Positions 1-64,000 of a stretch of 64,000 bases of DNA are shown in pieces. Under the pieces are notes generated by a model, which saw only the letters and a program-made list of their open reading frames with translations, searched no databases and was not told the DNA's origin. The stretch covers positions 3,554 to 67,553 of IMG/VR virus record IMGVR_UViG_2541047850_000005; one strand, given 5' to 3'. The DNA is from a virus (Duplodnaviria > Heunggongvirae > Uroviricota > Caudoviricetes). Made by a program: the position numbers and the translations under genes. Positions within the stretch are counted from its first letter, which is position 1. Each line of letters begins with the position of its first letter.

Positions 1-173
1 AAATTAAATTGGACGCTGGCTATACTCAAGCCAACCAGTTGATCAATCTTTGCGAACGTCTTGGACTTGTTGAAAAAGTCAAAGGAGCTGGGATCGCAAA
101 AGCTGGTACTCAGCAATATCGCTTCATTAAAAATGATTTCTACAATTATTTAGCTGATGCTTTCAAAGCGTAA
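1..173 (+). CDS. hypothetical protein, 3' end only (truncated by window edge)
   Basis: Open frame from window start to TAA at 171-173 (…YRFIKNDFYNYLADAFKA*); followed by hairpin AGCGCCCATAGTGGGCGCT at 187-205. Confidence 0.3.
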   Translation, partial: IKLDAGYTQANQLINLCERLGLVEKVKGAGIAKAGTQQYRFIKNDFYNYLADAFKA

Positions 174-220
174 TTAATGGAATCAAGCGCCCATAGTGGG
201 CGCTTTAAAGGAGCTTTAAA

Positions 221-424
221 ATGATCAGCTATGACAAGATCCGCGCGGAATATCGCGCAAAGTATCGCGCTTATAAACTGGAATTAATCGATGATTTGAT
301 CGCGCAACGCGACCAATTAAATTTTACGTTTTCTGATTTGCTTAACAGCAAGCAAGATTGCAAGCGCAAACGTGAATACTTACGTTTAAGCGCATTAATC
401 GGAAAACTTCAAAATTCTATTTAA
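221..424 (+). CDS. hypothetical small protein (67 aa)
   Basis: ORF track; AAAGGAG Shine-Dalgarno about 8 nt upstream of the ATG; no recognisable domain. Confidence 0.4.
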   Translation: MISYDKIRAEYRAKYRAYKLELIDDLIAQRDQLNFTFSDLLNSKQDCKRKREYLRLSALIGKLQNSI

Positions 425-445
425 TTTTTTTTAAGGAGCTTAATC

Positions 446-676
446 ATGTTTGTTCTTATCGCTGGCGTTAACGTCCATAATGAATATTATGTTAATCGCA
501 TCGCTGGGATCGCTGGTTACGCTGGGCGCGCAGTCGAGCTTATAGATGAAACGACGCGCAAAATTGACTTATTGAGCGACCAGGAGCGAAAAAAAGCAGA
601 CGTGAACGACGCTGATATATTTTTAATGTTAAAAGCGTTTGTAGAAATGGGGTTTAAAATCAGTTTACACAAATAA
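446..676 (+). CDS. hypothetical small protein (76 aa)
   Basis: ORF track; TAAGGAG SD upstream; followed directly by a hairpin plus T-run. Confidence 0.4.
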   Translation: MFVLIAGVNVHNEYYVNRIAGIAGYAGRAVELIDETTRKIDLLSDQERKKADVNDADIFLMLKAFVEMGFKISLHK

Positions 677-681
677 AATCG

Positions 682-706
682 AGCGCCCACTATGGGCGCT
701 TTTTTC
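682..706 (+). terminator. rho-independent terminator-like hairpin
   Basis: AGCGCCCACTATGGGCGCT stem-loop followed by TTTTT, 6 nt after the stop of the 446..676 ORF; same stem with inverted loop occurs at 187-205. Confidence 0.55.
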
Positions 707-1291
707 GTTTCCAATACACCTACCATAACGCGCCAATGATGGCGCGTTTTTATTGTCTTTAACTCACTCCAACAACATAAAAATAAGCGCCAAAATAACG
801 CCATAGACGCGATTTTATATCCTTGCCAGTACACACCCATTACTTAACACATTAACGCGCTTAAAACGCGTTATATTGCGCTATAGAGTATGGTTAATCA
901 TTGGCTTTTAGTCTTGCTTTATGATCCGCGTTTATTTGTCGGCGCGGATCGGCATTTTGTTTTGTTCCGTATCCGCTCGCGTATTATGTGCGCGTGATTT
1001 TTCACATAATCACACCACTTAATCACGTATGTGATTACGCTACGAAAGAAATCTGGATGTCTCAGGCGACGAAAGTCATAATAATTTTCCCCGCTCACCT
1101 GTCCGACAACCGCTGGTTGGATTCCACCAGCTTCCCGATGTTTTTTCTACATAAAGGCGAATGCAGCCGTTTCCCGAAAAAATCCTGGCCGTTTCCCGTC
1201 GGCTAATGAATACGTTCCTCGCCGTTTCTGAAAATTTCCCTACGGCAGCTGATGGATATAGAGAAAGGGCCGTTTCTGGCCCTCTTCTCAG

Positions 1292-1774
1292 TTACACGCC
1301 ATCAAGGATGTGGATGCGGTTGCTTGCGTATACATTCAGCATAAAGTTAGCGCAAAACAGTTTCCATGTATCAACGCCAGCGGTATACGTAATGTTTTTG
1401 CATTTAATTGCATTGTTGGCGATCCGCATCCCCTGCGATACTGCTTCATCGTCGGAAAATTTGAACGACGATTGAGTTTTAATCCAGACAGAAATCTGCG
1501 TAGCGAACTCAATCAGCTTGGACTGGCAGAATCGCCCGGAGCGCACCGGAAAGACGAACGTTCCGAATCCAGAATTTACCACATACGCTTTCTCAAATAC
1601 CCGCGAGTAACGACGATTGCCAATGATGTCGCGTGCAATAATGCATTTTTCTTGTGCTGACAGTTCTACCGTCTCATTGTCGCGCCATGCACCAAGTACT
1701 CGTTTTTCAATGTCAGAGAACGTTACAGCGATATTGCCATGTGCGGGTGCGTTTACAGTAGCGATAAAATTCAT
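1292..1774 (-). CDS. hypothetical protein (160 aa)
   Basis: ORF track; preceded (high-coordinate side) by motif-1 element at 1792-1812. Confidence 0.5.
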   Translation of the reverse strand: MNFIATVNAPAHGNIAVTFSDIEKRVLGAWRDNETVELSAQEKCIIARDIIGNRRYSRVFEKAYVVNSGFGTFVFPVRSGRFCQSKLIEFATQISVWIKTQSSFKFSDDEAVSQGMRIANNAIKCKNITYTAGVDTWKLFCANFMLNVYASNRIHILDGV

Positions 1775-1791
1775 GATTAATTCCTTATCGT

Positions 1792-1812
1792 AAATAACAA
1801 ATTGTTTTCTTG
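1792..1812 (-). promoter_or_regulatory. motif-1 palindromic operator/promoter element (AAAACAAsTTGTTTT family)
   Basis: aaataacaaattgttttcttg immediately upstream of the 1292..1774 start; one of at least 13 copies in the window. Confidence 0.45.
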
Positions 1813-2124
1813 TTGGCGTTAATTATCGTTGTACGAATAAGGCATCAAAGTGGAAAGTTGCGGTAGCCGGACGGGAACAGGTGGGTTTGTCGGTTGCCTG
1901 GAGGTAAGAGGTTGGTGTTTTTAGCCTGCGGGAAACAGGATGGTCATTTAAGGCCACCAGCAGTGGTGGCCTTAATAATTATCGACCGATTACGCTAAGG
2001 ATCTTTTCCTCAACTGATTTGTTGTTGCGACTAAACTGCCTTGCGTATCTGATGACAGAAGAGGCGTTTTGCTTTCTGACTATCTCGGCTCTTTCCTTCA
2101 GGCGTTTCTTGAAATCGCCCATAT

Positions 2125-2499
2125 TTACCACCAGGCGCAGAAGGTCAGTCTGTTATTGTGAAAGTCGTGGTTCTTAATCAGCTCTTCCACAAGTTTTTTC
2201 AACTCCCCCACGTCATGCCAGTACCCTTCATCGTACTCCTGACTGCCGAAGAAAAAACCTTCACAGGTAGGTAAGTACTCTTCGCAGTTACTTTCGTTCA
2301 TGTGCATCAAATGAGCTTTCAGAGCACAAATGTCATTCATCGTTAATTCTAAAAGCTCACAATTTTTGACTTCACCTACGTTGCGTTCCATCCACCCAAA
2401 GAGAGCATTGAACTTACGGAAGTAAGCAACCTTCTTTCTGGATGCATCGTTATTCAGATCGTTTTTTGGTTGCGTCTCAATGTAGATATCAAGTCCCAT
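2125..2499 (-). CDS. hypothetical protein (124 aa)
   Basis: ORF track; motif-1 copy at 2556-2574 upstream; hairpin GGCCACCAGCAGTGGTGGCC at 1961-1980 after the stop. Confidence 0.5.
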   Translation of the reverse strand: MGLDIYIETQPKNDLNNDASRKKVAYFRKFNALFGWMERNVGEVKNCELLELTMNDICALKAHLMHMNESNCEEYLPTCEGFFFGSQEYDEGYWHDVGELKKLVEELIKNHDFHNNRLTFCAWW

Positions 2500-2617
2500 G
2501 ATGGTTTCCTTATCAAGTTGCTTTCAGTGAAAGCATTTTCACAAATCAGATAAGGCAGAAAACAAATTGTTATCGGGCATAAGAAAATGGCGCGGTTTAC
2601 GCGCCATTCAAAGAGGA

Positions 2618-3025
2618 TTAAGCGAATACGCTTTCAGGGATTAAGGTGTCAGCAGGAATGCCGGAGGTAATGCGCAGACCATACTGACCAATCCAGGTAG
2701 TGTTAGTGTTCAGACTGGAAGCGAATACGGTGTTAACCATATTCATCATGGTTTCAAACACCTCTTTATTCACCTTACGGAAGTAACTTTCAATTTTCAA
2801 CAACAACGGGTCCGTTGCATCAAAAATGGACTGATATTGCGCCTCATATTCCCCGCCTGATGTATCTCCTTTACGCACAATAGTACTTGCCTGAACTTCA
2901 GTTCCAGTTTCGGTGTTGTACGTAACGACGGTGATTTTAGCTACATTCTTACCTTCGGCGCTTTCTGAAGCATAGTAGACATCAACTGTCAGGTTTTCTC
3001 GTTTAACGCTCATATCACTCTCCAT
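2618..3025 (-). CDS. hypothetical protein (about 131-135 aa)
   Basis: ORF track; likely true start a few codons inside (MSVKREN…). Confidence 0.45.
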   Translation of the reverse strand: MESDMSVKRENLTVDVYYASESAEGKNVAKITVVTYNTETGTEVQASTIVRKGDTSGGEYEAQYQSIFDATDPLLLKIESYFRKVNKEVFETMMNMVNTVFASSLNTNTTWIGQYGLRITSGIPADTLIPESVFA

Positions 3026-3139
3026 AGTGTCTTGGTTATTTTTCTATTTTATAGACATAGGTATGTACTTACAATACAAAAAAAACCCGTAAGGATGGCG
3101 GGGCTGTCGTACTGTCGACTAATTACCACTTGCACATTA

Positions 3140-3451
3140 TCAGGCTATTGCCATCACTGATGCTCTCTGAATCTCTTGCTGGGCCACGCGGTTAACTTCC
3201 ATCAAAGCCAGTTCGAGCTGATGTTCCGGCCACATTCTTTGAAATGCCATCCAGCCTTTTCCACGCTGGCGACGAACATTCATTACATAACGAGTAAAGG
3301 TGTTTTTATCGAAAGACACCGCTGTTTCACGGAACAGACGAATAGAGGTTCCATTGGCAACGATGTCCAGCAAAGTTAATTGAGCAACCAGCGCAGGCTT
3401 CTCTTTTCTCTTCTGGTCTTTGTCCAGACCAAGAACCAATGATTTTTTCAT
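3140..3451 (-). CDS. hypothetical protein (about 104 aa)
   Basis: ORF 3140..3481 trimmed to the ATG at 3451 (MKKSLVLG…) that follows a GGAG SD and lies downstream of motif-1 copy 3461-3479. Confidence 0.45.
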   Translation of the reverse strand: MKKSLVLGLDKDQKRKEKPALVAQLTLLDIVANGTSIRLFRETAVSFDKNTFTRYVMNVRRQRGKGWMAFQRMWPEHQLELALMEVNRVAQQEIQRASVMAIA

Positions 3452-3604
3452 CACAACTCCGTAAACAACTTGTTTTCTCAATGTCGTAAATAATACCAGT
3501 AAGAAAACGGCTACAAAGCATATTGATCAGGTGCATGAGCGATATGCAGGTTCTTCCCTGCGGCTATAGAGAAATTAAGCCAGCAATGCTGGCTTTGGTT
3601 GGGA

Positions 3605-3934
3605 TTACGCGAATACCTCAAGAAACTCCTGAACGTCCCAATGCTGGACGAGGTGAAGATAGACCTTAGAAATCACGTCATTTTCACTATCGCATGTGAA
3701 GTAGTACTTCTGGCTGCGGTTGTATGTGTCCACACAAAATTCGCTCATATCCATAAAGTCAGCATCTTCACCCATGTCGCAAATCATCAAAGCAGGTGCG
3801 TCATCACGAGTCATCAGCTCCAGCACCCATATTGAATTAATCAGAGTGGAAGACCAACCTTCCAGCTCATAAAACTGGTCAAACTCTTTTTGAGTCAATT
3901 TCTTAATTTGGTTGATGTCGATATTTGCAAACAT
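3605..3934 (-). CDS. hypothetical protein (about 109 aa)
   Basis: ORF 3605..4000 trimmed to ATG at 3934 (MFANIDINQ…) preceded by AAGGA; motif-1 variant at 3945-3962. Confidence 0.4.
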   Translation of the reverse strand: MFANIDINQIKKLTQKEFDQFYELEGWSSTLINSIWVLELMTRDDAPALMICDMGEDADFMDMSEFCVDTYNRSQKYYFTCDSENDVISKVYLHLVQHWDVQEFLEVFA

Positions 3935-4039
3935 AAAGCAATCCTTAAACATGTTGTTTTCTGAATTACGTAAACAATACCAGTAAGAAAACGGCCACAA
4001 AGTATATCGTTACGGTGCTGCGCTGCCCCGGAGGTTAAT

Positions 4040-4066
4040 AGCGACAAAAGCCACCGTGCTGGTGGC
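4040..4066 (-). terminator. rho-independent terminator-like hairpin
   Basis: Minus-strand GGCCACCAGCACGGTGGC followed by CTTTTGT, directly after the 4074..4292 stop. Confidence 0.5.
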
Positions 4067-4073
4067 CTCACTC

Positions 4074-4292
4074 TTAATCTTGGTCGTCCGGGAACTCGCT
4101 GTGTACCGCGCCAACCAGCTCCCGCTTTTCATCTTCACTCAGCAGGTGCCAGATATCCTTCCCTTTGGGCGATTCCCCTTCTGCCGGGACGAACGACCAC
4201 AACTTGCGGTACAACTCCGGCCCCACTGCATCCAGACACTCAGCCAGGGAATCCACGCCCCACACCTCAACCGTCACAGGCATCTTAATCAT
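4074..4292 (-). CDS. hypothetical small protein (72 aa)
   Basis: ORF track; terminator-like hairpin GCCACCGTGCTGGTGGCC at 4049-4066 just after the stop. Confidence 0.4.
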   Translation of the reverse strand: MIKMPVTVEVWGVDSLAECLDAVGPELYRKLWSFVPAEGESPKGKDIWHLLSEDEKRELVGAVHSEFPDDQD

Positions 4293-4879
4293 CTCTTCAT
4301 CCTCACTTCGTTTCTATAACGTCTAAATATGCTGTTTACTTGTTGGTGTTATTATCGCAATAAGACAAAGGCGAAAAAGGATTTTATGTCGGGAAAGCCA
4401 GGCTGGGCAGTGAATATCCGGGAACGACACGAGAGCCAGTATTTACGATATTCTGCTCTACGCACGCCGCGGGGCTGGTGGGCAGAATAATCCTCTCCCC
4501 GAAAACCTACTGAAATCGATTGTGACCCGCTGGCTGTCTGGCACAATTACGCTGTATCTGGCATTCAGAGGGAATCCAGCGGTAAGCAAGTCAGCCTGCA
4601 CGTGAGCGTCTCTCTTCTTCCCGCACATTACAGGTGGGTAGCTGCAACTCTCTCTCGCTATACCGGTACGCCGCCGTTCCTGAACCGGCATCGAGCCTTT
4701 TCCCGAAATCCACACAGGCAACTCGACCGTTTCCCTGAAAATCCCCAGCCGTTTCTGTAGCGTATGCAACCTTTTCTCTGTATGGACCGAAGGCTGACCG
4801 TAGGGGTGTTACGGGGGATGATGGTAAGATGTTGAATAAATACGAAAAAGGAGGCGACACCCCTCCTTCCCTCCCCACT

Positions 4880-5660
4880 TATACATACCTTGCTTCTTCG
4901 CTATACATGTTGTGTTTTCTTCGTGTTTTATCTGTCTCAACCTCTCTATAGGCGTTAATGCTTACTCCTTCCAGAACGTTCTATACGGCGACTATTTCTG
5001 TTGGTGAATTGGGTGTGTTGTTTTCTCTGTCGATGTATGTGGTTTCGTTCGTTTTGCGGTGGTTCTTCTATGGGGTGTTCTCGTCGTTTTGGTGATTGTT
5101 CTTCTCCGTGTATGGAGTAATGGCAGGTGGGCGATTCCTTTCGTTATTGTGTTTGAGTTGTTTGTCTGGAGTGTGTGAAGGGCTTTTGTAGTTATTCGTG
5201 TATTGGGTAATGGCGTTTCCCGTGATTGTTATGTTTCGTGTCTTTTGGGATTGAGAGAAACCTTGCGGTTACAGGCTTCGTTGGGGTTTCAGCGGTTCAG
5301 GTGTTTCTTCGCTGTTTGGGTAATGGCGTGTCGTGGGTATCGCGCGTATGAATGTTTTCGGATTGCCTGTGAAAGTTAGGTTGGTTATCCGGTAGCCTGG
5401 GAAGAAGAGGTGGGGTCTTTTCGGTAGCCTGCCATAAAGAGGTTGGTTGTTTTGGGTAATGGCATATGTGTTATTTGGTTGTTTTGTTATGCCTGAAAAT
5501 AAGTTGTTTATATGGTTGTGTAACGCAACGGGAGCGATTTTGAGCGTGTGTTTTTGTTGGTAGTGTGTTGAGTCGTCTGTGGTGAAAATTGGACGCTGTG
5601 GAGCTGTCTGCTGCGTAGGTTTACGGGTATAAGAAGTGATGTGTGAAAACGTCAATTTTT
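4880..5660. repeat. strand-asymmetric GT-rich repeat block (no credible ORF)
   Basis: Plus strand is almost only G and T over about 800 bp; at least 4 copies of GGGTAATGGC plus one GGAGTAATGGC, and repeated CGGTAGCCTG; ORFs called here are low-complexity. Confidence 0.5.
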
Positions 5661-5861
5661 TAGACCAAATCGGGAGAAAGCGTTGATGTTTCGTTGATCT
5701 GTTATTTAGTTGTTTTCTTATTGGTATAAACAACTGTAACCTATTGATATTTAAGGATGTGATTGCAGGCATGGAAGGGGAGTAGTGGCGATCAACGGAT
5801 TCTTATAGAAAAGAATCAAATTGTGACCGCCATTATCAACGGTTTGAATATGTTTGCAGAT

Positions 5862-6170
5862 TTACCAGTTCCAGCACTCAAGCCCTTCAACGACCGGCGC
5901 ACCACAATCAAAATGTACAGAGTCAAAGCCTACATCAAGTACTTTCTGAATGTTAGCAATCGCGCCTTCGGATATACCATATCGACGCAAGTCGTCTTTC
6001 CAGACATCATCCTGTAACCCGGCGTGGACAATACAACCGCCATCAATTTGTGAAACCCAATCCAGCTCATTGCTTGCGATCATGAATCGGCGAGCATCTT
6101 CCTCTGATGTATGAGATGAACTGATCAATGCCACCTGGTAGGCTTGGGTAATGTTCAACATTTCAACCAC
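5862..6170 (-). CDS. hypothetical protein (102 aa)
   Basis: ORF track; two motif-1 copies upstream at 6172-6194 and 6221-6240. Confidence 0.45.
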   Translation of the reverse strand: MVEMLNITQAYQVALISSSHTSEEDARRFMIASNELDWVSQIDGGCIVHAGLQDDVWKDDLRRYGISEGAIANIQKVLDVGFDSVHFDCGAPVVEGLECWNW

Positions 6171-6322
6171 TCCAAAACAAGTTGTTTTCTTATGTGGCTT
6201 ATTATCTCTAACAACAAAAGGCAGAAAACAAATTGTTTTAGGTACTGTGTAAATCAGAAGGGATTGTGTCTATATGAAAATGCCCGGCGTGTTGCCGGGC
6301 ATTGCGAAGAGAGGTTGCTTAA

Positions 6323-8356
6323 TTACTTAACCTGGTGACCAGGTTTAGCACCAGCATCCGGGCTTAACAGGAAGATATCTTTCCCACCAGGACCAGCAGC
6401 CATCACCATGCCTTCTGAGATACCGAAACGCATTTTACGCGGAGCCAGGTTAGCCACCATAATGGTGTGACGACCAATCAGTGCCTGTGGGTCTGGATAA
6501 GCAGAACGAATGCCGGAGAAGACATTACGCTTTTCCCCACCGAGATCCAGTGTCAGACGCAGCAGTTTGTCAGAGCCTTCAACAAACTCCGCGTTTTCAA
6601 TCAGCGCCACACGCAGGTCAACTTTGGCGAAGTCGTCAAAGGTGATGGTTTCCTGAATCGGGTCGTCAGCCAGTGGGCCAGTTACCGGTGCGGCTGTGGC
6701 TTTCACTTCTTCTTTGGATGCTTCCACCAGTGCTTCCACCTGTTTCATATCGATGCGGTTATACAGCGCCTTGAACGGATTCACTTTGTGGCCCAGCAGC
6801 GGTTGCTGGATACCATCCCAGGTCAGTTCTGTATTGAGGAATGCTTCTGCGCGCTCGGTCAGTTTCGGCAGTACCGGTTTCAGGTAAGTCATCAGCACGC
6901 GGAACAGGTTAATGCCCATAGAGCAAATCGCCTGCAGATCGGCATCGCGACCTTCCTGCTTCGCCACCACCCACGGAGCCTGTTCATCGACATAGCGGTT
7001 AGCCAGGTCAGCCAGTGCCATGATTTCACGGATAGCTTTACCAAATTCGCGGCTTTCCCATGCTTCGCCAATCACTTCAGCGGCATCAGTAAAGGTTTTG
7101 TACAGTTGCGGGTCAGCCAGTTCGCTTGCCAGCACGCCGTCAAAACGCTTGTTGATAAAGCCTGCATTACGGGAGGCCAGGTTAACCACTTTGTTCACGA
7201 TATCGGCATTCACTCGCTGAACGAAATCTTCCAGGTTGAGATCGATATCATCAATGCGCGAAGAGAGTTTCGCAGTGTAGTAGTAACGCAGGCTGTCGGC
7301 GTCAAAATGATTCAGCCAGGTGCTGGCTTTAATGAACGTGCCGCGAGACTTGGACATCTTCGCACCGTTCACCGTCACATAGCCATGAACAAACAGGTTG
7401 GTCGGCTTGCGGAAGTTGCTGCCTTCCAGCATGGCAGGCCAGAACAGGCTGTGGAAGTAAACGATATCTTTACCGATGAAGTGGTACAGCTCGGCGGTGG
7501 AGTCTTTCTTCCAGTATTCATCGAAGCTGGAGGTGTCGCCGCGTTTGTCGCACAGATTCTTGAAGGAACCCATGTAGCCAATCGGCGCGTCCAGCCAGAC
7601 GTAGAAATATTTGCCCGGCGCGTTCGGAATTTCAAAACCGAAATAAGGGGCGTCGCGGGAGATATCCCACTGTTGCAGGCCAGATTCAAACCACTCCTGC
7701 ATTTTATTTGCCACCTGCTCCTGCAACGCACCGCTGCGGGTCCATGCCTGCAGCATTTCGCTGAAAGAAGGCAGATCAAAGAAGAAGTGTTCGGAATCAC
7801 GCATTACCGGCGTAGCACCAGAAACTACCGATTTCGGCTCGATCAGTTCAGTCGGGCTGTAAGTCGCGCCGCAGACTTCACAGTTATCGCCGTATTGATC
7901 TGGCGCTTTACATTTAGGGCAGGTGCCTTTTACAAAACGGTCCGGCAGGAACATGCCTTTTTCCGGGTCGTATAACTGAGAGATGGTGCGGTTTTTAATA
8001 AAACCGTTCTCTTTCAGGCGAGTATAAATAAGCTCGGACAACTGACGGTTCTCTTCGCTGTGCGTCGAGTGATAGTTGTCATAGCTGATGTTAAAGCCTG
8101 CAAAATCAGTCTGGTGTTCCTGACTCATTTCGCCAATCATCTGTTCCGGTGTGATACCAAGCTGCTGTGCTTTCAGCATGATCGGTGTGCCGTGGGCATC
8201 GTCGGCACAGATGAAATTAACCTCGTGGCCGCGCATTCGCTGGTAACGAACCCAGACATCAGCCTGGATGTGCTCCAGCATATGGCCGAGGTGGATTGAG
8301 CCGTTAGCGTACGGCAGCGCGCACGTCACCAGAATTTTCTTCGCGACTTGGGTCAT
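6323..8356 (-). CDS. metG: methionine--tRNA ligase (MetG), E. coli-type
   Basis: 677 aa from [41 protein letters not shown]…; class I aaRS HIGH/KMSKS (KMSKS present), C-terminal tRNA-binding domain; from memory near-identical to E. coli MetG. The ORF track's 43-residue N-terminal extension (to 8485) is rejected. Confidence 0.95.
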
Positions 8357-8513
8357 AGTAGGCATTACTTCTTTGTAGTGAAAAGGGGCTTGATAGTAAC
8401 AAAATGGCCTTATGTCTGCCATGTGATAACAGCATTTCTCATAAATGATTAAATGCCGTAGCTGGAGTACACTACAAGGCGACAATTGCGCAAATTAAAA
8501 TAAAGGAGACGGG

Positions 8514-9614
8514 ATGAGCGAGTCCAAATCGCCGGATGCCCTGAGAGCAATGGTAGCCGGTACGCTGGCTAATTTTCAGCACCCAACCCTGAAACACAAC
8601 CTGACTACGCTTAAAGCGTTACACCATGTTGCGTTGATGGATGACACACTGCATGTCGAACTAATCATGCCTTTCGTGTGGAATAAGCCTTTTGAAGACC
8701 TGAAAGAGCAATGTAGTGGTGATCTGCTCCGTATCACTGGCGCAAAGGCTATCGACTGGAAGCTGTCGTACAACATTGCCACGCTTAAGCGCGTCAAAAA
8801 CCAACCAGGCATTAATGGCGTTAAGAACATTATCGCCGTCAGCTCAGGCAAGGGCGGCGTTGGTAAATCCTCCACGGCGGTAAACCTGGCACTGGCGTTG
8901 GCTGCTGAAGGTGCGAAAGTTGGTATTTTGGATGCCGATATCTACGGGCCATCAATTCCAACCATGCTTGGCGCGGAAAACCAACGTCCAACCTCACCGG
9001 ACGGTACTCACATGGCACCGATTATGTCTCATGGACTGGCAACCAATTCAATTGGTTATCTGGTAACTGACGACAATGCGATGGTGTGGCGTGGTCCGAT
9101 GGCGAGCAAGGCGTTAATGCAGATGTTGCAGGAAACTCTATGGCCTGATCTGGACTATCTCGTTCTCGATATGCCGCCGGGTACTGGTGATATTCAGCTG
9201 ACGCTGGCGCAGAACATTCCTGTAACTGGTGCTGTTGTGGTAACTACGCCGCAAGATATCGCGCTGATCGATGCGAAGAAAGGCATTGTGATGTTCGAAA
9301 AAGTCGAAGTGCCGGTACTGGGTATCGTCGAAAACATGAGTGTGCATATTTGCAGTAACTGCGGTCATCACGAGCCAATTTTTGGCACCGGTGGCGCACA
9401 GAAACTGGCCGAGAAATACAACACGCAGTTGTTAGGCCAAATGCCACTTCATATCTCTCTTCGTGAAGATCTGGATAACGGAACACCAACCGTTATTAGT
9501 CGTCCAGATAGCGAATTTACGGCTATTTATCGTGACCTTGCAGATCGCGTTGCTGCCCAAATGTATTGGCAAGGTGAAGTAATACCTGGCGAAATCGCAT
9601 TCCGCGCAGTGTGA
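8514..9614 (+). CDS. apbC: Fe-S cluster carrier ATPase ApbC/Mrp
   Basis: 366 aa with Walker A SSGKGGVGKSSTAVNLA and CxxC (CSNCGHH) motif; divergent from metG as in the E. coli chromosome. Confidence 0.93.
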   Translation: MSESKSPDALRAMVAGTLANFQHPTLKHNLTTLKALHHVALMDDTLHVELIMPFVWNKPFEDLKEQCSGDLLRITGAKAIDWKLSYNIATLKRVKNQPGINGVKNIIAVSSGKGGVGKSSTAVNLALALAAEGAKVGILDADIYGPSIPTMLGAENQRPTSPDGTHMAPIMSHGLATNSIGYLVTDDNAMVWRGPMASKALMQMLQETLWPDLDYLVLDMPPGTGDIQLTLAQNIPVTGAVVVTTPQDIALIDAKKGIVMFEKVEVPVLGIVENMSVHICSNCGHHEPIFGTGGAQKLAEKYNTQLLGQMPLHISLREDLDNGTPTVISRPDSEFTAIYRDLADRVAAQMYWQGEVIPGEIAFRAV

Positions 9615-9651
9615 TAAAAAGGTGGTGCAATGCACCACCTAAACAGTTCTC

Positions 9652-10041
9652 CTACATCACAGGACAATCATCAAACTCGCCACTTCTTGCGTCGTTGATA
9701 ATGTGAGTGATCACACCAAACACGGCATTGCTGCCCGTGCATCCATCATCATCCTTTGGCAATGCTTCCTTCTTACCAGTTCTTAAATCCTCCAGATGCT
9801 GACGTGGATACTTCCGGTATCTTTTTACGCGATATTCCCCATCCAGAGCACATACAAGAAGAGATCCATCAACAGGAGTGAGTGAGGAATCGACCACCAG
9901 CAATGCACCCTGCAATATTCCCTCACGATGATGGCTATCAGCTGCCCTCAAGAAGTAGGTCGCTGAAGGATGTCTAATTATCTGCTGATCAAGAGAAATA
10001 CGGCTCTCAGCATAATCCGCCGCAGGAGAGGGGTACCCCAT
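9652..10041 (-). CDS. UmuD'-like S24 peptidase domain protein (N-terminally pre-truncated)
   Basis: MGYPSPAADYAESRISLDQQIIRHPSATYF… aligns with E. coli UmuD from Gly25 onward ([29 protein letters not shown]); Ser (DSH) and Lys (RVKR) of the catalytic dyad retained; in-frame stop 3 codons upstream of the ATG. Confidence 0.7.
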   Translation of the reverse strand: MGYPSPAADYAESRISLDQQIIRHPSATYFLRAADSHHREGILQGALLVVDSSLTPVDGSLLVCALDGEYRVKRYRKYPRQHLEDLRTGKKEALPKDDDGCTGSNAVFGVITHIINDARSGEFDDCPVM

Positions 10042-10059
10042 AGCGTTTTACCTCAAAAA

Positions 10060-10079
10060 TACTGTTTATCTGTACAGTA
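10060..10079 (-). promoter_or_regulatory. LexA (SOS) box
   Basis: TACTGTTTATCTGTACAGTA = CTGT-N8-ACAG, 19-38 bp upstream of the UmuD'-like start. Confidence 0.65.
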
Positions 10080-10198
10080 TACATTAAAGAAGCACCTTTG
10101 GTGCATTAGAGAAATGCAAAACGATAATAGAGGCTAAATCGAGGTAGAAAACACATTGTTTAAGGCCACTAATTGTGGCCTTAATGGAGAGGGGATGC

Positions 10199-10762
10199 TT
10201 ATTGGCTATGGCTAAAAATCAAATTAGACACTTCATGTGGTTGTAGCTCGTCAAGATCCGGTGCCACAAAACCTTTTCCGAAAGACTTCACAAGTGATTC
10301 ACCAGCCGCATCATTGTCACCTATTACACGAAAGTCATACGGCAGCATTGCCAGTTGACGACGTAATCCTGCTGAGAAAGTCGAACCTAACAGCGCCCAC
10401 GAATTTCCGCCCGCGTTGTGCACTGCTGCACTTTTAAAAATCGACTCAGTTATCCATATCGGTCCATCTTTTAAAGGAAGATAGGTTCCCCATAGTAGCT
10501 GTCTGCCGTGCGCTCGTGTGAAATACCGGGCCATCTTCGGATTGCTGTGCTGCTTAGGAGCGCCTGGTCTGTATGTCTGATACCCGGCCAACATCCCATC
10601 AAACCTGTATAGAGGGAATGTAACAACTCCTTCGCTTTCATCGATCCACTGTCTATATGGGTGTATATCATGGCGGTAGTTACGAGTCAGCAAATGAGCT
10701 TCCAGCTTTCCAAATTTGGTCATAACTTCGCATCCCTCATAACACTTCCCATTTATCACCAT
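10199..10762 (-). CDS. Toprim-domain protein (primase-like), hypothetical
   Basis: WITESIF (conserved Glu) and VIGDNDAAG (DxD) resemble the DnaG-type Toprim fold; true start may be the internal MTKFGK. Confidence 0.4.
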   Translation of the reverse strand: MVINGKCYEGCEVMTKFGKLEAHLLTRNYRHDIHPYRQWIDESEGVVTFPLYRFDGMLAGYQTYRPGAPKQHSNPKMARYFTRAHGRQLLWGTYLPLKDGPIWITESIFKSAAVHNAGGNSWALLGSTFSAGLRRQLAMLPYDFRVIGDNDAAGESLVKSFGKGFVAPDLDELQPHEVSNLIFSHSQ

Positions 10763-11591
10763 ATTTCTCCATAGCTCTTAGCCAGTAAACATGGCCACTA
10801 GGCATAGTGATGTGAGGCTCGCCAAACTCTTCTCCATGCACATCAAAGATGTCCCCAACAGAGAATTGGGGGATTTCTGTGCCGTTTTCACCTATATGCG
10901 TAATTCGTATACGTTTCGGTTGAGATTCGCCCCCTTTGAGCGAGTTGTTCACGGCTCTTGCAATCTTCTCCCGCAATTGCTGCGTTCCGTGATACGAAAC
11001 CGCAATATCCCGCAACTCGTTCACCAGTTCTCGAATTTGGTGATCTTTAAGCTCATTATTTGGGTGATGGGCAACAACTCTGGTTAATTCACCCTTGTCT
11101 TTTGCTCTTACGTATGCAGCTCTTGTGCATTCGACCCATGTATTACCGCCTACATTAACTTCGTAGATTAGGCTGGACTTATCTGTTAATTCGGCACAAA
11201 TACGGGCCGTGGTCTGACAACTAGAGCATTCGCAGTGATCACGGAAACCGTGATCTACTGGCTTCGGTTTCACATCATCAACTTTTTCTACCCTATTGGA
11301 ATTTAAATACTTCGAAGCCTTGCTATGCCAATCGCTGGTTTTAGGATCTTGTCCATCCATCAAACGCCAGGCTTCAGCGATTAACTCATAACTAGTGACT
11401 GTAGCTTCCTGCGCATCACCAATAAGTCGTGTAATCTCTCTTTCAAGCCGACCGCCTAATTCCGTTTTAGTGCAATGTTCTGACCAATCGCCAGCCTCAA
11501 GAAGCGCGAGAATGTTTAAAATATCGTCCAATAGAACGGTAGTATTTTCGACTTCCTTCTGAAGCTCTCCGGCTGCTGATTTATGCGTCAT
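10737..11591 (-). CDS. hypothetical protein with Cys/His cluster (HCECSSCQ)
   Basis: ORF track, 284 aa; overlaps the downstream Toprim ORF by 26 nt, suggesting coupling. Confidence 0.4.
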   Translation of the reverse strand: MTHKSAAGELQKEVENTTVLLDDILNILALLEAGDWSEHCTKTELGGRLEREITRLIGDAQEATVTSYELIAEAWRLMDGQDPKTSDWHSKASKYLNSNRVEKVDDVKPKPVDHGFRDHCECSSCQTTARICAELTDKSSLIYEVNVGGNTWVECTRAAYVRAKDKGELTRVVAHHPNNELKDHQIRELVNELRDIAVSYHGTQQLREKIARAVNNSLKGGESQPKRIRITHIGENGTEIPQFSVGDIFDVHGEEFGEPHITMPSGHVYWLRAMEKYGDKWEVL

Positions 11592-11857
11592 TCGTCATCC
11601 TCATCCGACTCATCCTCATCACAGGTTGAGAGTAGTGGGTTAGTCATTCGTCCTACTTGAGTGGCGTAGCCACGCCGACAGAGATTGCGCAGCACACTGT
11701 ATATTTCGAACATCTCGGTTCGTTCCTCACCAACATCAAGCTCAGATGCTATAGCGTGGCATTCAGTCGCGAGAGCCGATATTTTCTGAAATAACTCTGC
11801 TTTATTCACTCTTCGACTCCTGCGGAGGTTCTGGTAGCGGCATCCAGTGTGTGACAT
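11588..11857 (-). CDS. hypothetical small protein with acidic C-terminus
   Basis: ORF track, 89 aa, ends …DEDESDEDDE; start uncertain. Confidence 0.3.
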   Translation of the reverse strand: MSHTGCRYQNLRRSRRVNKAELFQKISALATECHAIASELDVGEERTEMFEIYSVLRNLCRRGYATQVGRMTNPLLSTCDEDESDEDDE

Positions 11858-12413
11858 TGCTAATCAGACCATATTCATTCGTTTGAGGATGGTTGCCGTT
11901 ATCGTCTCCGTATTTAAGACTCTCCATAAAGCCATAATGCCTATCACCATTAACGCTCACAAAGCCGTAATAAGCAGGTATAACGCCGATCTCACACGTA
12001 ACCAGCAAAGGAAAACTAGTTCTCCAATTTAGCTCGCCGATTACAGGCATCTGCTCACTACAGCTTATCCAACCATCAGGAGTAACCGGATAGTTGCGCA
12101 TTGCGACCTTAAATGCCTCATAGAAGCAACCTTTCAGATTATTGAACTGACGCCCGTTCAGAGGGCCATGTTCTGTCAACATGTTGTGTAATTTCCATGC
12201 CGCGTCGTTAACTTCGTTGGATGATCTGGGAGGCAACTTGCAAGTTTGGCTTACAGGTTCTGCACTATCAGCTTCGCGCCGCTTCTGTAGCTCTGCTGCC
12301 ATCGCTCTCACGACTTCAACTGGTGCCCTTGCAGCAAACTCTATGTTGGTGATCAGCTCATTAAGATATTGCTCGCCTGGATACTGTTTCTTATCGGTTA
12401 TAGTAGTCATATC
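11802..12413 (-). CDS. hypothetical phage protein (DUF551-like C-terminus)
   Basis: ORF trimmed to MTTITDKK…; C-terminal …VTHWMPLPEPP resembles the DUF551 signature. Confidence 0.4.
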   Translation of the reverse strand, partial: DMTTITDKKQYPGEQYLNELITNIEFAARAPVEVVRAMAAELQKRREADSAEPVSQTCKLPPRSSNEVNDAAWKLHNMLTEHGPLNGRQFNNLKGCFYEAFKVAMRNYPVTPDGWISCSEQMPVIGELNWRTSFPLLVTCEIGVIPAYYGFVSVNGDRHYGFMESLKYGDDNGNHPQTNEYGLISNVTHWMPLPEPPQESKSE

Positions 12414-12849
12414 ACTCTCCTTTTCCCTGAAGCATGGCAGCGTGGCAGGCATCCTCTACGCCCTTAACTGCATCTGCGCAGTAGTTATAGCGATTGCATT
12501 CCACTAACTTCTGCTTGAGATTTTCAATTGCTTGCGCGACATCAGCCTGTATTACGGGAACGAGGGGAGCGGCGTATACTTCAATTGTCCCATTATCAAT
12601 AGGCCACTCCCCATCCTTGATGTAGTCACTTGTGCCGTCAACTTGCTGTTCTGCAATGTGGAATGCACCTATTGGTTTTGTCTCAAGTGAGGCCAGTGCA
12701 ATTCGTGCCAGTTTTAGATCTCGTTCGACCATCTCAATAACAACTTTGCAGTCCGCACCTTCTTTACTAACACGTCCTTTCAAGTCTTCCAGATAACTAA
12801 CGCTTTCGCGTGCATGGGAGATTAACTGTTCTTTGGTTAAGGTGGTCAT
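12412..12849 (-). CDS. hypothetical protein (145 aa)
   Basis: ORF track; stop/start overlap with neighbours. Confidence 0.45.
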   Translation of the reverse strand: MTTLTKEQLISHARESVSYLEDLKGRVSKEGADCKVVIEMVERDLKLARIALASLETKPIGAFHIAEQQVDGTSDYIKDGEWPIDNGTIEVYAAPLVPVIQADVAQAIENLKQKLVECNRYNYCADAVKGVEDACHAAMLQGKGE

Positions 12850-13034
12850 TAGGCAGCTCTCTCAACAACAAGCAATTCGTCGTAGTCATAATCAGTTTCG
12901 GAACCATCCGTACCGAACAGAGTCACTTTGTCATCTTCCATCCAAAAAGATTTAACCGCACATTGTTGACCTTTAGATGTTATGAGCACATCACCAGGGA
13001 TTACATCTTCAGCGCGAACTTCTAGTGTTCTCAT
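12849..13034 (-). CDS. hypothetical small protein (61 aa)
   Basis: ORF track; packed between coupled genes. Confidence 0.3.
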   Translation of the reverse strand: MRTLEVRAEDVIPGDVLITSKGQQCAVKSFWMEDDKVTLFGTDGSETDYDYDELLVVERAA

Positions 13035-13561
13035 CGTGCTGACCCCTCTTTGGTTAAAATGCCTGCTGCAATGCTGTTTATGATGCTGTCAGTGCATGGA
13101 GTAGAAAGCTGGGCATCTCCAGCAATTTTCATGACCTCAACATCCGCATATCGAATACCGAGGTGTATCAGACCGGCTATACCTGACTTAAGTCGAACAT
13201 TTTCCATAAACAGATCTTTTTCCCGCTGTTTAGCGGCTTCCAACTCCATCGACAATTTTTCCAACTGCTCTTTATGCTTCTTGTATTCCTGATACGCGTG
13301 CCAAGACTGACCTTTGCGCACACTATCAGTGATATCAGCAACCTGCTCCGGTGTTAGCGTGGTCAGTGGCTGTGCTGGAAAAATCATCACCTTCCCGGCA
13401 TCCCAATCAAAACCCGCCTGAATTGACTGAACCTCAACTGATGGTGTTGAACCGATGCGACCAGGCGAATGAACAACGATCGTTACATCCATATCGCGAC
13501 GATGGCTGTGGTTGTTGGACAAAATACGATTCACCAACTCAGAAAATTTGGAAAATTTCAT
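13031..13561 (-). CDS. hypothetical protein
   Basis: ORF 13031..13690 trimmed to MKFSKFS… which overlaps the upstream stop by 4 nt. Confidence 0.4.
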
Positions 13562-13881
13562 GCTGATCCCTCTTTTTCTCCCCGGATAATTCTGTTGCAC
13601 ACATCCACACACTCGTCGCAGATGAAAACGGCGTCCCCAGCAATTAACTTTTTGACGGCGTACTGGGATTTGTTGCAGAAGCTGCAACAAAGTGTTCGCC
13701 TGACTGATAAGGATGGAGCGCCAGATGTCAGCCGCTCCATATCGTTCTTGCGACGCAATATCACACGGCTGAACTCAACCAGTTTCTCCGGGGATATCTC
13801 CTCCTCCGTAGCAAGCGCCTCTAATCGTTCGAGTATGTGGAAGGCTTTTTTCTGGGTAATTGCAGAATGCGATGTGGTCAT
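13558..13881 (-). CDS. stand-alone ClpX-type zinc-binding domain (C4 zinc finger) protein
   Basis: …[36 protein letters not shown]… matches the ClpX N-terminal ZBD ([36 protein letters not shown]); no AAA+ module follows; start taken at MTTSHS after an AAGGAG SD. Confidence 0.6.
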
Positions 13882-13882
13882 C

Positions 13883-14413
13883 TCACTCTCCTTTGATGCG
13901 AATGCCAGCGGCGCGGGAATCATTCCATCGCTTTACTTCTTCACGAATTACGTCAATGCATTCTTTCGAATCCATTAGGTAATCTTCATCAAAAAGACGT
14001 TCCTGTTCGTTTTCTATCGCAACAATGATTGCTTCAACTAACTTTTGTGCCTGAGAATCACTTTCTAACTCTGCTATGCGCTTACTTCCATCCGAGATAA
14101 CGCCCTCGTAATACTCACGCTGCTCGTTGAGTTTTGATTTTGCCAACTCCAGTTGTTTTGTTAGTTCCGCAATACGGCAAACATCGTTGATACGCGTTTC
14201 CTCTAATGCGTTGATCTCATCCAGTAGTGCCAGCACGGTTTCTGGTCCGGCCAGAAATTTGAAGGCGTTGAGGGCATCAATATCAACACCGCTATCTTTA
14301 AGTTCCTGTTCACTTAACAAGTCATCATCAGCTGGCAACATTAACAGGCGTTCCATTGCTGGAATTGCACGTTCCGCCACCTCACGCAGTGCCTGGTAAT
14401 TAATTTCGCTCAC
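13883..14413 (-). CDS. hypothetical protein (coiled-coil-like, 176 aa)
   Basis: ORF track. Confidence 0.45.
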
Positions 14414-14654
14414 TGGCTGCCTCCTGCTTTTCTGCCTTCAACACCATGCGAGAACCATCATCCAGCTCCCACACTATCTCACCACCTTCAGCCATGACCA
14501 GTTGCCACACCAATTGAGCAGCCTCATTGGTAACATCACGACCTGGATCATTGCCAACGCGCATACGTCCACCTTCAACATCGCGCATTTTTGCCAGCAT
14601 GATAGTTTTTGATAGCGGTGAAAAACCAAGCTGTAGTCGTGCTGAATTACTCAC
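14400..14654 (-). CDS. hypothetical protein (84 aa)
   Basis: ORF track. Confidence 0.35.
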   Translation of the reverse strand: MSNSARLQLGFSPLSKTIMLAKMRDVEGGRMRVGNDPGRDVTNEAAQLVWQLVMAEGGEIVWELDDGSRMVLKAEKQEAASERN

Positions 14655-15157
14655 TGGTTGCCTCCTTTGCGAAGCTGGTCGGCGAACAAACGTACACCAG
14701 ACGCTTCACTGCGTAGAAACTTAACGGCATCATCAAAACCACCTCGTTCTGCGTCGTCTGCTCCGTTGTCGAGGTTATCTGCGTACATCTCTACCCCCTG
14801 CGCCCGTACTTCAGCCAGAAAAGCATCGGTGGCTGGAGTCTCCGTTAATTCGCTAACCCAATTATCTCCGTGTTCCTCGGCACGCATCGCATCGAATGCT
14901 CGCTCAGATTCTTTCAGGGCTGCATTCTCCGCCGCTAATGCGTCTCTCTGCGCCCGCAACTTCTCAATTTCGGCAGCCATGTAGTAACCAACCATAGCGA
15001 AGACGGCAAAAGAGTTGTCTGCCTCATCAGGCGACACTGAGGCCATTAGCAGACCATCGTAATAATCGTGACTCCCATTGGTGATCGCCACCGCATAGGA
15101 GTCGTGGTTCTCACGCTTGTGAATGAGAACTACGGGGTTTTCGATTTTGTTACTCAT
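14651..15157 (-). CDS. hypothetical protein (168 aa)
   Basis: ORF track; conserved AAGGAAAAACAC-ATG initiation context; motif-1 copy at 15227-15248. Confidence 0.45.
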   Translation of the reverse strand: MSNKIENPVVLIHKRENHDSYAVAITNGSHDYYDGLLMASVSPDEADNSFAVFAMVGYYMAAEIEKLRAQRDALAAENAALKESERAFDAMRAEEHGDNWVSELTETPATDAFLAEVRAQGVEMYADNLDNGADDAERGGFDDAVKFLRSEASGVRLFADQLRKGGNQ

Positions 15158-15295
15158 GTGTTTTTCTCTTCTTTGCTGTTACATAAGCACTACCAAGTGC
15201 TGGTTTATTTTCACAAATAAGAAAATGTAGAAAACAATTTATTTAAGGCCACAACTTATGGCCTTTATTTATTCATGCCGAAGGATTTGTAGCGT

Positions 15296-15676
15296 CTAAT
15301 TGCCGTATAAAATGGGGTGAGGTGCTTGCCAGTAGGCTCCACCGGTCCATGTGAACCCCATGCGAATAAGAGTGTTTATTGCGGCTTTGGTAGACTCCGA
15401 TTCGACACTGGCTTTACGAAACTCTTGAACCTCTTTCGCCAACCTGTATGTAATTGTGCAGGGGACGATTGCAGCCCAGCCTTTCTCATGACTGTTAATG
15501 ACCATCTGGATGTGACCATCCAGAATAGGTTGATTAGACATGTTATTGAAAATGTCTGCCTGTTTTTGAATGTGAAGAAAAAGCCTTGCCAGCTCCATTT
15601 GCTCACTACGAGACAAGGGATTATCAAGAGGGCTTTTTGCAAAAGCGGCTATACGCTGTGCGTCAATGCCAAACAT
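15296..15676 (-). CDS. hypothetical protein (126 aa)
   Basis: ORF track. Confidence 0.4.
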   Translation of the reverse strand: MFGIDAQRIAAFAKSPLDNPLSRSEQMELARLFLHIQKQADIFNNMSNQPILDGHIQMVINSHEKGWAAIVPCTITYRLAKEVQEFRKASVESESTKAAINTLIRMGFTWTGGAYWQAPHPILYGN

Positions 15677-16380
15677 CAGCGCACCTCACCATCTTTATGG
15701 CTGGAGTTAACTTCCGCCATTAAATGTCTGACGTAATCGACAAGAGAGCCACCTGGTGGAATCTGGCATTCCTCAACTAACTGGAAGTAGATATCCGCAG
15801 CATTACGTGTATTGCTACCCGCGCATATTCTTTCTTCCCGAAGTGCATGAAGCTCGTTGATCAAACGGTCACACTCTCCGTTACGCTGATCCACAACAGC
15901 CTCAAGTTCTGCGACGCGTTCACCTGGCGTCTTACCTTCTTCGCGTTGGATGGTAACGACGAAATCGCCAATTGCAGGGACGTTGTAATCCAGCTCAAGG
16001 TAGTTTTTGGCACCGCTGCGGACGAACTCACCCGCGAACATGGTGGCGAACATCTCAGAGGCCATTGTGCTGTTGAAAAGTGACTCCAGATCTAACGGAG
16101 TCCCGGCAGCCAGAGCCTCTTTTGCTGTATCCATTGCATCCATGAACCGATCAAACTCATTAGCGCGCTTTTCCAGGTCTTTCCATTGCTCGCTCCAACG
16201 TTTGGCAATGAAGTCTATGAATGTTTTCGCGGATTCATCAAAATCCCCCTCAAACTTAACGATGCCTTTATCAATAATGATCTGGCCTACCGCATCCTCT
16301 GCATAACCTTTCAATGTAAACTTGAAAGGAAAATCAGAATGGCCTGTGACGTTAAAATGCTCTAACTGGAGGTTGTTCAT
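15676..16380 (-). CDS. hypothetical protein (234 aa)
   Basis: ORF track; motif-2 palindrome at 16423-16443 upstream. Confidence 0.45.
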   Translation of the reverse strand: MNNLQLEHFNVTGHSDFPFKFTLKGYAEDAVGQIIIDKGIVKFEGDFDESAKTFIDFIAKRWSEQWKDLEKRANEFDRFMDAMDTAKEALAAGTPLDLESLFNSTMASEMFATMFAGEFVRSGAKNYLELDYNVPAIGDFVVTIQREEGKTPGERVAELEAVVDQRNGECDRLINELHALREERICAGSNTRNAADIYFQLVEECQIPPGGSLVDYVRHLMAEVNSSHKDGEVR

Positions 16381-16441
16381 ATGTTTTTCTCTTATCGTTT
16401 AGTTATTACATTCTTACACAAATTAAGTAAGTATTTACCTA

Positions 16442-18127
16442 TCATTTAACGCGTTTGAAAACGTATACGCTGACTGTGATCCCTGTGTCTTCAAACTCGT
16501 TGGTAAACGACTTCCCTCTGGCATAAACGTAATTATCCATCGTCATCCAGTCCAGTATTGGCGCAGTGCCCGGCAATACTGCTACAAGACGCCCGCCGAC
16601 TTTCAGATGCCCCAGCGCAGCCAGCGTGTGCTCTCTATGACGACCAAGCGAGTACGGCGGGTTCATAACGATTTTGTCGAACTGATAACCTGCGTTGTCC
16701 TCAGACCACTTTATGAAGTCGCAGCAAATCGTGTTCGTATACCCTTTTCCACGCAGGATATCAGCGAAGAGAGGTGCGATTTCTATACAGGTAACATCTT
16801 CCAGATCGGCGTTAATATAGGCCAGAAGATCCCCACGTCCGGCTTGAGGCTCCAGCAGCTTCTCACCAGGCTTCAATTCAGTGGCTCTGGCAACGTACTC
16901 AGCAATCAAGCGTGGGGTAGGGTAGAACTGGTGTGATTTTGTATCCGGTATTAAACCGGTAGCCACAATCGTATTTAGCGTATGGCCGATCTCATACTGG
17001 AACTGCCAGTGCTTTTTCTCCTGCACGCCGCCAATGAAGCTCAGTGTGCGCTCAAGCTCTTCCACCTGCGACTTCTGGAGAGCTGAATCAGAGAAGTACC
17101 ATACGCCTTTGTCTTTGCTCAATCGCCCGTCACGAAGCGCAGTGCGAACCGGCACGGAGATCGTCTTCTGGATTAACCCGAACTGCTTTGGTGCCCGTGT
17201 TTTTGGCGCAGTTCGGCATGGCGCGGGGATTGCAGCAGGCATACTGTAAGCCAGCACCTCATTCAACTTCCAGGCCACGTCAGGATGTATTTCAAAGTGA
17301 ACGTTGCCGTTCTTGAACATCTTCACGCGCATCAGATTTCCATCGACGTTCATCCAGTCACCGGTCTGGCAGTCGTTTGCCCTATACGCAGCTGATAGCA
17401 CCTCAGCAGTGCGGTTGATGGTAATAAATTCTTTGTGCGCGAAGAAATGAAGCAAGACACGCAGATCGTCGATGTAGTCCTCTTTGCGATAGTTCACGCT
17501 AACGCTGTCCCGCCAGAAATCAGAAATGCAGTCAGCGATTATCAGCCGCTCGCTGAAACCGTTTGTCTTATTTGTCTTGTGCGCAGGACTCAGCGCCTTA
17601 AACAAGCCATACACGCGCTCAGAGAGATATTTGTGCCTGTCATTCAGCAAATTAAGCATCGTGGGTATGACCGTTTCTGCTTTGAACTCCGGTACACCAA
17701 CGAACTCTTTAACCTTCATCTGATAGCCGGTTCTGTCAGTTTTGATGACTTCCTGCTTGCCCTCGATAAATTGCTCACGCCACTCGTCGCGACGGGAAGC
17801 TGGCATGATCAGCAGAACGTTAGTCATATCCGTGACCTTCCTCCAGTACTCGGCCCAAATATTCTGTTTCACCCATTCCAGATCGACGTTATCCAGCCAG
17901 ACTCGATTCAAACGTGAGCGATCTTCATCTGGTCGGTGGTTTAGTCGAAGCAGGCGATTAATCATGTTGTGGCGTTCATCGCCATAAACGAAGTCGTGTA
18001 CCTGATACATGAAGGAGATCTCTTTCTCGCACTCGGCCACAATTTCGTGGATGACGTTCATTTCCTGTCGATAGTCGATAGCAGTGTTTGAGCTGGCATC
18101 GTCCATGATGGAAAGAGCTGTATTCAT
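16442..18127 (-). CDS. N6-adenine DNA methyltransferase fused to a large N-terminal domain of unknown function
   Basis: C-terminal third has motif I-like LEPQAGRGDL and motif IV MNPPYS; about 380 N-terminal residues have no recognisable family. Confidence 0.6.
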   Translation of the reverse strand: MNTALSIMDDASSNTAIDYRQEMNVIHEIVAECEKEISFMYQVHDFVYGDERHNMINRLLRLNHRPDEDRSRLNRVWLDNVDLEWVKQNIWAEYWRKVTDMTNVLLIMPASRRDEWREQFIEGKQEVIKTDRTGYQMKVKEFVGVPEFKAETVIPTMLNLLNDRHKYLSERVYGLFKALSPAHKTNKTNGFSERLIIADCISDFWRDSVSVNYRKEDYIDDLRVLLHFFAHKEFITINRTAEVLSAAYRANDCQTGDWMNVDGNLMRVKMFKNGNVHFEIHPDVAWKLNEVLAYSMPAAIPAPCRTAPKTRAPKQFGLIQKTISVPVRTALRDGRLSKDKGVWYFSDSALQKSQVEELERTLSFIGGVQEKKHWQFQYEIGHTLNTIVATGLIPDTKSHQFYPTPRLIAEYVARATELKPGEKLLEPQAGRGDLLAYINADLEDVTCIEIAPLFADILRGKGYTNTICCDFIKWSEDNAGYQFDKIVMNPPYSLGRHREHTLAALGHLKVGGRLVAVLPGTAPILDWMTMDNYVYARGKSFTNEFEDTGITVSVYVFKRVK

Positions 18128-18230
18128 AATTGCACCATTAAGAAATGATTTGTTTAATGATGCAATTATTTCAAAAATAAAAAGGTGCTAAATAGAAATT
18201 AACAGGCAATACTTAAAATAAAGGCATTGA

Positions 18231-18905
18231 CTAATCATACTTGGATGTATTTATAACCAGGACTTTATTTGTATATAGTTTTTTTACATCCCATGTAACA
18301 TTACTTGAATACCATTCACCATTATATATTTGGTTTCCCGTTGCGCCTGTCATTGTTACGTATACAGGTCTGTCGTAAGGTGTTCGTCTATAGTTATATA
18401 CTCCAACCATTGCAGGCATTATCGCACACGGGTATCCCATATTTATGGTAAATTGAGGATTTGTAATAGTGATAATCTCTGCATCAAGGGGCATCATCTC
18501 ACCGTGATATACCATTTTACCTGCGCTATTATACATGGCAATACCATATCCTGAATGTGGTAACACCATATCAGAAAAAGCATAAACTGTTATCGTTCCG
18601 GGGTTTCCTCCAACCTGATTCAGTCTGAGAACATTATACCCATCTCTAAATTCATGAACGAACATCATATTCGCCTTATTACTGCTTTTTATAAAGAAAA
18701 AACATGATTTGTTCGACGGTATTGAAGTCTTAAAAACAGAACCTTTAGACGTGGACATTGTCCCCCTATTAATCAAATTTTGCGGTGTAAATTCTGGACT
18801 CATCCACACATTACCATTTGACTGAGTAATTGACATCCCGAACATTATTGTTATCCCCAATATGTATATATATAAGATCCAAGTCCCTTGTATAAATTTG
18901 ACCAA
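18231..18905 (-). CDS. hypothetical membrane-anchored/secreted protein in AT-rich island
   Basis: N-terminal hydrophobic segment WILYIYILGITIMFG; strongly AT-rich codons unlike neighbours. Confidence 0.4.
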   Translation of the reverse strand: MVKFIQGTWILYIYILGITIMFGMSITQSNGNVWMSPEFTPQNLINRGTMSTSKGSVFKTSIPSNKSCFFFIKSSNKANMMFVHEFRDGYNVLRLNQVGGNPGTITVYAFSDMVLPHSGYGIAMYNSAGKMVYHGEMMPLDAEIITITNPQFTINMGYPCAIMPAMVGVYNYRRTPYDRPVYVTMTGATGNQIYNGEWYSSNVTWDVKKLYTNKVLVINTSKYD

Positions 18906-19132
18906 CTTACTGTATTGCCGTTAATAGTGATAGTTGGTGTAGGTATATTTACATGGTTATCGTTATTTAAAGGCATCAATGAGCACACAGCATGTAATGA
19001 TTTGCCAGGTGGTGGATTTGGGTAAGTCTTAGAGCCTGACGTGGTTGTAAATCGATCAAGAAAAAAAATAGGAGTAAGGAAGCCGGTAACGTTAACTCCC
19101 TTATTATTGTAGATCCCTGTACCGTATGCCAT
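18851..19132 (-). CDS. hypothetical protein in AT-rich island
   Basis: ORF track, 93 aa; overlaps the next ORF in another frame, so boundaries uncertain. Confidence 0.3.
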   Translation of the reverse strand: MAYGTGIYNNKGVNVTGFLTPIFFLDRFTTTSGSKTYPNPPPGKSLHAVCSLMPLNNDNHVNIPTPTITINGNTVSWSNLYKGLGSYIYTYWG

Positions 19133-19186
19133 TTTTCATCCTTGTTTTTATCAACATAATATGGCCGATCATGCGGCCATATCAGA

Positions 19187-19756
19187 TCAATTAGAGCTTT
19201 GAAAGGCTTTGTGTGGCTGTGTTGCGAGGTTATGTCGATGGCTTAACTCACGCATCATGTCTTCAAAGCGACTCTTTGTGTCGTCGAGTTGGTCAGCCAT
19301 TGCTCCTAAAAGCTGACGAACTACCATCGGATCGTCGCTGTTTAGTGATGGCATTTTATAACCCGCCTGAGAAGACATCAGATTGAATGCAGACATCAAC
19401 ATCGTTAGAGAGGATTTAAGCCCGGCAATTTCACGATCTTTGCTGGCAATAATCGTCTCACTTTTGTTACTGTCATGAGTTCCTTGAGTCTCGCTCACCA
19501 TATCCAAAGTCGCCTGCAACTTATCAGCGCGCTCTTTTTCAGCAAGATAATGAACACCGAAATGATGTGCTAAAGCTACAACCTGAGTTGGCTCTTCAAA
19601 GGTGGACTCAAAATTAAGTGCTGTAACCACTCTCTCAAAAATGGAAACGTCTTCTATTCCTCGAAGAATGGCTAACATTTTGACCAGTTCATTAGCATCC
19701 ATTTCTTCGAATAAGGCGTTTTGTTCATCAGCTATCGCTTTGCATTTCTTGCACAT
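19187..19756 (-). CDS. hypothetical protein (189 aa)
   Basis: ORF track; motif-1 copy 19773-19797 plus AGGAAAAACAC-ATG context. Confidence 0.45.
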   Translation of the reverse strand: MCKKCKAIADEQNALFEEMDANELVKMLAILRGIEDVSIFERVVTALNFESTFEEPTQVVALAHHFGVHYLAEKERADKLQATLDMVSETQGTHDSNKSETIIASKDREIAGLKSSLTMLMSAFNLMSSQAGYKMPSLNSDDPMVVRQLLGAMADQLDDTKSRFEDMMRELSHRHNLATQPHKAFQSSN

Positions 19757-20053
19757 GTGTTTTTCCTAATGCTTAAACAAGTTGTTTTCTTATTGGCTTT
19801 ATTGTGATGTGGCATAAAAGGGGAGCAAGCTAAACGTAAAGGTGCAAACTCTCTATTTCGGTCAACGAAACACAATGGCCATTTGACCCTTGTCATTAAC
19901 ACGTTGCTTTACGGACTAGCGGATAAGCGAAGTAGATCGCCAGACCAATGAGGACGCCATCAGAAATGACAGACATCATCTTTCCCGTAAAATCCACCAA
20001 CACCGCCATCACCAGAAGAGCAATGACGGTCACAAGCCGGAATCTCTCAAGCA

Positions 20054-20479
20054 TTAGAGATAAGCATCCAGTGACAACTGAAGCGCCTGGGCGATCTTTT
20101 TCAGCGCCTGCTCTTCTGGTTCATCAATGCCGTCTTGGTCGGCAATATCAAGGCACAGACAAAGTACATCTACTGCATCATCAGTCCCGGCCACATCCGC
20201 CAGCTCACGTAAAGCCTGGGCATTAGCACGGCGCGGTGAGGCTTCGTATTGAGCGCGGATATTGGCGCTCATCTGGGCAATCTCACCAGCAAAAGGAGAA
20301 AATGCAGGCAGAGCTGCAATTGTTTTCTCAAGAATGGAAATTTCTTTTGCATCGCATGTACCGTTGGCATAGGAGATCATGTACCCACCCCACACGGTGG
20401 CTTCAACCGCATCACGGTTCTCCATTTTTTTGACTTCGATAACTGCTTTACGAGTTTTCTTTTTGAAGAAACCTAACAT
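20054..20479 (-). CDS. hypothetical protein, possibly TerB-like
   Basis: Acidic C-terminal segment …DQDGIDEPEEQALKKIAQAL… resembles TerB-family proteins (weak); motif-1 copy at 20500-20520. Confidence 0.35.
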   Translation of the reverse strand: MLGFFKKKTRKAVIEVKKMENRDAVEATVWGGYMISYANGTCDAKEISILEKTIAALPAFSPFAGEIAQMSANIRAQYEASPRRANAQALRELADVAGTDDAVDVLCLCLDIADQDGIDEPEEQALKKIAQALQLSLDAYL

Positions 20480-20572
20480 GTGTTTTCCTTTTGTTATTTG
20501 TCAAAACAAGTTGTTTTCTAGTTAAATAAATTGCTTACGCAAAGGCGGTCAATGCATATGCACTAACAACCG

Positions 20573-20761
20573 TCAGAAATAACCAAGTACCGAACCGACT
20601 GGAAAAATAAAAATCCCAACTACACGAGCCAAGGTCATGCCAGCCTGAAACTGGAGATCGCCAGAGCAAACAAGTTTTATAATGTTCGATACCCAACCGG
20701 CGGCCATGAGGGCAAGAATTGCCAGCCAAATTTTTCCAAAGTGATTTGAAAACCAGTTCAT
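20573..20761 (-). CDS. small hydrophobic membrane protein (62 aa)
   Basis: Two predicted TM stretches (IWLAILALMAAGWV, VVGIFIFPVGSVLGYF). Confidence 0.35.
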   Translation of the reverse strand: MNWFSNHFGKIWLAILALMAAGWVSNIIKLVCSGDLQFQAGMTLARVVGIFIFPVGSVLGYF

Positions 20762-21009
20762 ACAACCGCCTTAGTCACAGCATGATCCTGAGTAACTGGA
20801 TGAACTTGAGGTATCGCATCCACCGTCATCCCATCCAGAGTGACAGGACGCTCTGCTGGAGTGGTGGTAATTGTCGTCGACGGAGGTGTGGTGATGGATG
20901 AATCCGGCATCAAAAGGCTCTGGCCGGCTGGAACGGCTACCGTCGCCAGTGAAACTATAATGAGAACGTAGGCCATTGGTTTCAGCCTCTTTCTTTGAAA
21001 ATTTTCCAT
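20758..21009 (-). CDS. small membrane/secreted Thr-Pro-rich protein (83 aa)
   Basis: Hydrophobic N-terminus MAYVLIIVSLATVAV followed by TTPPSTTITTTP. Confidence 0.35.
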   Translation of the reverse strand: MENFQRKRLKPMAYVLIIVSLATVAVPAGQSLLMPDSSITTPPSTTITTTPAERPVTLDGMTVDAIPQVHPVTQDHAVTKAVV

Positions 21010-21286
21010 TCGAACTGTCCTTGTTGTTTTTCTCCTTCACTAAAGGCCGTGCATTTTTCGCTTGGTGTGAAGAACCAGAGGTAACAATCGCCCCCACGTT
21101 CGCAACAACTGACGCTTGCTTATCTAAACGTTCATTCAGCAACCGAACGGTAGTCTCAAGTTCATCAAGACGTGACAGAACACGACCGCTAAATAATTCG
21201 GCCAAAATTTGACGTAGTGAACGAGGACGTTTAGTTGCAGAAGTGAAATAGGTTTGACGTGCCATGTGGACTCCATCCAGTGTCAT
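20771..21286 (-). CDS. hypothetical protein (only N-terminal part credible)
   Basis: ORF track; C-terminal half is low-complexity and overlaps 20758..21009 in another frame; motif-2 variant at 21384-21405 upstream. Confidence 0.3.
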   Translation of the reverse strand: MTLDGVHMARQTYFTSATKRPRSLRQILAELFSGRVLSRLDELETTVRLLNERLDKQASVVANVGAIVTSGSSHQAKNARPLVKEKNNKDSSNGKFSKKEAETNGLRSHYSFTGDGSRSSRPEPFDAGFIHHHTSVDDNYHHSSRASCHSGWDDGGCDTSSSSSYSGSCCD

Positions 21287-21410
21287 AAAGAGTTGCGGCT
21301 GGCGATTGCCAGCCGCCTTTCTCGTTCCATCCTGGAACTGTGTCTTACCGACACATTGTCATCCTGACGCCGATAAGATACATGATTTATAATGATAGGT
21401 AAACACTTAC

Positions 21411-22005
21411 TTACTGCTTGTTATAAACAAAACCAATATCTTTCTTGTGAGGCATATCTGCTGCGGAAAAAGCTGCGATCTTCGCGAGTCGATCACATAT
21501 TTCATTTTCACGATGCCCGGCGTGACCTTTAACCCACTTCCAGCGAACATTATGTCGACTTGCGGCCTCATCCAGACGCTTCCACAGATCAACATTCTTT
21601 ACCGGTTTTTTGTCAGAAGTCATCCATCCATTGCGTTTCCACCATTTCATCCACTGTGTCATGCCGTTTTTCAGATACTGGCTATCAGAGTGCAAAATAA
21701 CGTTGCATGGATATTTCAAACGCTCCAGCCCGATAAGTGCCCCCATCATCTCCATGCGGTTATTGGTGGTGCTATGAAAACCATCTGAGAACTCGCGTTC
21801 CTCACCACGATACTGAAGAACGATACCGTAACCGCCCGGGCCACCCGGATTTTTAAGGCAAGAGCCATCACTGAAGATTTTCACGGTTTTAAGCTGGGGA
21901 TTGAACTCTACGACAGGCGTTGTGGGATTGGTACGGGGAGAATTTTTGTTTTTGGCTTTTTTGCGAGTTTTTGCTTGCGATCGGGCTGGTGTCTTCGTCG
22001 TCATA
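21411..22005 (-). CDS. rnhA: ribonuclease HI-like
   Basis: [22 protein letters not shown]…[10 protein letters not shown]…[18 protein letters not shown] are the RNase H DEDD-type motifs; start set at MTTKTPA after an AGGAG SD. Confidence 0.8.
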
Positions 22006-22588
22006 TAAACTCCTGAATCAAGCGCCGCGCCGATTTTTTTTTCCTCGCGCGTGCGCACACGCGTGCGTGTTAATAATTATTAAAATAAACAAATTACTTC
22101 CCAGAACAGGTTTTTATAAACCTGAACTGAACGAACGAAGTGAGTGAAGTTCACCTCGAACGAAGTGAGAGGTTGTCTTTTCAGGTAATACTCTCCCAGG
22201 GAGGTGAGTATAAAATTCCTCACCAACCTGGTCGTTTCATAACCTGAAAAGTTATGGTCTAAGTCTACTGCCAGCTTAGACTTGGGAAGTTATGGATGAC
22301 AGCACCCCAGAACCGAGATCTTCCCACACTTTATGAAGGGGAGTACTGGATTCAACCTCTCGAAACACCCCAGACTCGACAATCATAAAGTGACCCTTGT
22401 CTCTGCTCACTTTGGTTCCCCCTTCCCCGACACCTAAACGGCACCGGTTCTACGCTGGTAGTGAGCTTTTTAAACCTGACGCCAGTGACGCTTACCCCCA
22501 CCCATCAGGTCGAGCCTCCAGTCTACGACTGGAAACAATCAGATCTTAGCACTTACAATTCACTTTATGAATAGTTTGTACTTATCTA
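22006..22588 (-). other. ORF-free, structure-rich segment (candidate non-coding RNA)
   Basis: About 580 bp with no ORF of 60 aa or more on either strand in a densely packed region; several hairpins and tandem GAACGAAGTGAG repeats. Confidence 0.3.
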
Positions 22589-22843
22589 TCATTGTGATTG
22601 ATTATTTTCTCGACCATGTAGTTGAACATTCAAGGCAAACACCTCATTGATCAACTCACCTAAAAGCTGTTCAACAAGTTCGCGATGCTCCCCAAGATGC
22701 AAGCACTTAATTGCCCATTCGTACAAGTTGAAAGCCTGCTCTCGATCTTTCATCATTTCACGAGCCTTAGCCAGAAAATCGCTCTCTACGAGCGCAACGA
22801 CATTAGTCGGGTATGACATGTTGGTTTCCTTAAAGTGGTTCAT
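22589..22843 (-). CDS. hypothetical small protein (84 aa)
   Basis: ORF track. Confidence 0.4.
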   Translation of the reverse strand: MNHFKETNMSYPTNVVALVESDFLAKAREMMKDREQAFNLYEWAIKCLHLGEHRELVEQLLGELINEVFALNVQLHGRENNQSQ

Positions 22844-22927
22844 AAAATCGATTTTAAAGCGTCTGGGAAGGGGGTCTAGTGGATTCTGTAGTGATGTTCA
22901 GGTCTGGGAGTCTCTGATACAAAACAG

Positions 22928-22980
22928 CCTGCTTCCGTATATTAATAATTAATATGTAGTTATTTATATACAGAAGCAGG
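22928..22980 (-). terminator. long inverted repeat / putative terminator
   Basis: CCTGCTTCCGTATAT … ATATACAGAAGCAGG (15-bp arms, 1 mismatch, 23-nt AT loop), 24 nt after the Dam-like gene stop. Confidence 0.4.
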
Positions 22981-23003
22981 TTAATTACACTCGCCAGAAC
23001 AAA

Positions 23004-23597
23004 CTAAGCAGCCTTCTTTGATGCTCTTTTTTTTCTGACCACATTCGCAGGATCATACCCTCCCAGACTTTTCATGACGTCCAAAGGGATCTTGCTTATA
23101 GAGTGCCCAGCGTCCTGACAGAATCCTCGAAAAACAACGAGCATACTGCCACCGGGGTTGATGTTTACTTCTACCTGACCCAAATTGACGTCAGGCTCGA
23201 CAAACGCTACGCGGCCACCAGACAGAATAATCGTCTCATTCGCATACTCTGTTGCACGCTCATACCACTTTGTATCGAGGGATTGAGGAATTAGCATCAC
23301 TGTTGTAACTCCGCGAGCCTGCTCACGTATAGCCGCATCAATCCAGGGGGAGATTTTGGAGTAGGGTGGATTGAGGAAGGCAATTGTACCTGGCTGCCCC
23401 CATTCAGATTTCAAAGCATCGCGCTCAACGCCTATGAAAATAGGCAGCTTTGCATTGTCCTTGTTGCAGGCAACGTCAACATCAAATGTCACTCCAAGAT
23501 AACGTTGAATGGCAGAAAACAGCCAATCAGGTGTTCTCCAGAGATCACGAAGAGAGTTGTCGCGCTTTCGCTGTTTGATTTTTTCGGCTGCAATCAT
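23004..23597 (-). CDS. phage-type Dam-like N6-adenine DNA methyltransferase
   Basis: 197 aa with NPPYS motif (FLNPPYSKISPW) and the short single-domain architecture of phage N6A methyltransferases. Confidence 0.7.
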   Translation of the reverse strand: MIAAEKIKQRKRDNSLRDLWRTPDWLFSAIQRYLGVTFDVDVACNKDNAKLPIFIGVERDALKSEWGQPGTIAFLNPPYSKISPWIDAAIREQARGVTTVMLIPQSLDTKWYERATEYANETIILSGGRVAFVEPDVNLGQVEVNINPGGSMLVVFRGFCQDAGHSISKIPLDVMKSLGGYDPANVVRKKRASKKAA

Positions 23598-23608
23598 CTT
23601 TTTTCTCG

Positions 23609-23628
23609 ATAGGTAAGTGATTACCTAT
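23609..23628. promoter_or_regulatory. motif-2 palindromic operator (ATAGGTAAG-N-CTTACCTAT family)
   Basis: ATAGGTAAGTGATTACCTAT, perfect 8-4-8 palindrome 12 bp upstream of the Dam-like start. Confidence 0.5.
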
Positions 23629-23780
23629 TTTTGCATTTGATTTCATGTATGGCAATCAAATAAAACGCGCCAGAAATGCGAACAAGAAGCTCTCTGGCGC
23701 GTTTTTGTGGTGCTGGGTATGGGTTATGCTTACCCAGCACTATAAAGCTCTCTATGGGCTTTATTTTCAGTAGGGGAACG

Positions 23781-24590
23781 TCATCCAATAGTGTACTCCG
23801 CGACAAACTTCTTAACGATCGGTGATTCTTCGTTCAATGTTAGATTTCCACCGTCTCTAACAGCAATTCCTGTAGCTGGAAATACAGCCATCATTTGCCC
23901 AGCCTGAGTTGACGCAGTGTTAAGCGGATACGGTTTTTCTGGATTGCTCATTAAAGCAATCTTAATACTATTACTTGTAGCCTTCTTTTCTGTGAGAAGG
24001 TGTCTCATGGAAATTACCGTGTAAACACTAATATCTGGACCTCCGCTAAACCAATTAAGAAGATTTAATATCTTATCCTTCGCTTTGACAGGCGCGTTTT
24101 CGTAAGCGTCTAAGAAAATATCTTTTTCTAAGCCTGCTTTATTGAAAAACGAATCATCTTTATCACTTAAAGTAAAACGAGGACCTCTTGCAACACGAGC
24201 TTTTTTATTTGTATTGCTATCATTTGACTGTTGAACTTTTAATTCATCATTAACCTCAACACACTCTTCAACCTCAATAAATCCCAATTGTTCTGGCTCG
24301 TTTTCGGCAGCTTCAACACTTTCAGCGTTAATTACGTTTATAGGCTCATGCGCTAACTCCAACTCATTTAAAGCAGAGCTGAAATCACCTGCTTTTTCTT
24401 CATTGAACAGTTCTTCGGCAACATCATCAGAACTCATGGCTACGCCAGCATCGAGGCCGAGAAGCAGATCGTCAATATCATCAGTATTTTCAACCTGTGC
24501 AGCTTTTTTTACTGGTTCATCAAGTGATTGCAACATGGCTGTCAGCTCATCCAGATCATCATTTGTCATTACATTTTCAACCGAACTCAT
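23781..24590 (-). CDS. hypothetical protein with acidic N-terminal half (269 aa)
   Basis: ORF track. Confidence 0.45.
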   Translation of the reverse strand: MSSVENVMTNDDLDELTAMLQSLDEPVKKAAQVENTDDIDDLLLGLDAGVAMSSDDVAEELFNEEKAGDFSSALNELELAHEPINVINAESVEAAENEPEQLGFIEVEECVEVNDELKVQQSNDSNTNKKARVARGPRFTLSDKDDSFFNKAGLEKDIFLDAYENAPVKAKDKILNLLNWFSGGPDISVYTVISMRHLLTEKKATSNSIKIALMSNPEKPYPLNTASTQAGQMMAVFPATGIAVRDGGNLTLNEESPIVKKFVAEYTIG

Positions 24591-24750
24591 GTAAGTCTCC
24601 TTCTGTTTAGTTGCATTTGCGTTTCGATGGCTACATTTTGACTAAACCTATCAGGCGGAAAAGTATTAAATACAGGCAGGAAATGATTGAAAGGCGACTG
24701 TTCTTTAAAAGAAAGCCTGCTTCAAACTCTCTTTAAAGCAGGCTTTTGTT

Positions 24751-25308
24751 TTACACAATTTCAGAGGGTAATTTAAAAAATCCGTATTTATTACGTGCCT
24801 TAAAGAAGCATTGCATCATTAAGTTTGTGTCATATAAGGCACTATGTGCTTTGGCATGATCGTATATAAAGCCAAGAGAGAAGGCCAATTCTTCAAGGCG
24901 AGGACGTTTACCGTCTTCTGTGGCCCACAATCCCGATAACATAGTATCTATAACGGGAACGTCTGGCAGTCTTACTCCATACCCTGAAAACTCGTGTCGA
25001 ATAAATGGTATATCAAACGCTTCGCCGTTATGAGCAATCCACGCACTACATGCCCCCATATAAGCGCCAATTTCGCTGGCATGATTTGACAACAAAGGTT
25101 CAGCTGCGAGCTGTTCTAATGAAATGCCATGAACGGCTTGAGCTTTCGGATCTATGTTTCTGCGAGGGTTAAAACGCATCTCCAGACTATCAATATGTCT
25201 CTGTGTCTCCAGTTCATAGCGGGTAATTGCGATTTCAATAATTTTATGACCAGCAAGGAAATCCAGTCCCGTAGACTCGATATCGATGCCTGCAACAATC
25301 GTTGTCAT
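24751..25308 (-). CDS. DEDDh 3'-5' exonuclease (DnaQ/epsilon-like)
   Basis: Exo I GIDIESTGL, Exo II AHNGEAFDIPF, Exo III HSALYDT. Confidence 0.75.
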   Translation of the reverse strand: MTTIVAGIDIESTGLDFLAGHKIIEIAITRYELETQRHIDSLEMRFNPRRNIDPKAQAVHGISLEQLAAEPLLSNHASEIGAYMGACSAWIAHNGEAFDIPFIRHEFSGYGVRLPDVPVIDTMLSGLWATEDGKRPRLEELAFSLGFIYDHAKAHSALYDTNLMMQCFFKARNKYGFFKLPSEIV

Positions 25309-25317
25309 CAGAACTCC

Positions 25318-25737
25318 TTACAACTTCTTAGCGCCCTTAAGTAGTGCGCTACGTACAAATTGAGCCGCTTTTTTCAAAGTTTCTTGACTGGTTTCACAGA
25401 CAATCGGATTTTTCCACTTACCTGACGCAGTGTTGAGAATATTGATTTGGTTGCTATCCAGACAAACAGAGATATAAAGCACCGTGCCACCAGCCAGCAT
25501 CAAATGCATAGGAAACAGAGGCTTTTTACTGTCTTCACTGAACTGAGACATGGCGATGTTAATGGCTTCACCTACTTGTGCGCCAACAAGCCCCTGCGCA
25601 GTTTCGAATATGGCACGAATAGCCAGACGAGCCTCTCGATCGCTCATAAGCGACCGGGAATGTTCGTCCGCTACACGAATCAAAGCCTCTGTTGTTTTCC
25701 GATCCAGTTCATCTTCAAGCAACATTTCACTAAACAT
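25318..25737 (-). CDS. hypothetical protein (139 aa)
   Basis: ORF track. Confidence 0.4.
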   Translation of the reverse strand: MFSEMLLEDELDRKTTEALIRVADEHSRSLMSDREARLAIRAIFETAQGLVGAQVGEAINIAMSQFSEDSKKPLFPMHLMLAGGTVLYISVCLDSNQINILNTASGKWKNPIVCETSQETLKKAAQFVRSALLKGAKKL

Positions 25738-25798
25738 TTTTTATCCTTAACCCATTTTGAGAGTTTTATTGTCGCAATGTCGAAGAGGCGAACAATTT

Positions 25799-26443
25799 CT
25801 AATGAACGGTCACTCGGCCACAGAACCGGTTTTCTATCTTTTCTACAGCGTTATCTAGCACTCTCATCACTGATCTGGCTCTTGCTTCAACCGTGCGATA
25901 TCGGTTGGAAACGACGAAGGTTTGCAGATCCCCCCTTTGCGGATGCAGGTGAATTTTTGTCAGTTCCCCGCACATCAACGCATCAATACGAGCGACATAC
26001 AGACGGTCTAATGATGCTCGTTGTGATCGCAAGTAATCTCGCTCTGAGAGAGCGACTCCCGGGCGTAGGCCAGCAATGGCGTTAAAGTTTGAAATAGCAG
26101 TTTTGTGGCAAAACTTTTCGATATCGAGGGCTAACTCAATACATCGATCTTCATTGGTATGGCCGACCAAATCCAACGTGTAGGCCATAACATCAGCAGG
26201 TGTGCGATCGATAACAAAGCCTTCAACACCACGCGTAAGTAGCTCTATATGCTTTGCTATTTCCATTTGAATCTGAAGCCGCTCATATAGAGGCATAGAC
26301 TCACCTACTCGAACACCGAGTCGGCTCATCAAACTTCCGACACCAGCATCCACGTAAGGGATTCCGTAATGTTTGTCGATATATTTTGCCAGGGTTGTTT
26401 TCCCACTGCCCTGAGCACCAGTGATCCCAATCCGGTAATCCAT
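25799..26443 (-). CDS. P-loop NTPase, putative (deoxy)nucleotide kinase
   Basis: Walker A GITGAQGSGKTTLAKYI and a DRT motif; sits in the thyA-folA precursor cluster. Confidence 0.5.
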   Translation of the reverse strand: MDYRIGITGAQGSGKTTLAKYIDKHYGIPYVDAGVGSLMSRLGVRVGESMPLYERLQIQMEIAKHIELLTRGVEGFVIDRTPADVMAYTLDLVGHTNEDRCIELALDIEKFCHKTAISNFNAIAGLRPGVALSERDYLRSQRASLDRLYVARIDALMCGELTKIHLHPQRGDLQTFVVSNRYRTVEARARSVMRVLDNAVEKIENRFCGRVTVH

Positions 26444-26919
26444 TACGACCTTCTGTATACGATCTGCGAAAAGCCAGGCTCTTCCTCGCTGGCTCGTTGG
26501 GTAAAAACTGTTTCAACAGGCACAAAGCCTAAATTACGCATCATGCTTGCCGGGAAGAATGCATCGGCGTTTGGCACATCAACGCCGATGTGGGAGAGCC
26601 AAATCTCTTCAACATGCGGCATGAATAGCGAGTAAATTTGTTCCCCGCCAATCACCCACACAGGCTCTGGTAATCGCAACACATCATCCACACCAGCAGG
26701 GTAGAATCCATTTGGTACAAAGCCATGAGAGCGCGTCAAAACGAGGTTATGACGCTCTGGAAGAGGGCGTTTGAGACTTTCCATCGTTTTACGCCCCATA
26801 ACGACAGTGGCGTTTTTGGTGAGTCTCTTAAATAGCTTCAGATCGGTAGAACAACGCCAGGGCAGTTCGTTCGCTATGCCGATCTCATAGTTACGGCCAA
26901 CAGCAGCTATCATCTTCAT
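26443..26919 (-). CDS. folA: dihydrofolate reductase
   Basis: MKMIAAVGRNYEIGIANELPW…VVMGRKTMESL…LVLTRS matches the DHFR fold signature; 158 aa. Confidence 0.8.
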   Translation of the reverse strand: MKMIAAVGRNYEIGIANELPWRCSTDLKLFKRLTKNATVVMGRKTMESLKRPLPERHNLVLTRSHGFVPNGFYPAGVDDVLRLPEPVWVIGGEQIYSLFMPHVEEIWLSHIGVDVPNADAFFPASMMRNLGFVPVETVFTQRASEEEPGFSQIVYRRS

Positions 26920-27332
26920 TTGCTCACCTCATAGATGACCGGTCTATGATGAGAGTCAGCTAAAGCGGCACGGAGTCGAGGATCGTGCACCAGCGCAGCG
27001 ATAAGCAGATCGCCTTTATGCTCCGCTAATGTGCGCTTAATATGCTTCTCATAACTGGTGCCATTCGGTACGAGATGAAGCCAGTCGTAATCAACGCCAA
27101 AATCTTTCAGCCATCGTTTAGTGGGCGCTTCAAGAGTTTCAGAGCGGCTACTGATAAGCACCACTTCAGCCCCTGAGCGAGCAAAACCACGCAACATACG
27201 GCTGGTGGGGAAAATGAGTTCATCACCGGCAATGAGCTGGTCTGCATCCGTGTCAGGTACAGATTTACGATGGCTGGTATTTGCCAGCACACCTTCAATT
27301 TCGCATAAGACATACATACCTCTTGCCATATC
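26916..27332 (-). CDS. hypothetical protein (possible nucleotide-metabolism enzyme)
   Basis: ORF trimmed to MARGMYVL…; coupled between thyA-like and folA-like genes; no confident motif. Confidence 0.35.
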   Translation of the reverse strand, partial: DMARGMYVLCEIEGVLANTSHRKSVPDTDADQLIAGDELIFPTSRMLRGFARSGAEVVLISSRSETLEAPTKRWLKDFGVDYDWLHLVPNGTSYEKHIKRTLAEHKGDLLIAALVHDPRLRAALADSHHRPVIYEVSK

Positions 27333-28434
27333 ACACCGCCACTGGAACCTTGATCCACGGTAGAGGGTCATAGCCAAGAATCAGAATATCGTCCCATTTG
27401 AAATCATCCAGCTCAGACCATTCATGAGGGAAAATAACGACCGGATCTGAATGCTCTGGAGCCTGTCGTTTCATTAGCTCACACACACCTTCCATGTGGT
27501 TGTTGTACAAATGCACGTCAAAGCCAAAATGCACAAATGCACCGGCCATGTGACCCGTAATCTTCGCGAGAAAATGAGTGAGAATGCCATAGCCAGCAAT
27601 ATTGAATGGCATACCAACAAAAGTGTCTACGCTACGCTGTACGAGGCAGGAGTTGAGGATGCGTTTGGGGATTCCAAGTTCATCCAGTTCAGTTTCAGTA
27701 ACACTGCCGTCCATCTCCAGATCGTATAGCATCTTGGTGTAGATAGACTCATAACCGAGGCGACTGTGTTGAAGACCAATGTCAGTTGCCATCGTTAAAC
27801 GGGTTTCAAAATCAAGCTCACGACTCCACAAAGAGAAGACAAAGTGGCAAGGTGGCAGTTTCATATCCTCAAGCTCGCCTACGTTCCATGCGTTAAGCAT
27901 GATGCGACGATCGGTAGGGTTCGTGCGCAGTGTGTCGACAATACGCTGTAGCTGATCGATTTCACGGGACAGCACTACGCGATCTTCACTGATACCCAGG
28001 TATCCCTCGACTTTGTACCCGCGTTCACGGAAAGTAGCGATCTTGCTCAGATATTCACTATGGCTCACGATGCGGGTATCTTCCCATCGACGCCACTGCT
28101 TACCGTAAACCGGCCCCAAATCGCCATTCTCATCGGCCCATGCATCCCAAATCTTAACGCCGTTATCCTTAAGAAATTGGATGTTGCCCGTGCCTTTCAG
28201 ATACCACTCAAGTTCGACAAGCAGTGGTTTAAGATTTACCGCCTTTCCAGAAATAAGCGGCACAGTCCCACCAGTAAGCATGTAGTAAGAGGGAACGTAG
28301 CAGGTGCTTAAAGTACCAGTGCCTGTGCGATCATCAGTCTGCACGCCGCTTTTAAGCACCGTCTCAATAACTTTTGCATACGATGCGTTTGTTACCTGAC
28401 CGTTCGTATGCTCACGATTCAAAAGGAGTGACAT
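27331..28434 (-). CDS. thyA: thymidylate synthase (ThyA family) with two internal insertions
   Basis: DRTGTGT, WADENGDLGPVYGKQWR (as in E. coli ThyA), catalytic PPCH, MPFNIAGY, GFDVHLYNNH; 367 aa against about 264 for E. coli ThyA. Confidence 0.8.
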   Translation of the reverse strand: MSLLLNREHTNGQVTNASYAKVIETVLKSGVQTDDRTGTGTLSTCYVPSYYMLTGGTVPLISGKAVNLKPLLVELEWYLKGTGNIQFLKDNGVKIWDAWADENGDLGPVYGKQWRRWEDTRIVSHSEYLSKIATFRERGYKVEGYLGISEDRVVLSREIDQLQRIVDTLRTNPTDRRIMLNAWNVGELEDMKLPPCHFVFSLWSRELDFETRLTMATDIGLQHSRLGYESIYTKMLYDLEMDGSVTETELDELGIPKRILNSCLVQRSVDTFVGMPFNIAGYGILTHFLAKITGHMAGAFVHFGFDVHLYNNHMEGVCELMKRQAPEHSDPVVIFPHEWSELDDFKWDDILILGYDPLPWIKVPVAV

Positions 28435-28507
28435 AAAACCTCACGAAGATAAGTAATCAATTATTTATCACGTGAGTTTACATTCATTGATAACACAAGA
28501 CCAGATA

Positions 28508-28535
28508 GATAAAAAATGGTGGCCATAGGCCACCA
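28508..28535 (-). terminator. rho-independent terminator-like hairpin
   Basis: TGGTGGCCTATGGCCACCA followed by TTTTTT on the minus strand, downstream of the 28602 stop. Confidence 0.5.
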
Positions 28536-28601
28536 AAAAGAATAGTCGCTCCAGAGTTTTATACGCAAATCAAATATACATTAGTAGATAATCACCTACA
28601 A

Positions 28602-29471
28602 TTATTTTTTGATCATTCCGTACATTGCTGAGGCTTTAGCTTGCTCAACAAAGGAGGATAAATCGACATCACTATAGGTTGGAGACTTCAGAATCTTTCC
28701 ATCGGAAATTCGAAAACCGATCATCTTATCGGTGCCATCAGCATGGCGGAATCCCAGATCTGAAGAGTCGTATTTGCAGTTGGCCACAGCCTGGCGACGT
28801 TCCTCGACATCAGCAGGCCATAATTTTGTCATGTTAGACCGATGAATTTCGCCAACCAGCTCGACTACATTGATACCGAGGAAATCAGCCAGTCGATAGG
28901 TCATCATGCACGCCACATAGATTTTGTTCATGACACGGCGCAGTTCCTGAATCAGCTCAGAATCCTTAACAGTCTTGTTCTCAAGTTTATCTGCCAGCTC
29001 TTCGAGCATACATGACGCCTCACGAGCTTCCTGAAATGGCATTGCCATATCATCGAAAACAGTGTTACCGGGCACAAAAATTGTCTGCATAAAGCGATCA
29101 ATGCTCTGTTCCTGCGTGTAATAGGTCATGCCGGTAGAAATACCACCTTTGATGGCGACCATCGTACCAACACCAACGTATAAAAAGTCGGCCATTGCAT
29201 CCAGCAGTTGCTCAATATCCCCATTCATTGCAGCTGGAATACCTTCCACTACAGCTTCTTCATGAATCAGGCTTGCACGGAGACGAAGCAGCTCTGGTGT
29301 CGGCATAACGCGTCTCGGATGCTGGAAGAGTTCATGAAACTGATCGACCATCTTGTAAATACTTTCAGTAGCTACACCATGACCTTCATGCAACTCATAT
29401 GGTTCTGGCTTAAATCCAATGAGACGATCGGTGGCAAGTTTCAGGTGGTCAGTCAGTTTGGTAAAGTTCAT
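28602..29471 (-). CDS. hypothetical protein, possibly all-alpha NTP pyrophosphohydrolase (MazG-like)
   Basis: ORF 28602..29669 trimmed to MNFTKLTD… because the upstream part overlaps the nrdB 3' end; Glu-rich helical motifs; weak assignment. Confidence 0.35.
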   Translation of the reverse strand: MNFTKLTDHLKLATDRLIGFKPEPYELHEGHGVATESIYKMVDQFHELFQHPRRVMPTPELLRLRASLIHEEAVVEGIPAAMNGDIEQLLDAMADFLYVGVGTMVAIKGGISTGMTYYTQEQSIDRFMQTIFVPGNTVFDDMAMPFQEAREASCMLEELADKLENKTVKDSELIQELRRVMNKIYVACMMTYRLADFLGINVVELVGEIHRSNMTKLWPADVEERRQAVANCKYDSSDLGFRHADGTDKMIGFRISDGKILKSPTYSDVDLSSFVEQAKASAMYGMIKK

Positions 29472-29548
29472 GCTAGTTTTGTTCCTTCTTAATTCTTGTG
29501 ATCCATTGTGGCCCAGCGTTGCCAGGCCACATAATGCTTTGTATCGGT

Positions 29549-30694
29549 TTACAGGTCTGCAAACTGGCTTAGAGAAGCCTTGTCCACGGTAGAATCGATC
29601 TGACCTACCAGATATGTGCTTTGCTCTGCCTCTTGTGGTGCAATTTGCAGTGTGTCGGTTAACAACCACTTGTTCATCCAGACCAGCGGATCGGTGGTAA
29701 CCTCTGGAAATAAAGCCTTCAGGCCAAGACGATTCATAGCCAGATTGGTGCGGTATTTTACATAGGTCTTCAAAATATCCGCGTTTAAACCAATCATCGA
29801 ACCGTCTTTGAAGAGATACTCGGCCCAGTTCATTTCTTGTTCGGCGACTGATTTCATGGTGTCGTAAATGACGTTTTCTTCATCAGCAGCAATCTCTTTC
29901 CACAATAAACCTTCGCGACCGGTACGCATGAAGCGGATCATGCGTTCAGTTCCTTCGCAATGCAGAGCTTCATCACGGGCAATAAAGCGCATAATTTTGG
30001 TGTTACCCTCAAGCAACTTCCGTTCGCCAAAGGCAAACGTACATGCAAAACTTACATAGAAACGGATCGCCTCAAGCGCATTAATGGACACCAACGTGCG
30101 GAAAAGCTGACGGTGCAAAGGGTATGGCTCCCAGCCATATTCATTTACGTACAGACGTTCAAACTCCTTCTCACCTAACGACTGGCGCTCGCAGGTCATC
30201 CCATAAAGCCTGTCATATTCAGCAGAGATACTGATCGCTCGGTTGATGATTTCTTCATCCGTAACAATACCGTCAAAAACAATGCTCGGATCGTCCACCA
30301 TGCCACGAATAATGTGGGTGTAGCTGCGGCTATGGATAGTCTCAGAGAAAGACCATGTTTCAACCCACGTTTCCAGTTCAGGAATAGAGATAAGCGGCAG
30401 CAGCGTTGCATTTGGGCTACGTCCCTGAACTGAATCGAGTAACGTTTGATAACGGAGATTGCTCAGAAAAATGTGACGTTCGTGGTCCCGCAGCTTCGTG
30501 TTGAAGTCGATACGATCGCTCGAAATATCAACTTCTTCCGGCCGCCAGAAGAAAGACAATTGACGTTCAATCAACTTTTCAAAATCACGGTATTTTTGCT
30601 GATCGTAACGTGCCACGTTGACAGATTGTCCGAGGAACATAGGCTCTTTGGTTGCATCATTAGCACCCAAACGGAACGTTGAATATGACATGTG
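29549..30694 (-). CDS. nrdB: ribonucleotide reductase class Ia beta subunit (NrdB)
   Basis: …[20 protein letters not shown]…[11 protein letters not shown]… collinear with E. coli NrdB; start set at MSYSTFRL. Confidence 0.9.
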
Positions 30695-30796
30695 TTTTTC
30701 CTTTTGCTTTTTGATGTGTTTAAACAAGTTGTTATCCTATTTGTTTAAACAAGGCTTACAAATCAAAGAGAAGGTGGGGATACACCCCACCATATG

Positions 30797-33112
30797 TCAG
30801 ATTTTGCAGGCTCCGTCGCACTCATCTTCTGGCTCGACGGCTACAGCTTGCGTCAGTGGATTCTGCGGTTCGTCGTCATCACGCTTTCCTGCCCCATCTC
30901 TGGTGTTGTGGTAGTAAAGCGTTTTAACTCCCATCTTGTAGGCGAGAAGCAAATCTGACAGTAGCGTCATCATTGGGACTTTATCGTCTTCAAAGCGAGA
31001 AGGGTCATAGTTGGTATTGGCCGAAATAGCCTGGTCAAAGAACTTCTGGATGATCGCCACCTTTGTCAGATAGCCGCGGTTGTCCGGCATATCCCACAGG
31101 TATTCATACTGTTCCTTCAGTTTTTCAAACTCAGGCACGACCATCTTAACGATGCCGTCCTTAGAAGATTTCACCGACACCGGTCCACGAGGCGGTTCGA
31201 TGCCGTTTGTGGAATTAGTGATCTGGCTGGAAGTCTCGCATGGCATTTGTGCCGTCAGTGTGGAGTTGCGAAGACCGTATTTTGCAATACGTTCACGCAG
31301 TTCTTCCCACGGCATCTTTAACTCAAAGTTGGTTTCGCCACTTTCGTCTAATGAAGAACGATAGTGGTCGATCGGCAACTGACCAATTGCGTACTTGGTC
31401 TGCTCAAACCAGTCACACTCACCTTTTGCTTCAGCAAGTCGGCAGCTGGCATCAAGAAGGTAATACTGGATAGCTTCGAACGTTTCATGCACCAGTTTAT
31501 TGCCAGCGGTATCAGAATAACGAACGCCATTCTTTGCCAGGTAATAAGCAAAGTTGGTTACACCGATTCCCAGGCTACGACGAGCTTTGGCAGGCACTTC
31601 AGCTGCCTCCATCGGATAGTCTTGATAATCCAGTAACGAATCCAGTGCAGCAACGGCATAGAACGCCACCTCTTTAAGAGACTCCAGTGAACGGATGGCT
31701 CCGAGGTTAAAAGCGGATAAAGTGCAAAGCGCGATCTCACCGTTCGGGTCGTCGGTAAATGCCAGTGGACGAGTGGGTAGAGTGATCTCCATGCACAGGT
31801 TTGACTGGCGAACAGGTGCAAGAGCAGGAATGAAAGCGCCATGCTCATTAATATGATCGACGTTCGCAATATAAATTCGGCCAGTGGACGCTCGTTCCTG
31901 CATCAGAGATGAAAACAGCTCAATGGCAGGCACTGACTTCTTGCGAATTGAATCATCGGCTTCGTATTTATGGTACAGCTTTTCAAACAGATCTTGGTCT
32001 GTGAAAAAGGCTTCGTACATATCAGGCACATCATGCGGGCTGAACAGAGTGATGTTCTCGCTTCTGACGAGTCGACGGTACATCAGACGGTTACTCATGA
32101 CGCCGTAATCAAGATGGCGAACGCGGTTTTCATCGATACCACGGTTATTTTTCACCACCAGCAGACTTTCAACTTCAAGATGCCAGATCGGGTAAAACGC
32201 TGTTGCTGCGCCACCACGAACACCACCTTGCGAGCAAGATTTAACAGCAGTCTGGAAATGCTTCAGGAATGGAATAACTCCGGTATGGGTGGCTTCACCA
32301 TTGCGGATCTCACTGCCCAGCGCACGGATACGGCCAAAACCAATACCAATTCCAGCACGACGTGAAACGTAGTCGATAATTGCGGCTGAAGCTGCACTAA
32401 TACCTTTCAGACTATCGCCAGACTCAATCAGCACACAACTGGAGAACTGACGGGTTGGAGTACGGACGCCGACCATGATTGGTGTGGGCAGAGACAGTTT
32501 GAACGTACTTGTAACGTCATAGAAACCTTTGACCATCTCCATACGTGTTTTGCCAGCGCAGTCGTCTTCCCAATTCTGGAACAGACACATGCCCACCAGC
32601 ATATAGATATGTTGCGGCCCCTCATGAATCTCACCAGTAACACGGTTTTGAACGAGGTATTTGCTTTGCAACTGCGCCGTAGCTGCATAGCCAAAAAGAT
32701 CGTCACGTTTCGGCTTAATGTAATTGCCGAGTTCTTCGATCTCTTCAAACGAATAATGTGTCAGCAAATCCTTGTCATAAACGCCCTTGTTAACGTTCTT
32801 GACAATGTGTTGGTAGAAGTTCGGATAGTCGTAACGACCGAAGGCATCTTTGCGGATTTTAAAAATGTTCAGGCGGGCAGCCACCTGCGAGTAATTTGGT
32901 GCATCTGGTGAGATCAAATCAGCGGCAGATTTAACCAAAGCCTCATGCAACTGGCTGGTGGTAATCCCATCAAAAATGCTGGCCGCAGCTCCCATTGCTA
33001 CAGCGGATGCGCTTACACCACGAATGCCTTCTACGCCATACATTACGACGCGGTTGTATTTTTCTTCGGATAACGGCTCTGTTTGGCCGTTACGTTTTAC
33101 GATGCTTATCAT
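30797..33112 (-). CDS. nrdA: ribonucleotide reductase class Ia alpha subunit (NrdA)
   Basis: 771 aa; …LPTPIMVGVRTPTRQFSSCVLIE…SCSQGGVRGGAATAFYPIWHLEVESLLV… collinear with E. coli NrdA; normal length, so no intein. Confidence 0.92.
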   Translation of the reverse strand: MISIVKRNGQTEPLSEEKYNRVVMYGVEGIRGVSASAVAMGAAASIFDGITTSQLHEALVKSAADLISPDAPNYSQVAARLNIFKIRKDAFGRYDYPNFYQHIVKNVNKGVYDKDLLTHYSFEEIEELGNYIKPKRDDLFGYAATAQLQSKYLVQNRVTGEIHEGPQHIYMLVGMCLFQNWEDDCAGKTRMEMVKGFYDVTSTFKLSLPTPIMVGVRTPTRQFSSCVLIESGDSLKGISAASAAIIDYVSRRAGIGIGFGRIRALGSEIRNGEATHTGVIPFLKHFQTAVKSCSQGGVRGGAATAFYPIWHLEVESLLVVKNNRGIDENRVRHLDYGVMSNRLMYRRLVRSENITLFSPHDVPDMYEAFFTDQDLFEKLYHKYEADDSIRKKSVPAIELFSSLMQERASTGRIYIANVDHINEHGAFIPALAPVRQSNLCMEITLPTRPLAFTDDPNGEIALCTLSAFNLGAIRSLESLKEVAFYAVAALDSLLDYQDYPMEAAEVPAKARRSLGIGVTNFAYYLAKNGVRYSDTAGNKLVHETFEAIQYYLLDASCRLAEAKGECDWFEQTKYAIGQLPIDHYRSSLDESGETNFELKMPWEELRERIAKYGLRNSTLTAQMPCETSSQITNSTNGIEPPRGPVSVKSSKDGIVKMVVPEFEKLKEQYEYLWDMPDNRGYLTKVAIIQKFFDQAISANTNYDPSRFEDDKVPMMTLLSDLLLAYKMGVKTLYYHNTRDGAGKRDDDEPQNPLTQAVAVEPEDECDGACKI

Positions 33113-33157
33113 GTATCACCAAATAAAGAGGGCCACTAAATATAGTGGCCCATGTTA

Positions 33158-33178
33158 ATAGATAAGCACCTACCTATC
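33158..33178. promoter_or_regulatory. motif-2 palindromic operator
   Basis: ATAGATAAGCACCTACCTATC in a TTGATA-N17-TAACAT promoter-like context upstream of nrdA; followed by 5'-UTR hairpin GGGCCACTAAATATAGTGGCCC (33131-33151). Confidence 0.45.
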
Positions 33179-33185
33179 AATGAAA

Positions 33186-33755
33186 TCAAATGAGAGACTT
33201 AAGAACATCGCGCACCTGGCGGAACTGATCTGTTTGCATACCGGTATGGATGGCAGCCACCGCATCAGCCAAATGTTCGTTTTTGTTCACGAGAACATCC
33301 TGTCCAGATTGCTTACGACGCAGCCACGGTGCTTTAGGGTGTTTTTTCGTAGCCCACTGGATAATCTCTTCTTTCGATGTAGTAAGTTTATTGCCGACAA
33401 AATGCTTGATTTCGTTTGGAGTAACCTGGATCAATGGCTTATCCACACACGCAAGTACACCGATACAAATACCGTAAGACGTCTGCGAACGAGAGTTTTG
33501 GCTCCCAACCGGTAGCTCACAAAAAACCATATTTGCCTTATCAATGATTGGCTTCGCAACACGCCATATTTCACTGGCTCGGCGCAGATCGTCACTGTTC
33601 ACACGAACGGTCTTTTTGTTACTCCCCGCTTTAGTCTCAACAAGAGTAAGGCCGTGAATCTCAAGTTCGTCCGTCTCAAGGTCTAAAGTGCCCACAGCAA
33701 GCCCAAAGTTGCTCATTGAGGGATCAACACCAACTACGCTGATTTTTTTACTCAT
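33186..33755 (-). CDS. RuvC-like Holliday-junction resolvase (phage type), putative
   Basis: N-terminal VVGVDPSMSNFGLAV and C-terminal HLADAVAAIHTG resemble the RuvC/RNase H-fold resolvase pattern. Confidence 0.5.
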   Translation of the reverse strand: MSKKISVVGVDPSMSNFGLAVGTLDLETDELEIHGLTLVETKAGSNKKTVRVNSDDLRRASEIWRVAKPIIDKANMVFCELPVGSQNSRSQTSYGICIGVLACVDKPLIQVTPNEIKHFVGNKLTTSKEEIIQWATKKHPKAPWLRRKQSGQDVLVNKNEHLADAVAAIHTGMQTDQFRQVRDVLKSLI

Positions 33756-33764
33756 ATAGTCTCC

Positions 33765-34523
33765 TTACCATGTTCCCCATATAGGGTTTTCCAATAATCT
33801 CGCCTCCAACGAATTGGCTACTATTGCCGTTTGCAACGTTGGTTGGGGATAGTTTGCAAAGTCTGAATACTCATTTTCCTGCGTGACACGTTTATCTGCG
33901 GCATGTTTATCTGCGGCATGTTTTACACCACTTGCTATGAAATGACGCATGATGCCCAACAGCCTCCGACTGTCTGCACTATCGTTTGCTAAAACATGAG
34001 GGAGCTGAAGTTCGATTTCTACCATTTCTCCATACTTACCAACAAACTGTAGTTTGTCCGCACTGTACTTTTTATCCCTCCTTTGGATAAGGAAACCAAT
34101 AAAAGCATCACCTGGCGATGCCAAACTATCCACCCGCTTATTGGCAAGTCGAATAAGGTTCGTGAAAGCCATACAGTGATGCGCACCCATTCCCCCAAAG
34201 AACCCTTCGCTATTAATGTTAAGATCTTCAGTTTCATGGGATGCAATAAACCCAGGCCCGACGTTGGGAAGATATCCCCCCTCAACAAAAGGATTAATCA
34301 GGATCGGCGCAATACATCCAGGTGGTAGTGATTTCAAACTTTGCATCAATGGCGTCTCGGATATTAGACCAAGCAACGCGGCGAATTGTACTCCGTCAAT
34401 ATTGTTGCTGCCCCACAGAATACGTGGAGCCGCACCATTGGAAGTATGCCCATTGATCAGTTTTATCGACTGCATCACTGCAAATACCTGCAAAAACTGC
34501 GAGCGGCTTAATTTAAACGACAT
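33765..34523 (-). CDS. hypothetical protein (252 aa)
   Basis: ORF track. Confidence 0.45.
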   Translation of the reverse strand: MSFKLSRSQFLQVFAVMQSIKLINGHTSNGAAPRILWGSNNIDGVQFAALLGLISETPLMQSLKSLPPGCIAPILINPFVEGGYLPNVGPGFIASHETEDLNINSEGFFGGMGAHHCMAFTNLIRLANKRVDSLASPGDAFIGFLIQRRDKKYSADKLQFVGKYGEMVEIELQLPHVLANDSADSRRLLGIMRHFIASGVKHAADKHAADKRVTQENEYSDFANYPQPTLQTAIVANSLEARLLENPIWGTW

Positions 34524-36429
34524 AGCTGCGCCCCTCTTTAACTTCCAGCGTAATAGTTTCCCGGAACCATGACTTCATCTCTTTATGGGAGATAATCAGC
34601 ACAGTACCTCGCTCGCGAGCTTTGGACTCCAGAATACCCATGAGGCGTTCAAGACCGGCTGTATCGAGTGCATCGTCAATTTCGTCGCCGATAAACAAAT
34701 CGATGTTTTTACTCGCCCGGTTACTAACCAGATCCTGCAATGCCAAAGAACACGCAATGCGAACCTTCCGCTTCTCACCACCAGAGAGGGTCTGGAACGA
34801 CTTACTTGAACCTTTCTTCTGCACACTAATGTTGAATTTGTCGCGATACTCACCTTTTTTGGTGACATCCATCGTCGACCACTCAGCAGTAATATTCCCG
34901 TCAGACAACGTATTGAGATACTCGGCAGTGCGTGTATTCAGGAAAGGCGTAACAGACGTCAAAATATGAGAACGCACCCCGGCAGGAGAGTAGACCTGAC
35001 GAGCTTTTTCCAATAGCAACGTTTGTTCCTGAATAGCCTTCAACTCATCTTTTAAGGACTTGAAGGTAGACTTACTGGATACCAGGTTATCTTCGTGTCT
35101 GGCGATAAGAGCAATAAACGGATTAATCTCTTTTGATATACGATCGACCTCAGTACGAGCACGAGTCACAAGAGACTCAATAGCAACAACCTCCTTCTCA
35201 CGATGACGCAAAGATGAGAGTTGTTTCGTAAGCTCTTCAATCCGGGCAATGATAGCCGTTACATCAGGTGTCGTTTTAACAAGGGCAGACTCAATGCTTA
35301 ACGCTTTCTCAAGATTCGTTTTGTGTTTAGCCATTGCCTCTGCAAGTGTCTTCGCCTGACCAATTTCCTGACGTGCTTGTTCAATGAAATTCTCCTTCAC
35401 CGTTGATAGATCTTCTTCGCAGTAGGCTTTGCCACAAGTAGGGCATGGTGATCCCACTTTAGTACCAACCTCTTCTGCTTTGGTCTTAAAATTACGCGCG
35501 CGGCTCATTGCATCAGCCTGACTATTTTCTGTAGCTTTGATGCTTGCCCGAATATCAGTTATCGCACCACGAACTTTGAGCAACTTGGCGTCATGTTCTT
35601 CTTTTGAGGCTAACTTTTTGCGCTCACTTTCGATTGCCTTCTCGGTATCACGGATCTGTTCGGGAAGAGTGCGGATCTCAAGTTCAACTTCCGTTAACTC
35701 AACTTCGGCACTGGCCAGCCCAGCCAGGGCATCGTCATAACGTTTAGAACGCTCTTGCTCCCATGATTCAGAGGAGGCTTTCGCTGACTCAATTTCTGAC
35801 TGTGTTGCCTCAATGGTCGAGATTGTCGACTCCAATTTGGTTTTAACCACATCCATACGTGCGGCAGCTGCATTAGCTCGCTCACGAGCAATAGCGTAGG
35901 CGCGTGTCAGTCTGTCAACGCCAGCGGCTTCTTCTACGATGGTTTTGAGGTTTTTGTCGGACATTCCAGGTAAATCTGGCATAGCTTCTTGGCTCGCATA
36001 GATGGAAGCCATGAAAACCTCTTTAGATGCACCGATCAGACGCTCGACGAACTCTTGCGTCAGCGCATCTTTGCCTTTCGTCATATCGCCGTCTTCACCA
36101 CGAACGATAAGCCGATTTTTGAACTCTTTGTGTTTACGGTGACGAATGATCGCATATCTCTTGCCTTCATCCTCGATGGTTACTGCAACACGACAGTTCT
36201 TTTCATGGTCGGTAGACAACACATCGTCACCCTTCACACCATGAGCTGTTTCGCCATAAAGACACCACATCAGGCTATTCATTAGCGTTGACTTTCCAGA
36301 GCCATTACTTGATGCGGAACTATCATCACTATTAACACCCTGAATGAGCACTAAACCACGCTGATCTAACTCGACCTCCGCGCTGGCGATAGCCATAAAA
36401 TTCTCAACCTGGAGCTTTAAAAACTTCAT
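34513..36429 (-). CDS. sbcC: SbcC/Rad50-like ATPase
   Basis: Walker A NGSGKSTLMNSL, central CPTCG zinc hook in a coiled coil, C-terminal signature LSGGEKRKV and Walker B LFIGDEIDDALD. Confidence 0.8.
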   Translation of the reverse strand: MKFLKLQVENFMAIASAEVELDQRGLVLIQGVNSDDSSASSNGSGKSTLMNSLMWCLYGETAHGVKGDDVLSTDHEKNCRVAVTIEDEGKRYAIIRHRKHKEFKNRLIVRGEDGDMTKGKDALTQEFVERLIGASKEVFMASIYASQEAMPDLPGMSDKNLKTIVEEAAGVDRLTRAYAIARERANAAAARMDVVKTKLESTISTIEATQSEIESAKASSESWEQERSKRYDDALAGLASAEVELTEVELEIRTLPEQIRDTEKAIESERKKLASKEEHDAKLLKVRGAITDIRASIKATENSQADAMSRARNFKTKAEEVGTKVGSPCPTCGKAYCEEDLSTVKENFIEQARQEIGQAKTLAEAMAKHKTNLEKALSIESALVKTTPDVTAIIARIEELTKQLSSLRHREKEVVAIESLVTRARTEVDRISKEINPFIALIARHEDNLVSSKSTFKSLKDELKAIQEQTLLLEKARQVYSPAGVRSHILTSVTPFLNTRTAEYLNTLSDGNITAEWSTMDVTKKGEYRDKFNISVQKKGSSKSFQTLSGGEKRKVRIACSLALQDLVSNRASKNIDLFIGDEIDDALDTAGLERLMGILESKARERGTVLIISHKEMKSWFRETITLEVKEGRSYVV

Positions 36430-36658
36430 ATAACACCTTTGATACCGTGTGTTAGCTTTTGACCTTCTTTCAATCTGAACTCCGTATGCGCCGGGAAGGA
36501 TCTGCGCCTCAATACGCCTTTTCTGGTTAACCTTCCAAGATAAAACGCTACGGGATTTCCTTGTGGCGGGTAGGGCTTGTGAAACATCACCGTCTGGCCT
36601 CGTTCAAGTCTTTTCATCGTGATGGCAAAGTCTCGAAAGCTCCCATAACGACTTTGCC

Positions 36659-37744
36659 TCACACAGCCTCCGAACTCTCCGCTTCGGTGAGGATTTCCTG
36701 ACACAAAATATCCAACTTGCTCAGATCAAATCCGCCGTCAGTATCGTGGACAATCTTGCAATAAGCAGATACCGACTCTCCCAGGCTATCGATTTTGCTG
36801 GTTTCCGTTGTGCTTACTGTCCCTTCCATCATTGATGACTTACGGATGAAGTTGCACACGACACCTTTTGCACCCATTGTTTTGAGGATGTTCTGGTACT
36901 TAATGCCTTCTTCATCGTTCTCAATTACGGCGCGGAAACGCACGTAGTTGCCGCGAATTTGGTCATCGGCAACATAATCTTCTAGGTTAATGAATTTAGG
37001 CGCACTGGTTTCGTAGTGACTGAAACTGCCGTCCGGGTTTACGATCATGTAACCAGCCAGAGATCCAACATCTCCCCAATTTTGATGGGTCAGCGCACCG
37101 ACACTGATAACTCCAGGAATGACCTCTTTGTGGTTGTGGTAATGCCCACTAAGCACGAGACGAAAGCCGATATCCTTTAACTCCTGCGCATCGATACCGA
37201 CGTCAGGCATTGTTGGAATGGCTTTGTTAATGGATGTATGGATAACAACGTCATGATTATCACCTTCTACGCTCTTACGTAATGCTTTCAGATCGCTGAT
37301 AAGCTCCGCATGATTGTTACGCCAGCTAATCAGGTGGACAGTCACATCACCAATTTTTATTGAGTGTGGGCGTTTGCCACATACGATTACCACGCCGATA
37401 GAACTCAGCGATGCTGCTGCGTTGGCGCTATATACTGAATCGTTGGTTTCAAGATCGTGATTACCGGCCAGCATTACTACTGTCAGATCAAGCTCGTTGA
37501 TAATCCACTTGTACGTTTCAGTTACGTAATGCAAAACAGAAGGGGACACAGTTCCTCGGACGTGAAATGTATCACCGGCAACCAACATGTACTTACAACC
37601 GGCCTTCTTCATGGCGATGGCTGCTTCTTTCGTTGCTTCCAACTGTATTTCAAGTCTGGAGTTAAGCCCCTCAGCGTTCGTCGTGGAGAACGCATCCCAT
37701 TTGTGGTAGTGGCAGTCAGAAATGACGCCGTATGGCAAAGTCAT
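36659..37744 (-). CDS. sbcD: SbcD/Mre11-like nuclease (calcineurin-like phosphoesterase)
   Basis: MLVAGDTFH, LAGNHD, GHYHNH phosphoesterase motifs; directly upstream of the SbcC-like gene. Confidence 0.8.
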   Translation of the reverse strand: MTLPYGVISDCHYHKWDAFSTTNAEGLNSRLEIQLEATKEAAIAMKKAGCKYMLVAGDTFHVRGTVSPSVLHYVTETYKWIINELDLTVVMLAGNHDLETNDSVYSANAAASLSSIGVVIVCGKRPHSIKIGDVTVHLISWRNNHAELISDLKALRKSVEGDNHDVVIHTSINKAIPTMPDVGIDAQELKDIGFRLVLSGHYHNHKEVIPGVISVGALTHQNWGDVGSLAGYMIVNPDGSFSHYETSAPKFINLEDYVADDQIRGNYVRFRAVIENDEEGIKYQNILKTMGAKGVVCNFIRKSSMMEGTVSTTETSKIDSLGESVSAYCKIVHDTDGGFDLSKLDILCQEILTEAESSEAV

Positions 37745-37855
37745 GTGTTTTTCCTTTGTGGTTATTTTGATACAAATTTTAAGAGCAATGAGAAGGTAAA
37801 CAACTATGCATAACGGTATGTTAGGAATGAAACGAGCGTCTTAATATACAAAATT

Positions 37856-37876
37856 TATAAGTAAGTATATACCTAT
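37856..37876. promoter_or_regulatory. motif-2 palindromic operator
   Basis: TATAAGTAAGTATATACCTAT upstream of the SbcD-like gene. Confidence 0.45.
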
Positions 37877-37998
37877 TTGTTGTGACGCAACTTTGCTTGT
37901 CTGTATGACTAAAAATAAGACAGGATCACTGTAGAACGCTATGAGAGCTATTTTGAGGGGGCGTAGATTCTATCTACGCCAATATACGATCTGGAGGG

Positions 37999-38643
37999 TT
38001 ACAGCGCGTCAGTGGGCTTTTTACGCGCTGCGTTTATGCTTATGACGCCAGCTTTTGGACGTGGGTCAACAAGGTTAAGCTCTTCTTCACTGTGGTATTC
38101 GAGGTCGAACTCACGTTTTACATGTCTGATGTAGATTGCGGTGAGCAGGCTATCTTTGGTCAGAAAGTGTCCGTAGGATTTGCGGATCACTTCTTTTACC
38201 TTCTCGATTTTCTCACCACCCATACAGAGATGATTAAATCGGCTGTGTTTCCGCAACATTTCGTCTACTGGGCCTGAGTAAACCTTGTCCACTTTCCCAA
38301 AACGGATGATTTTCCCTGTGTCTGCGGATACGAGGCAAATCAGCTTGTCTGGTGATAAACGATCTCGCCACGTCACACCTGAACGGAGTGTGTTGAAGTA
38401 GGGGGCATCCAATCCGATGATCGGTTTACGAAATGCGAGCAATGGAACGTACCTGATGCAACTGTTTAAATGAAAATTCACACCAGCCTTATCAAGTTTT
38501 ATTCTGGTTTCGTAGATCGGGCACTTCGCCGCTATACCGCAGATGTCACAAAGCAACTTCTGCTTGTTCAGGTTGGAATTTGATTCGATAGTGTAGGAGC
38601 CGTCTTCAAGACGACGAACCCAGCGCGTGCGTTTTAGATCCAT
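37999..38643 (-). CDS. hypothetical protein with CxxC motifs (possible nuclease)
   Basis: ORF track, 214 aa; LCDICGIAAKCP cluster; no confident family. Confidence 0.4.
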   Translation of the reverse strand: MDLKRTRWVRRLEDGSYTIESNSNLNKQKLLCDICGIAAKCPIYETRIKLDKAGVNFHLNSCIRYVPLLAFRKPIIGLDAPYFNTLRSGVTWRDRLSPDKLICLVSADTGKIIRFGKVDKVYSGPVDEMLRKHSRFNHLCMGGEKIEKVKEVIRKSYGHFLTKDSLLTAIYIRHVKREFDLEYHSEEELNLVDPRPKAGVISINAARKKPTDAL

Positions 38644-38721
38644 ATGTCATTTTTCTGTGATTGTTAGCCGAGGCAACGATAACCCACCAGGTGCGCCGAA
38701 GGTAGTAAATGCCTGTTTTAA

Positions 38722-38943
38722 TTATTCACATATCCACAGGATAGATCCTAATAAAGAGATCCATAGATAGATCCTTGTATAGATCAAATAAGATCCCCGA
38801 TCGCTGTAAGCCGCGCCACGACTGGTCTGAAGCCATGTTCATGTATGCTGTCAGCGGTAATTGATAGTCTGTCAGCGGTTCACCGTATGCTGCCAACTGT
38901 TTTTGGTATTCTGTCAGCGGCAAATCAAGTATGCTGTCAGCGG
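38722..38943 (+). promoter_or_regulatory. plasmid-type replication origin (DnaA boxes + GATC cluster + iterons)
   Basis: Tandem DnaA boxes TTATTCACA/TATCCACA (38722-38738), six GATC sites within 38744-38803, then 4-5 copies of iteron TATGCTGTCAGCGGT (38844-38943) ending 22 bp before the rep start. Confidence 0.7.
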
Positions 38944-38964
38944 TTGAATGACAAAGGTGTCCAC

Positions 38965-40059
38965 ATGTCCACAAAAAATAAAAAAGGTAAAAATAACAAA
39001 GAAGTAGAAGATAACATCGACAACTTTGAAGAAGGTTCCCTTGAATTGTACACAGGGGAACTTGTCCCTAATAGCAACAATACAGTCCAACCAATTGCGT
39101 TGATGCGACTGGGGTTGTTCGTCCCCACGCTTAAGGGAACAAAATACAGTAAACGTAACAAGCCAAATGAGATCGATGCTTCAAAGGAGCTTGTCCAGCT
39201 CGAAGTAGCCCGTTCTGAAGGCTATTCCGATATCAAGATAACCGGTCCTCGTCTCGACATGGATCATGATTTCAAAACGTGGGTGGGCGTTGTGCGTTCG
39301 CTGGCAGAATACGGCGAACCTAATGGTCGTGTCGAGTTAAGCATCACGAAATTTGCGAAGTTTTGTGGCTATCCATCGTCACAGATCCGCAAAACACTCC
39401 GCGACCGGCTTACAAACAGTCTTTTGAAGATCATGCGTACAACTCTGTCTTTCCAGAGAACGTATGAAGAAAAGAACGTCGACGGCTCTAACAAGATCTC
39501 GCTTCTGATGGTGCACCTCATCAATAGCGTGGACTACAACGAGCAGAAAGATACGGTGGTGTTCTATGCAGAACCGAAGCTGGCCGAACTATATCGCTTT
39601 GACCATAAGGTTCTTTTGCAGTTAAAGGTTATCAATAAGCTACCACGCAAAGAAACAGCACAGGCTCTGTACACCTTCATCGAAAGTCTTCCAACCAAGC
39701 CTGCGCCGGTATCGCTTGCTCGATTGCGTGCGCGACTCAATTTGAGTAGCAGGAATGTCAGCTCGCAGAATCAGACTATACGTAACGGCTTAAAAGCTCT
39801 CCAAGATTTGGGCTATCTCGAATACAGCGAGATTAAGCGTGGGCGGTCGATCTATATCCAGATTCACAGCCGCAATCCAAAACTCAAAGTCGCACCGCCA
39901 AAACCTGAAGACATCGAACCCAAAAAACCAGATGAGAAAGCTGGGGAAATTGATGCCAAACAGAACATTATCAACAAGATAACCGAACTTTCGCAGAATT
40001 TGACGCCTGAAAATATCAAGATGATTGAGATCCTTTCCAATAGTCTCAAACTGCTTTGA
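38965..40059 (+). CDS. repA: iteron-binding replication initiator (RepA-like)
   Basis: Only large plus-strand gene in the element, flanked by iterons; start set at MSTKNKKGK because the ORF-track start at 38845 lies inside the iterons. Confidence 0.7.
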   Translation: MSTKNKKGKNNKEVEDNIDNFEEGSLELYTGELVPNSNNTVQPIALMRLGLFVPTLKGTKYSKRNKPNEIDASKELVQLEVARSEGYSDIKITGPRLDMDHDFKTWVGVVRSLAEYGEPNGRVELSITKFAKFCGYPSSQIRKTLRDRLTNSLLKIMRTTLSFQRTYEEKNVDGSNKISLLMVHLINSVDYNEQKDTVVFYAEPKLAELYRFDHKVLLQLKVINKLPRKETAQALYTFIESLPTKPAPVSLARLRARLNLSSRNVSSQNQTIRNGLKALQDLGYLEYSEIKRGRSIYIQIHSRNPKLKVAPPKPEDIEPKKPDEKAGEIDAKQNIINKITELSQNLTPENIKMIEILSNSLKLL

Positions 40060-40590
40060 TATGCTGTCAGCGGTGAAATGTATGCTATCAGCGGCTATTT
40101 TTCTGAAAAGTATGCTGTGAACGGTTAAAGATATGCTACCAGCGGTATAGTGAGATAAACGTATGCTGTGAGCGGTAAATCATCTATCACCACTCAATGC
40201 TCTTTTATACCTCCCCAGTGGTTACTAACCTCGAAGAGTGCATTCCATATAGGTTTGCGCTCACTAACATTCTATTCCCATTGCGCTGATTACTTGTAGT
40301 GAAAGGTATTTATTGCCTGCTGCTCCCTGATAGAACGTATGCTGTCAGCGGTGTTTTATTGAGGAATTTTTGTTTGGATATGCTATCAGCGGTAATTAAT
40401 GGCATATGTCAGACCTTCGTATGCTGCCAGCGGTAATTTTGTTCTGGTTATACCCATACCGGTACACATTATTCATGCAATGTCTTAAGTATGCTGTCAG
40501 CGGTAAAAAATCGAGTAAAGTATGCTGTGAGCGGTGAGATAGACTCTCGATATGCTATCAGCGGCAGTTGATTGTGTATGCTGTCAGCGG
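40060..40590 (+). repeat. downstream iteron array (incA-like control locus)
   Basis: 12 copies of TATGCT(G/A)(T/C)(C/G)A(G/A)CGG(T/C) in two clusters (5 + 7) with irregular 3-170 bp spacing; same unit as upstream of the rep gene. Confidence 0.75.
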
Positions 40591-40638
40591 TGACGACTAT
40601 GAAATATGACTGCGGAACGTGCCGCAGTCAGTTTGCAT

Positions 40639-40851
40639 TTAGTGTATTTTCTTCAACAGACCCCAAAGTGTTCCGGCTTTTGTAGTCAGTTTTCCTGTTT
40701 CTGGATCGTACATACGCCATTCACGCCGCTGGTGGACGATATACCCATCTTCACGTTCCAGACGCTCAAGAATGCCAGGCTGCTTGAAACCCTTAGCACG
40801 CCAGTATCCGCTTGTTTTCTCGATTTCCAGACCTGCCAGTGTTAATGCCAT
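40639..40851 (-). CDS. hypothetical protein (70 aa)
   Basis: ORF track. Confidence 0.35.
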   Translation of the reverse strand: MALTLAGLEIEKTSGYWRAKGFKQPGILERLEREDGYIVHQRREWRMYDPETGKLTTKAGTLWGLLKKIH

Positions 40852-41186
40852 TATCCAACCTCCTTGCAGTCATCGAAAAGGTAGCTTTGCTGAGAAGCGT
40901 GAACGCCATAGAAGCCCTTGTATTTGTTGTATACGAAGTGGTCTTCTCCGACGCCGGTTAATTTGCCATTACGGTTTGTGAGATATGGGGATGACAATAC
41001 TCGATCGTCACGCACAACATAGAACTGGTCGCCGCTGTCTACGACCATCGCTCCATATGGTGCTTTTATGACGTCGGTAAGAGCGCCATTCTTAACGTCG
41101 GCTACAGACATTTCACACTGATAAACAGTGGTGTCGGTCACAACGATCGAGGAAAGGAACAACAGAGCGAATGGGATGGCCTTCAT
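40851..41186 (-). CDS. hypothetical secreted protein (signal peptide)
   Basis: N-terminal MKAIPFALLFLSSIVVT signal-like sequence; ATGA-type overlap with a possible upstream 55-aa hydrophobic ORF (about 41187-41350). Confidence 0.4.
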   Translation of the reverse strand: MKAIPFALLFLSSIVVTDTTVYQCEMSVADVKNGALTDVIKAPYGAMVVDSGDQFYVVRDDRVLSSPYLTNRNGKLTGVGEDHFVYNKYKGFYGVHASQQSYLFDDCKEVG

Positions 41187-41401
41187 GCTGCCACCTCTTT
41201 GATTACATCAAATGCTGAATTAAATACGAGCACGATAGCCAAAGCGTTTATGACTACGTCGTTCACCGGGGAAAAGACTTTACGAATGACACCGGTGAAA
41301 ATGCAGTCGATGACAAAAGCTATTGAAACGATGAGTAACAAGTATTCAATAAAAATCTTAATGATAGGTAGATACTAACTTATATAAATTTTACTGTAAA
41401 C

Positions 41402-41677
41402 TCACTCAAAAGTGCTGATGCTTAAAATACGCTCAAGATGTGCGGCATCTTCATCACTGATTTGTTGAGTCTCTTCTACGTACCAACAGTTGCCGTTATG
41501 CCAACAAACACCATCATCATCAACCATCACTGAATCAGCGTCATGACCTGTATATTCAACGAGAATACGCTGGATCAGCGCGTCAGTTTCTTCGTCGTTA
41601 AGACCATCGGCTTTGACCATAAAAAGCGGAAACACGTCATAGACAGTGCTGGTAACGATTCGAACTAAAACTCTCAT
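41402..41677 (-). CDS. hypothetical protein (91 aa)
   Basis: ORF track; AAAAGGAAAAACAC-ATG context. Confidence 0.4.
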   Translation of the reverse strand: MRVLVRIVTSTVYDVFPLFMVKADGLNDEETDALIQRILVEYTGHDADSVMVDDDGVCWHNGNCWYVEETQQISDEDAAHLERILSISTFE

Positions 41678-41732
41678 GTGTTTTTCCTTTTGTGGTTAGT
41701 GTTTACTTATTTTGTTAGTTATGAATAGGCGA

Positions 41733-42158
41733 TCAATCTTCTTGTTTAGGGAAAAACTGTTCAATAACTCTGTCAACGGCTGTGTCTATATGGAGTAGAT
41801 GCCACACAACCATATCTTTGCTTCCCATGCCTTGTGTGAATATCACGTCATACTTACGCCATGCGCAGTGGAACCAATATGCTGAGTCATCAATTGGTAA
41901 ATCCTCTCCCGCCTCTTTGAAGTATTTCAGCAGCATTGCCTGCTCTGCCGTTGGCGTTGGGCCTATTTCCTGAGCGTACATACGGATGAATCGCTGCCAG
42001 TCTGTCTCGTCGGGGGTTGGATCTGGTGGGGTCATTTCTGAGATAGCGTTTCGTAGCTGATGCGCCCAATCAGGTTCAGGAAAGCCTTTTGCTACTTCAT
42101 CATCAATAACATCCAGAGCCACGTTTGCGGCATCGTAGAGTTTCTTAATAGCTGTCAT
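41733..42158 (-). CDS. hypothetical protein (141 aa)
   Basis: ORF track; motif-1 copy at 42170-42194. Confidence 0.45.
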   Translation of the reverse strand: MTAIKKLYDAANVALDVIDDEVAKGFPEPDWAHQLRNAISEMTPPDPTPDETDWQRFIRMYAQEIGPTPTAEQAMLLKYFKEAGEDLPIDDSAYWFHCAWRKYDVIFTQGMGSKDMVVWHLLHIDTAVDRVIEQFFPKQED

Positions 42159-42204
42159 GTTTTCTTATCCTTTTAAACAAATTGTTTTCTTAATAAGATA
42201 ATTG

Positions 42205-42233
42205 CGATAAAAAAGGCGTCCAACTGGACGCCT
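42205..42233 (-). terminator. rho-independent terminator
   Basis: Minus-strand AGGCGTCCAGTTGGACGCCT + TTTTT, 18 nt after the SPFH gene stop. Confidence 0.7.
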
Positions 42234-42250
42234 GATCTTCTCAAAGAGAG

Positions 42251-43081
42251 TTATTTCACTGTAATGAAAGGAGTGTTAGCCCCTTGAGTCATGTACTGCG
42301 GTAACTGGCCATTCCATTTATTGATGGCTTCCAGCTCCATAACGTTCGGGTTTTGACGCAGAGCTTCACCGCGCAGACGAATGGCGTCTGCTTCTGCTTG
42401 CGCACGAGCACGGATAGCATCAGCTTCACCATTAGCCTGTTCACGTAGCATATTCGCCTCAGCTTTACGTTGTTCAACTTCCTGCTGACGTTGCAGAGTA
42501 CGCTGGTTAGCCGTTACTTTGGCGTTGATAGATTCAATGACGGTTTTTGGGTAATCAGGCTTTCCAACCCATGACAGGCTCAGTACCTCAATACCAACCG
42601 GAGACATCTCTTTCTGAATATCTTTCAGTGCGTTGTCCAGCAATTGTGCCTTACCACCGTCGATAAATGAGTCAGTGGTCATACGGCTGGCCAAACGGTT
42701 TAGAGAGTCGGCAATTTTCTGACGCAGATCTGATTCGGTGATATCGTCTACGCCTTTGCGATAGGTCTGGAACACCGTCGTTACCTTGTCACGATTAACC
42801 AGATACGCAACGCCAATTTTGTGACCAATAGCAGTACCGTCACTCATCTGGAATGTGAACGGCTCGTCGTAGGTCTTCATTTGTTTGAAGGTCGGGAATA
42901 CGTAAAGTTCGGTGTTAAGACCTGTCCATTGGCGACCAACGCCAACTACTTCACCAATCCCTTTGTCTTCACCTAATTTGTTTACTTTGATGCCAACGTA
43001 TCCAGGCTCCACGCGATCACAGCCAGTAAGACCCATTGTGCAAACAGCGGCCACGATCACTGCCAGTAAACCTTTCTTCAT
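42251..43081 (-). CDS. SPFH/band-7 domain lipoprotein
   Basis: Lipobox LTGC after a signal peptide; band-7-like core and C-terminal coiled coil (EADAIRARAQAEADAIRLRGEAL). Confidence 0.6.
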   Translation of the reverse strand: MKKGLLAVIVAAVCTMGLTGCDRVEPGYVGIKVNKLGEDKGIGEVVGVGRQWTGLNTELYVFPTFKQMKTYDEPFTFQMSDGTAIGHKIGVAYLVNRDKVTTVFQTYRKGVDDITESDLRQKIADSLNRLASRMTTDSFIDGGKAQLLDNALKDIQKEMSPVGIEVLSLSWVGKPDYPKTVIESINAKVTANQRTLQRQQEVEQRKAEANMLREQANGEADAIRARAQAEADAIRLRGEALRQNPNVMELEAINKWNGQLPQYMTQGANTPFITVK

Positions 43082-43084
43082 TAC

Positions 43085-43285
43085 TTACTTCTCCTTCGAA
43101 TTGATGAGTGACTTTAGAAACTTACGACCTGCAATAAACCCGATCACAGGAGCGCCAAAAGCAACGATGATTCCAAGCATTACGGCAATGTCGCTTTTAG
43201 TAGAGATCAGCGACGGAACCAGCAAACAGTAGATGAAAACTACAGATAGACCTGTAACTACTGCCATAAGATAGAGTTTGATCAT
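43085..43285 (-). CDS. small two-TM membrane protein (66 aa) coupled to SPFH gene
   Basis: Two hydrophobic helices; stop 3 nt before the SPFH start; motif-2 element at 43314-43336. Confidence 0.45.
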   Translation of the reverse strand: MIKLYLMAVVTGLSVVFIYCLLVPSLISTKSDIAVMLGIIVAFGAPVIGFIAGRKFLKSLINSKEK

Positions 43286-43344
43286 GTGTTTTCCTATGTG
43301 GTTGTTATGCGAAAATAATAAGTAAGTGCTTATGTATTTTCAAG

Positions 43345-43372
43345 AGATAAAAAAGGCGTCCTGTGGACGCCT
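43345..43372 (-). terminator. rho-independent terminator
   Basis: Minus-strand AGGCGTCCACAGGACGCCT + TTTTTT directly after the RecA-like stop. Confidence 0.7.
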
Positions 43373-43377
43373 TGTGT

Positions 43378-45717
43378 TTACTCTTCTACTGACTCGGTGG
43401 GGTTGTCTTTTGCTCTTCGGTCGTCGATTGCCTGCAAAGCCGCAATGATTTCAGCCAGTGGCTTCTCCCGATACATCTCGACGATCTGCGATTTGGTGTA
43501 TTTCTTGTCACCAATTTCAACTCGCCCGCTGGCGTTCTTTGGCAGGTATCCTTCTTCCAGCATGTACTCGACGAGCGATTCGATAACGTCGAGGCCACGA
43601 GTAGGATCGAAGTAGAATTTCCAGGTGCATTTGCCATACGGTGGTGCAACTTTGTTTTTGATGCATTCTGCGCCTACGTCCTGGCCGATCTTCTCTTTAC
43701 CATCCTTCATCACCGATGCACCAAGACGGATACGTACAGAAGCGTAGAACTTCGGTGAATCTCCACCTGGCGACGTAGTAGGGTCGCCAAACATTACACC
43801 GATTTTTGTGCGAACCTGATTCAAGAAGATGATGCAGGCGTTGTATTTGCGTGCCCACAAAGCCAGAGTAGGGAAGTTCGCACTTGTCGCACGAGCCAGT
43901 GCCGTATTGTCGTTCATGTTTAGCTGATCTTTGTCTTTGGCAGTGCCTTCAGCCATCTTTTCGAACTTCTCGGCTTTGGAGTTCGGAACCATAGACGCAA
44001 GTGAGTCAGCCACGATACAGATAGGTGCTGATTCAGGAATAAGCTCTTCATCACGTACCAATTTAAGAATTGTGCCGATCAACTCTACAGAGTCTTCGAA
44101 GGTATCAGGCTGCTTGTATACCCACTGACCGTCATCCTCATCTGCGTTCAGGCCATTGGCTACAGCCAGGCCAACGTCAAAACTGTTTTCATGATCGAGG
44201 AATACCGCCAGACCATCTTGTTTTTGAGCGGAGATCATCGCTGCTGTTGCAAGGAATGTGTTGTGGCTGATAATCCCGTTAGACCAGAAAGAGTGTGTTT
44301 CCGGCATCGCTACGTCGAACGTTGGTGCTTCACCTTCCTCAATAGCCACGACTTCGTCGTAGAATAAGTTAGAGCCAATTACCGCTGCCAGTTGTGCAAA
44401 CAGATGCTCGTTAAAACGATTCTTTCTGCCAATGAAGGAGACATAGATTTCTCGCAGTTTGTCTATTCCGACACGATCGCCGCGGCCAATAACGTGGTCT
44501 ACCAGAGCGTAGTCTTCACGGGTGGTCTTGGTGAGCGACTCGTAGAGTGATTTCACTAAGCCGCTGATGTGCGGAACATAGCCTGAGTAAGTGCGGTCAA
44601 AACCAATGTCCCGTTTGGTTGCCACTGATAAACGTGCCGGAGATTCGAAACCAATCGTTGACAGAAAAAGGTCGTAATTAGAGCCACTGAATGACAGCCG
44701 GTAATATGTATTTTCATAACCCGCGACGTGTTTTTCAGAGATAGTTGACGTAATCCCCAGATTCAGGAGCATGAGGCGAATTTGCTGTAGCAGCAGCCCA
44801 CTCGCGCTCACAACCTCAATGCAGCGACCACCATTGACGTGGCATTCCAGCTCAAAGTAGCCGCGAAGGAATGCAATTTGAGCCTCGCTATTGGCGCGAC
44901 GCACACTCAACGGAACCTGCTTGCCAGCAGCTTTCTCATACTCCAGACCATATTCTTTAAAAAGCAGCGAACGCACCTCTTTGCTAAACAGCACATGGTC
45001 TTCCGAGCCGTTATGTTTTCTCGTAACTGGCATCTTGTCTGATACCAGCGAAATGAGGCGGTAGTACTCATCCTTGATGAATGGATCTGTGTTAGAAAAA
45101 TGCACAGAATTTTCAGAGGCCACGTATCCGTCAGCAATTAAATAGCCCATCAGTTTTGCGATATTGGCATCCAAGTGCTGATCGCCGAATTGATGTGTGC
45201 CAACCATTGAAGGAATCGTGTCGCCTACACTGATTTTTTCAGCATACCGCCAGACGATATTGCCTAAGTCGTCAACCACACGAATTGGGTGACGGAACGT
45301 AGCCTCGATGTAACCCCCTGATGCCAGCTTAATGCGCTTGAATTTGCGACGGTTGTTCCATGTCAGGTGTGAGGTTTTCTCTATCACGCCATTTTCATTG
45401 ATGAGTCCAACGTTATGCTCTACATCGCGAGTAGTGCATGTTGCTTTGTGCCCCTCAATCTCAAACAGTTCTTTCACTGTTACCATTCCACGCTCCGTCA
45501 GCAGCATGGTGTCTGCGGTAACACATTTCCCCGCACTTGGAGGACCGAATACTTCGACGATACGACCACATGGGAAACCGCCATCGTAACGACCGGAAAT
45601 CGCTTTGTTTAACGGAGGAAAGCCTGTGTCAATCCAATGAGTTACTTTCTGAATTTCGTCGTTGCTACCGATTTTCTTTTTCAGAGCAAGTGCCAGTGCG
45701 GATTTTCCTTTTGCCAT
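43378..45717 (-). CDS. recA: RecA-family recombinase interrupted by an intein
   Basis: N-extein ends …VFGPPSAGK, C-extein resumes TFLATAAM…FLNQVRTKIGVMFGDPTTSPGG…FYASVRIRLG (collinear with bacterial RecA); 779 aa total, 357 aa after predicted splicing. Confidence 0.85.
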   Translation of the reverse strand: MAKGKSALALALKKKIGSNDEIQKVTHWIDTGFPPLNKAISGRYDGGFPCGRIVEVFGPPSAGKCVTADTMLLTERGMVTVKELFEIEGHKATCTTRDVEHNVGLINENGVIEKTSHLTWNNRRKFKRIKLASGGYIEATFRHPIRVVDDLGNIVWRYAEKISVGDTIPSMVGTHQFGDQHLDANIAKLMGYLIADGYVASENSVHFSNTDPFIKDEYYRLISLVSDKMPVTRKHNGSEDHVLFSKEVRSLLFKEYGLEYEKAAGKQVPLSVRRANSEAQIAFLRGYFELECHVNGGRCIEVVSASGLLLQQIRLMLLNLGITSTISEKHVAGYENTYYRLSFSGSNYDLFLSTIGFESPARLSVATKRDIGFDRTYSGYVPHISGLVKSLYESLTKTTREDYALVDHVIGRGDRVGIDKLREIYVSFIGRKNRFNEHLFAQLAAVIGSNLFYDEVVAIEEGEAPTFDVAMPETHSFWSNGIISHNTFLATAAMISAQKQDGLAVFLDHENSFDVGLAVANGLNADEDDGQWVYKQPDTFEDSVELIGTILKLVRDEELIPESAPICIVADSLASMVPNSKAEKFEKMAEGTAKDKDQLNMNDNTALARATSANFPTLALWARKYNACIIFLNQVRTKIGVMFGDPTTSPGGDSPKFYASVRIRLGASVMKDGKEKIGQDVGAECIKNKVAPPYGKCTWKFYFDPTRGLDVIESLVEYMLEEGYLPKNASGRVEIGDKKYTKSQIVEMYREKPLAEIIAALQAIDDRRAKDNPTESVEE
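44260..45525 (-). mobile_element. intein with LAGLIDADG homing endonuclease, inserted in the RecA P-loop
   Basis: Begins CVTADTMLL, contains ATFRHP (TxxH), LMGYLIADGYV and FLRGYFELECHV, ends GIISHN followed by Thr; about 422 aa. Confidence 0.85.
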
Positions 45718-45719
45718 GA

Positions 45720-45992
45720 TCAGGCTCCTTTTGTTTCGTTGATTCGTTTTAAAGCGGCGGATTCGTCGAATACAATCGCATCGTGGTTAAGGTGTCTGGA
45801 TACACGAGCGAGGATTTTTACGACCTGCTCGCTGACTAATCCAAACTCGCGATCTGTCGCTTTCATTCCGGCAGCGTCTAGAATTGACGGCAGTGCGATG
45901 ACAGCGTACTCACCGTGATAAAAGACAATCTCTTTTGCCAGTTGGGTAGGGGTGGTTGTAGCGCCATTAATAATCGATTTAAGCATTAGCAA
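45720..45992 (-). CDS. hypothetical protein (90 aa)
   Basis: ORF track; coupled to RecA and FEN genes. Confidence 0.4.
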   Translation of the reverse strand: MLMLKSIINGATTTPTQLAKEIVFYHGEYAVIALPSILDAAGMKATDREFGLVSEQVVKILARVSRHLNHDAIVFDESAALKRINETKGA

Positions 45993-46981
45993 TACCTTTC
46001 GAATGGAAGAACAAACACTTCAAGGTCTTCAAGGAACGAACGGAAATTCAGCTCGTAGCACAGTTGCTCGAATGCTTTCACGTCACGATTGCCTTTGATT
46101 GTTTCGATTTCGGTAGGCGGAAACTTCGTCTCAATCAGGTTCATTAGCGTGATGTTTCTCTTGAACGCTTCGAGCATTCGACAGCCTGTTTTCTCGTTGA
46201 AGGCATTCTTCGCTAGTTTGTTGAAGGCGGTCTTATGACGCCCTTTATTAACCACGATTGAGCCGTCGTTGATGCCGCGTACCATCGTTGCGACACTTCC
46301 CCATTCATGCAGTAGCTCTTTCGCACCGCCAGCACCAATGCCACCAACACCGCTAATGTTGTCCGATTTATCGCCTTGTAATGCTTTTGCTTCCAAAAAT
46401 GCGCGAGGAGTAGCGAATCCTGTCAGCTCCGCAAATTGCTCAAAATTAACCTGCTTGTTTTTGGCGTCTTCGCGCAGGCTTACCCAGCTTACGTTTTCGC
46501 GAACTAACTGAAGCCAGTCGCTATCGCCTGTTAACAGATAGATGTGTTCAACGATTGGCTGCGGTGCAATGCTGGCTACCAGCAGCCCGGCCAGATCATC
46601 CGCTTCTGCATCTTTTGCAATGAGTTGGGTAACTCCAAGCGCGGTCATCATTTTGAGGATGTATGGCTTCTGGATAGCAAAGCCTTCCTTCATCTTTTTC
46701 ATATCAGGATCGTCGTCGCGATTTGCTTTGTAGTCCGGGTAAAAGTCGCGACGCTTGTCACTAAATCCATCCCAAAGAATCATAGGTCGGGCATGGAGGA
46801 TGGAGGCATAACGACGGACGTTCTTAACAAAGCCGAAAGCAGCCTGTACTTCCATTTCGCCGTTGTGCAATTTGTCAGATTGTTGGTGGTAATAACCCAG
46901 GCTATTGCCATCTACGAAGAGATAATTCTCCGGTACATTCCTTCCAAAAAGTAAGGCGTCCGTAGACGCCTTACTGGTCAC
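45986..46981 (-). CDS. 5'-3' exonuclease / flap endonuclease (FEN, Pol I 5'-nuclease family)
   Basis: LFVDGNSLGYY, AEADDLAG, LTGDSDWLQL, QGDKSDNISGVGGIG; start is GTG at 46981 and the first codons contain a hairpin, so the exact start is uncertain. Confidence 0.75.
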   Translation of the reverse strand: MTSKASTDALLFGRNVPENYLFVDGNSLGYYHQQSDKLHNGEMEVQAAFGFVKNVRRYASILHARPMILWDGFSDKRRDFYPDYKANRDDDPDMKKMKEGFAIQKPYILKMMTALGVTQLIAKDAEADDLAGLLVASIAPQPIVEHIYLLTGDSDWLQLVRENVSWVSLREDAKNKQVNFEQFAELTGFATPRAFLEAKALQGDKSDNISGVGGIGAGGAKELLHEWGSVATMVRGINDGSIVVNKGRHKTAFNKLAKNAFNEKTGCRMLEAFKRNITLMNLIETKFPPTEIETIKGNRDVKAFEQLCYELNFRSFLEDLEVFVLPFERYC

Positions 46982-46990
46982 GTAATGGGA

Positions 46991-48019
46991 TTAAAGAGAG
47001 TCCAGCTCTCTCAGTAGGTCATCCAGACCTTCATCTTCCGTCGCAGATGCGGCTGCTACAGATGTCGCTGCGACTGCTTCAGACTCTTTGACTGATACTG
47101 CAACGGCAGCGGAACTTGCTTCTGGTTTAAATTCAGTTTCAACGGCACGGAGGATTTCTTCATCAACCAGACTGGTTGGTTCAGAAGCTGGGGTGTGAGC
47201 GGTAGCTACAGCAGTCGCACCCTCCGTATGACCAGTGACAGAGCCAAATCCAGGCAGTGCCGCAGCCGATGTTTTCGCGGTTGAGGAAATTGCTGGTGCA
47301 GATGCTGCGGCAGTTGGTGCAGCGATGCCAATCAGACGACCCATAGTGCGAACTGTCGACAGAAGACGAGTTTCATCAGCCTGATTTGCGTATGCGATCA
47401 GATCATGCTGGGTGTTCCAGAATTTATCTTCGATATCGCCTTTGTAGACTTTACGCTTAGGCGAGACGTCATATTTGGTATCGCGACCAGAGCCAGTACG
47501 TTTAATCAGGAATGCGTAGCCTTCCTCTTTGCTCAGTGGATTACCGATATCATCAGCGATGTCTTCGGTGATTGCTTTGCAGATATCATCGAATACAGTA
47601 GACGGCAGCTCGATTAACTGGCATTTCTCAGCATCTGCGAAATCCTCACGAGCAGAAAGAATGCCGTTGACCAGGTAGCGAGGAGTGGCACGCATTTGAC
47701 CGATGCGTTCTTCCATTGCTTTGTTACCCTTGTGACGAGCGCGACCTTCCATCACCATTTCGCATAGCTGACAAGCGCGACCGTGAGTATGTTGCTCACA
47801 AATATAAGCGTTGGTTGCTTCTTTACCTTCCTCGTTCTGATACTTAACGTAGTGCATACCGAAAGTCTGGAAGAACTTACCGTTTGGGTCGTCTTTATTC
47901 GGGAAGATGCGGATATAGTTGACGCCGTCTTTTAAGCGAGTCAGATCAACGTTGTTACCACGTTTGGCGGCAATGTCTTCACGAGTTTTGTTAAGCAAAT
48001 CAAGTAATGTCTTAGACAT
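46991..48019 (-). CDS. putative single-stranded DNA-binding protein (gp32-like)
   Basis: Cys/His cluster CEQHTHGRACQLC, long Ala/Ser-rich linker and acidic C-terminal tail …EDEGLDDLLRELDSL typical of SSB interaction tails; inference. Confidence 0.45.
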   Translation of the reverse strand: MSKTLLDLLNKTREDIAAKRGNNVDLTRLKDGVNYIRIFPNKDDPNGKFFQTFGMHYVKYQNEEGKEATNAYICEQHTHGRACQLCEMVMEGRARHKGNKAMEERIGQMRATPRYLVNGILSAREDFADAEKCQLIELPSTVFDDICKAITEDIADDIGNPLSKEEGYAFLIKRTGSGRDTKYDVSPKRKVYKGDIEDKFWNTQHDLIAYANQADETRLLSTVRTMGRLIGIAAPTAAASAPAISSTAKTSAAALPGFGSVTGHTEGATAVATAHTPASEPTSLVDEEILRAVETEFKPEASSAAVAVSVKESEAVAATSVAAASATEDEGLDDLLRELDSL

Positions 48020-48136
48020 GTGTTTCTCCTTGTTGTGATTTGGCCGATGGCGCTATGCGCGTTGGGCTTTCGTTCATTCGTGGCTCTTTCGAGCTGTTTA
48101 ATGATAGATCAGTGCTTACTTATTATCTATCAAAAA

Positions 48137-48568
48137 TCAACGGGGAGTAATAAAGCGTTCAGAGCCTAATCGCTCTAATTCAACGATGGCCATCTTTGAC
48201 GCCTGAACGATCATGTCTCGGCGATGCGAAAAGGCGGCGACAGCATGTTTGTATATGTCTGCGATGTGCCGTGCTTCATCCAACTTCTGCCGTTTAGACA
48301 GATACTGTGGGTTTGTTTTAACCTTAGCGTCCAGTACAGATTCGTTGAACTTAATGCCGTTCATACTCAAGTTCTTACGCTCTGTGTCGTATAGCTTTGC
48401 TTCAACAGCTTCAAGGTTAAGTTTTGCTTCTGCGACACTTCTTTCTGCATGGGCGAGTTTTGAGCCATATTCCATCAACAGGCGGGGTTGTCTACGCCAG
48501 ACTTCCTCCAGATTGTCTCGGTCAAACTCGAGATCAGACATTATTTTCTCGTAAATATCGGTGATCAT
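48137..48568 (-). CDS. hypothetical helical protein (possible recombination mediator)
   Basis: ORF track, 143 aa; sits between the SSB-like and DnaE genes. Confidence 0.35.
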   Translation of the reverse strand: MITDIYEKIMSDLEFDRDNLEEVWRRQPRLLMEYGSKLAHAERSVAEAKLNLEAVEAKLYDTERKNLSMNGIKFNESVLDAKVKTNPQYLSKRQKLDEARHIADIYKHAVAAFSHRRDMIVQASKMAIVELERLGSERFITPR

Positions 48569-48654
48569 GTGCTTTCCTTTTTACTTATCATCTTATATTG
48601 ATTATATCATTGTGATGATAAGGCAAGGAGTTCGAGGATAGGGGATATGAGGGG

Positions 48655-48684
48655 ATAAGAGAAAACATGGCCATAGAGGCCATG
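48655..48684 (-). terminator. rho-independent terminator (bidirectional hairpin)
   Basis: CATGGCCTCTATGGCCATG + TTTTCTCTT on the minus strand, 10 nt after the DnaE stop. Confidence 0.6.
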
Positions 48685-48693
48685 TTTATTGGA

Positions 48694-51600
48694 TCACGAC
48701 TTAATAGTTTCTGCTACGTCGGCTAATATCGCTTCTAGTCGTTCTCCCTCTTCAGGTCTGAAGTAAAGAATGTTGGGGTTAAACCCGTAAAAGACAGTAA
48801 CGTCAAGGTCTGGAAGATACTCCTTCCTGCCGACCAAATCGGATGGCTTGTTTTTGTTGTTAAACAATGCCGTTGCCCGGCTGCCACACGTCAGCACATA
48901 GGTCGGACGCACCAGATTGATCTCTTCACGTATAAAGTCGGTGAACTGGCCGATCTCGTCTTTGGTGTAGTCTTTTTCTTTGTCTTTAACCTTCTTGCAA
49001 ACGCCTGTGACATAGAGATCGCCCATGCGTAAATCTCCAGCCGTCAATAGCTTGGCCTTAAAGTCGTCGTATCCGTTCTCCATAAAGTAACCTGTTCGAG
49101 CATCATTGCCGTTCGCATTGTCCAGAATGATCATGATTTTCGGCTTAATACCAATGCTGGGGCGGATTAGTTCATCACCTAAGCCCATTTCAGCCGCCAT
49201 CCGTGTCATGAGCACGTTAATCTCAGCCGAACGTTTGGGGTTCATCTCAAACGGACGTGAGGCTTTAACTGCGTCTATGACAAGATTTCCCATCAATTCC
49301 GCTTGGTCGCGGAGACGTTCTGGATCAGTTGCTGGCAGACTACCTGGCTCGATGGATGCAAACGCACCTACTTTTCGCAGTGATTCGCGCACTCGACTAT
49401 TACAGGCACGTTTCTCGACAGCTTCTTCGAATTGCGCCAGTGACTCGAATTTGCCGCCAACTTTTTCTCGCGCTCTCATGATGGCTTGGCAGCCATTCTC
49501 AGAACACCCCTTCACAGCAGAGAAGGGTGCATACAGAACCTGGCTGCCATCTTCAAGCGTGCGGATCTCGATTCGGTTAGATGACACGTTAACGTCTGGT
49601 GGCAATACGCGAATACCATAGGTCAGCGCATCTTTAACCAGCCCTTGGTGTTTATCTTCGCCAAGAATAGTGAGAGCAGCAGCGAAAAACTCTGCGGGAT
49701 AATGAGTTTTCAACCACATAGATTGATAACTGATTAAGGAGTAAGCAACAGAGTGTGATTTGTTGAACTGGTAGGCACCATTTTTTTCGAATGCGGTCCA
49801 GATCTCCTTCGCTTTCATCTCTGATAGGCCAGGATGTGACGCTGTAACGCGTACTGCGTTTATAGGTAGTTTTGCGCCGTGCTCAAGTGCCTCTTCGACA
49901 GTTTTCAGAGTTCCGTCTTCGCATTTAAAATGTTCCGCACGGTGAATGCGCTGTGTAGTGCCATCTTCCAGCTCAACGTCTATCCAGCCAGCTTGAGCCT
50001 GAACGATGAACTTCTCGCCCATGCTCTTCATTTTTTCCATGTTCTTCTTACCGATTGCGGAACGCACACCGTCAGCTTCAGCCATTGTGAAGCCGGCAAG
50101 CAATCGAGTCGCGTTCATCGTCTGTTCCTGATAGAGAATCACGCCATTTGTTTCCGCGGTAAGTTCATCAAGAACGGGGTGTAATGATTCCGGCGTCATA
50201 AAGCCTTTGGCGACAGAAACATAGTCATCCAACATGCCTGATTGAATTGGCCCCGGCCGGAAGAGCGCAGTTGTAGCGACGACCGTTTTAAAGCTCATTG
50301 GCTCAATTCCACCACCTAAATCTTTAAGCAGCTTGCGCATTGGGCCTGATTCAAGCTGGAAAACACCTTGAGTGTACCCAGCAGCAAAACCATCCAGTAC
50401 CTTGCGATCTTCAAGAGAAATGGCATCAAGATTGATATCCTCACCTGTGTTCTCTTTAATGTAGCGTTTTGCACTATCGAGCAAATCGAGAGTCGCCAGG
50501 CCAAGTACATCCAGCTTAATTAGGCCCATAGCCTCGCAGTAACGCTTGTCAAATGCGATACAACGCGCGTCACCACGGCGTTCAACCGGTGTACGTTCTG
50601 TCAAGGGAACACCTGCTACGATCATCCCTGCCGCATGTCTGCCAAAGCCACGCATAATGCTTTGTAACTTACAGGCTGCATTGAATGCATCAGGATATTT
50701 TGTCGCGTATTTGTCGAGACTTGCTAGTTGTTCGCGCAGCTCTTCCAATGGAAGGCTATCATCCTCGACGTTCTTCAGTTCTTTTGATACCGCCATATCC
50801 GCAGCATCGACACCGTAAATACGCGCAGTGTCACGCAGCGCAGAAGCAGCGCCCAGATAGGTGAAGTTCGGAATACCGGCAACGTAATCTTCGCCATAGC
50901 GTTCATTCAGATACTCGATCACCTCATGACGACGTGCCTGACTGAAGTCTAAATCAGCATCCGGCAAGTCGAGACGCTCAGGGTTGATGAAACGCTCAAA
51001 CAGAAGACCGTGACGGATTGGGTCGACGTTGGTTATGCCTATGCACCACGCCACCAGAGAACCGGCAGAGGAACCACGACCAGGCCCAACGGGAATGCCA
51101 GTTTCACGACTATGATTCATCAGATCGCGCACCATCAGGAAGTAACCACAGAATCCCAGGCGAGTCAGCGTGTCCATTTCGTACTTTAGCCGCTCAACAT
51201 AAACCCTGTTCTCAGAAGCAGGTGGTGTGTATCCAAACTCTTTTGTGGTAAGACGTTTACGCAGCCCTGCAACAGCCAGTTTCATCAGCGTTGCAGGTTC
51301 GTCGTCTGCCATCTTGGGCAGTGCTGGTGGCAATTCATGCCAGCGCCATGTGCAGGCATCGATAATGGTATCCTGCGTTGTTGAGGCCATTGCAGCTGTT
51401 ACCGGCACATCCATGCGAACGGAGAAGGCTTTAAGCGACTCAAGGAGATGGCGGCGACCATTGACGGCGTTATCTCGCTGGTGGGGGATACGCAGACGAT
51501 GCGGCTGGTCGATTTTTATGTTGTTCGTAACCATGTGCGCAATGTCTTTAATGTCTGCATCGTCGATCGATTCGTAATAAGCGGGATAGAACGCTACTGG

Positions 51601-52212
51601 CTCTATTTTCAGTGCGCTGGCTACTTTCATCGCTCGGACGTTAATCTGGTCGTAGAATGGGGTAGGGTGCGGATAAACCACGCTATAGAAGTTGTCTTTT
51701 CCACCCGCTGTAATCAGTGTGCTTATGATTTTTGCAAAATCGTTGCGTTGGAACACGCTACCGATGTCGGAAGTGAGCAGGATGATGTTGCCTTTGGCAT
51801 ATGTAGAAACCAACTGTTCGAGCGAGAGACGCGGTACAAAGTAGAACTGTTCTCGTGTGTTGGCCACCGTCATTAGTTCGCAGATGTCGCGATATCCTTG
51901 CTCATTTTTAATTAGAGCGGTAAACGAGTAGTTACGTCCCCGCTCTAATGATTCCATACATCTCATAGATTCTTTAGCAAGTTTAGCACGGTGCTCGTAT
52001 GTGGGATCATCAACAATGTTTAGTTTCACACCACAAATAACCGCCATGTCGTCACCAGCGGCACGTTGTAGTGGAATAACGCTCGCAATATTCATGCTAT
52101 CTGCTGAAATTACAGCGGTGTAGCCAGCTTCTCTGGCAATCTTCACCGCGTTTTCTGCTTTTAAAGCCGACTCCCCAAGTGAGAAGTCAGTTCGAACCAT
52201 CAGTGCCTTCAT
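48694..52212 (-). CDS. dnaE: DNA polymerase III alpha subunit (DnaE family)
   Basis: 1172 aa; GIPVGPGRGSSAGSLVAWCIGITNVDP…LLFERFINPER and AYQFNKSHSVAYSLISYQSMWLKTHYPAEFF match the DnaE polymerase core; N-terminal PHP-like domain. Confidence 0.9.
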   Translation of the reverse strand: MKALMVRTDFSLGESALKAENAVKIAREAGYTAVISADSMNIASVIPLQRAAGDDMAVICGVKLNIVDDPTYEHRAKLAKESMRCMESLERGRNYSFTALIKNEQGYRDICELMTVANTREQFYFVPRLSLEQLVSTYAKGNIILLTSDIGSVFQRNDFAKIISTLITAGGKDNFYSVVYPHPTPFYDQINVRAMKVASALKIEPVAFYPAYYESIDDADIKDIAHMVTNNIKIDQPHRLRIPHQRDNAVNGRRHLLESLKAFSVRMDVPVTAAMASTTQDTIIDACTWRWHELPPALPKMADDEPATLMKLAVAGLRKRLTTKEFGYTPPASENRVYVERLKYEMDTLTRLGFCGYFLMVRDLMNHSRETGIPVGPGRGSSAGSLVAWCIGITNVDPIRHGLLFERFINPERLDLPDADLDFSQARRHEVIEYLNERYGEDYVAGIPNFTYLGAASALRDTARIYGVDAADMAVSKELKNVEDDSLPLEELREQLASLDKYATKYPDAFNAACKLQSIMRGFGRHAAGMIVAGVPLTERTPVERRGDARCIAFDKRYCEAMGLIKLDVLGLATLDLLDSAKRYIKENTGEDINLDAISLEDRKVLDGFAAGYTQGVFQLESGPMRKLLKDLGGGIEPMSFKTVVATTALFRPGPIQSGMLDDYVSVAKGFMTPESLHPVLDELTAETNGVILYQEQTMNATRLLAGFTMAEADGVRSAIGKKNMEKMKSMGEKFIVQAQAGWIDVELEDGTTQRIHRAEHFKCEDGTLKTVEEALEHGAKLPINAVRVTASHPGLSEMKAKEIWTAFEKNGAYQFNKSHSVAYSLISYQSMWLKTHYPAEFFAAALTILGEDKHQGLVKDALTYGIRVLPPDVNVSSNRIEIRTLEDGSQVLYAPFSAVKGCSENGCQAIMRAREKVGGKFESLAQFEEAVEKRACNSRVRESLRKVGAFASIEPGSLPATDPERLRDQAELMGNLVIDAVKASRPFEMNPKRSAEINVLMTRMAAEMGLGDELIRPSIGIKPKIMIILDNANGNDARTGYFMENGYDDFKAKLLTAGDLRMGDLYVTGVCKKVKDKEKDYTKDEIGQFTDFIREEINLVRPTYVLTCGSRATALFNNKNKPSDLVGRKEYLPDLDVTVFYGFNPNILYFRPEEGERLEAILADVAETIKS

Positions 52213-52396
52213 GTGTTTTTACCTTTCTGGTTTTTTTGATTTTGTCATTTGGGAAGCCTACGAACTTCCCATGCATCGAAATCGCAACTTCTTTTGCTGA
52301 TTGGTGACAATAAGGCTTGTCTGGACACACCAGACAAGCCTTACCAGTTTCAGAAGCAGCGATAAGAGAGCCGAAACATCCTTTACGCACGATCAA
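52187..52396 (-). CDS. hypothetical small Cys-rich protein (69 aa)
   Basis: ORF track; CLVCPDKPYCH cluster; overlaps the dnaE start by 26 nt. Confidence 0.3.
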   Translation of the reverse strand: MIVRKGCFGSLIAASETGKACLVCPDKPYCHQSAKEVAISMHGKFVGFPNDKIKKTRKVKTHEGTDGSN

Positions 52397-53628
52397 CCAA
52401 ATATTTTTTGAACAACTTCACGAGCCGCTTGTGCAGAAGCTGAAGGGAGTTTGTTAATGAAAGAACGCTCAATACCTGTCACAAAATCGCCTCGCATCAT
52501 TCCAATCTTGGCCGACAACAAAAGCTCACGAGGCCCAATCGGTTGGCTGATATTGTGTTCTTCGTATCCATCGCGAACGATACCGGCAAACTTAACCATC
52601 TTTTCAGCGTATTCATCCACGATGCCGGCATTTATCAACATGTTGATCTCTGCCTCTTTGCTCATGTATTTCACATTCGAAACGATGCCAAAACGCGAAA
52701 AGTTAGCGGCGTTCTGGATGTTTGTACCCTGGTACAAGCCGGTTTCATCACCAGATCCGTTCGTGTTGCCAGTGCCAATGAAAGCAAACCGTTCATGCGG
52801 AGTAATGCGACGCCATTCTGGAGTCGCCTCTTTGATGACCAACGCTTCACCTTCCAGCACTGGCTGATACACGCCAAGAATCTGTGGAAACGCAAAGTCG
52901 TATTCATCCGCGAGGTAAACCCAGCCATGCTTCATTGCGAGCGCAAGCAAACCAGGCTCGAAATACGTAGAGCCATCACGCGCCAGAATTTGTCCCGTAA
53001 CATGAGCCTCTTCCATTGATGCTGTATGTTGGGCACGGATTAACGGACGATTGAGCAAAGCACATAGTTGTGTAGGCAATGAAGATTTGCCTGTTCCTGC
53101 ATGACCCCACAAATAGCCTGGTATGCCAAGTTCAAGCATCATGAAAATGTCTTTGATCAGTTCGAAGTCGCCATATACGTATCCCTTCTTCACTTCTGGA
53201 ACGAACTCTGGAAACGGCGTATTGACGTTGACGCTAACCATGAGCGGCGTCCCACGTTTTGTTCCGAGTTCTTTCACCGTTACATTTAGCATTTCGTGAG
53301 CTGCGACCAGATCTGTCTTGTACTCAACTGTGCCTGTATAGCCTGGGCTATTGGTCACGCCAGATGATTTGGCCATTTCGCTTTTTTGCTCGGCACGTTT
53401 AGCTTGAATTGCATCAAGTGCCTTTTTCGATAGCGTTGGCTCATCTGGAAACTGCGTTGTGTACATTTTCAGTACGGTGTCAGGATCGGCATCTTTTACT
53501 GACTCAGGAATGCCCTCGCAATTACCATTGGCTACATGGGACTTAAAATAGTGAAATGATTTTCCGCACCACTTGCAAACAAGGTAATCAGAAGGATTTT
53601 TTTCATTTTGCAGTGCAGTAGTAGTCAT
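52393..53628 (-). CDS. AAA+ ATPase, CobS/MoxR-like
   Basis: Walker A GHAGTGKSSL and Walker B-like VYLADEYD. Confidence 0.65.
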   Translation of the reverse strand: MTTTALQNEKNPSDYLVCKWCGKSFHYFKSHVANGNCEGIPESVKDADPDTVLKMYTTQFPDEPTLSKKALDAIQAKRAEQKSEMAKSSGVTNSPGYTGTVEYKTDLVAAHEMLNVTVKELGTKRGTPLMVSVNVNTPFPEFVPEVKKGYVYGDFELIKDIFMMLELGIPGYLWGHAGTGKSSLPTQLCALLNRPLIRAQHTASMEEAHVTGQILARDGSTYFEPGLLALAMKHGWVYLADEYDFAFPQILGVYQPVLEGEALVIKEATPEWRRITPHERFAFIGTGNTNGSGDETGLYQGTNIQNAANFSRFGIVSNVKYMSKEAEINMLINAGIVDEYAEKMVKFAGIVRDGYEEHNISQPIGPRELLLSAKIGMMRGDFVTGIERSFINKLPSASAQAAREVVQKIFG

Positions 53629-53723
53629 GCGTTTTTCCTTTGTTTTCTAATGAGCTTTCAACTTCTTATATAAATATACCATCAAATATCGTAAGTGATT
53701 ACTTATCATTAAGGCTATTCTAA

Positions 53724-55832
53724 TCACTTCAAAATGATACGAGATAGTTCAGTAACTACAGATGAACCAAGACTATCAACGCTCGTTACCAGGGCATGGT
53801 TTGCGTAAAATCTCTCCGGTGCGTCAGTCATGATGCCAATTGCCATCAAATCAATGTCAGTCTGCGTTTCAATTTGCTTCGCAACCGAACGCAAATGAGC
53901 GTCAAAACCTCTCCCAACAGCCAACGGCTCGCCATCATTCAGAACAAGCATGATCTTCCTGTCCTCCATGCGACCGGAAAATAACGATGCAAGGCTGGCT
54001 ATGCTTTCACCATCCACGTTATTAAGAAGTGGGAATGTGTAGCCTACGCACCCCATACGTGAGCGAACTTCGCGAGAATTTACCTTTTCATTCCAATTTT
54101 TGATGATAGGTAGCATTAAAGATTCAAAGCGAGAGAACTCATACTTGACAGCCTTAAGTTCTCCTGCCGCCATATGACTACCAAATGTAGTGAAGCCGGT
54201 GATAATGTTGGGAACATTTATTCGATCAAGGGCATCGGCGATGGTATATGCACTTGCAAGAGCCAATTGTATCGTTATACCACTCATTGAACCTGATAAA
54301 TCAATCACTTGTTGAACACAGGCGTTAACGGCTTTAGATTCTTCTTTTTTACGAAACACGCGATCATCATTCATTGCTAATCTGTAGATACTAGAACCAT
54401 GAATGCGCCCCCGACGCTGGCCCGGTATAAACTGAACTCTGTTTCTGCTTGCTATTGCTCGCTCCAGGTCTTTTGCCAGCGTCGACGAAACACCTGACGA
54501 AAGATGCTTTTCAATATATTTGTCGAAGAGCTGGTTGCCTTCAGGAACGATGCGATAGCGGCTGATTGGATATCCTCCTAAATCAATATCGGAGAATGTT
54601 TTAATAAGCCGTTTGATATGGGCTTCTGCCTGATCAATCGAGCCGATGAAGTCGTATGAGCGATTGTATGGCCTGTATTCACTTTTCGAGCTTTCTGTTA
54701 ACTCGCTTTTAATCGTTTCGGATAGAGCATCTTCTGTCATGCCTCCGACTTCATCTTCTATGCTATCCAGCTCCTCTAAAGCCTCTTCCAGACTCATTTT
54801 TGACGTAGTTGGAATATCTGAAGAGCCGTCTTCTGTCGTTTTTCTTTTTTCGTGGTCAGCGGTTAATGATTCTGACGCCGCGTTATCAGAAGCATCAGAA
54901 TCTGATACCTCTTTATCATTTTCTGTATCATCGAATATTGTTTCTGATGATTCAGAATTATCTGAATCATCACTGTCGTTATTATCATGTTTGTGCTTAC
55001 TATGTGATTCTGATTTGATAGATTTGTGATTATCTAACAATGAGGGTGTCTCATGATCTTCGTTGTCTTCATTGTTTTCTCCAGAGGCATCCGTCTGGTC
55101 AGCGTCTGAAGGATCGGAAGTTTTTCCCGGAGCTGACTCCTTACCTTTGCTTTCACTTTCAGTGTCTTTGAGGATCTTAGCTATGGTCGCAGCCACCTTT
55201 ACACAATCCTCGGTGCAAGACATGTTACGCACGGCCACATCGATACCATGTTCTTTTAATAATGAAATTGGTTTCTCAATGACAGGCCAATATTCATCCA
55301 TGAAATCTACGAACGGTGCTTGGCCATCCCAGGCTCTTACAACCGGACAGAGAAAGAAGTTTAGAAAAAGCGCGCGCTGATCTTTGCCACAATAAGCAAT
55401 AGCCTCTGAAGCCTTTGGTTTAAAGACTTTTTCGATTATAAGGCGCTGAGTTGCCATCAGATTACGTCTTGTTCCGTTAAAGACCTGACCCATTTTTCGC
55501 TCGATGAACACGTCTTCTAAGGCATTCCATAGCGACCAGGAAGGAACGCGTCCTTTTTCTTTCATTTTGTTGGACACACGAATATCGGTAAACAAAATGT
55601 GAGCAACCTCATGATCGAGAAATCCGCGCACAGCATTCATCAATGCCGGTGTTGCGTTATCCGGGATTGATGGGATGTTTACGAGAATTGGCTCTCCATC
55701 ATCATTATAGCGTACATAAGCGTCGTCCCCTCGTTCTGCAACAGGGATGTTTTTACCTGAAAGGAGAGCGACTACTCGTTTTACACTGTCACGGAAGTCC
55801 TGAACCTCTTTGATGGAACGTTTTTTAGACAT
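53724..55832 (-). CDS. CobT-like protein with acidic linker and C-terminal VWA domain
   Basis: Central Asp/Ser/Glu-rich low-complexity stretch; C-terminal MIDAS-like VIDLSGSMSG. Confidence 0.6.
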   Translation of the reverse strand: MSKKRSIKEVQDFRDSVKRVVALLSGKNIPVAERGDDAYVRYNDDGEPILVNIPSIPDNATPALMNAVRGFLDHEVAHILFTDIRVSNKMKEKGRVPSWSLWNALEDVFIERKMGQVFNGTRRNLMATQRLIIEKVFKPKASEAIAYCGKDQRALFLNFFLCPVVRAWDGQAPFVDFMDEYWPVIEKPISLLKEHGIDVAVRNMSCTEDCVKVAATIAKILKDTESESKGKESAPGKTSDPSDADQTDASGENNEDNEDHETPSLLDNHKSIKSESHSKHKHDNNDSDDSDNSESSETIFDDTENDKEVSDSDASDNAASESLTADHEKRKTTEDGSSDIPTTSKMSLEEALEELDSIEDEVGGMTEDALSETIKSELTESSKSEYRPYNRSYDFIGSIDQAEAHIKRLIKTFSDIDLGGYPISRYRIVPEGNQLFDKYIEKHLSSGVSSTLAKDLERAIASRNRVQFIPGQRRGRIHGSSIYRLAMNDDRVFRKKEESKAVNACVQQVIDLSGSMSGITIQLALASAYTIADALDRINVPNIITGFTTFGSHMAAGELKAVKYEFSRFESLMLPIIKNWNEKVNSREVRSRMGCVGYTFPLLNNVDGESIASLASLFSGRMEDRKIMLVLNDGEPLAVGRGFDAHLRSVAKQIETQTDIDLMAIGIMTDAPERFYANHALVTSVDSLGSSVVTELSRIILK

Positions 55833-55930
55833 GGCTAATCCTTTGTTATGAAAACAAATTATTTACTAGTATGTTTAATGTAGCACTGCGCGAACAGGGA
55901 ACTAAGCCATTCGCGCAGGTAGCAGAGGGG

Positions 55931-56143
55931 TTAACAGGTTCTGACGGCTAAAGAGCCAGAGCCGGTATTGATAAGCGTGAAGCGTTTGTTATTAAGTAGG
56001 AATATAAAGGCTGTTGCGTCATGCATACCAACCTGAATCTGCTCATTTGGTAATTCGGTGAGAATGTCAGCTACACATTCATCAGCTAATTTTTCAACGT
56101 GTCCGATCTCAAGAGTGATTAGGCTGGAAATAGTTGTTTTCAT
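55931..56143 (-). CDS. hypothetical small protein (70 aa)
   Basis: ORF track; divergent from the HTH gene. Confidence 0.35.
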   Translation of the reverse strand: MKTTISSLITLEIGHVEKLADECVADILTELPNEQIQVGMHDATAFIFLLNNKRFTLINTGSGSLAVRTC

Positions 56144-56345
56144 TCAATCAATCCATTCTAACTTAAAATATGGTAGGGAGTACTATTAAATCTTATATCA
56201 TAATTGAACTTATCTATATCATATCTGAGTTAGTTTTGTTACATGTTATTAGTCGTTTTTCTCCATTAATGAATGCTGATTGGTTAATATTTGTGCCTGT
56301 AGAAAAAATGATTATATCTTTACAACCCTAACCTTTGATGTAATA

Positions 56346-56362
56346 TCGGTAAGCACTTACCA
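56346..56362. promoter_or_regulatory. motif-2-like palindrome upstream of HTH regulator gene
   Basis: GGTAAGCACTTACC about 30 bp upstream of the 56391 ATG; candidate autoregulatory operator. Confidence 0.4.
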
Positions 56363-56390
56363 GAGAGTTTAACGCGCAAAGGTCGCAATA

Positions 56391-56777
56391 ATGTCTGACA
56401 AAAACATTGAATTTATAGAAAGTCGCTATGCTGCTTTTATCGCAGGGCTGATTGAATCCTCACCTATGAGTCAGGCCCAAATAGCCAGACTTATTGGTTA
56501 TAAAAATGCCAACAACCTTTCTTTAATTAAAAGTGGTAAAATTCCTTTGCCTATCGATAAGGTTCGTCCGCTGGCGTTGGCGCTGGGTATTGAGCCAAGT
56601 CGTCTTATGATGATGGTGCTGGAAGAACGCCAACCTGAACTCGCAGCATTTTTATACAAAGAAGGCACCGCTCCTCTTAACGAGGACGAAAAACAGGTTC
56701 TTGCTGCATATAACGAGCGATTCGGTAAAGAGAAAGGCGCATCACAAAAGGTTGTTGAGGCCATAAAGTCTCTATGA
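56391..56777 (+). CDS. XRE-family helix-turn-helix transcriptional regulator
   Basis: …SQAQIARLIGYKNANNLSLIKSGK… HTH signature; 128 aa; convergent with the recombinase gene. Confidence 0.65.
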   Translation: MSDKNIEFIESRYAAFIAGLIESSPMSQAQIARLIGYKNANNLSLIKSGKIPLPIDKVRPLALALGIEPSRLMMMVLEERQPELAAFLYKEGTAPLNEDEKQVLAAYNERFGKEKGASQKVVEAIKSL

Positions 56778-57875
56778 AAAATTTAGACGAATAAGCTCTG
56801 TTGATAGACGATCTCCCTTGAATTTGTGGTCAATTTCGTCTAAATCCGGTTGCTCTACGATTGATGCGATGTACGTTGAGAAACTTTCTAAGGCGTCTCG
56901 CATCTCGTCCATATAATCGTGCCGGTCGTAGACCCGATCTATCCCCTCAAGACTGTGGTTCATGATTTTGCGTGATACCTCCTGGCTTATGCCTAATGCT
57001 GGGAAGTAACTACGCGCAGTACGACGCAAATCTCGGGGTGTAAATGGCGCAAGCTCCATCAGTTCTGGTCGTTCCAGAATACGACGTAATGCCTGGGCTA
57101 TTGCCACTTTAGACATAGGAAGGTCTTTCCCGATTTTTTTATTCGAAGGCACGAGCCACTGGCTGTCTTTACCGTATTCGAACAACTCTTCAATGCATGT
57201 GCGCATTAATGTGCTTAAAGGCAGCGAATGCTCACGTGCTGACTTGTTTCTCTTGCCTTGATTCCAAACTCCACGCTTAAGATTGAACTCACTTTTTTTA
57301 GCCCTCAGTACTTCGTCAGGTCGTCTTGCTGATACAAGACACAGCCTGGCCGCCCATTTTGTACCAGCGCACACATTGAAGTAGTCCCATATATTCCAGA
57401 ACACCCATACCTCTGCGTCGGTCAGCTTCCGCTCGCGAGGTGTGGGCTTTGCGCCACCGGCAACTTTGTTTAGTGACATATCGTTTAACGGTGACACGTC
57501 TATCATCCCCTGGAAGGCGCACCAGCTAAGGAACTGCTTCATCAGAGAGAAAACGCGGCGGCCCATAACAATTTTGCCATCCAGTATTAGTGGGTTGACC
57601 AGTTGGTTCACCATGAACCTATTAATGTCACTTACTTTTACATCGGCAATGTGCGGCAAAACATGTATCAAAATACAATGAACAGCGATCTCTGGCCGAC
57701 GTCTGGTTATCAGCAGAGATAAGCGAGTGAATAACATGAATGCGTCCGAGAATTTCATATCATTGCTAACCTGCGAGATCATAACGGCCTGCATTTGAGA
57801 TGCTCTTTCGAGATACTCAATCGCCTCTTTTGAGGTGTTCTCAGCAGCGCGTGCTCTGTCAAAGCTATTTTTCAT
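56772..57875 (-). CDS. tyrosine-type site-specific recombinase/integrase
   Basis: 367 aa; candidate catalytic Arg (ARRPDEV), RDLRRTARSYF and HSLEGIDRVYDRHDY fit the R…H-x-x-R…Y pattern. Confidence 0.75.
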   Translation of the reverse strand: MKNSFDRARAAENTSKEAIEYLERASQMQAVMISQVSNDMKFSDAFMLFTRLSLLITRRRPEIAVHCILIHVLPHIADVKVSDINRFMVNQLVNPLILDGKIVMGRRVFSLMKQFLSWCAFQGMIDVSPLNDMSLNKVAGGAKPTPRERKLTDAEVWVFWNIWDYFNVCAGTKWAARLCLVSARRPDEVLRAKKSEFNLKRGVWNQGKRNKSAREHSLPLSTLMRTCIEELFEYGKDSQWLVPSNKKIGKDLPMSKVAIAQALRRILERPELMELAPFTPRDLRRTARSYFPALGISQEVSRKIMNHSLEGIDRVYDRHDYMDEMRDALESFSTYIASIVEQPDLDEIDHKFKGDRLSTELIRLNFS

Positions 57876-57901
57876 ATGACAATCACCGAGTTACGCCGAT
57901 T

Positions 57902-64000: not shown

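Follow-up and report, generated by a model that had tools for sequence, protein, structure and literature searches.

The replication and nucleotide-supply genes of an SSU5-like phage-plasmid of Escherichia coli

The SSU5 supergroup of phage-plasmids was described by Pfeifer et al. 2021 (PMC7969092). One of its members, Cyrano (pLF82), occurs at a copy number of ∼5.5; ciprofloxacin induces it 39-fold, and it forms siphovirus particles (PMC9928086). The dihydrofolate reductase (DHFR) orthologue of SSU5, dfrA51, increased the MIC of trimethoprim on expression from plasmids (PMC12217456). The DNA described here is a stretch of 64,000 nucleotides (the window) from the virus record IMGVR_UViG_2541047850_000005, and the gene block at 21411-52212 is the part of an SSU5-like E. 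coli phage-plasmid that serves DNA replication, recombination and nucleotide supply. Such a block is already well known and the finding is in itself ordinary: gene content and order are those of SSU5, plasmid pHCM2 and the E. coli elements Cyrano, PhiR41_1 and p09EL50, and relative to members of the supergroup only allelic or cargo differences are seen.

Family membership and distribution

An attribution to SSU5/pHCM2-like elements, made in an earlier note on this sequence, is upheld by direct comparison with plasmids and phages. Positions 28000-52500 of the window match 822 plasmid records, the best of which, a 110-kb E. coli plasmid, shows 98.0% identity over 100% of the length. Most of the matching plasmids are non-mobilizable, with hosts in Escherichia, Klebsiella, Enterobacter, Yersinia and Salmonella, and the best-covering plasmids among the matches listed are ∼100–128 kb. 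The same segment is 99.9% identical to the cultured phage PhiR41_1 over the aligned 65% of the query, 96.7% identical to Cyrano, and 78.8% identical over 82% to Salmonella phage SSU5, and gene order is kept in all three. The DnaE gene is found in 244 of 5,426 complete E. coli genomes, at 250 places that are all on plasmids, with no chromosomal copy among these genomes; the chromosomal housekeeping homologs against which the earlier note had set its attribution were thus not what was found.

The allelic differences include the length of the Rep gene (1215 nt here, 1056 nt in Cyrano), the replicon type (rep_cluster_488 here, IncFIB in an Enterobacter relative), and an intein in RecA that is lacking in p09EL50, where the allele is exactly 357 aa. 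The DnaE gene is contiguous here, whereas in some relatives an HNH homing endonuclease gene divides it into two parts, and a HicAB pair adjoining dnaE is absent. The cargo here comprises a fimbrial cluster and an IS2 copy after the integrase. Two typical housekeeping genes, metG and apbC, lie at 6323-9614 of the window and belong to the conserved backbone of the same plasmid family.

Gene content of the block

Genes were called by profile searches with Pfam, PHROGs and NCBIfam (Table 1). The DnaE, DnaQ-like, RNase H, FEN, SSB, RecA, SbcCD, RuvC-like, NrdAB, ThyA and DHFR genes listed earlier are all on the minus strand and placed as claimed, and 27 minus-strand ORFs span 83.5% of the block. 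Co-orientation holds for these genes and not for Rep, the sole verified plus-strand gene of the block. The genes form several co-directional units with hairpin terminators between them, not one operon, and sigma-70-like promoters are depleted (17 where 31 would be expected, and 17 where 28 would be).

Table 1. Features of the block, in window coordinates; DnaE domains in residues
Feature	Position	Strand	Evidence
RNase H, RNase HI type, N-terminal extension	21411..22058	-	Pfam RNase_H E=1.1e-44; rnhA in relative NZ_CP027358
Dam-type N6-adenine DNA methyltransferase	23004..23597	-	Pfam Dam E=1.5e-37; PHROG DNA methyltransferase E=2.7e-64
DnaQ-like DEDDh 3'-5' exonuclease, 185 aa	24751..25308	-	Pfam RNase_T E=1.1e-20
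P-loop protein, nucleotide/nucleoside kinase fold	25799..26443	-	AF2 model pLDDT 89 and Foldseek
DHFR	26443..26919	-	Pfam DHFR_1 E=2.9e-34
HAD/PNKP-phosphatase-like protein, weak assignment	26916..27377	-	Pfam HAD_PNKP E=8.9e-5 (sub-cutoff); PHROG polynucleotide kinase E=8e-10
Thymidylate synthase ThyA, 367 aa	27331..28434	-	Pfam Thymidylat_synt E=2.4e-79, two stretches; NCBIfam thymidylate synthase models
MazG-like nucleoside triphosphate pyrophosphohydrolase	28602..29669	-	Pfam PRA-PH E=2.2e-8; Cyrano annotation
Ribonucleotide reductase small subunit NrdB	29549..30727	-	Pfam Ribonuc_red_sm E=5.5e-46
Class Ia ribonucleotide reductase large subunit NrdA, with ATP-cone	30797..33112	-	Pfam Ribonuc_red_lgC E=1.6e-131, lgN, ATP-cone
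RuvC-like Holliday junction resolvase	33186..33755	-	PHROG 159 E=3e-57; NCBIfam RuvC only E=0.005
SbcC/Rad50-like ATPase	34513..36429	-	Pfam AAA_23, SMC_N, SbcC_Walker_B
SbcD/Mre11-like metallophosphoesterase	36659..37744	-	Pfam Metallophos E=8.3e-10; Cyrano annotation
Plasmid origin	38722..38944	+	Two DnaA-box-like sites, GATC cluster, five iterons
Rep initiator, Rep3/RepB family	38845..40059	+	Pfam Rep3_N E=5.2e-9; RefSeq 'RepB family plasmid replication initiator'
Twelve more iterons after rep, incA-like copy-control array	40059..40591	+	Iteron pattern scan
RecA-family recombinase with intein, 779-aa ORF	43378..45717	-	Pfam RecA E=3e-36, LAGLIDADG_3 E=4.8e-18, Intein_splicing E=3e-11
LAGLIDADG intein, 422 aa, RecA residues 65-486	44260..45525	-	Sequence read directly
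FEN / 5'-3' exonuclease	45986..46981	-	Pfam 5_3_exonuc_N E=1e-23, 5_3_exonuc E=4.2e-12
T4 gp32-type single-stranded DNA binding protein	46991..48019	-	Pfam gp32 E=1.7e-66
Possible UvsY-like recombination mediator, weak	48137..48568	-	PHROG 231 E=1.1e-4; Cyrano annotation
DnaE-type polymerase, 1172 aa	48694..52212	-	Pfam; PDB alignments
DnaE domains: PHP; polymerase core; fingers	residues 6-176; 309-571; 574-740		Pfam
DnaE domains: lineage-specific linker (~50 aa); HhH; UDG-like tail	residues ~740-791; 866-955; ~1020-1172
DnaE C-terminal UDG-like domain	48697..49155	-	NCBIfam UDG_fam4 E=1.7e-8

The DnaQ-like protein has its catalytic residues D9, E11, D99, H155 and D160 intact; it can be aligned with E. 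coli epsilon (243 aa) over epsilon residues 11-176, the catalytic residues being conserved (E=1.5e-10); NCBIfam epsilon models match it below their cutoffs. It lacks the C-terminal tail through which E. coli epsilon binds alpha, and its partnership with DnaE is therefore an assumption. What had been called an SSB-like protein is indeed present and is of the T4 gp32 type. The RuvC-like resolvase has no Pfam matches, and the UvsY-like ORF has stronger PHROG matches to families without a functional assignment.

The RecA ORF owes its length to an intein. E. coli RecA can be aligned to it on either side of the insert, which lies in the Walker A motif, directly after Lys64 (GPPSAGK/C...SHN/TF, with slashes at the intein ends). 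Compared with an Enterobacter plasmid the intein is 93–99.5% identical and its flanks 75–85%, and RefSeq labels some orthologues 'intein-containing recombinase RecA'. The RecA of Mycobacterium tuberculosis (NCBIfam NF007072) is also interrupted by a LAGLIDADG intein, but the present protein scores only 98 bits against that model, whose cutoff is 1024 bits, indicating that the two inteins are independent.

Among the nucleotide-supply genes, the P-loop protein has sequence matches that span little beyond the P-loop and its surroundings. Its top 50 Foldseek matches are all kinases (thymidylate, deoxynucleoside, shikimate, NadR); the earlier designation as a nucleotide kinase thus stands at the level of the fold and not for any specific kinase. 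The same top 50 contain no clamp loaders, and this identity was rejected. ThyA exceeds the Pfam model by ∼100 aa; the record for Cyrano uses the label 'ThyX', for which there is no support. The MazG-like gene is annotated in relatives in a shorter version of 870 nt.

As the earlier note had stated, the window has no helicase, ligase, clamp or clamp loader among the ORFs scanned, and none is named over the same span in the annotation of near-identical relatives. Curated annotation of Cyrano adds genes for a helicase, a primase, a ligase and the UvsW helicase immediately outside the part of its genome that matches the window; these were seen only in relatives, since the sequence of the present element ends inside a cargo insertion. 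The description of the toolkit as near-autonomous was fair and, given these additional Cyrano genes, understated. Only a clamp and clamp loader are lacking from the Cyrano annotation, and in the window the unclassified ORFs at 23781-24590 and 33765-34523 could conceal a processivity factor.

Phage T4 encodes a set comprising gp32, UvsX/RecA, UvsY, UvsW, gp46/47 (the SbcCD analogue), RNase H, NrdAB, Td and Frd. The functional categories of T4-type sets are those found here, including the gp32-family SSB, the UvsY-like match and, in the relative, UvsW; homing elements within replication genes are also common to both (compare PMC2988022). In contrast to T4, the polymerase is a C-family DnaE rather than the B-family gp43, the gp45 clamp and gp44/62 loader are without counterparts, and the element is temperate and plasmid-borne.

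Replication origin and proposed modes of replication

The plasmid origin begins with two tandem DnaA-box-like sites (38722-38738), followed by six GATC sites in ∼60 bp (38744-38802), where GATC density peaks for the window at 6 per 100 bp (mean 0.41), and by five 16-nt iterons (38843-38944). The iteron pattern gives 19 matches where 0.77 are expected, and 17 of these are the co-oriented iterons that flank rep. The iterons of the origin overlap the first 100 nt of the rep ORF, the true start of which is probably downstream of them, at the ATG at 38948 or 38966. The P1 plasmid replicon consists of oriR, with DnaA boxes, GATC repeats and five iterons, then repA, then incA with nine iterons. The order of elements here (DnaA-box-like sites, GATC cluster, five iterons, rep, second iteron array) is the same as in this P1 layout; the downstream iterons number twelve rather than nine, and Rep matches Pfam Rep3_N weakly (E=5e-9) and none of the NCBIfam models.

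We consider it likely, with a probability of about 0.8, that this element is a temperate siphovirus that persists as a low-copy E. coli plasmid and has two separate replication systems. In the plasmid mode, Rep and the iteron origin would draw in the replisome of the host, giving theta replication at low copy, and the iterons would control copy number as in the P1 replicon. In the lytic mode, the minus-strand genes would supply a phage replisome and its precursors: DnaE and the DnaQ-like exonuclease would carry out synthesis and proofreading, the gp32-type protein would coat the template, RNase H and FEN would remove Okazaki primers, and RecA, the UvsY-like protein, SbcCD and RuvC would serve recombination-dependent replication and concatemer processing. 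NrdAB, ThyA, DHFR, the kinase-fold protein and the MazG-like enzyme would provide dNTPs and dTTP and sanitise the pool, and helicase, primase, ligase and UvsW would come from genes outside the window-matching region, as in Cyrano. We infer this division of labour and its timing of expression, the split between lysogeny and lytic growth resting on one transcriptome table from the relative Cyrano, which lists above-background genes only.

A different division is conceivable, in which the element's own DnaE machinery also replicates the plasmid state, Rep and the iterons providing only initiation and copy control, and the toolkit is expressed in lysogens. The embedding of Rep and the origin in the middle of the block is in keeping with this, as is the intactness of the block across hundreds of plasmids from ordinary isolates, although the lytic-only genes of a functional phage would equally be expected to be conserved. 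We regard this arrangement as distinctly unlikely, since the replication genes of Cyrano are missing from the published list of its prophage genes with above-background transcription in lysogens (PMC9928086), where no gene of the block appears, the DnaA-box-like sites at the origin point to host-dependent initiation, and promoter-like sites are depleted in the block. Far less probable still, to the point of being negligible, is that the genes are enterobacterial chromosomal housekeeping genes, recently captured or misassembled. The presence of metG and apbC in the same window might suggest this, but they are themselves backbone genes of the plasmid family, and the DnaE matches in complete E. 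coli genomes are exclusively plasmid-borne. Moreover, the match of DnaE to E. coli alpha is confined to the core and reaches only E=4e-109, the single-stranded DNA binding protein belongs to the gp32 type, and RecA, the RuvC-like protein and the DnaQ-like protein fall far short of the NCBIfam cutoffs for cellular equivalogs.

The DnaE polymerase and its C-terminal domain

The phage DnaE has the PHP, polymerase core, fingers and HhH domains in common with cellular Pol III alpha (E. coli and Thermus DnaE). Its best PDB match, to Thermus, covers the catalytic core only, and the parallel with Pol III alpha extends to ∼residue 953 (equivalent to E. coli alpha residue 896), where the PDB alignments end. 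Unlike the cellular enzymes it has no OB fold, tau-binding domain or clamp-binding motif, and it adds the lineage-specific linker and a C-terminal domain derived from a uracil-DNA glycosylase (UDG). A motif scan found the canonical clamp-binding motif Qxx[LMI]x?F in no protein of the block, a non-canonical contact being outside its reach. With no clamp or loader found in the window or annotated in Cyrano, and with no clamp- or tau-binding tail, DnaE probably works outside a host-type Pol III holoenzyme.

The tail is a degenerate derivative of family-4 UDG. Its profile matches PDB entries 4zbx (E=5e-21) and 1ui0 (E=1.6e-16), and the top 50 Foldseek matches of its AF2 model all belong to the UDG superfamily (best E=2.7e-11). 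The fold is shared, and homology detectable, with family-4 UDG ('phage SPO1 DNA polymerase-related protein') and UdgX (UdgX entries 3e-12), whereas the present protein has kept neither their motif A nor the histidine of motif B nor the Fe-S cysteines. The clear fold and homology leave room for a working uracil-DNA glycosylase at the fork, rather than a structural or DNA-binding module. The acidic residue of motif A (D22 of the domain alignment, DnaE residue 1031) is invariant, and is present in 81 of 92 domains in a larger set, the prolines are largely kept family-wide, and the dUTP/dTTP-related enzymes of the block (MazG-like, ThyA, DHFR) suggest selection against uracil in DNA. Activity is nevertheless doubtful: GEAPG of the solved enzymes is replaced by LDNANG and HP by FNP, the alignments displayed show Asn, Ser or Thr in place of the motif-B histidine of those enzymes in most, by a wide margin, of the 92 domains, and this tail has no Fe-S cysteines, the residues aligned to the Cys of solved family-4 enzymes being kept in distant members and lost in the SSU5 group.

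A UDG-fold protein is physically coupled to a replicative polymerase in vaccinia virus, where D4 and A20 make up the processivity factor of polymerase E9 (PMC1936997, PMC3946371, PMC10253040) and the replication role of D4 is described as catalysis-independent (PMC1936997). Vaccinia encodes no sliding clamp, and none was found in the window; D4 is, however, a separate subunit from a different UDG family, tethered via A20 to a B-family polymerase, whereas the domain here is family-4-derived and fused to a C-family polymerase. That the tail may have a role in processivity is purely a hypothesis. The DnaE tail is a modest, testable lead beyond the known block.

Replication block and identity of the element

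The region 21411-52212 contains 27 minus-strand open reading frames that make up 83.5% of the sequence, and profile searches confirmed every gene that the earlier note had named there. Pfam models identify RNase H, a DnaQ-like exonuclease, DHFR, ThyA, NrdB, NrdA with its ATP-cone, SbcC-like and SbcD-like proteins, RecA, a FEN-type 5'-3' exonuclease, an SSB of the T4 gp32 type and the 1172-residue DnaE, and PHROGs recognise the RuvC-like resolvase and a possible UvsY-like mediator. Profile searches add a Dam-type methyltransferase, a MazG-like pyrophosphohydrolase and a weak PNKP-phosphatase-like protein. The co-orientation described previously applies to these minus-strand genes and not to the Rep gene, which lies among them on the plus strand. 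Strong minus-strand hairpin terminators follow the DnaE, RecA, SPFH, RuvC-like, NrdA, MazG-like and RNase H genes, and divide the block into several co-directional units; it is not a single operon.

The DnaQ-like protein, of 185 residues, keeps all five DEDDh residues; its alignment covers only residues 11-176 of the 243-residue E. coli epsilon, and it thus lacks the C-terminal segment of that subunit. ThyA exceeds its Pfam model by ∼100 residues, and its alignment to that model is broken into separate stretches, which implies internal insertions; no intein signature was found in it. The label 'ThyX' that this gene bears in the relative Cyrano (pLF82) is contradicted by the Pfam result.

The attribution to SSU5/pHCM2-like phage-plasmids made in the earlier note is borne out by nucleotide identity, synteny, a plasmid Rep-iteron origin and the plasmid-only location of the relatives. 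A nucleotide search with positions 28000-52500 matched 822 plasmid records, led by the E. coli plasmid NZ_CP027358.1 (98.0% identity over 100%). Most of the matches are non-mobilizable plasmids with Escherichia, Klebsiella, Enterobacter, Yersinia or Salmonella as hosts, and the best-covering plasmids among the matches listed are ∼100-128 kb in size. For the same 24.5 kb, identity is 99.9% to the phage-plasmid PhiR41_1 (over the aligned 65% of the query), 96.7% to Cyrano and 78.8% over 82% to Salmonella phage SSU5, and the deposited annotations of the relatives have the same gene order and gene set. The best homologues are not chromosomal: the DnaE gene is present in 244 of 5,426 complete E. 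coli genomes, and all 250 of its places there are on plasmids, with none on a chromosome. The 64-kb window (∼46% GC) likewise contains no chromosomal flank. Siphovirus structural, packaging, lysis and partition genes fall outside it; Cyrano carries them outside its stretch of similarity to the window.

Such elements are placed in the SSU5 supergroup of phage-plasmids (PMC7969092), and for Cyrano a copy number of ∼5.5, 39-fold induction by ciprofloxacin and the production of siphovirus particles are reported (PMC9928086). Deposited records, annotation and publications thus already cover the element, the genes it carries and its identity as a phage-plasmid; the finding is correct, already known and common, with near-identical copies in ∼4.5% of complete E. 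coli genomes. A literature search on the replication genes of pHCM2 found nothing relevant. The practical value lies in correct classification, so that DnaE, NrdAB, RecA, MetG and DHFR are not mistaken for chromosomal genes. Discussion of the DHFR family as a determinant of trimethoprim resistance has already begun: that of SSU5 has been named dfrA51, and its expression from a plasmid raises the trimethoprim MIC (PMC12217456).

The presence of metG and apbC at 6.3-9.6 kb raised the suspicion of a chimera or a chromosomal origin, which was rejected, both genes being conserved backbone of the plasmid family. Towards the other end of the window, backbone similarity ends at 58006, immediately after the integrase gene, and is followed by an insertion of 35-41% GC with fimbrial genes and an IS2 copy. 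No plasmid record covers 80% of this insertion, and the best plasmid match to its usher and chaperone genes, in pig E. coli plasmids, reaches only ∼90% identity. At the same position the relatives carry a glutaredoxin gene and tRNAs, then ligase, primase and helicase genes. A tRNA scan of the window found none; the three tRNAs of Cyrano lie past the integrase, in the region that is replaced by cargo here.

Features of the window, with split-dnaE loci of two relatives
Feature	Positions	Strand	Remarks
MetG	6323-8485	-	full-length, with tRNA-binding domain
ApbC/Mrp-type Fe-S carrier ATPase	8514-9614	+	divergent from metG; 'MinD' in Cyrano
S24 (LexA-like) peptidase ORF	9652-10041	-	fragment-sized
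Dam-type adenine methyltransferase	23004-23597	-
ORF	23781-24590	-	269 aa; conserved; near DnaQ-like gene
P-loop ORF	25799-26443	-	214 aa; P-loop at residues 9-16
ThyA	27331-28434	-	367 aa
ORF	33765-34523	-	252 aa; conserved; near SbcC gene
GATC cluster	38744-38802		six GATC
First iteron array	38843-38944		five copies
Rep (Rep3/RepB family)	38845-40059	+	Rep3_N (WH1), E=5.2e-9
Second iteron array	40059-40591		twelve copies
RecA with predicted LAGLIDADG intein	43378-45717	-	intein DNA 44260-45525; 422 aa, inside Walker A motif
DnaE	48694-52212	-	linker at 49840-49995
CobS-like AAA_5 ATPase	52393-53628	-	directly upstream of dnaE; co-oriented; conserved in relatives
CobT-like VWA protein	53724-55832	-	upstream of dnaE beside CobS-like gene; co-oriented; conserved in relatives
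HTH repressor-like gene	56391-56777	+	divergent from integrase; putative repressor in Cyrano annotation
Insertion	58007-64000
AraC-family regulator	58408-59190		in insertion
Fimbrial usher	59247-61727		in insertion
PapD-type chaperone	61763-62452		in insertion
Probable subunit	62518-63102		in insertion
IS2 copy	starts near 63414		in insertion
Split-dnaE locus of relative L008	2918-7170		coordinates of L008
Split-dnaE locus of relative L009	3635-7176		coordinates of L009

The RecA gene is interrupted by an intein. Its splicing residues are C65, the block-B motif TFRH at residue 140, H485-N486 and the +1 residue T487, and its removal restores the Walker A motif GPPSAGKT. TIGR01445 and TIGR01443 score it above their cutoffs, two LAGLIDADG motifs are present at residues 193 and 287 (Pfam LAGLIDADG_3), and the intein-free RecA of the related phage-plasmid p09EL50 has exactly 357 residues, 422 fewer. 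The intein DNA occurs in 248 plasmid records from Escherichia, Klebsiella, Enterobacter and Citrobacter, nearly all at 95-99% identity. In one Enterobacter plasmid it is 93-99.5% identical, compared with 75-85% for the flanking RecA and FEN sequences, which indicates recent homing between diverged lineages. Splicing residues, endonuclease motifs and signs of mobility together point to a homing-endonuclease intein. Because RefSeq often gives the gene as a whole the name 'LAGLIDADG family homing endonuclease', its RecA identity is hidden. A literature search for a RecA intein in phage-plasmids returned nothing relevant.

Plasmid origin and predicted use of the block

The Rep gene is surrounded by 17 co-oriented copies of a 16-nt iteron with the consensus GTATGCTGTCAGCGGT, arranged in two arrays; the pattern occurs 19 times in the window, where 0.77 occurrences would be expected. 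The start of the longest rep reading frame falls within the first array, and the real start is therefore probably the ATG at 38948 or 38966. Two DnaA-box-like sites, TTATTCACA and ATATCCACA, lie immediately upstream of the first iterons, and after them comes a stretch of ∼60 bp that holds the densest GATC cluster in the window. A WH1 Rep, origin iterons, a second iteron array and DnaA-box-like sites, the components of an iteron-controlled theta replicon of the P1/RepFIB kind, are all present. In the P1 plasmid replicon the layout is oriR, repA, incA, and the order of elements here resembles it, a likeness of arrangement rather than the outcome of a sequence-to-sequence comparison. We infer that, as a plasmid, the element replicates by a host-dependent theta mechanism under iteron control. 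The element also encodes its own Dam-type methyltransferase, and this, together with the GATC cluster at the origin, suggests methylation-sensitive control of initiation.

The gene set of the block has the logic of the replication and recombination module of a large virulent phage. DNA would be synthesised by DnaE and proofread by the DnaQ-like exonuclease, on a template coated by the gp32-type SSB, with primers removed by RNase H and FEN. RecA, the UvsY-like protein, SbcCD and RuvC would serve recombination-dependent replication and the processing of concatemers, and precursors would be supplied by NrdAB, ThyA, DHFR, the kinase-fold protein and the MazG-like enzyme.

The best reading, to which we give a probability of about 0.8, is that the block is used in the lytic cycle. 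It is favoured by the existence of the separate Rep-iteron origin and by the depletion of sigma-70-like promoters in the block, which has 17 matches where shuffled sequence gave 31 in one comparison and 28 in another. It is favoured also by expression data from Cyrano, in which the table of genes above background in lysogeny includes none of the block genes (PMC9928086). The same origin and the same expression table weigh against the alternative, in which the element would use its own replisome for routine plasmid maintenance as well, and we consider that improbable. Two further genes, the S24 peptidase ORF and the HTH repressor-like gene, are probable lysogeny-control genes, which fits the ciprofloxacin inducibility of Cyrano.

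As the earlier note had stated, no helicase, ligase, clamp or clamp loader is found within the window, either by Pfam and PHROG scans of its reading frames or in the annotation of near-identical relatives over the same span. In the curated Cyrano record, helicase, primase and ligase genes follow a few kilobases past the integrase, co-oriented with the block, and a UvsW helicase gene lies past the other end of the matching region; NZ_CP027358.1 has its ligase gene likewise past the integrase side. Neither a clamp nor a clamp loader is annotated in the Cyrano record. A candidate AAA+ clamp loader was offered by a PHROG match (E=4.6e-11) to the P-loop ORF and was rejected. It was followed up by alignment, an AF2 model (pLDDT 89) and Foldseek, in which the top 50 hits of the model are exclusively kinases (thymidylate, deoxynucleoside, shikimate and NadR-type), and the fold is thus that of a kinase. 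The previous description of this protein as a nucleotide kinase is supported at the level of the fold and no further. Two conserved ORFs, at 23781-24590 and 33765-34523, gave nothing in Pfam or PDB sequence searches and matched only PHROG families of unknown function; if a component of the replisome has escaped recognition in the block, it could still be one of these two.

The DnaE polymerase and its UDG-like tail

DnaE carries the Pfam domains PHP, DNA_pol3_alpha, DNA_pol3_finger and HHH_6. It scores 628 bits against TIGR00594 (cutoff 434) and below the cutoffs of all the NCBIfam DnaE equivalog models. Its best PDB matches are the Thermus, Mycobacterium and E. coli alpha subunits (E=1e-121 to 1e-109). 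The alignments to alpha stop at DnaE residue ∼953 or, with a family profile, at E. coli residue 896; the C-terminal OB fold and the tau-binding domain are absent, and a UDG fold occupies the tail instead. The canonical beta-clamp-binding pattern (Qxx[LMI]x?F type) was scanned for and is missing from DnaE and from all other proteins of the block. By these comparisons, DnaE is not a holoenzyme-type alpha subunit.

The last ∼150 residues had resembled UDG by eye, and the later tests agree. The tail reaches E=6e-4 with Pfam UDG, under the cutoff of that model, and E=1.7e-8 with the NCBIfam family-4 model TIGR00758, where its 34 bits fall short of the required 125. In the PDB, a profile built from close homologues retrieves four family-4 UDGs at ∼1e-6, and one built from 21 diverse tail domains matches 4zbx at 5e-21 and 1ui0 at 1.6e-16. 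In the AF2 model the domain has block-mean pLDDT values mostly above 85, and the top 50 Foldseek hits all belong to the UDG superfamily (best E=2.7e-11; target-normalised TM 0.72-0.76).

The residues expected of an active enzyme have been replaced. Opposite motif A, which reads GEAPG or GEGPG in the solved enzymes, the family profile has l-D-c-p-s and DnaE has LDNANG; the His-Pro of motif B aligns to Asn/Ser/Thr-Pro, and is FNP in DnaE. The Fe-S cysteines, a CxxC and a third Cys, align with those of the solved enzymes in distant members and are lost in the SSU5 group, including the present DnaE. We conclude that the tail is, on profile and model evidence, a domain derived from family-4 UDG that lacks the sequence hallmarks of an active family-4 enzyme.

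This architecture is not confined to the SSU5 group. A search of 1.84 billion proteins with just the UDG-like domain yields 134 representative clusters, and the domain forms the extreme C-terminus among clusters of near-complete length. Representatives have at least 1050 residues in 39 clusters and 370-435 residues in 30, the rest being fragments or intermediate. Among cultured phages, the domain ends the annotated DnaE genes of the SSU5 group and occurs at 25-29% identity in nickie-type Pseudomonas and RHEph10-type Rhizobium phages, all of ∼112-117 kb.

The shorter class is explained by the gene context of relatives with a split dnaE, of which there are many. In one of them, L008, the gene is divided into DnaE-N (787 residues; PHP, core and fingers) and DnaE-C (389 residues; HhH and UDG-like domain), with a gene for a 231-residue NUMOD4/HNH endonuclease between them. 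The DnaE-C piece stands for 1,459 member sequences and bears the name 'uracil-DNA glycosylase' in an NCBI source; RefSeq holds the same split arrangement in one complete E. coli genome. The recurrence of a ∼390-residue piece in 30 of the 134 clusters, at identities down to ∼23%, indicates that the two-piece form is widespread; the window itself has the contiguous allele. The break falls in a lineage-specific linker, DnaE residues ∼740-791, for which Thermus alpha offers no equivalent. A group I intron or a split intein was considered as the cause and rejected on size: the HNH reading frame takes up all but 2 and 21 nt of the gap, and DnaE-N and DnaE-C sum to the contiguous protein, leaving no room for intein halves.

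For a UDG fold that serves a replicative polymerase, poxvirus D4 is the only precedent cited here. D4 and A20 jointly make up the processivity factor for the polymerase E9, a role independent of catalysis (PMC1936997, PMC3946371, PMC10253040). A literature search for a DnaE-UDG fusion found no paper describing one, which does not prove that none exists. We offer, as a tentative proposal that we think has some chance of being right, that the SSU5-, nickie- and RHEph10-type DnaE proteins could form a distinct, clamp-independent class of C-family replicases. In these, a degenerate family-4 UDG domain would have replaced the OB, tau-binding and clamp-binding tail and might act as a built-in DNA-tracking, processivity or uracil-sensing module, a bacterial-virus counterpart of poxvirus D4. 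If true, this would explain why these phages of 100-120 kb carry a nearly full replisome with neither clamp nor clamp loader. It would also account for the tolerance of the polymerase to a split that separates its catalytic part from the HhH and UDG domains.

The polymerase architecture and the mobile-element polymorphisms in the replication genes are real, cheaply testable and, as far as we searched, undiscussed. A widespread C-family replicase that appears to have exchanged its holoenzyme-docking tail for a UDG-derived domain merits specialist attention. Occurring naturally as one polypeptide or as two, this DnaE offers a tractable system in which to ask how a DnaE-type enzyme may achieve processivity without a sliding clamp.

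Follow-up and report, generated by a model that had tools for sequence, protein, structure and literature searches.

Comparative analysis showed the segment 22006-22588 of the window (the whole 64-kb stretch of phage DNA that was analysed) to be a stand-alone minus-strand gene for a ~450-nt, highly structured and pseudoknotted non-coding RNA, here termed family A. The RNA is specific to phage-plasmids of the SSU5/pHCM2 type, is conserved more strongly than any neighbouring protein gene and, according to published gene-level data, is transcribed during the quiescent plasmid-prophage phase of the element; it is unannotated and matches no known RNA family. Taken as a whole, a stand-alone RNA gene, the way in which its product is made and a role in lysogeny form the best overall explanation, in which moderate confidence is placed.

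The window derives from an SSU5/pHCM2-type phage-plasmid (100% identity to Escherichia phage PhiR41_1); plasmids of this type are typed as IncFIB RepA replicons. The locus (Table 1) lies inside the replication and nucleotide-metabolism module of the element, surrounded by genes for Dam, a predicted three-helix protein and RNase HI. As the original prediction had stated, the segment holds no complete ORF of ≥60 aa; two longer, mechanically called ORFs, the GTG-extended rnhA frame (to 22058) and a 75-aa TTG ORF on the plus strand (21920-22147), overlap its left edge only. The product of the small upstream gene is acidic and was modelled by AlphaFold as a three-helix bundle (pLDDT 80); having no match in PDB or Pfam, it was dropped as a functional clue, and no resemblance to RNA-binding proteins was found.

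Among related elements, 38 pairs were changed on both sides; shuffles gave 20.8±2.5 such pairs (0/500), and slid controls gave 2-7. G·U pairs filled 716 cells and A·C pairs 3, an excess that fixes the strand as the minus strand. The minus-strand folding energy of −167.9 kcal/mol (z = −4.1 against shuffled controls) agrees with the earlier description of the segment as structure-rich. Between clades the RNA core is 90-96% identical, compared with 77-82% for rnhA and 75-81% for the upstream gene, and the RNA holds the top 400-nt conservation block over 23 kb (91.5% versus a median of 74.8%). Conservation and covariation in relatives, which had been proposed as a check, were thus both found, the block being the regional conservation maximum and the covariation lying far above both controls.

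No conserved ORF was found in the RNA region on either strand; each frame is interrupted in at least one clade by an indel or a stop, and a coding locus was rejected for this reason. In phage Cyrano a 44-aa ORF, CYRAN_81, is annotated inside the RNA; its frame is interrupted by a frameshift or stop in five clades (L005, L032, L053, L066 and L068). It is very improbable that the segment has no RNA function and is instead a site in duplex DNA (pac/cos, a partition site or an array of protein-binding sequences) or a group of very small protein-coding genes, CYRAN_81 among them. The GC-rich box, like the palindrome (22571-22589), does look like protein-binding DNA, and the 44-aa ORF is annotated in one database record; the G·U to A·C ratio and the double-changed pairs are, however, unlike those of duplex DNA sites, and no iteron-like array is present. 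A packaging site had been among the options offered; neither it nor any other purely DNA-level site is supported by these data, since compensatory changes that preserve G·U and not A·C are a single-strand signature.

Table 1. Coordinates of the RNA gene, its structural elements and its surroundings in the window.
Feature	Position	Strand	Remarks
rnhA (RNase H)	21411-22004	minus	left border of segment 22006-22588
Downstream box	22022-22081	minus	AT-rich variable spacer, alternating purine-pyrimidine ACACGCACGCGUGUGCGCACGCGCGAGG, A9 run, UCGGCGCGGCGC
Invariant 3' motif UUCUGGGAAGUAA, then U-rich tract	22082-22104	minus	U-rich tails in most clades
~450-nt structured ncRNA gene, family A	22085-22536	minus	both ends approximate; comparative structure, strand test, conservation, RNA-seq
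Two adjacent 3' hairpins	22124-22172	minus	one CUCACUUCGUUCG repeat each: 22169-22157, 22144-22132 (RNA sense)
P7 hairpin	22231-22196	minus	tip loop variable; in comparative model
P6b hairpin CAUAACUU/AGGUUAUG	22256-22238	minus	in comparative model
P6, hairpin AAGTCTA...TAGACTT	22257-22281	minus	compensatory changes in 6/10 pairs
P5, UGGGAAG/CUUCCCA	22283-22326	minus	conserved internal loop AUCUCGGUUCUG; tip hairpin P5a 22307-22294
H8, CACUUUAUGA 22392-22383 / UCAUAAAGUG 22336-22327	22327-22392	minus	7/10 pairs covary
Pseudoknot helix, AAGGGGG 22424-22418 / UCCCCU 22342-22337	22337-22424	minus	crosses H3 and H8
H3, CUCAC 22465-22461 / GUGAG 22410-22406	22406-22465	minus	3/5 pairs covary
P2, long hairpin ACCUGAUGGGUGG...CACUGGCGUCAGGU	22474-22510	minus	5/13 pairs covary
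P1, 5'-terminal hairpin	22514-22536	minus	sequence differs by clade, pairing retained; 3 pairs with compensatory double changes
Predicted sigma-70 promoter	22543-22571	minus	−35 TTCATA 22571-22566; −10 TAAGAT 22548-22543
Imperfect palindrome ATAGATAAGTACAAACTAT	22571-22589	minus	overlaps stop codon of upstream gene; adjoins −35 element
84-aa gene	22589-22843	minus	right border of segment 22006-22588

The comparative model holds 104 base pairs in 16 helices, an H-type pseudoknot included, with 97.9% of cells paired; compensatory pairs are present in 13 of the 16 helices, and the loops and junctions are invariant. P1 occurs in variants such as UUUCCAG/CUGGAGG and GCUGGCAG/CUGCCAGC. H3 encloses a hairpin, H3a (22447-22427; 3/5 pairs covary), together with the G-rich strand of the pseudoknot. 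All cells of the pseudoknot helix are paired (100%), with compensation in two of its six pairs (AU to GC and GC to AU); its 3' strand lies directly beside that of H8, a helix that encloses two small ones (22370-22348). P5 is invariant in close relatives and reads AGGAAGG/CCUUCCU in the divergent loci L312-L314 (three covarying pairs). The AAGTCTA...TAGACTT hairpin that had been picked out from the sequence is helix P6 (22281-22257). An alternative outer stem, CUUUUCAGGU/ACCUGAAAAG, overlaps P6b and is partly kept (UUCAGG/CCUGAA versus UUCUGG/CCAGAA).

Tandem GAACGAAGTGAG repeats had also been described. The copies exist (two exact CGAACGAAGTGAG, 22132-22144 and 22157-22169), but they are direct repeats 25 nt apart and not a tandem. 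In the RNA, CUCACUUCGUUCG is an exact 13-nt direct repeat: copy 1 fills the 11-nt loop UCACUUCGUUC, and copy 2 covers the 5' stem and loop of the second 3' hairpin. The repeat is retained as CUCACUCCGUUCG / CUCACAUUCGUUCG in L312/L314. At the 3' end, the UUCUGGGAAGUAA motif with its U-rich tract is the likely terminus of the RNA, as judged from the sequence; no canonical intrinsic terminator was called at the family A 3' end. CUGG (22104-22101) is able to pair with the invariant CCAG (22458-22455), a candidate long-range helix that shows no variation among relatives.

Upstream, the predicted promoter has a 17-nt spacer that holds TG (22551-22550) and so reads as an extended −10 promoter (TTCATA-N17-TGcTAAGAT), from which a transcript start near G22536 is predicted. 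Its score does not reach the 9/12 cut-off used in the consensus scan; TGnTAnnAT is kept in every clade despite variable spacer sequence, the divergent L308 and L311-L314 included. The adjoining ATAGATAAGTACAAACTAT is a degenerate version of the 20-bp palindrome ATAGGTAAGTnnTTACCTAT, present at at least 11 intergenic sites in the window (12 motif matches versus 0.2 expected by chance), and resembles an operator or activator site. The motif is also found upstream of rnhA in an unrelated phage without the RNA (L063/L064). Its place beside the promoter could put the RNA into a lytic regulon instead.

Downstream, the CGCG-rich element beside a T run that had been noted proved to be kept in all relatives; it consists of a purine-pyrimidine alternation (22043-22069), T9 (22034-22042) and GCGCCGCGCCGA (22022-22033). 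This box stops ~10 nt ahead of the rnhA ribosome-binding site, and its core, (C)GCRCGCGAGR with an A-rich run, is retained in L312-L314, which have no rnhA next to it. A hairpin of the box at the RNA level was rejected, because folding was no better than in shuffles (z = −1.3). A symmetric position that is occupied by U·G in one clade is occupied by C·A in a second, a hint that the box may be a duplex-DNA site.

Priming of replication by a transcript has precedents in ColE1 RNA II, T4 oriF/oriG, the T7 origins and the mitochondrial LSP. An RNA-primed origin at this locus, where the transcript would form a persistent R-loop over the AT-rich spacer and GC box and would be cut by RNase HI at the A-run to give the leading-strand primer, is distinctly unlikely. 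Like RNA II, family A is a structured transcript of several hundred nucleotides that is made in the plasmid state and has an A-run and GC-rich element after it, and an RNase H is at hand, encoded next door in the canonical family. The promoter-to-A-run distance of ~500 nt is similar to that in RNA II, and the box (...GAGG-A9-UCGGCGCGGCGC) resembles in sequence the RNA-DNA transition of ColE1, GGAAAAA/CGCC. The location in a replication module would also fit an origin, as would a spacer that keeps its AT-richness and not its sequence, like a DNA-unwinding element, and a box that accompanies the RNA even without rnhA. The origin option of the original prediction is nevertheless weakened by homologous RNAs that have no RNase H downstream and by the lack of a GC-skew inflection at 22 kb, skew being a weak test for phages. 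Further points against it are the RepA (IncFIB) replicon of the element, the unmatched Rfam RNAI model and the absence of sequence similarity to RNA II. An RNA I-type partner is missing as well: no plus-strand promoter leads into the RNA or lies over its 5' part, and the sole plus-strand promoter-like site points away. The rnhA transcript is far less abundant than the RNA, and the second RNA found in the same slot (family B) has a canonical terminator.

In published RNA-seq of the Cyrano lysogen (LF82 reads; PMC9928086), the locus lies 12-40x above both neighbours in every condition. The gene-level table gives log2 expression values of 6.8-10.35 for CYRAN_81 and 2.6-5.8 for CYRAN_80/CYRAN_82 in all ten samples, with CYRAN_81 peaking at 6 h inside macrophages and at 1 h after cultures were diluted into fresh medium; by the same table, the rnhA transcript is 12-40x below the RNA. 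Together with the strand-specific covarying pairs and the conserved promoter, this transcription upholds the earlier suggestion of one or more non-coding RNAs in the form of one large RNA of ~450 nt, and not of several small ones.

The abundant species might alternatively be the terminated or processed form of a long cis-acting 5' leader of rnhA or the accessory genes, that is, a riboswitch-like or protein-responsive attenuator; this is rather unlikely. The RNA shares its orientation with the downstream genes, the stretch between them lacks a strong sigma-70 promoter for rnhA, a textbook terminator is missing at the 3' end, and an abundance far above that of the downstream ORF is seen in attenuated operons. 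Alternative pairings exist as well, P6b against the outer P7 stem and P5 against 3' UGGGAAGU. The pairing of CUUCCCA with 3' UGGGAAGU is, however, lost in L312-L314, in which P5 covaries, and a P5/3' UGGGAAGU switch was dropped because it is not conserved there. The downstream gene is variable; it is on the opposite strand in L311, L302 and L304, and in L312-L314 it has sigma-70-like hexamers of its own beyond the box (by-eye reading). The canonical terminator of family B and the absence of a match to any known riboswitch or leader family also argue against a leader.

The Infernal check against Rfam that had been advised returned no family: with Rfam 15, no match reached the gathering score in the 64-kb window, E values up to 10 gave chance-level matches only in the region, and no consistent matches were obtained for the divergent homologues or family B. 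The families covered include C4, RNAI, CsrB/C, 6S, RNase P, GOLLD, ROOL, OLE, HEARO, self-cleaving ribozymes and riboswitches. ARAGORN called no tRNA or tmRNA gene and Rfam gave no tRNA/tmRNA match in the whole window, in agreement with the earlier failure to fit a canonical cloverleaf. RNAs of the hok/sok type are structured mRNAs of ~400 nt with a conserved small hydrophobic toxin ORF; no such ORF is conserved here on either strand, and no candidate is hydrophobic. ToxI-like RNAs consist of tandem ~36-nt repeats ahead of an endoribonuclease toxin; such an array is absent, the only repeats being the two 13-nt copies. A CsrA sponge of the CsrB/RsmZ type was rejected on account of only seven GGA in 450 nt, mostly in stems. 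A literature search found no description of the family A RNA. The search for antisense targets in the 64-kb window, in which the RNA locus and the first ~15 nt of rnhA were masked and the leader immediately 5' of rnhA was inspected by eye only, yielded chance matches; against E. coli chromosomes neither similarity nor significant complementarity was found, even in distant mode.

By its properties the RNA belongs to the descriptive class of large complex-folded bacterial ncRNAs (>300 nt, multiple covarying helices including a long-range helix or pseudoknot, conserved unpaired nucleotides), a class that implies no homology. With GOLLD, ROOL, OLE and raiA, which are common in phages and plasmids, it shares the 400-800 nt range, many covarying helices with pseudoknots, a location on mobile elements and a conservation that exceeds that of neighbouring genes. 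Their Rfam models were unmatched, however, and whereas these RNAs are found mainly in Firmicutes and others, family A is narrow, bound to one syntenic slot and found in Enterobacteriaceae. StxS-type by-product RNAs arise from a constitutive phage promoter whose transcript is terminated just downstream in lysogens, the short product accumulating and being able to act in trans (PMC7547250). Family A is similar in its lysogeny-active promoter and in a transcript that stops ahead of lytic genes; StxS is short, whereas family A has ~450 nt and a deep structural conservation, which points to selection on the RNA itself.

Among the closest parallels are the secondary immunity RNAs that phage-plasmids and satellites carry, P1/P7 c4 (RF01695), N15 CA and P4 CI. 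In each case the host element is temperate and lives as a plasmid, and a promoter that is constitutive in the lysogen heads an operon that has to remain off, sometimes with antirepressor-like genes; short repeated motifs and discrete, non-cross-matching variants in related elements are further common traits. Expression in the lysogen was seen for family A, and Ant or Rha lies downstream in some elements only. Unlike family A with its 16 helices and pseudoknot, those RNAs are ~70-90 nt long and processed from leaders. They act by short complementarity within their own transcript, whereas for family A no complementary target was found and the C4 model was unmatched.

As a best guess, held tentatively, the folded RNA would be a regulatory or maintenance RNA of the lysogenic state. 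Host RNA polymerase probably starts at the conserved extended −10 promoter, and the transcript accumulates in the quiescent plasmid-prophage state; it would be ended or trimmed ahead of rnhA near the UUCUGGGAAGUAA motif and U-rich tract. In cis, by stopping transcripts that begin at its constitutive promoter, the RNA would set the silent replication genes on its upstream side apart from the variable accessory genes on the other (RNase H, TerB-like, Ant/Rha, Tad2-like). In trans, it might bind another RNA or a protein through exposed invariant elements, namely the CUCACUUCGUUCG repeat on the 3' hairpins and the P5 internal loop. The logic would be like that of P1 c4, N15 CA and P4 CI, with an RNA that is 5-6x larger and unrelated in sequence. 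Against such a regulator, known immunity RNAs have 70-90 nt, which leaves 450 nt and a pseudoknot unaccounted for, and there is no significant complementarity in the 64-kb window or E. coli chromosomes.

The RNA occurs in 687 sequenced plasmids from Klebsiella, Escherichia, Enterobacter, Salmonella, Citrobacter and Cronobacter, and the phage-plasmid family is found in ~4% of complete E. coli genomes (232/5426). The RNase H gene, by which the segment had been framed in the original prediction, proved incidental: the linkage is not obligatory, and the gene that consistently accompanies the RNA is the small phrog_5343 upstream of it. While rnhA is the next gene in canonical-family loci, a Gabija-like pair on the opposite strand lies downstream in L311, Tad2-like genes in L312 and L314 (immediately so in L312) and another gene in L313; Ant follows in SSU5 and Rha in L300, antirepressor-like genes being downstream only sometimes. 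In the Moellerella plasmid L301 the small gene is present and a recognisable RNA absent, and no RNA was found upstream of the RNase H gene in distant viral loci (L072-L080). In one contig, L315, the 5' ~360 nt of the RNA are naturally deleted, and carriage may therefore not depend on the RNA. A scan of genome contigs with the RNase H protein returned chromosomal rnhA only (identity ≤62%), and a metagenome scan gave 60 loci and no new clades. A 19-mer match in L236 was set aside as chance, as it lies within a structural gene of a high-GC phage.

In 30 Klebsiella plasmids the same slot is filled by a second covarying structured RNA, family B. Homology of the two families was dropped, since neither nhmmer nor the family A core covariance model gave a match. 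A discrete alternative RNA in one slot is a pattern typical of specificity determinants.

The slot borders a variable region with defence and anti-defence genes (Tad2-like, Gabija-like, TerB-like). This setting is compatible with a "moron" RNA directed at the host or at competing mobile elements, an explanation considered fairly improbable. Such an RNA could titrate proteins or other RNAs as a sponge or decoy, could serve in defence or anti-defence, or could be a ribonucleoprotein's RNA subunit or ribozyme. Its expression in lysogeny with the peaks given above, a size, pseudoknot and invariant unpaired segments typical of protein-binding or catalytic RNAs, and a near-invariance across hosts that fits a conserved host target would all agree with a moron RNA; the GGA count is too low for a CsrA sponge, however, ToxI-like units and a ribozyme family match are missing, and the adjacent small protein does not resemble RNA-binding proteins.

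Large, intricately folded bacterial ncRNAs are rare; in the past, such RNAs have proved to be ribozymes, the cores of ribonucleoproteins or assemblies of an unusual kind. It is possible, although this is put forward with reserve, that family A represents a class of functional RNA not seen before, large and pseudoknotted (a ribozyme or ribonucleoprotein core), that the modular slot after phrog_5343 takes at least two unrelated RNAs (A and B) and that the activity has no known bacterial counterpart. If so, this activity would serve plasmid-prophage maintenance, control of the accessory and anti-defence island or action on the host, in phage-plasmids that are clinically widespread in Enterobacteriaceae. 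SSU5/pHCM2-type elements have been reported to carry resistance genes (PMC9600943).

Genome pipelines leave the locus blank or annotate spurious ORFs, such as CYRAN_81 or the 5'-extended RNase H of SSU5; the published "moron protein" CYRAN_81 is in reality this RNA. It is up inside macrophages and marks the edge of the variable accessory-gene region. With a comparative structure and the analogous family B RNA at hand for contrast, the RNA offers a handle on how phage-plasmids control lysogeny, replication or accessory genes.

The window belongs to an SSU5/pHCM2-type phage-plasmid. In this region its sequence matches Escherichia phage PhiR41_1 at 100% identity, and phage Cyrano (pLF82) and relatives at 97-98%. 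The RNA locus is flanked by an 84-aa gene (phrog_5343) and rnhA in a long replication and nucleotide metabolism module (nrdAB, thyA, folA, a 3'-5' exonuclease and Dam), and all genes around it are oriented on the minus strand. The original prediction had described 22006-22588 as ORF-free, and no complete ORF of at least 60 aa is enclosed there; at its left edge there is overlap only with rnhA, when mechanically extended to a GTG start, and with a single TTG ORF in antisense. The hairpin (AAGTCTA...TAGACTT) and the CGCG/T-run element reported from this stretch were found in place; the repeat was located too, as two exact 13-nt copies 25 nt apart rather than in tandem. ARAGORN returned no tRNA, in agreement with the inspection by eye, and a search of the whole window against Rfam 15 gave no match at the gathering score and only chance-level matches at E up to 10.

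Features of the RNA locus and related elements (window coordinates unless a relative locus, L, is named)
Feature	Position	Strand	Details
Small upstream gene, 84 aa	22589-22843	minus	phrog_5343, function unknown
Predicted promoter	-35 TTCATA 22571-22566; -10 TAAGAT 22548-22543	minus	17-nt spacer; TG; conserved TGnTAnnAT
Downstream box	22022-22081		between RNA and rnhA; AT-rich variable spacer, GC-rich stretch, A9 run, GC-rich 12-mer
rnhA	21411-22004	minus	Pfam RNase_H, 1e-44
Palindrome ATAGGTAAGTnnTTACCTAT	3057, 16423, 21395, 23609, 33158, 37857, 41364, 43318, 48104, 56345		intergenic; each about 20 bp
Degenerate copy of ATAGGTAAGTnnTTACCTAT	22571-22589		
Family B copies	L299:3775-4225; L300:3775-4228; L302-L305		
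Divergent family B members	L309/L310:2281-2627		

The segment was found in 687 PLSDB plasmids, almost all non-mobilizable (hosts Klebsiella, Escherichia, Enterobacter, Salmonella, Citrobacter, Cronobacter and others), in 12 phage records and in about 74 IMG/VR contigs. Of 5426 complete E. coli genomes, 232 carry it, in nearly every case on a plasmid of ~110 kb, and PGAP leaves these plasmid copies without annotation. Alignment of clade representatives delimited a sharply bounded conserved core (~22515 to ~22093), which is 90-96% identical between clades, as against 77-82% for rnhA and 75-81% for the upstream gene. Over the 23 kb alignable with a Klebsiella phage-plasmid, 22101-22500 is the top 400-nt block (91.5% versus a median of 74.8%). 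In a 70-kb contig (L315) a natural deletion has removed the 5' ~360 nt of the RNA and joined a shortened small gene (62 aa) to the ~100 nt left at the RNA 3' end (L315:1501-1900); the downstream box and rnhA are intact.

With 49 distinct close relatives as input, RNAalifold predicted 135 pairs, of which 11 are compensatory; 99.6% of cells are paired. Across these pairs G·U cells outnumber A·C cells by 716 to 3; it is therefore the minus strand in single-stranded form that is constrained, not duplex DNA or the plus strand. More distant relatives were needed because the central helices are invariant in this set. RNase H proved of little use in tracing the RNA, since viral RNase H relatives at ≤49% identity lack such an RNA and a genome scan with RNase H returned chromosomal rnhA only. 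The protein of the small upstream gene proved useful (tblastn matches in 728 plasmids), and its distant relatives led to loci L306, L308 and L311-L314, each with a divergent RNA copy (nhmmer scores between 51 and 504 bits); L306 was matched at 77.7 bits (E = 8e-20) by a covariance model built on the core of this RNA, termed family A.

A composite structure was built from two alifold runs and hand-checked helices on an 11-sequence alignment (A4) spanning the divergent homologues; it comprises 104 pairs in 16 helices, with 97.9% of cells paired. Thirty-eight pairs are changed on both sides, compared with 20.8±2.5 in shuffles (0/500 reach 38) and 2-7 in control structures slid by 1-3 columns, and at least one compensatory pair occurs in 13 of the 16 helices. 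Covarying pairs make up 7/10 of helix H8 and 6/10 of P6, the hairpin named in the original prediction; P5, invariant in close relatives, covaries once divergent homologues are included (UGGGAAG/CUUCCCA to AGGAAGG/CCUUCCU). The G-rich strand 22424-22418 pairs with UCCCCU 22342-22337 (two compensatory pairs); this helix adjoins the H8 3' strand and crosses both H8 and H3, forming an H-type pseudoknot. A candidate long-range CCAG/CUGG helix, which would close the molecule, does not vary in any sequence. The 5'-terminal hairpin P1 and the hairpin tips are variable and the junctions and several loops invariant, the pattern expected of a compactly folded functional RNA. Two adjacent 3' hairpins carry one copy each of the 13-nt repeat, the first filling an 11-nt loop; the repeat is kept in divergent homologues and is thus a good candidate contact site. 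Conservation and covariation, proposed originally as checks, both came out positive, and the non-coding RNA then listed among several options is supported by covariation and the strand test: a structured RNA gene is very probably present.

Within the core, the Cyrano annotation lists a 44-aa "hypothetical protein", CYRAN_81, which was rejected as a protein gene as its frame is shifted or stopped by indels in five clades; every other ORF, on either strand, is disrupted by indels in the alignment. We regard it as highly improbable that the locus, with its single-strand constraint, is a pure DNA site or a set of tiny protein genes.

The motif TGnTAnnAT upstream of the core is kept in every clade amid variable sequence; the predicted promoter containing it falls just under the threshold of a consensus scan and would place the transcription start near 22536. 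At the 3' end an invariant UUCUGGGAAGUAA is followed by a U-rich tract (22093-22082), and no textbook terminator was called at the family A 3' end. Promoter and RNA ends are putative. A plus-strand promoter-like sequence (TGGAAA-18-TACAAT, 22530-22559) overlies the RNA 5' end and is directed into the small gene from its 3' end; should the site be active, its transcript would be antisense to that gene.

In the LF82 lysogen, CYRAN_81 is listed as a "moron", 12-fold over prophage background (PMC9928086). Its log2(FPKM+5) values are 6.8-6.9 in LB overnight, 9.0-9.3 in B1, 6.9 in B6, 8.2-9.0 in MB1 and 10.3 in MB6 (PMC9928086, S1 Table), as against 2.6-5.8 for the flanking CYRAN_80 and CYRAN_82 (RNase H) in the same samples. 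The table gives codes only; following the macrophage time course of that paper, B1/B6 were read as bacteria 1 h/6 h in medium and MB1/MB6 as bacteria 1 h/6 h inside macrophages. The transcript, which varies with conditions, therefore has 12-40 times the abundance of either neighbour in lysogeny, the values being per annotated gene and strand-unassigned; the RNA-seq check suggested at the outset thus shows a locus transcribed above both neighbours. Another Cyrano "hypothetical protein", CYRAN_43 (OV696614), lies 723-fold over prophage background in lysogeny, far above the repressor (PMC9928086); it was not located in the window and may represent a further RNA or a transcript of toxin type.

In the canonical family the gene after the RNA is RNase H; in divergent homologues it is not. 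In L311 (Buttiauxella plasmid) the RNA is followed, on the opposite strand, by a Gabija-like pair encoding a UvrD-like helicase and an OLD/TOPRIM ATPase (L311:2895-4231); Tad2-like (anti-Thoeris) genes lie downstream in L312 (2438-2743, immediately adjoining) and L314 (3110-3234), and a different kind of gene adjoins the RNA in L313. Conversely, phage contigs L063/L064 carry an RNase H 80-89% identical but no RNA upstream. The stable unit is therefore Dam, small gene and RNA, and the region downstream is a variable accessory region. Across relatives the spot just 3' of the RNA holds a Gabija-like pair, Tad2-like, RNase H, TerB/TciA-like or Ant/Rha genes.

The AT-rich spacer, (C)GCRCGCGAGR and the A-run of the downstream box stay with the RNA in relatives lacking rnhA. 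Its GC-rich stretch (about 25 nt) is strictly alternating purine-pyrimidine, hence Z-DNA-prone, with a GTGCGCAC palindrome. Folded as RNA, the box does not surpass its shuffles. At one symmetric position a clade has U·G and another clade C·A, which suggests a site that acts as duplex DNA. Over residues 38-192 the phage RNase HI (21411-22058) shares about 60% identity with enterobacterial RnhA; its N-terminus is extended by ~37 aa rich in lysine and arginine. The SSU5 RefSeq RNase H CDS (NC_018843 79147-79911, 765 nt) starts far 5' of the conserved ATG and extends into the box and RNA 3' region, and its start is therefore probably mis-annotated. The 20-bp palindrome ATAGGTAAGTnnTTACCTAT recurs in intergenic gaps of minus-strand operons (12 matches, 0.2 expected by chance), in many cases with a -10-like hexamer or terminator-like hairpin a few bases further on, and also lies 5' of rnhA in the unrelated contigs L063/L064; it looks like a dispersed operator/promoter element of a phage regulator.

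The small protein of 30 Klebsiella phage-plasmids, pCAV1099-111 and pCRKP18622-1 among them, shares only 47-50% identity with that of the window, and its gene is likewise followed by a 570-650-nt gap. Family B, a different element of ~400 nt, occupies this gap; it has a 5' hairpin and a -10-like hexamer and ends in a canonical terminator (UUCGGCC...GGCCGAAG-U7); six sequences gave 129 predicted pairs, 12 of them compensatory. Family B has no match in Rfam and was not detected by nhmmer or the family A covariance model; in L302 and L304 an opposite-strand gene, not rnhA, follows it. Either the slot was filled twice independently, or the RNA diverged in a jump and is near-frozen within each family, a pattern known from immunity RNAs, incompatibility RNAs and other specificity determinants.

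An RNA-primed replication origin would suit the replication module, the adjoining RNase HI, the AT-rich spacer and a GGA(n)/GC box, but homologues occur without RNase H, no antisense partner or skew signal was found, the replicon is RepA-type and family B has a terminator; we consider it improbable. The family A RNA was not found described in the published literature searched, and is therefore treated as a previously undescribed RNA family, with family B as a second. Closest in function are c4/CA/CI-type immunity RNAs or a StxS-like terminated transcript, and in form the large orphan RNAs GOLLD, ROOL and OLE; it was assigned to none of them, the defining features that gave a clear test outcome all having failed. 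A cis-acting leader or attenuator is unlikely, as is a host- or competitor-directed RNA, ribonucleoprotein or ribozyme. A lysogeny-state regulatory or maintenance RNA leaves the size and complexity of the RNA unaccounted for, and against it counts that no target was found in the 64-kb window or E. coli chromosomes. The regulatory or maintenance RNA is nonetheless ranked first, tentatively, because of lysogenic expression, the position ahead of accessory genes and the precedent of P1 and N15, the two best-studied phage-plasmids, in which a promoter-proximal RNA keeps such operons off. The RNA is made in the plasmid-prophage state, probably from its own promoter, with no comparable transcript level over the next gene. 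Heading a variable accessory gene set that includes antirepressor-like genes in some elements (SSU5 Ant; Rha in L300), it may act as a barrier in cis, and the repeat motif of its 3' hairpins might in addition make contacts in trans.

Follow-up and report, generated by a model that had tools for sequence, protein, structure and literature searches.

A probable canonical thymidylate synthase with two inserted modules among the nucleotide-precursor genes of an SSU5-like phage-plasmid

Introduction

The locus described here encodes a ThyA-type thymidylate synthase (TS) that is 103 aa longer than its Escherichia coli counterpart, which raises the question of what the additional residues are and whether they alter the reaction of the enzyme. 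The gene lies in a viral window of 64,000 nucleotides, which is the whole stretch of DNA that was analyzed, and it has already been annotated as a TS gene. A preliminary description, made from the sequence, had recognized two internal inserts and suggested that they may change the substrate scope, for example to a pyrimidine hydroxymethylase-like activity.

The window DNA is 100% identical to that of Escherichia phage PhiR41_1, an SSU5-like phage-plasmid. The thyA DNA itself exhibits 100% identity with the annotated TS gene of PhiR41_1 and 77.7% identity with the TS gene of Salmonella phage SSU5, and the window is therefore considered to derive from an SSU5-like phage-plasmid. The features of the gene are as follows.

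27331..28434, minus strand: thyA-type TS gene, 367 aa, ATG start, stop codon at 27331..27333
28390..28434, minus strand: N-terminal extension of 15 aa (residues 1-15), relative to E. coli ThyA, by alignment
28090..28140, minus strand: 17-mer WADENGDLGPVYGKQWR (residues 99-115), identical to E. coli ThyA 83-99
27970..28080, minus strand: insert 1 (residues 119-155), 37 aa in place of 3, net +34
27844..27855, minus strand: PPCH motif (residues 194-197) with catalytic Cys196 (C146 of E. coli ThyA) and His197 (H147)
27655..27825, minus strand: insert 2 (residues 204-259/260), 56 aa in place of 5, net +51
27334..27351, minus strand: C-terminal lid KVPVAV (residues 362-367), KAPVAI in E. coli

Identity and architecture of the gene product

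The thyA product matched the Pfam family PF00303 (Thymidylat_synt) at 2.4e-79 with 266.7 bits (cutoff 24.3), the NCBIfam TS equivalog TIGR03284 with 222.7 bits (cutoff 108.35), and PHROG 160, 'thymidylate synthase'. These matches, together with the PPCH motif and the WADENGDLGPVYGKQWR segment, which includes W99 and Y110 (W83 and Y94 of E. coli ThyA), bear out the earlier recognition of a ThyA homolog with intact core motifs. In a HMMER comparison with PDB chains, the protein aligned with E. coli ThyA (264 aa; PDB 1AN5 and 2TSC) in three collinear blocks (query residues 18-118, 156-203, and 261-367), and the core of the phage-plasmid TS is 46% identical to this enzyme, which has neither the N-terminal extension nor insert 1 or insert 2. 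The blocks delimit inserts of 37 and 56 aa, in good agreement with the approximately 40 and 55 aa of the preliminary description. Its count of two inserts holds as well, although the total of about 100 extra residues that it assigned to them was too large: the inserts supply approximately 85 of the 103 aa in excess, and the rest consists of the 15-aa N-terminal extension and 3 scattered residues.

A monomer model was built with AlphaFold2 (AF2) on a 58-sequence alignment, with a mean pLDDT of 94.7, a pTM of 0.92, and block means of approximately 91-98 across both inserts, while N-terminal residues 1-5 were predicted with low confidence (pLDDT <50). The TS fold is present in this model, as indicated by a Foldseek comparison with E. 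coli ThyA (TM 0.94 on target).

Catalytic residues and relation to phage hydroxymethylases

The phage-plasmid TS was aligned with E. coli ThyA, the TS of Salmonella phage SPN3US, T4 gp42 (a dCMP hydroxymethylase), and SPO1 gp29 (a dUMP hydroxymethylase), the last three taken from annotated phage records. It agrees with E. coli ThyA at each of the 22 catalytic and ligand positions that were checked. C196 and H197 of the catalytic motif are present, together with four arginines that bind phosphate (R36, R176, R177, and R267) and the proton-relay pair E74 (Glu58) and Y110 (Tyr94), as are the folate-site residues K64, W96, W99, L193, D270, G274, and F277, in addition to the terminal KVPVAV. N278 occupies the uracil-specificity position, N177 in E. 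coli, and is Asn rather than Asp, while H197 corresponds to H147; positions 177 and 147 separate dUMP-acting from dCMP-acting members of the family (PMC8670742). Some substitutions beside conserved residues are specific to the SSU5-like clade, with ELEWY for ELLWF, ISGK for TTK, and V265 for Y164, and these count against a canonical enzyme.

The characterized hydroxymethylases gp42 and gp29 have in common with the phage-plasmid TS the superfamily, the fold, the Cys nucleophile, and the equivalents of Glu58, Tyr94, Arg166, Ser167, Asp169, His207, and Tyr209. However, both exhibit non-TS residues at L143, H147, Q165, and F176, both are devoid of the TS lid, and gp42 has Asp at position 177. Neither protein has an insert at either site, and the additional residues that bring gp29 to 383 aa are found at its C-terminus. 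The C-terminal segment of TS closes over the folate for hydride transfer, whereas T4 dCMP hydroxymethylase is without this segment and its folate site is more open (PMC5175136). The identity of gp42 and gp29 to the phage-plasmid TS is only about 19-27% over partial alignments, and the BLASTP E-values of the phage-plasmid TS (1e-64 with E. coli ThyA and 3e-81 with SPN3US TS, compared with 5e-5 for gp42 and 0.023 for gp29) place it nearer to TSs than to these hydroxymethylases. The structure prediction and the alignment with ThyA and hydroxymethylases that the preliminary description had proposed returned a TS fold and the TS lid, and the residues at L143, H147, Q165, and F176 are likewise those of a TS and not of a hydroxymethylase. 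Judging from these residues, the enzyme would be a folate-dependent TS of unchanged chemistry that converts dUMP and 5,10-methylene-THF to dTMP and dihydrofolate (DHF).

Insert 1 and the chromosomal enzymes of Burkholderiaceae

Insert 1 occupies the loop that connects the QWRxW segment to the next helix and contains a conserved RG[YF] motif. In the AF2 model it is predicted to form a beta-arm composed of strands 117-124, 141-146, and 152-159 together with two short helices within residues 125-137. A phmmer search aligned the region with PDB 3V8H without a break across the insert (4e-16), as 3V8H possesses an insert of approximately 34 aa between QWRxW and IDQ, and the insert was also confirmed by alignment with six chromosomal sequences. 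On the basis of these alignments, insert 1 is homologous to the insert of the housekeeping ThyA in Burkholderiaceae.

The structure 3V8H represents ThyA of Burkholderia thailandensis (BTH_I1680; 323 aa; NCBIfam NF010393/PRK13821), which carries insert 1 and whose gene is listed among the putative essential genes (PMC3561365). When a 97-aa piece of 3V8H was used as a query, the large protein database gave fragments only, and full-length genes were taken from genome contigs. Of 600 stretches that matched the pattern and were examined, 428 encode a relative, and complete alignments were made for six genes. The 323-aa architecture with insert 1 was identified in the chromosomal ThyA of Burkholderia, Paraburkholderia, Trinickia, and Pseudoduganella. 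The chromosomal 323-aa ThyA of Burkholderiaceae and of some Oxalobacteraceae has insert 1 in common with the phage enzymes.

The resemblance is limited to this module. Insert 2 is missing from the Burkholderiaceae ThyA in the six genes aligned in full, and B. thailandensis ThyA has two inserts of its own, one of 12 aa in the small domain and a C-terminal one of 11 aa, while Asn occupies the W83 position. Its core is only 34% identical to that of the phage-plasmid TS, which scores far below the NF010393 equivalog cutoff (137.8 bits compared with 576). Insert 1 without insert 2 was found in the sequences P0054 and P0066 as well as in the Burkholderiaceae enzymes. Eukaryotic TSs carry an insert in the same loop as insert 1 of the phage TS, the second of their own inserts, but it is shorter (alignment; PMC6479881).

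Insert 2 and its distribution

Insert 2 is located at the tip of the central beta-hairpin that leads from the Cys196 strand to the QRS(x)D strand, about 10 residues, by sequence, from active-site residues at either hairpin end. The AF2 model predicts a three-helix module with helices at 209-225, 231-242, and 247-253. The insert of Lactobacillus casei and Enterococcus faecalis TS (approximately 50 aa) is positioned earlier in the chain, between WDEWA and GDLG, and nothing is found at the beta-hairpin tip in L. casei, E. faecalis, or eukaryotic TSs. No PDB sequence covering insert 2 was detected by profile, by fragment, or with the insert alone, for which phmmer gave no match even at E<=10, and Pfam searches with each insert alone returned nothing significant. 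A limited full-text search of the literature yielded no description of these inserts and no enzymatic or genetic data on a TS that carries insert 2.

A profile of insert 2 alone matched 12 of 1.84 billion representatives; this search is of low sensitivity and is no measure of family size. Ten of these matches were scanned with Pfam (P0025 and P0131 were outside the scan); the nine best by E-value proved to be complete or fragmentary TS sequences, and the tenth, P0130, has no Pfam domain. Among the profile matches, insert 2 was seen in no identified protein family other than TS. The mean net charge of the module is approximately -3, a value that makes nucleic-acid binding unlikely. A comparison of 49 insert-2 bearers revealed a module of 28-64 extra residues. 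R212 and P256 are invariant in these sequences and D251, R258, and L260 are nearly so, and the module is anchored by the patterns '..E....R' and 'LD...IP.R.L'. Each bearer also has insert 1, with at least 11 extra residues.

Insert 2 is present in the whole SSU5-like clade, which comprises elements of approximately 100-120 kb from Escherichia, Salmonella, Klebsiella, Raoultella, Enterobacter, Providencia, Morganella, and Xenorhabdus. A shorter form exists in many jumbo-phage TSs, of which that of SPN3US was aligned in full; its presence in the Erwinia phages Machina and Wellington, in CR5, and in 201phi2-1 was deduced from tblastn match length or fold similarity, and by the same measures the TSs of Lak megaphages probably carry it as well. 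It also occurs on metagenomic contigs with clear phage gene content. Among the TSs found, insert 2 is restricted to those of phages and phage-plasmids, where it is common. As to whether the inserts are shared by other phage ThyA proteins, a point raised in the preliminary description, both are found throughout the SSU5-like clade and in many jumbo phages.

Selection on the inserts and relatives in jumbo phages

Substitution rates were obtained by comparing thyA with its counterparts in SSU5 and Klebsiella phage pJN2-26, and are given as pN and pS instead of dN/dS because synonymous sites are saturated. Synonymous divergence (pS) is 0.57-0.95, while pN is 0.03-0.25 in the inserts and 0.06-0.12 in the core. 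The pN of the inserts is comparable to that of the core while pS is saturated, and both inserts are therefore under purifying selection.

The jumbo-phage TSs (SPN3US, Machina, Wellington, Cronobacter phage CR5, Pseudomonas phage 201phi2-1, and metagenomic relatives) lie in a phage genomic context and resemble the phage-plasmid TS in the positions of both inserts, in the invariant Arg and Pro, and in the 'LD..IP.R.L' anchors. BFVD models of these proteins superpose on the phage-plasmid TS model with a TMq of 0.83-0.87, compared with 0.68 for E. coli TS. Their inserts are shorter, and are only 12-30% identical to those of the phage-plasmid TS. In SPN3US TS and P0040, the core shares 78% and 81% identity with E. 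coli ThyA, respectively, and the inserts therefore sit on, and are kept on, essentially canonical enzymes. In a neighbor-joining tree calculated on core columns, which carries no support values, insert-2 bearers are not monophyletic and E. coli ThyA is placed beside SPN3US and P0040. It is possible that the pattern seen for SPN3US (L006:5046-6062) and P0040 arose from recombination between phage and host thyA with the inserts kept, or from transfer of the inserts.

Gene neighborhood

The thyA gene is surrounded by genes that are related to nucleotide metabolism.

29549..30691 and 30797..33112, minus strand: class Ia ribonucleotide reductase (RNR), beta subunit nrdB and alpha subunit nrdA, respectively, from open reading frames and PhiR41_1 annotation, upstream of thyA in the same orientation
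28602..29306, minus strand: MazG-like NTP pyrophosphohydrolase gene, annotated as 234 aa (phrog_671 2e-33; PF01503 9e-7)
28517..28535, minus strand: terminator-like hairpin TGGTGGCC-TAT-GGCCACCA followed by a T-run, approximately 80 nt upstream of the thyA start, from a consensus scan only
26916..27329, minus strand: HAD / PNKP-phosphatase-like gene, 137 aa, starting 1 nt after the thyA stop
26443..26919, minus strand: dhfr, 158 aa (PF00186 2.9e-34), overlapping the HAD-like gene by 4 nt and the kinase-like gene by 1 nt
25799..26443, minus strand: P-loop nucleoside/nucleotide-kinase-like gene, 214 aa (AAA_28 2e-9; weak kinase-family matches)

The order nrdA, nrdB, MazG-like gene, terminator-like hairpin, thyA, HAD-like gene, dhfr, and kinase-like gene is the same in SSU5 and pJN2-26. 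The hairpin, with an 8-bp GC-rich stem, separates the MazG-like gene from thyA, and the junctions from thyA through the HAD-like gene and dhfr to the kinase-like gene measure 1-4 nt. The upstream hairpin and these short junctions and overlaps suggest a separate, translationally coupled thyA-HAD-dhfr-kinase unit. No conserved thyA-HAD-dhfr operon is found around thyA of SPN3US.

The dihydrofolate reductase (DHFR) encoded two genes downstream of thyA is 89% identical to the SSU5 DHFR, DfrA51, and the element probably carries a dfrA51-like gene. DfrA51, a recently described phage-plasmid determinant, made E. coli resistant to trimethoprim upon expression, which shows it to be an active DHFR (PMC12217456). 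A co-translated DHFR fits a TS that produces DHF. The HAD-like protein matches PF25109 at 6e-5, which is below the curated cutoff, and Pnkp1 in PDB 4xrp at 7e-6, and the position of its gene is conserved in SSU5 and pJN2-26. The start of the MazG-like gene varies, with 234 aa in PhiR41_1 and 289-291 aa in SSU5 and pJN2-26 (the SSU5 version would extend to 29471 in the window). Its product has a weak PDB match (E ~1e-3) to the Deinococcus MazG-like protein DR2231, which we take to be a MazG-like dUTPase, and by analogy the gene might supply dUMP to TS.

The PhiR41_1 annotation, in which most genes are 'hypothetical', lists one TS gene and no glycosyltransferase-type hypermodification gene, nor a 5-hmdU DNA kinase or another gene for excluding the canonical base, with MazG-, HAD-, and kinase-like genes flanking thyA; given the many 'hypothetical' entries, this listing is a weak indication. 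A Dam-type N6-adenine methyltransferase gene is located at 23004..23597 on the minus strand (PF05869 1.5e-37), and a second annotated 'DNA modification methylase' is found outside the window, at 43063..43731 of the phage record PV340561. These genes would predict adenine methylation and not the replacement of thymine.

Discussion

The gene very probably encodes a canonical ThyA-type TS of a phage-borne structural subclass, situated in the nucleotide-precursor block of an SSU5-like phage-plasmid. In this enzyme, two modules would have been added to an otherwise canonical TS core, namely the beta-arm of insert 1 and the three-helix module of insert 2 at the hairpin tip. The small-domain insert of L. 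casei and E. faecalis and the inserts of eukaryotic TSs provide a precedent for large surface insertions that leave the reaction unchanged. As for the role of the inserts, our guess is that they could stabilize the protein or serve as surfaces for contact with other proteins, perhaps the co-translated DHFR or further enzymes of dNTP synthesis. This is suggested by their phage restriction, by purifying selection, by the conserved anchors, and by the precedent of the C-terminal region of TS, which is believed to offer an interaction surface for DHFR (PMC5175136).

Several other explanations can be considered. It is very unlikely that the protein is a dUMP or dCMP hydroxymethylase, or another pyrimidine-modifying TS homolog, in which the folate site is remodeled by the inserts, the exocyclic methylene intermediate is resolved by water in place of hydride, and modified thymine appears in the DNA. 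TS-fold enzymes do perform such chemistry in SPO1, T4, and other phages, SPO1 gp29 is also a long protein, and the MazG-like, HAD-like, and kinase-like genes that flank thyA loosely resemble, by analogy, the accessory set of the SPO1 5-hmdU pathway, which reportedly consists of a dUTPase/dTTPase, a dTMP phosphatase, and an hmdUMP kinase; for this pathway, the SPO1 record displays annotations of gp29 and gp22.1 only. However, the complete set of TS-type residues, the lid, the distance from gp42 and gp29, and the adjoining DHFR gene speak against the altered scope that had been suggested for this enzyme. Hydroxymethylation yields THF, so DHFR is not required for it (PMC5175136). Even more improbable is that the inserts are functionless relics of mobile elements, whether mini-inteins, intron-derived segments, or remnants of homing endonucleases. 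Introns and inteins are known to reside in phage TS genes, as exemplified by the td intron of T4, and other SPO1 genes contain one intron and one intein. Nevertheless, both inserts are confidently folded onto the core in the AF2 model and are under purifying selection, and insert 1 is seen in the crystal structure of a mature enzyme (3V8H). An intein or a group I intron is ruled out, as the thyA frame is continuous, Rfam gave no match in 26800..29000, Pfam gave PF00303 only on the whole protein and no intein or endonuclease domain, and inserts of 37 and 56 aa could not accommodate a HINT (intein) fold and are without a His-Asn end; the preliminary description had likewise seen no intein signatures.

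A further possibility, doubtful at present, refines the preferred explanation and does not replace it. The chemistry would remain canonical, while insert 2, together with insert 1, would constitute a phage-specific module that docks TS to a dNTP complex (DHFR, RNR, or kinase), binds its own mRNA, or evades a host factor. The occurrence of insert 2 only in TSs of phages and phage-plasmids is consistent with such a module, as are the purifying selection that acts on it, its invariant Arg and Pro anchors, and its retention on cores that closely resemble the host enzyme. The translational coupling of the thyA, HAD-like, dhfr, and kinase-like genes and the DHFR surface at the TS C-terminus point in the same direction, and a role in contacts within the T4 dNTP synthetase complex has reportedly been proposed for surface inserts of T4 TS. 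However, the length of insert 2 and its sequence vary so widely between clades that a tolerated elaboration would fit equally well, and the module is acidic rather than basic, which disfavors the binding of mRNA. The more specific proposal that insert 2 is an adaptor that docks TS to DHFR, kinase, or RNR, or that uncouples TS from host control or defense, appears rather unlikely; if it were true, a new functional surface would have been added to a very well studied enzyme.

With a canonical TS as the preferred reading, the locus carries little weight for pathway discovery, as the protein is almost certainly an ordinary TS that provides dTMP to a phage-plasmid with its own DHFR, RNR, and nucleotide-handling enzymes. 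Insert 2 nonetheless marks a structural subclass, widespread but restricted to phages, of an enzyme that is a classic drug target, and no structure of this subclass has been solved. Moreover, the TS-DHFR pair of SSU5-like phage-plasmids is clinically relevant, since the DHFR (DfrA50/51) confers trimethoprim resistance.

Two additional observations concern other parts of the window. A full-length methionyl-tRNA synthetase gene at 6323..8356 on the minus strand (tRNA-synt_1g 4e-166, in addition to a tRNA-binding domain) is divergent from an ApbC/Mrp gene at 8514..9614 on the plus strand, and with this pair the phage-plasmid carries a copy of the metG-apbC locus of the chromosome. The copy shares only about 90% identity with E. 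coli chromosomes but 95-99% with 216 records, was matched at 222 places on E. coli plasmids, and has a local GC content of 0.51 compared with approximately 0.46 around it. Finally, the GC content falls to 0.35 in 58001..62000, compared with approximately 0.46 in the rest of the window.

Follow-up and report, generated by a model that had tools for sequence, protein, structure and literature searches.

Identity and layout of the replicon

Is the phage-like stretch of DNA analysed here (64 kb, the window) part of an element that is kept as a plasmid, and if so, by what kind of replicon? The repeats and the initiator gene at 38722-40591, a span that opens with the first DnaA box, closes with the last iteron and agrees with the 38722-40590 given by the sequence-only reading, very probably make up the module (origin, initiator gene, copy-control repeats) by which an E. 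coli phage-plasmid of the SSU5 family replicates as a plasmid. From left to right the module holds tandem DnaA boxes, a GATC cluster, a GC-rich spacer, 5 iterons, rep and 12 further iterons (5 + 7). P1 has the same order of parts (oriR with DnaA boxes, Dam sites and incC; repA; incA), and the roles of RepA, incA and incC are given in the GenBank annotation of P1. All elements of the P1 layout that had been claimed for this segment were found, in P1 order, and several are homologous to their P1 counterparts rather than merely similar. In all likelihood the replicon therefore belongs to the P1 oriR / RepFIB-type iteron class, as the theta replicon of a plasmid-prophage (lysogenic) state, with the caveat that SSU5-family replicons and those of ordinary plasmids, rather than P1 itself, are its nearest relatives.

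The origin

Tandem DnaA boxes on the + strand (38722..38738) form the left edge of the origin: TTATTCACA at 38722 and ATATCCACA at 38730, with one mismatch each to TTATCCACA. Single DnaA boxes are no more frequent in the window than expected by chance; the tandem pair (boxes with ≤1 mismatch) is the sole one in 64 kb and, as had been proposed for the region upstream of rep, corresponds to a P1 feature: it aligns with the DnaA-binding site annotated in P1 oriR and, in Klebsiella pJN2-26, with TTATCCAC-TTATCCAC. Across the compared relatives the boxes show 0 base substitutions, with a 1-base indel in two relatives.

Six GATC (Dam) sites in AGATCC-type repeats follow (38744..38802; 37% GC, AT-rich), matching the six in 60 bp counted earlier. 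They occupy 59 bp and are the densest such cluster of the window, where the background is 4.1 GATC per kb and no other 65-bp stretch holds more than two. The cluster aligns with the annotated Dam sites of P1 oriR, which number five instead of six. Among relatives, 1/64 sites of the GATC region is variable and lies outside every GATC, the GATC sites themselves being invariant. By analogy with P1, this region is presumed to be the site of strand opening and of SeqA sequestration. A GC-rich spacer, GCCGCGCCACGACTGG (38804..38843; GC 0.575), separates the GATC repeats from the iterons and is conserved in alignments with P1, Cronobacter JK004 and Klebsiella pJN2-26. As a whole, the left half of the origin (tandem DnaA boxes, AGATCC repeats and spacer GCCGCGCCACGnCTGG) can be aligned with P1 oriR, annotated in K02380 and AF234172, column by column, and the DnaA-box, GATC and GC-spacer DNA of the two replicons is homologous.

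A search of the whole window with the iteron consensus TATGCTGTCAGCGGT (≤3 mismatches) returned 20 matches, where 1.5 were expected and none of 100 shuffles gave more than 5; 17 of the 20 fall in 38844-40591, every one on the + strand. Five of these, settling the earlier estimate of four to five copies upstream of rep, are the origin iterons (38844..38944, equivalent to P1 incC), which start at 38844, 38865, 38886, 38907 and 38930 with spacings of 21, 21, 21 and 23 bp, and are presumed from the P1 model to be Rep binding sites. The weakest copy (38886, 3 mismatches) stays precisely in the 21-bp register and is also kept in a Klebsiella relative. P1 incC likewise has five origin iterons, 21-22 bp apart, but the P1 iteron is GATGTGTGCTGGAGGGAAA and that of the window TATGCTGTCAGCGGT. 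To the right of the iterons, two DnaA-box-like 9-mers on the + strand, GTGTCCACA and ATGTCCACA (38957..38973), overlap the ribosome-binding site and ATG of rep. Each has 2 mismatches and would be a weak match alone; they sit where P1 has its right-hand DnaA boxes, which are stronger, and align with GTATCCACA in Klebsiella as well as with the P1 right-hand region.

The initiator gene rep

On the + strand at 38965..40059, rep encodes a 364-aa protein of the Rep_3 family (PF01051), predicted, from its Pfam match and homology to P1 RepA, to be a winged-helix iteron initiator. The match to Pfam Rep3_N has an E-value of 3.9e-9 and scores 37.5 bits (curated cut-off 22.4 bits), and tblastn against P1 RepA gives 43.5% identity at E 2e-64 and 46.4% at E 8e-78 over ~278 residues. 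Identity is 47.9% to SSU5 RepA and 85% to Rep of Klebsiella phage-plasmids, and a multiple alignment retains 96 invariant columns. The suggested kinship with iteron-type initiators is thus borne out for the protein, a homologue of both P1 RepA (43-46%) and SSU5 RepA; the iteron sequences, which had been put forward for the same comparison, differ from those of P1 and SSU5. Compared with P1 RepA, the window Rep is longer by ~20 residues at the N-terminus and by a 55-aa tail at the C-terminus, and it contains an 8-residue insertion. Its second winged-helix domain (WH2, Rep3_C) was not detected directly, but was detected in the aligned P1 and SSU5 homologues. Searches of PDB sequences with Rep alone and with a 5-sequence profile gave no meaningful match, and a single-sequence AlphaFold model was unusable (mean pLDDT 40.4), so that a two-winged-helix fold is predicted from the Pfam match and P1 homology only.

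The start at 38965 has an AAGGTG ribosome-binding site 5 nt upstream and agrees with the PhiR41_1 annotation, and many assemblies are rotated to begin at the same ATG; the RefSeq start at 38845 (404 aa) falls within iteron 1. A standard consensus scan detected no + strand promoter for rep. A relaxed scan gave a single candidate, TTGATA-19 bp-TATGCT at 38861-38891, which spans iterons 2-3, and the rep promoter probably lies among the origin iterons.

The downstream iteron array

Twelve further iterons lie downstream of rep in two clusters, as the sequence-only reading had them; the clusters hold 5 and 7 copies, and every copy has the same orientation. Cluster 1 (40060..40176, + strand, equivalent to P1 incA) begins at the base directly after the rep stop codon, with starts at 40060, 40081, 40111, 40132 and 40162 (spacing 21, 30, 21, 30 bp). 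An iteron-free spacer of 160 bp with no recognisable feature (40177..40337) leads to cluster 2 (40338..40591, + strand), whose seven copies start at 40338, 40379, 40420, 40490, 40521, 40551 and 40577 (spacing 41, 41, 70, 31, 30, 26 bp). P1 incA also begins at the repA stop codon and has spacings of ~30 and ~41 bp, but consists of 9 control iterons (3 direct + 6 inverted) where the window has 12, all direct and in two clusters. Mixed orientations are found in JK004 and SSU5 as well as in P1, so the pairing geometry may differ in the all-direct array. An Rfam scan of 38400-40900 at E ≤1 returned no RNA family match, and hence no sign of antisense-RNA control.

The downstream iterons are under purifying selection. 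Their 15-mers have 5/180 variable sites, compared with 43/352 in the DNA between them (Fisher p = 1.8e-4), making them about four times less variable than the intervening DNA across relatives. The iteron-free spacer evolves fast (22/161 sites variable among 9 relatives) and is shorter and unrelated in Klebsiella, where the iteron sequence is kept despite a Rep only 85% identical and diverged spacers. Array length is also conserved, with 12 iterons in 120/124 plasmid records, while the number of control iterons differs by lineage (4, 8, 9 or 12). PhiR41_1 has 9 control iterons, lacking 87 bp that correspond to three cluster 2 iterons (an iteron-to-iteron deletion); the window has 12, like most plasmids of the IncFIB(H89-PhagePlasmid) type.

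That these repeats serve as a centromere-like site for a distant ParA, or as spare Rep sites with no regulatory effect, is very improbable. Such roles would suit arrays that stand apart from the origin and vary in copy number between lineages, and for the partition genes the analysis identified no centromere. The repeats, however, have the same sequence as the origin iterons and would accordingly be sites for Rep rather than for another DNA-binding protein; they resemble P1 incA both in lying at the rep stop codon and in being spaced 21/30/41 bp apart, and neither their purifying selection nor their conserved number fits dispensable sites. The evidence favors a control array of the incA kind.

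GenBank record MZ779062 (Klebsiella phage pJN2-26) labels two homologous 20-bp repeats attR and attL, which would make the direct repeats flanking rep attachment sites or other recombination scars. We rejected this identity, whose probability we consider negligible: the repeats number 17 instead of 2 and surround an initiator gene, phased at helical-repeat spacings, in an architecture homologous to P1 oriR/incA, and the element was never found integrated (0 chromosomal places).

Distribution and closest relatives

Near-identical public records comprise Escherichia phage PhiR41_1, p09EL50 and ~120 circular plasmids, mostly of ~110 kb. The replicon is present in 120/5,426 complete E. coli genomes; of the 185 matches across the 5,426 genomes, all are plasmid-borne and 0 chromosomal; the proposal that the surrounding phage-like genes belong to an element kept as a plasmid agrees with this exclusively plasmid location. 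Identity is 99.3% over 2.1 kb to p09EL50, with which the window is colinear over 58 kb, and 100% over the aligned parts to PhiR41_1. A 110,844-bp plasmid of strain 47258 is 99.1% identical and, since size and strain name match, was taken as p47258-4, which has been typed IncFIB(H89-PhagePlasmid) (PMC12838234). This is the sole replicon type reported for these plasmids (MOB-suite rep_cluster_488; IncFIB(H89-PhagePlasmid)) (PMC12838234). Phage-plasmids of the pECOH89 / p09EL50 type, to which PhiR41_1 and CMS-2020a also belong, carry essentially the same replicon sequence as the window, and pECOH89 RepA has been described as identical to p09EL50 RepA (PMC3999498). The replicon is thus already catalogued as IncFIB(H89-PhagePlasmid), real but ordinary, and common in E. 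coli. Public records annotate the Rep CDS alone, usually with a start inside iteron 1, and without any origin features.

The replicon of SSU5, pHCM2 and pLF82 (Cyrano), typed IncFIB(pLF82-PhagePlasmid), occupies the same genomic slot in a syntenic phage backbone. It shares the upstream ASCH-like gene, the DnaA boxes and the GATC repeats, with 77% DNA identity up to 38803, and the SSU5 Rep (47.9% identical) ends in the same kind of C-terminal tail. In contrast, the iterons, rep and the control iterons together (~38.83-40.64 kb) form a cassette of different specificity, in which the SSU5 iterons are AACCACTGTAGAGAGTA-like and arranged in two upstream clusters with a control array of mixed orientation. 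The cassette boundary falls exactly where the half of the origin that serves host factors (DnaA boxes, GATC repeats) gives way to the iterons. At the other end, a GC-rich hairpin with a 9-bp stem, terminator-like on both strands (40607..40630), forms the right border of the replicon module and faces a convergent 70-aa ORF at 40639-40851; SSU5 homology resumes at 40641. These comparisons show Rep and the iterons behaving as an exchangeable specificity cassette on a shared phage backbone.

The replicon of an ordinary 34.7-kb plasmid, pCFSAN004176P_01, has 81% DNA identity to that of the window and shares the DnaA tandem, GATC repeats, spacer, iteron sequence and five origin iterons. It differs in having only 4 downstream iterons and in the long ParA (~400 aa), ParB and ccdAB that adjoin it; no phage genes were present within the 11.4-kb stretch examined.

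Partition genes

No P1-type parABS comes after the control array in the window, where small ORFs on the opposite strand take that place. The sequence-only reading had seen no partition genes in the window, and tblastn within it with P1 ParA/ParB, the family's own ParA and the 117-aa partner of the latter as queries found nothing. The family ParA is a 222-aa ATPase encoded outside the window, ~31 kb from the replicon, which in the near-identical PhiR41_1 lies ~7 kb past the position of the window's right end. Its identity is 99.5% between Cyrano and p09EL50 and 100% between p09EL50 and PhiR41_1. The small 117-aa ORF beside it has no Pfam match and, read by eye, appears ParG-like.

Proposed replication control, modeled on P1

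Taken together, the differences from P1 are minor, and the function of the module is deduced from homology. Each step of the mechanism below, including Rep binding, the dependence on DnaA, Dam and SeqA, and copy control by the downstream array, is extrapolated from P1; the general control logic of iteron replicons (monomer binding, chaperones, titration, handcuffing, Dam/SeqA) has been reviewed (PMC6090056). Host DnaA would bind the tandem boxes at 38722-38738, and Rep monomers, probably released from dimers by DnaK/DnaJ/GrpE, would fill the five origin iterons at 38844-38944, two helical turns apart. DnaA and Rep would then jointly open the AT-rich GATC region (38744-38802), which would need Dam methylation to fire and be sequestered by SeqA when hemimethylated. 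Transcription of rep probably starts from a promoter inside the origin iterons, a position that would make rep autorepressed. The 12 iterons at 40060-40591 would act as a copy-control and incompatibility locus equivalent to P1 incA, titrating Rep and pairing with the origin iterons (‘handcuffing’) to keep copy number low. Segregation may be ensured by the ParA ATPase ~31 kb away together with the neighboring 117-aa ORF.

The Rep/iteron origin could instead be mainly a lytic-cycle origin that works with the element's own replisome, leaving plasmid upkeep to something else. Relatives encode dnaE, a toprim-domain (primase-like) protein, a DnaB-like helicase, ligase and RNase H, and the ~55-aa C-terminal tail shared by SSU5-family Reps, which is absent in P1 RepA, could contact phage proteins. 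We nevertheless judge a mainly lytic role very unlikely. The module is laid out as a theta replicon under copy control and of low copy number, and a negative-control array of 12 iterons would hardly suit unchecked lytic replication; a replicon 81% identical to this one maintains a 34.7-kb plasmid of the ordinary, non-phage kind, and no other plasmid-type replicon has been typed on these elements. P1 itself replicates from oriR as a plasmid and from a distinct origin, oriL, in the lytic cycle. A plasmid-maintenance replicon remains the preferred reading.

Significance for SSU5-family phage-plasmids

It is conceivable, though unlikely, that the replicon represents an SSU5-family variant of P1-type control. 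The all-direct, two-cluster array of 12 iterons would then set a copy-number regime unlike that of P1 incA, the 55-aa Rep tail would couple the initiator to the phage replisome or to the lysis-lysogeny switch, and the cassette boundary could allow related phage-plasmids to exchange incompatibility specificity and to share a cell.

The practical value of the analysis lies in annotation. It places the 64-kb window in an extrachromosomal phage-plasmid of the SSU5 family, members of which spread blaCTX-M-15 and other cargo, and gives base-level origin coordinates where public records leave features unannotated or mislabelled (Rep made to start within an iteron; iterons named attL/attR). Cassette exchange and the number of control iterons would provide testable handles on copy number and compatibility. 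Nothing here alters how iteron replicons are currently understood.

Identity and distribution of the replicon

The replicon at 38722-40591 belongs to the P1/RepFIB class of plasmid replicons; it is that of an SSU5-family phage-plasmid and is already known, catalogued and typed. A 2.1-kb replicon segment is 100% identical over the aligned parts to Escherichia phage PhiR41_1, 99% identical to Escherichia phage CMS-2020a and 99.3% identical to p09EL50 of E. coli O104:H4. It is matched in 207 PLSDB plasmids (at least 80% of the segment in 120), almost all non-mobilizable; the matches listed come from Escherichia and Shigella, and most are about 110 kb, with a few of 34-76 kb. The window is colinear with p09EL50 across 58 kb, and the backbone of that plasmid carries SSU5-like structural and replication genes. 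According to the pECOH89 genome announcement (PMC3999498), the RepA protein of that plasmid is identical to p09EL50 RepA and 48% identical to pLF82 RepA. Plasmids of 110 kb of the p09EL50 kind are typed IncFIB(H89-PhagePlasmid), including p47258-4 (110,844 bp; PMC12838234), and strain 47258 has a plasmid of 110,844 bp on which our search matched the whole replicon at 99.1%. The sequence-only reading had taken a P1-type iteron replicon within a phage-like module to imply maintenance as a plasmid, and the genomic distribution supports this: the replicon occurs in 120 of 5,426 complete E. coli genomes, and the 185 places matched are without exception plasmid-borne, with none on a chromosome.

Origin features and iteron arrays

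The predicted tandem DnaA boxes lie at 38722 (TTATTCACA) and 38730 (ATATCCACA), each with one mismatch to TTATCCACA; lone boxes are no more frequent than expected by chance, and the window contains no other tandem pair. Two weaker DnaA-box-like 9-mers, GTGTCCACA and ATGTCCACA (38957-38973), overlap the start of rep. Six GATC sites fall within 38744-38802, in a repeat region that is AT-rich (37% GC), while 65-bp stretches elsewhere in the 64 kb hold at most two each. A search allowing up to 3 mismatches returned 20 matches to the iteron, a 15-mer repeat, in the 64-kb window (1.5 expected; maximum of 5 in 100 shuffles), of which 17 lie within 38844-40591, every one on the + strand, with the consensus (G/A)TATGCT(G/A)(T/C)(C/G)A(G/A)CGG(T/C). 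Five origin iterons (38844, 38865, 38886, 38907 and 38930; spacing 21, 21, 21 and 23 bp) precede rep. The control iterons follow it in two clusters separated by 160 bp, five at 40060-40176 (spacing 21, 30, 21 and 30 bp) and seven at 40338-40591 (spacing 41, 41, 70, 31, 30 and 26 bp). The DnaA tandem, the GATC cluster and the 12 downstream iterons in two clusters are thus as first read from the sequence; the upstream copies, put at 4-5 in that reading, number five.

The rep gene and its product

Our ORF list has a 404-aa rep frame from 38845, and RefSeq/PGAP likewise places the Rep CDS start (404 aa, ‘RepB family’) at an ATG inside iteron 1, so that the CDS takes in 38845-38964 and runs through the origin iterons. 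The start is likely the ATG at 38965, giving a product of 364 aa: an AAGGTG ribosome-binding site lies 5 nt upstream, rep is annotated from the equivalent ATG in PhiR41_1, many assemblies are rotated so that this ATG holds their first base, and the shorter product also agrees with the P1 alignment. A standard promoter scan found none for rep, and the sole find of a relaxed scan was a candidate, TTGATA-19 bp-TATGCT, across iterons 2-3. Rfam gave no RNA family match.

Rep matches the WH1 domain of iteron initiators (Pfam Rep3_N, PF01051) at 3.9e-9 (37.5 bits; curated cut-off 22.4), and both Rep3_N and Rep3_C are matched by the P1 and SSU5 RepA proteins. In tblastn searches of phage genomes, Rep is 43.5% identical to P1 and P7 RepA (residues 32-309, E 2e-64), 47.9% to SSU5 and Cyrano RepA and 85-87% to the proteins of Klebsiella phage-plasmids; reciprocally, P1 RepA finds the window at 46.4% identity over 278 residues (E 8e-78). 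A five-way alignment shows a C-terminal tail of roughly 55 aa (a Pro/Glu-rich linker, then helices) common to the window, Klebsiella and SSU5 proteins, which P1 and JK004 RepA lack, and an 8-residue insertion in the window and Klebsiella proteins but not in SSU5. Sequence searches found no relative of solved structure, and a single-sequence AlphaFold model was unusable (pLDDT 40).

Homology to the P1 origin

As annotated in GenBank (K02380 and AF234172), P1 has an 18-bp tandem DnaA site, five Dam sites, five incC iterons, repA and nine incA iterons, in that order; the repA -35 and -10 elements lie between incC iterons, and the incA iterons begin at the repA stop codon. An alignment of 38700-38970 to P1, Klebsiella phage pJN2-26 and Cronobacter phage JK004 is conserved column by column in the tandem DnaA boxes, in the GGATAGATCC/AGATCC repeats and in the GC-rich spacer GCCGCGCCACGnCTGG, and beyond the spacer the five iterons of all four are in the same register. 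The P1 iteron itself (GATGTGTGCTGGAGGGAAA) differs from that of the window element. Homology of the origin to P1 oriR goes beyond a shared layout and, together with the RepA homology, supports the P1-type assignment.

P1, JK004, pJN2-26, PhiR41_1 and the window each have five origin iterons, and SSU5 has two upstream clusters of a different iteron. The control iterons number nine in P1 (3 direct, 6 inverted), about eight in JK004 (mixed orientation), eight in pJN2-26 (all direct, with an iteron identical to the window's), twelve in the window (all direct) and nine in PhiR41_1; those of SSU5 are of mixed orientation. The ordinary 34.7-kb E. coli plasmid pCFSAN004176P_01 (NZ_CP012492) has an 81% identical replicon (5000-6470) with the same iteron in 5 + 4 copies, adjoined by a long ParA/ParB pair and ccdAB, with an IS3 element between par and the origin. 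This suggests that the replicon module circulates between plasmids and phage-plasmids. The attR/attL labels in pJN2-26 (MZ779062, 2753-2772 and 4023-4042) are really two replication iterons flanking rep, almost certainly mis-annotated by a prophage-finding tool.

Conservation and array length

Across nine relatives aligned over the replicon, 5 of 180 sites are variable in the downstream iteron 15-mers and 43 of 352 in the DNA between them (Fisher p = 1.8e-4). The DnaA boxes have no variable bases, with a 1-base indel inside them in two of the nine, and the GATC region has one variable site, outside every GATC. The 601-bp control region is at unchanged full length in 120 of 124 plasmid records. 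PhiR41_1 matches the rest of the aligned replicon segment at 100% identity but lacks 87 bp (40490-40576), the exact distance between the identical iterons 14 and 17, and therefore has three fewer control iterons; the missing stretch was deleted cleanly from one of these iterons to the other.

Cassette exchange and partition

DNA similarity to SSU5 (77%) spans the DnaA boxes and GATC repeats as well as an ASCH-like gene upstream of them, ends at 38803 and restarts at 40641, just beyond a terminator-like hairpin (40607-40630); similarity to Cyrano ends at 38831. Both breaks fall after the GATC repeats and before the first iteron. ParA is identical (100%) in p09EL50 and PhiR41_1 (H89-type) and 99.5% identical to that of Cyrano (pLF82-type), whereas Rep identity across the two types is only about 48%. 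Because homology breaks there and Rep diverges so much more than ParA, the iterons, rep and control iterons form an exchanged specificity module; the comparison shows swapping of replicon specificity on a shared phage-plasmid backbone, of which the host-factor half of the origin (DnaA boxes and GATC repeats) is part.

No partition genes had been seen in the window, and tblastn agreed, with no match to P1 ParA or ParB, to the ParA-type ATPase of the family itself (222 aa; Pfam MipZ, AAA_31 and CbiA) or to its 117-aa neighbour. PhiR41_1 encodes this ParA at 73.1-73.8 kb, some 31 kb away from rep and about 7 kb past the window's right end, so its absence only reflects where the window happens to end.

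Other genes on the element

A RecA-like recombinase gene (43378-45717, - strand; Pfam RecA, Intein_splicing and LAGLIDADG_3) encodes 779 aa because of an inserted intein with a LAGLIDADG homing endonuclease (about 44250-45526), which is missing from the 357-aa protein of p09EL50. The stretch 58006-64000, unmatched in p09EL50, is chaperone-usher fimbrial cargo of the phage-plasmid, with an AraC-type regulator (58408-59190), a PapC-like usher (59247-61727) and a PapD-like chaperone (61763-62452). In p09EL50, host-like metG (methionyl-tRNA synthetase) and apbC are annotated inside the phage-plasmid (28005-31296), corresponding roughly to window 6.3-9.6 kb at about 96% match. A tyrosine recombinase (Phage_integrase domain; 56772-57875, - strand) is encoded on an element never found integrated; it may be a multimer resolvase in the role of P1 Cre. 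Relatives encode an N6-adenine methyltransferase.

Proposed mechanism

By homology with P1, each step of the following mechanism probably applies; P1 roles were taken from GenBank annotation and the general logic of iteron control from a review (PMC6090056). DnaA would bind the left DnaA boxes and Rep monomers the five origin iterons, jointly opening the AT-rich, Dam-methylated GATC repeats. After firing, SeqA would sequester the hemimethylated origin. Rep would repress its own promoter within the iterons, this promoter being the weakest point of the scheme, and the twelve downstream iterons would titrate Rep and handcuff the origin, keeping copy number low.

What public records of this replicon lack is annotation of its origin features. 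The points of note, though small, are a cassette boundary inside the origin and a number and orientation of control iterons that are lineage-specific.
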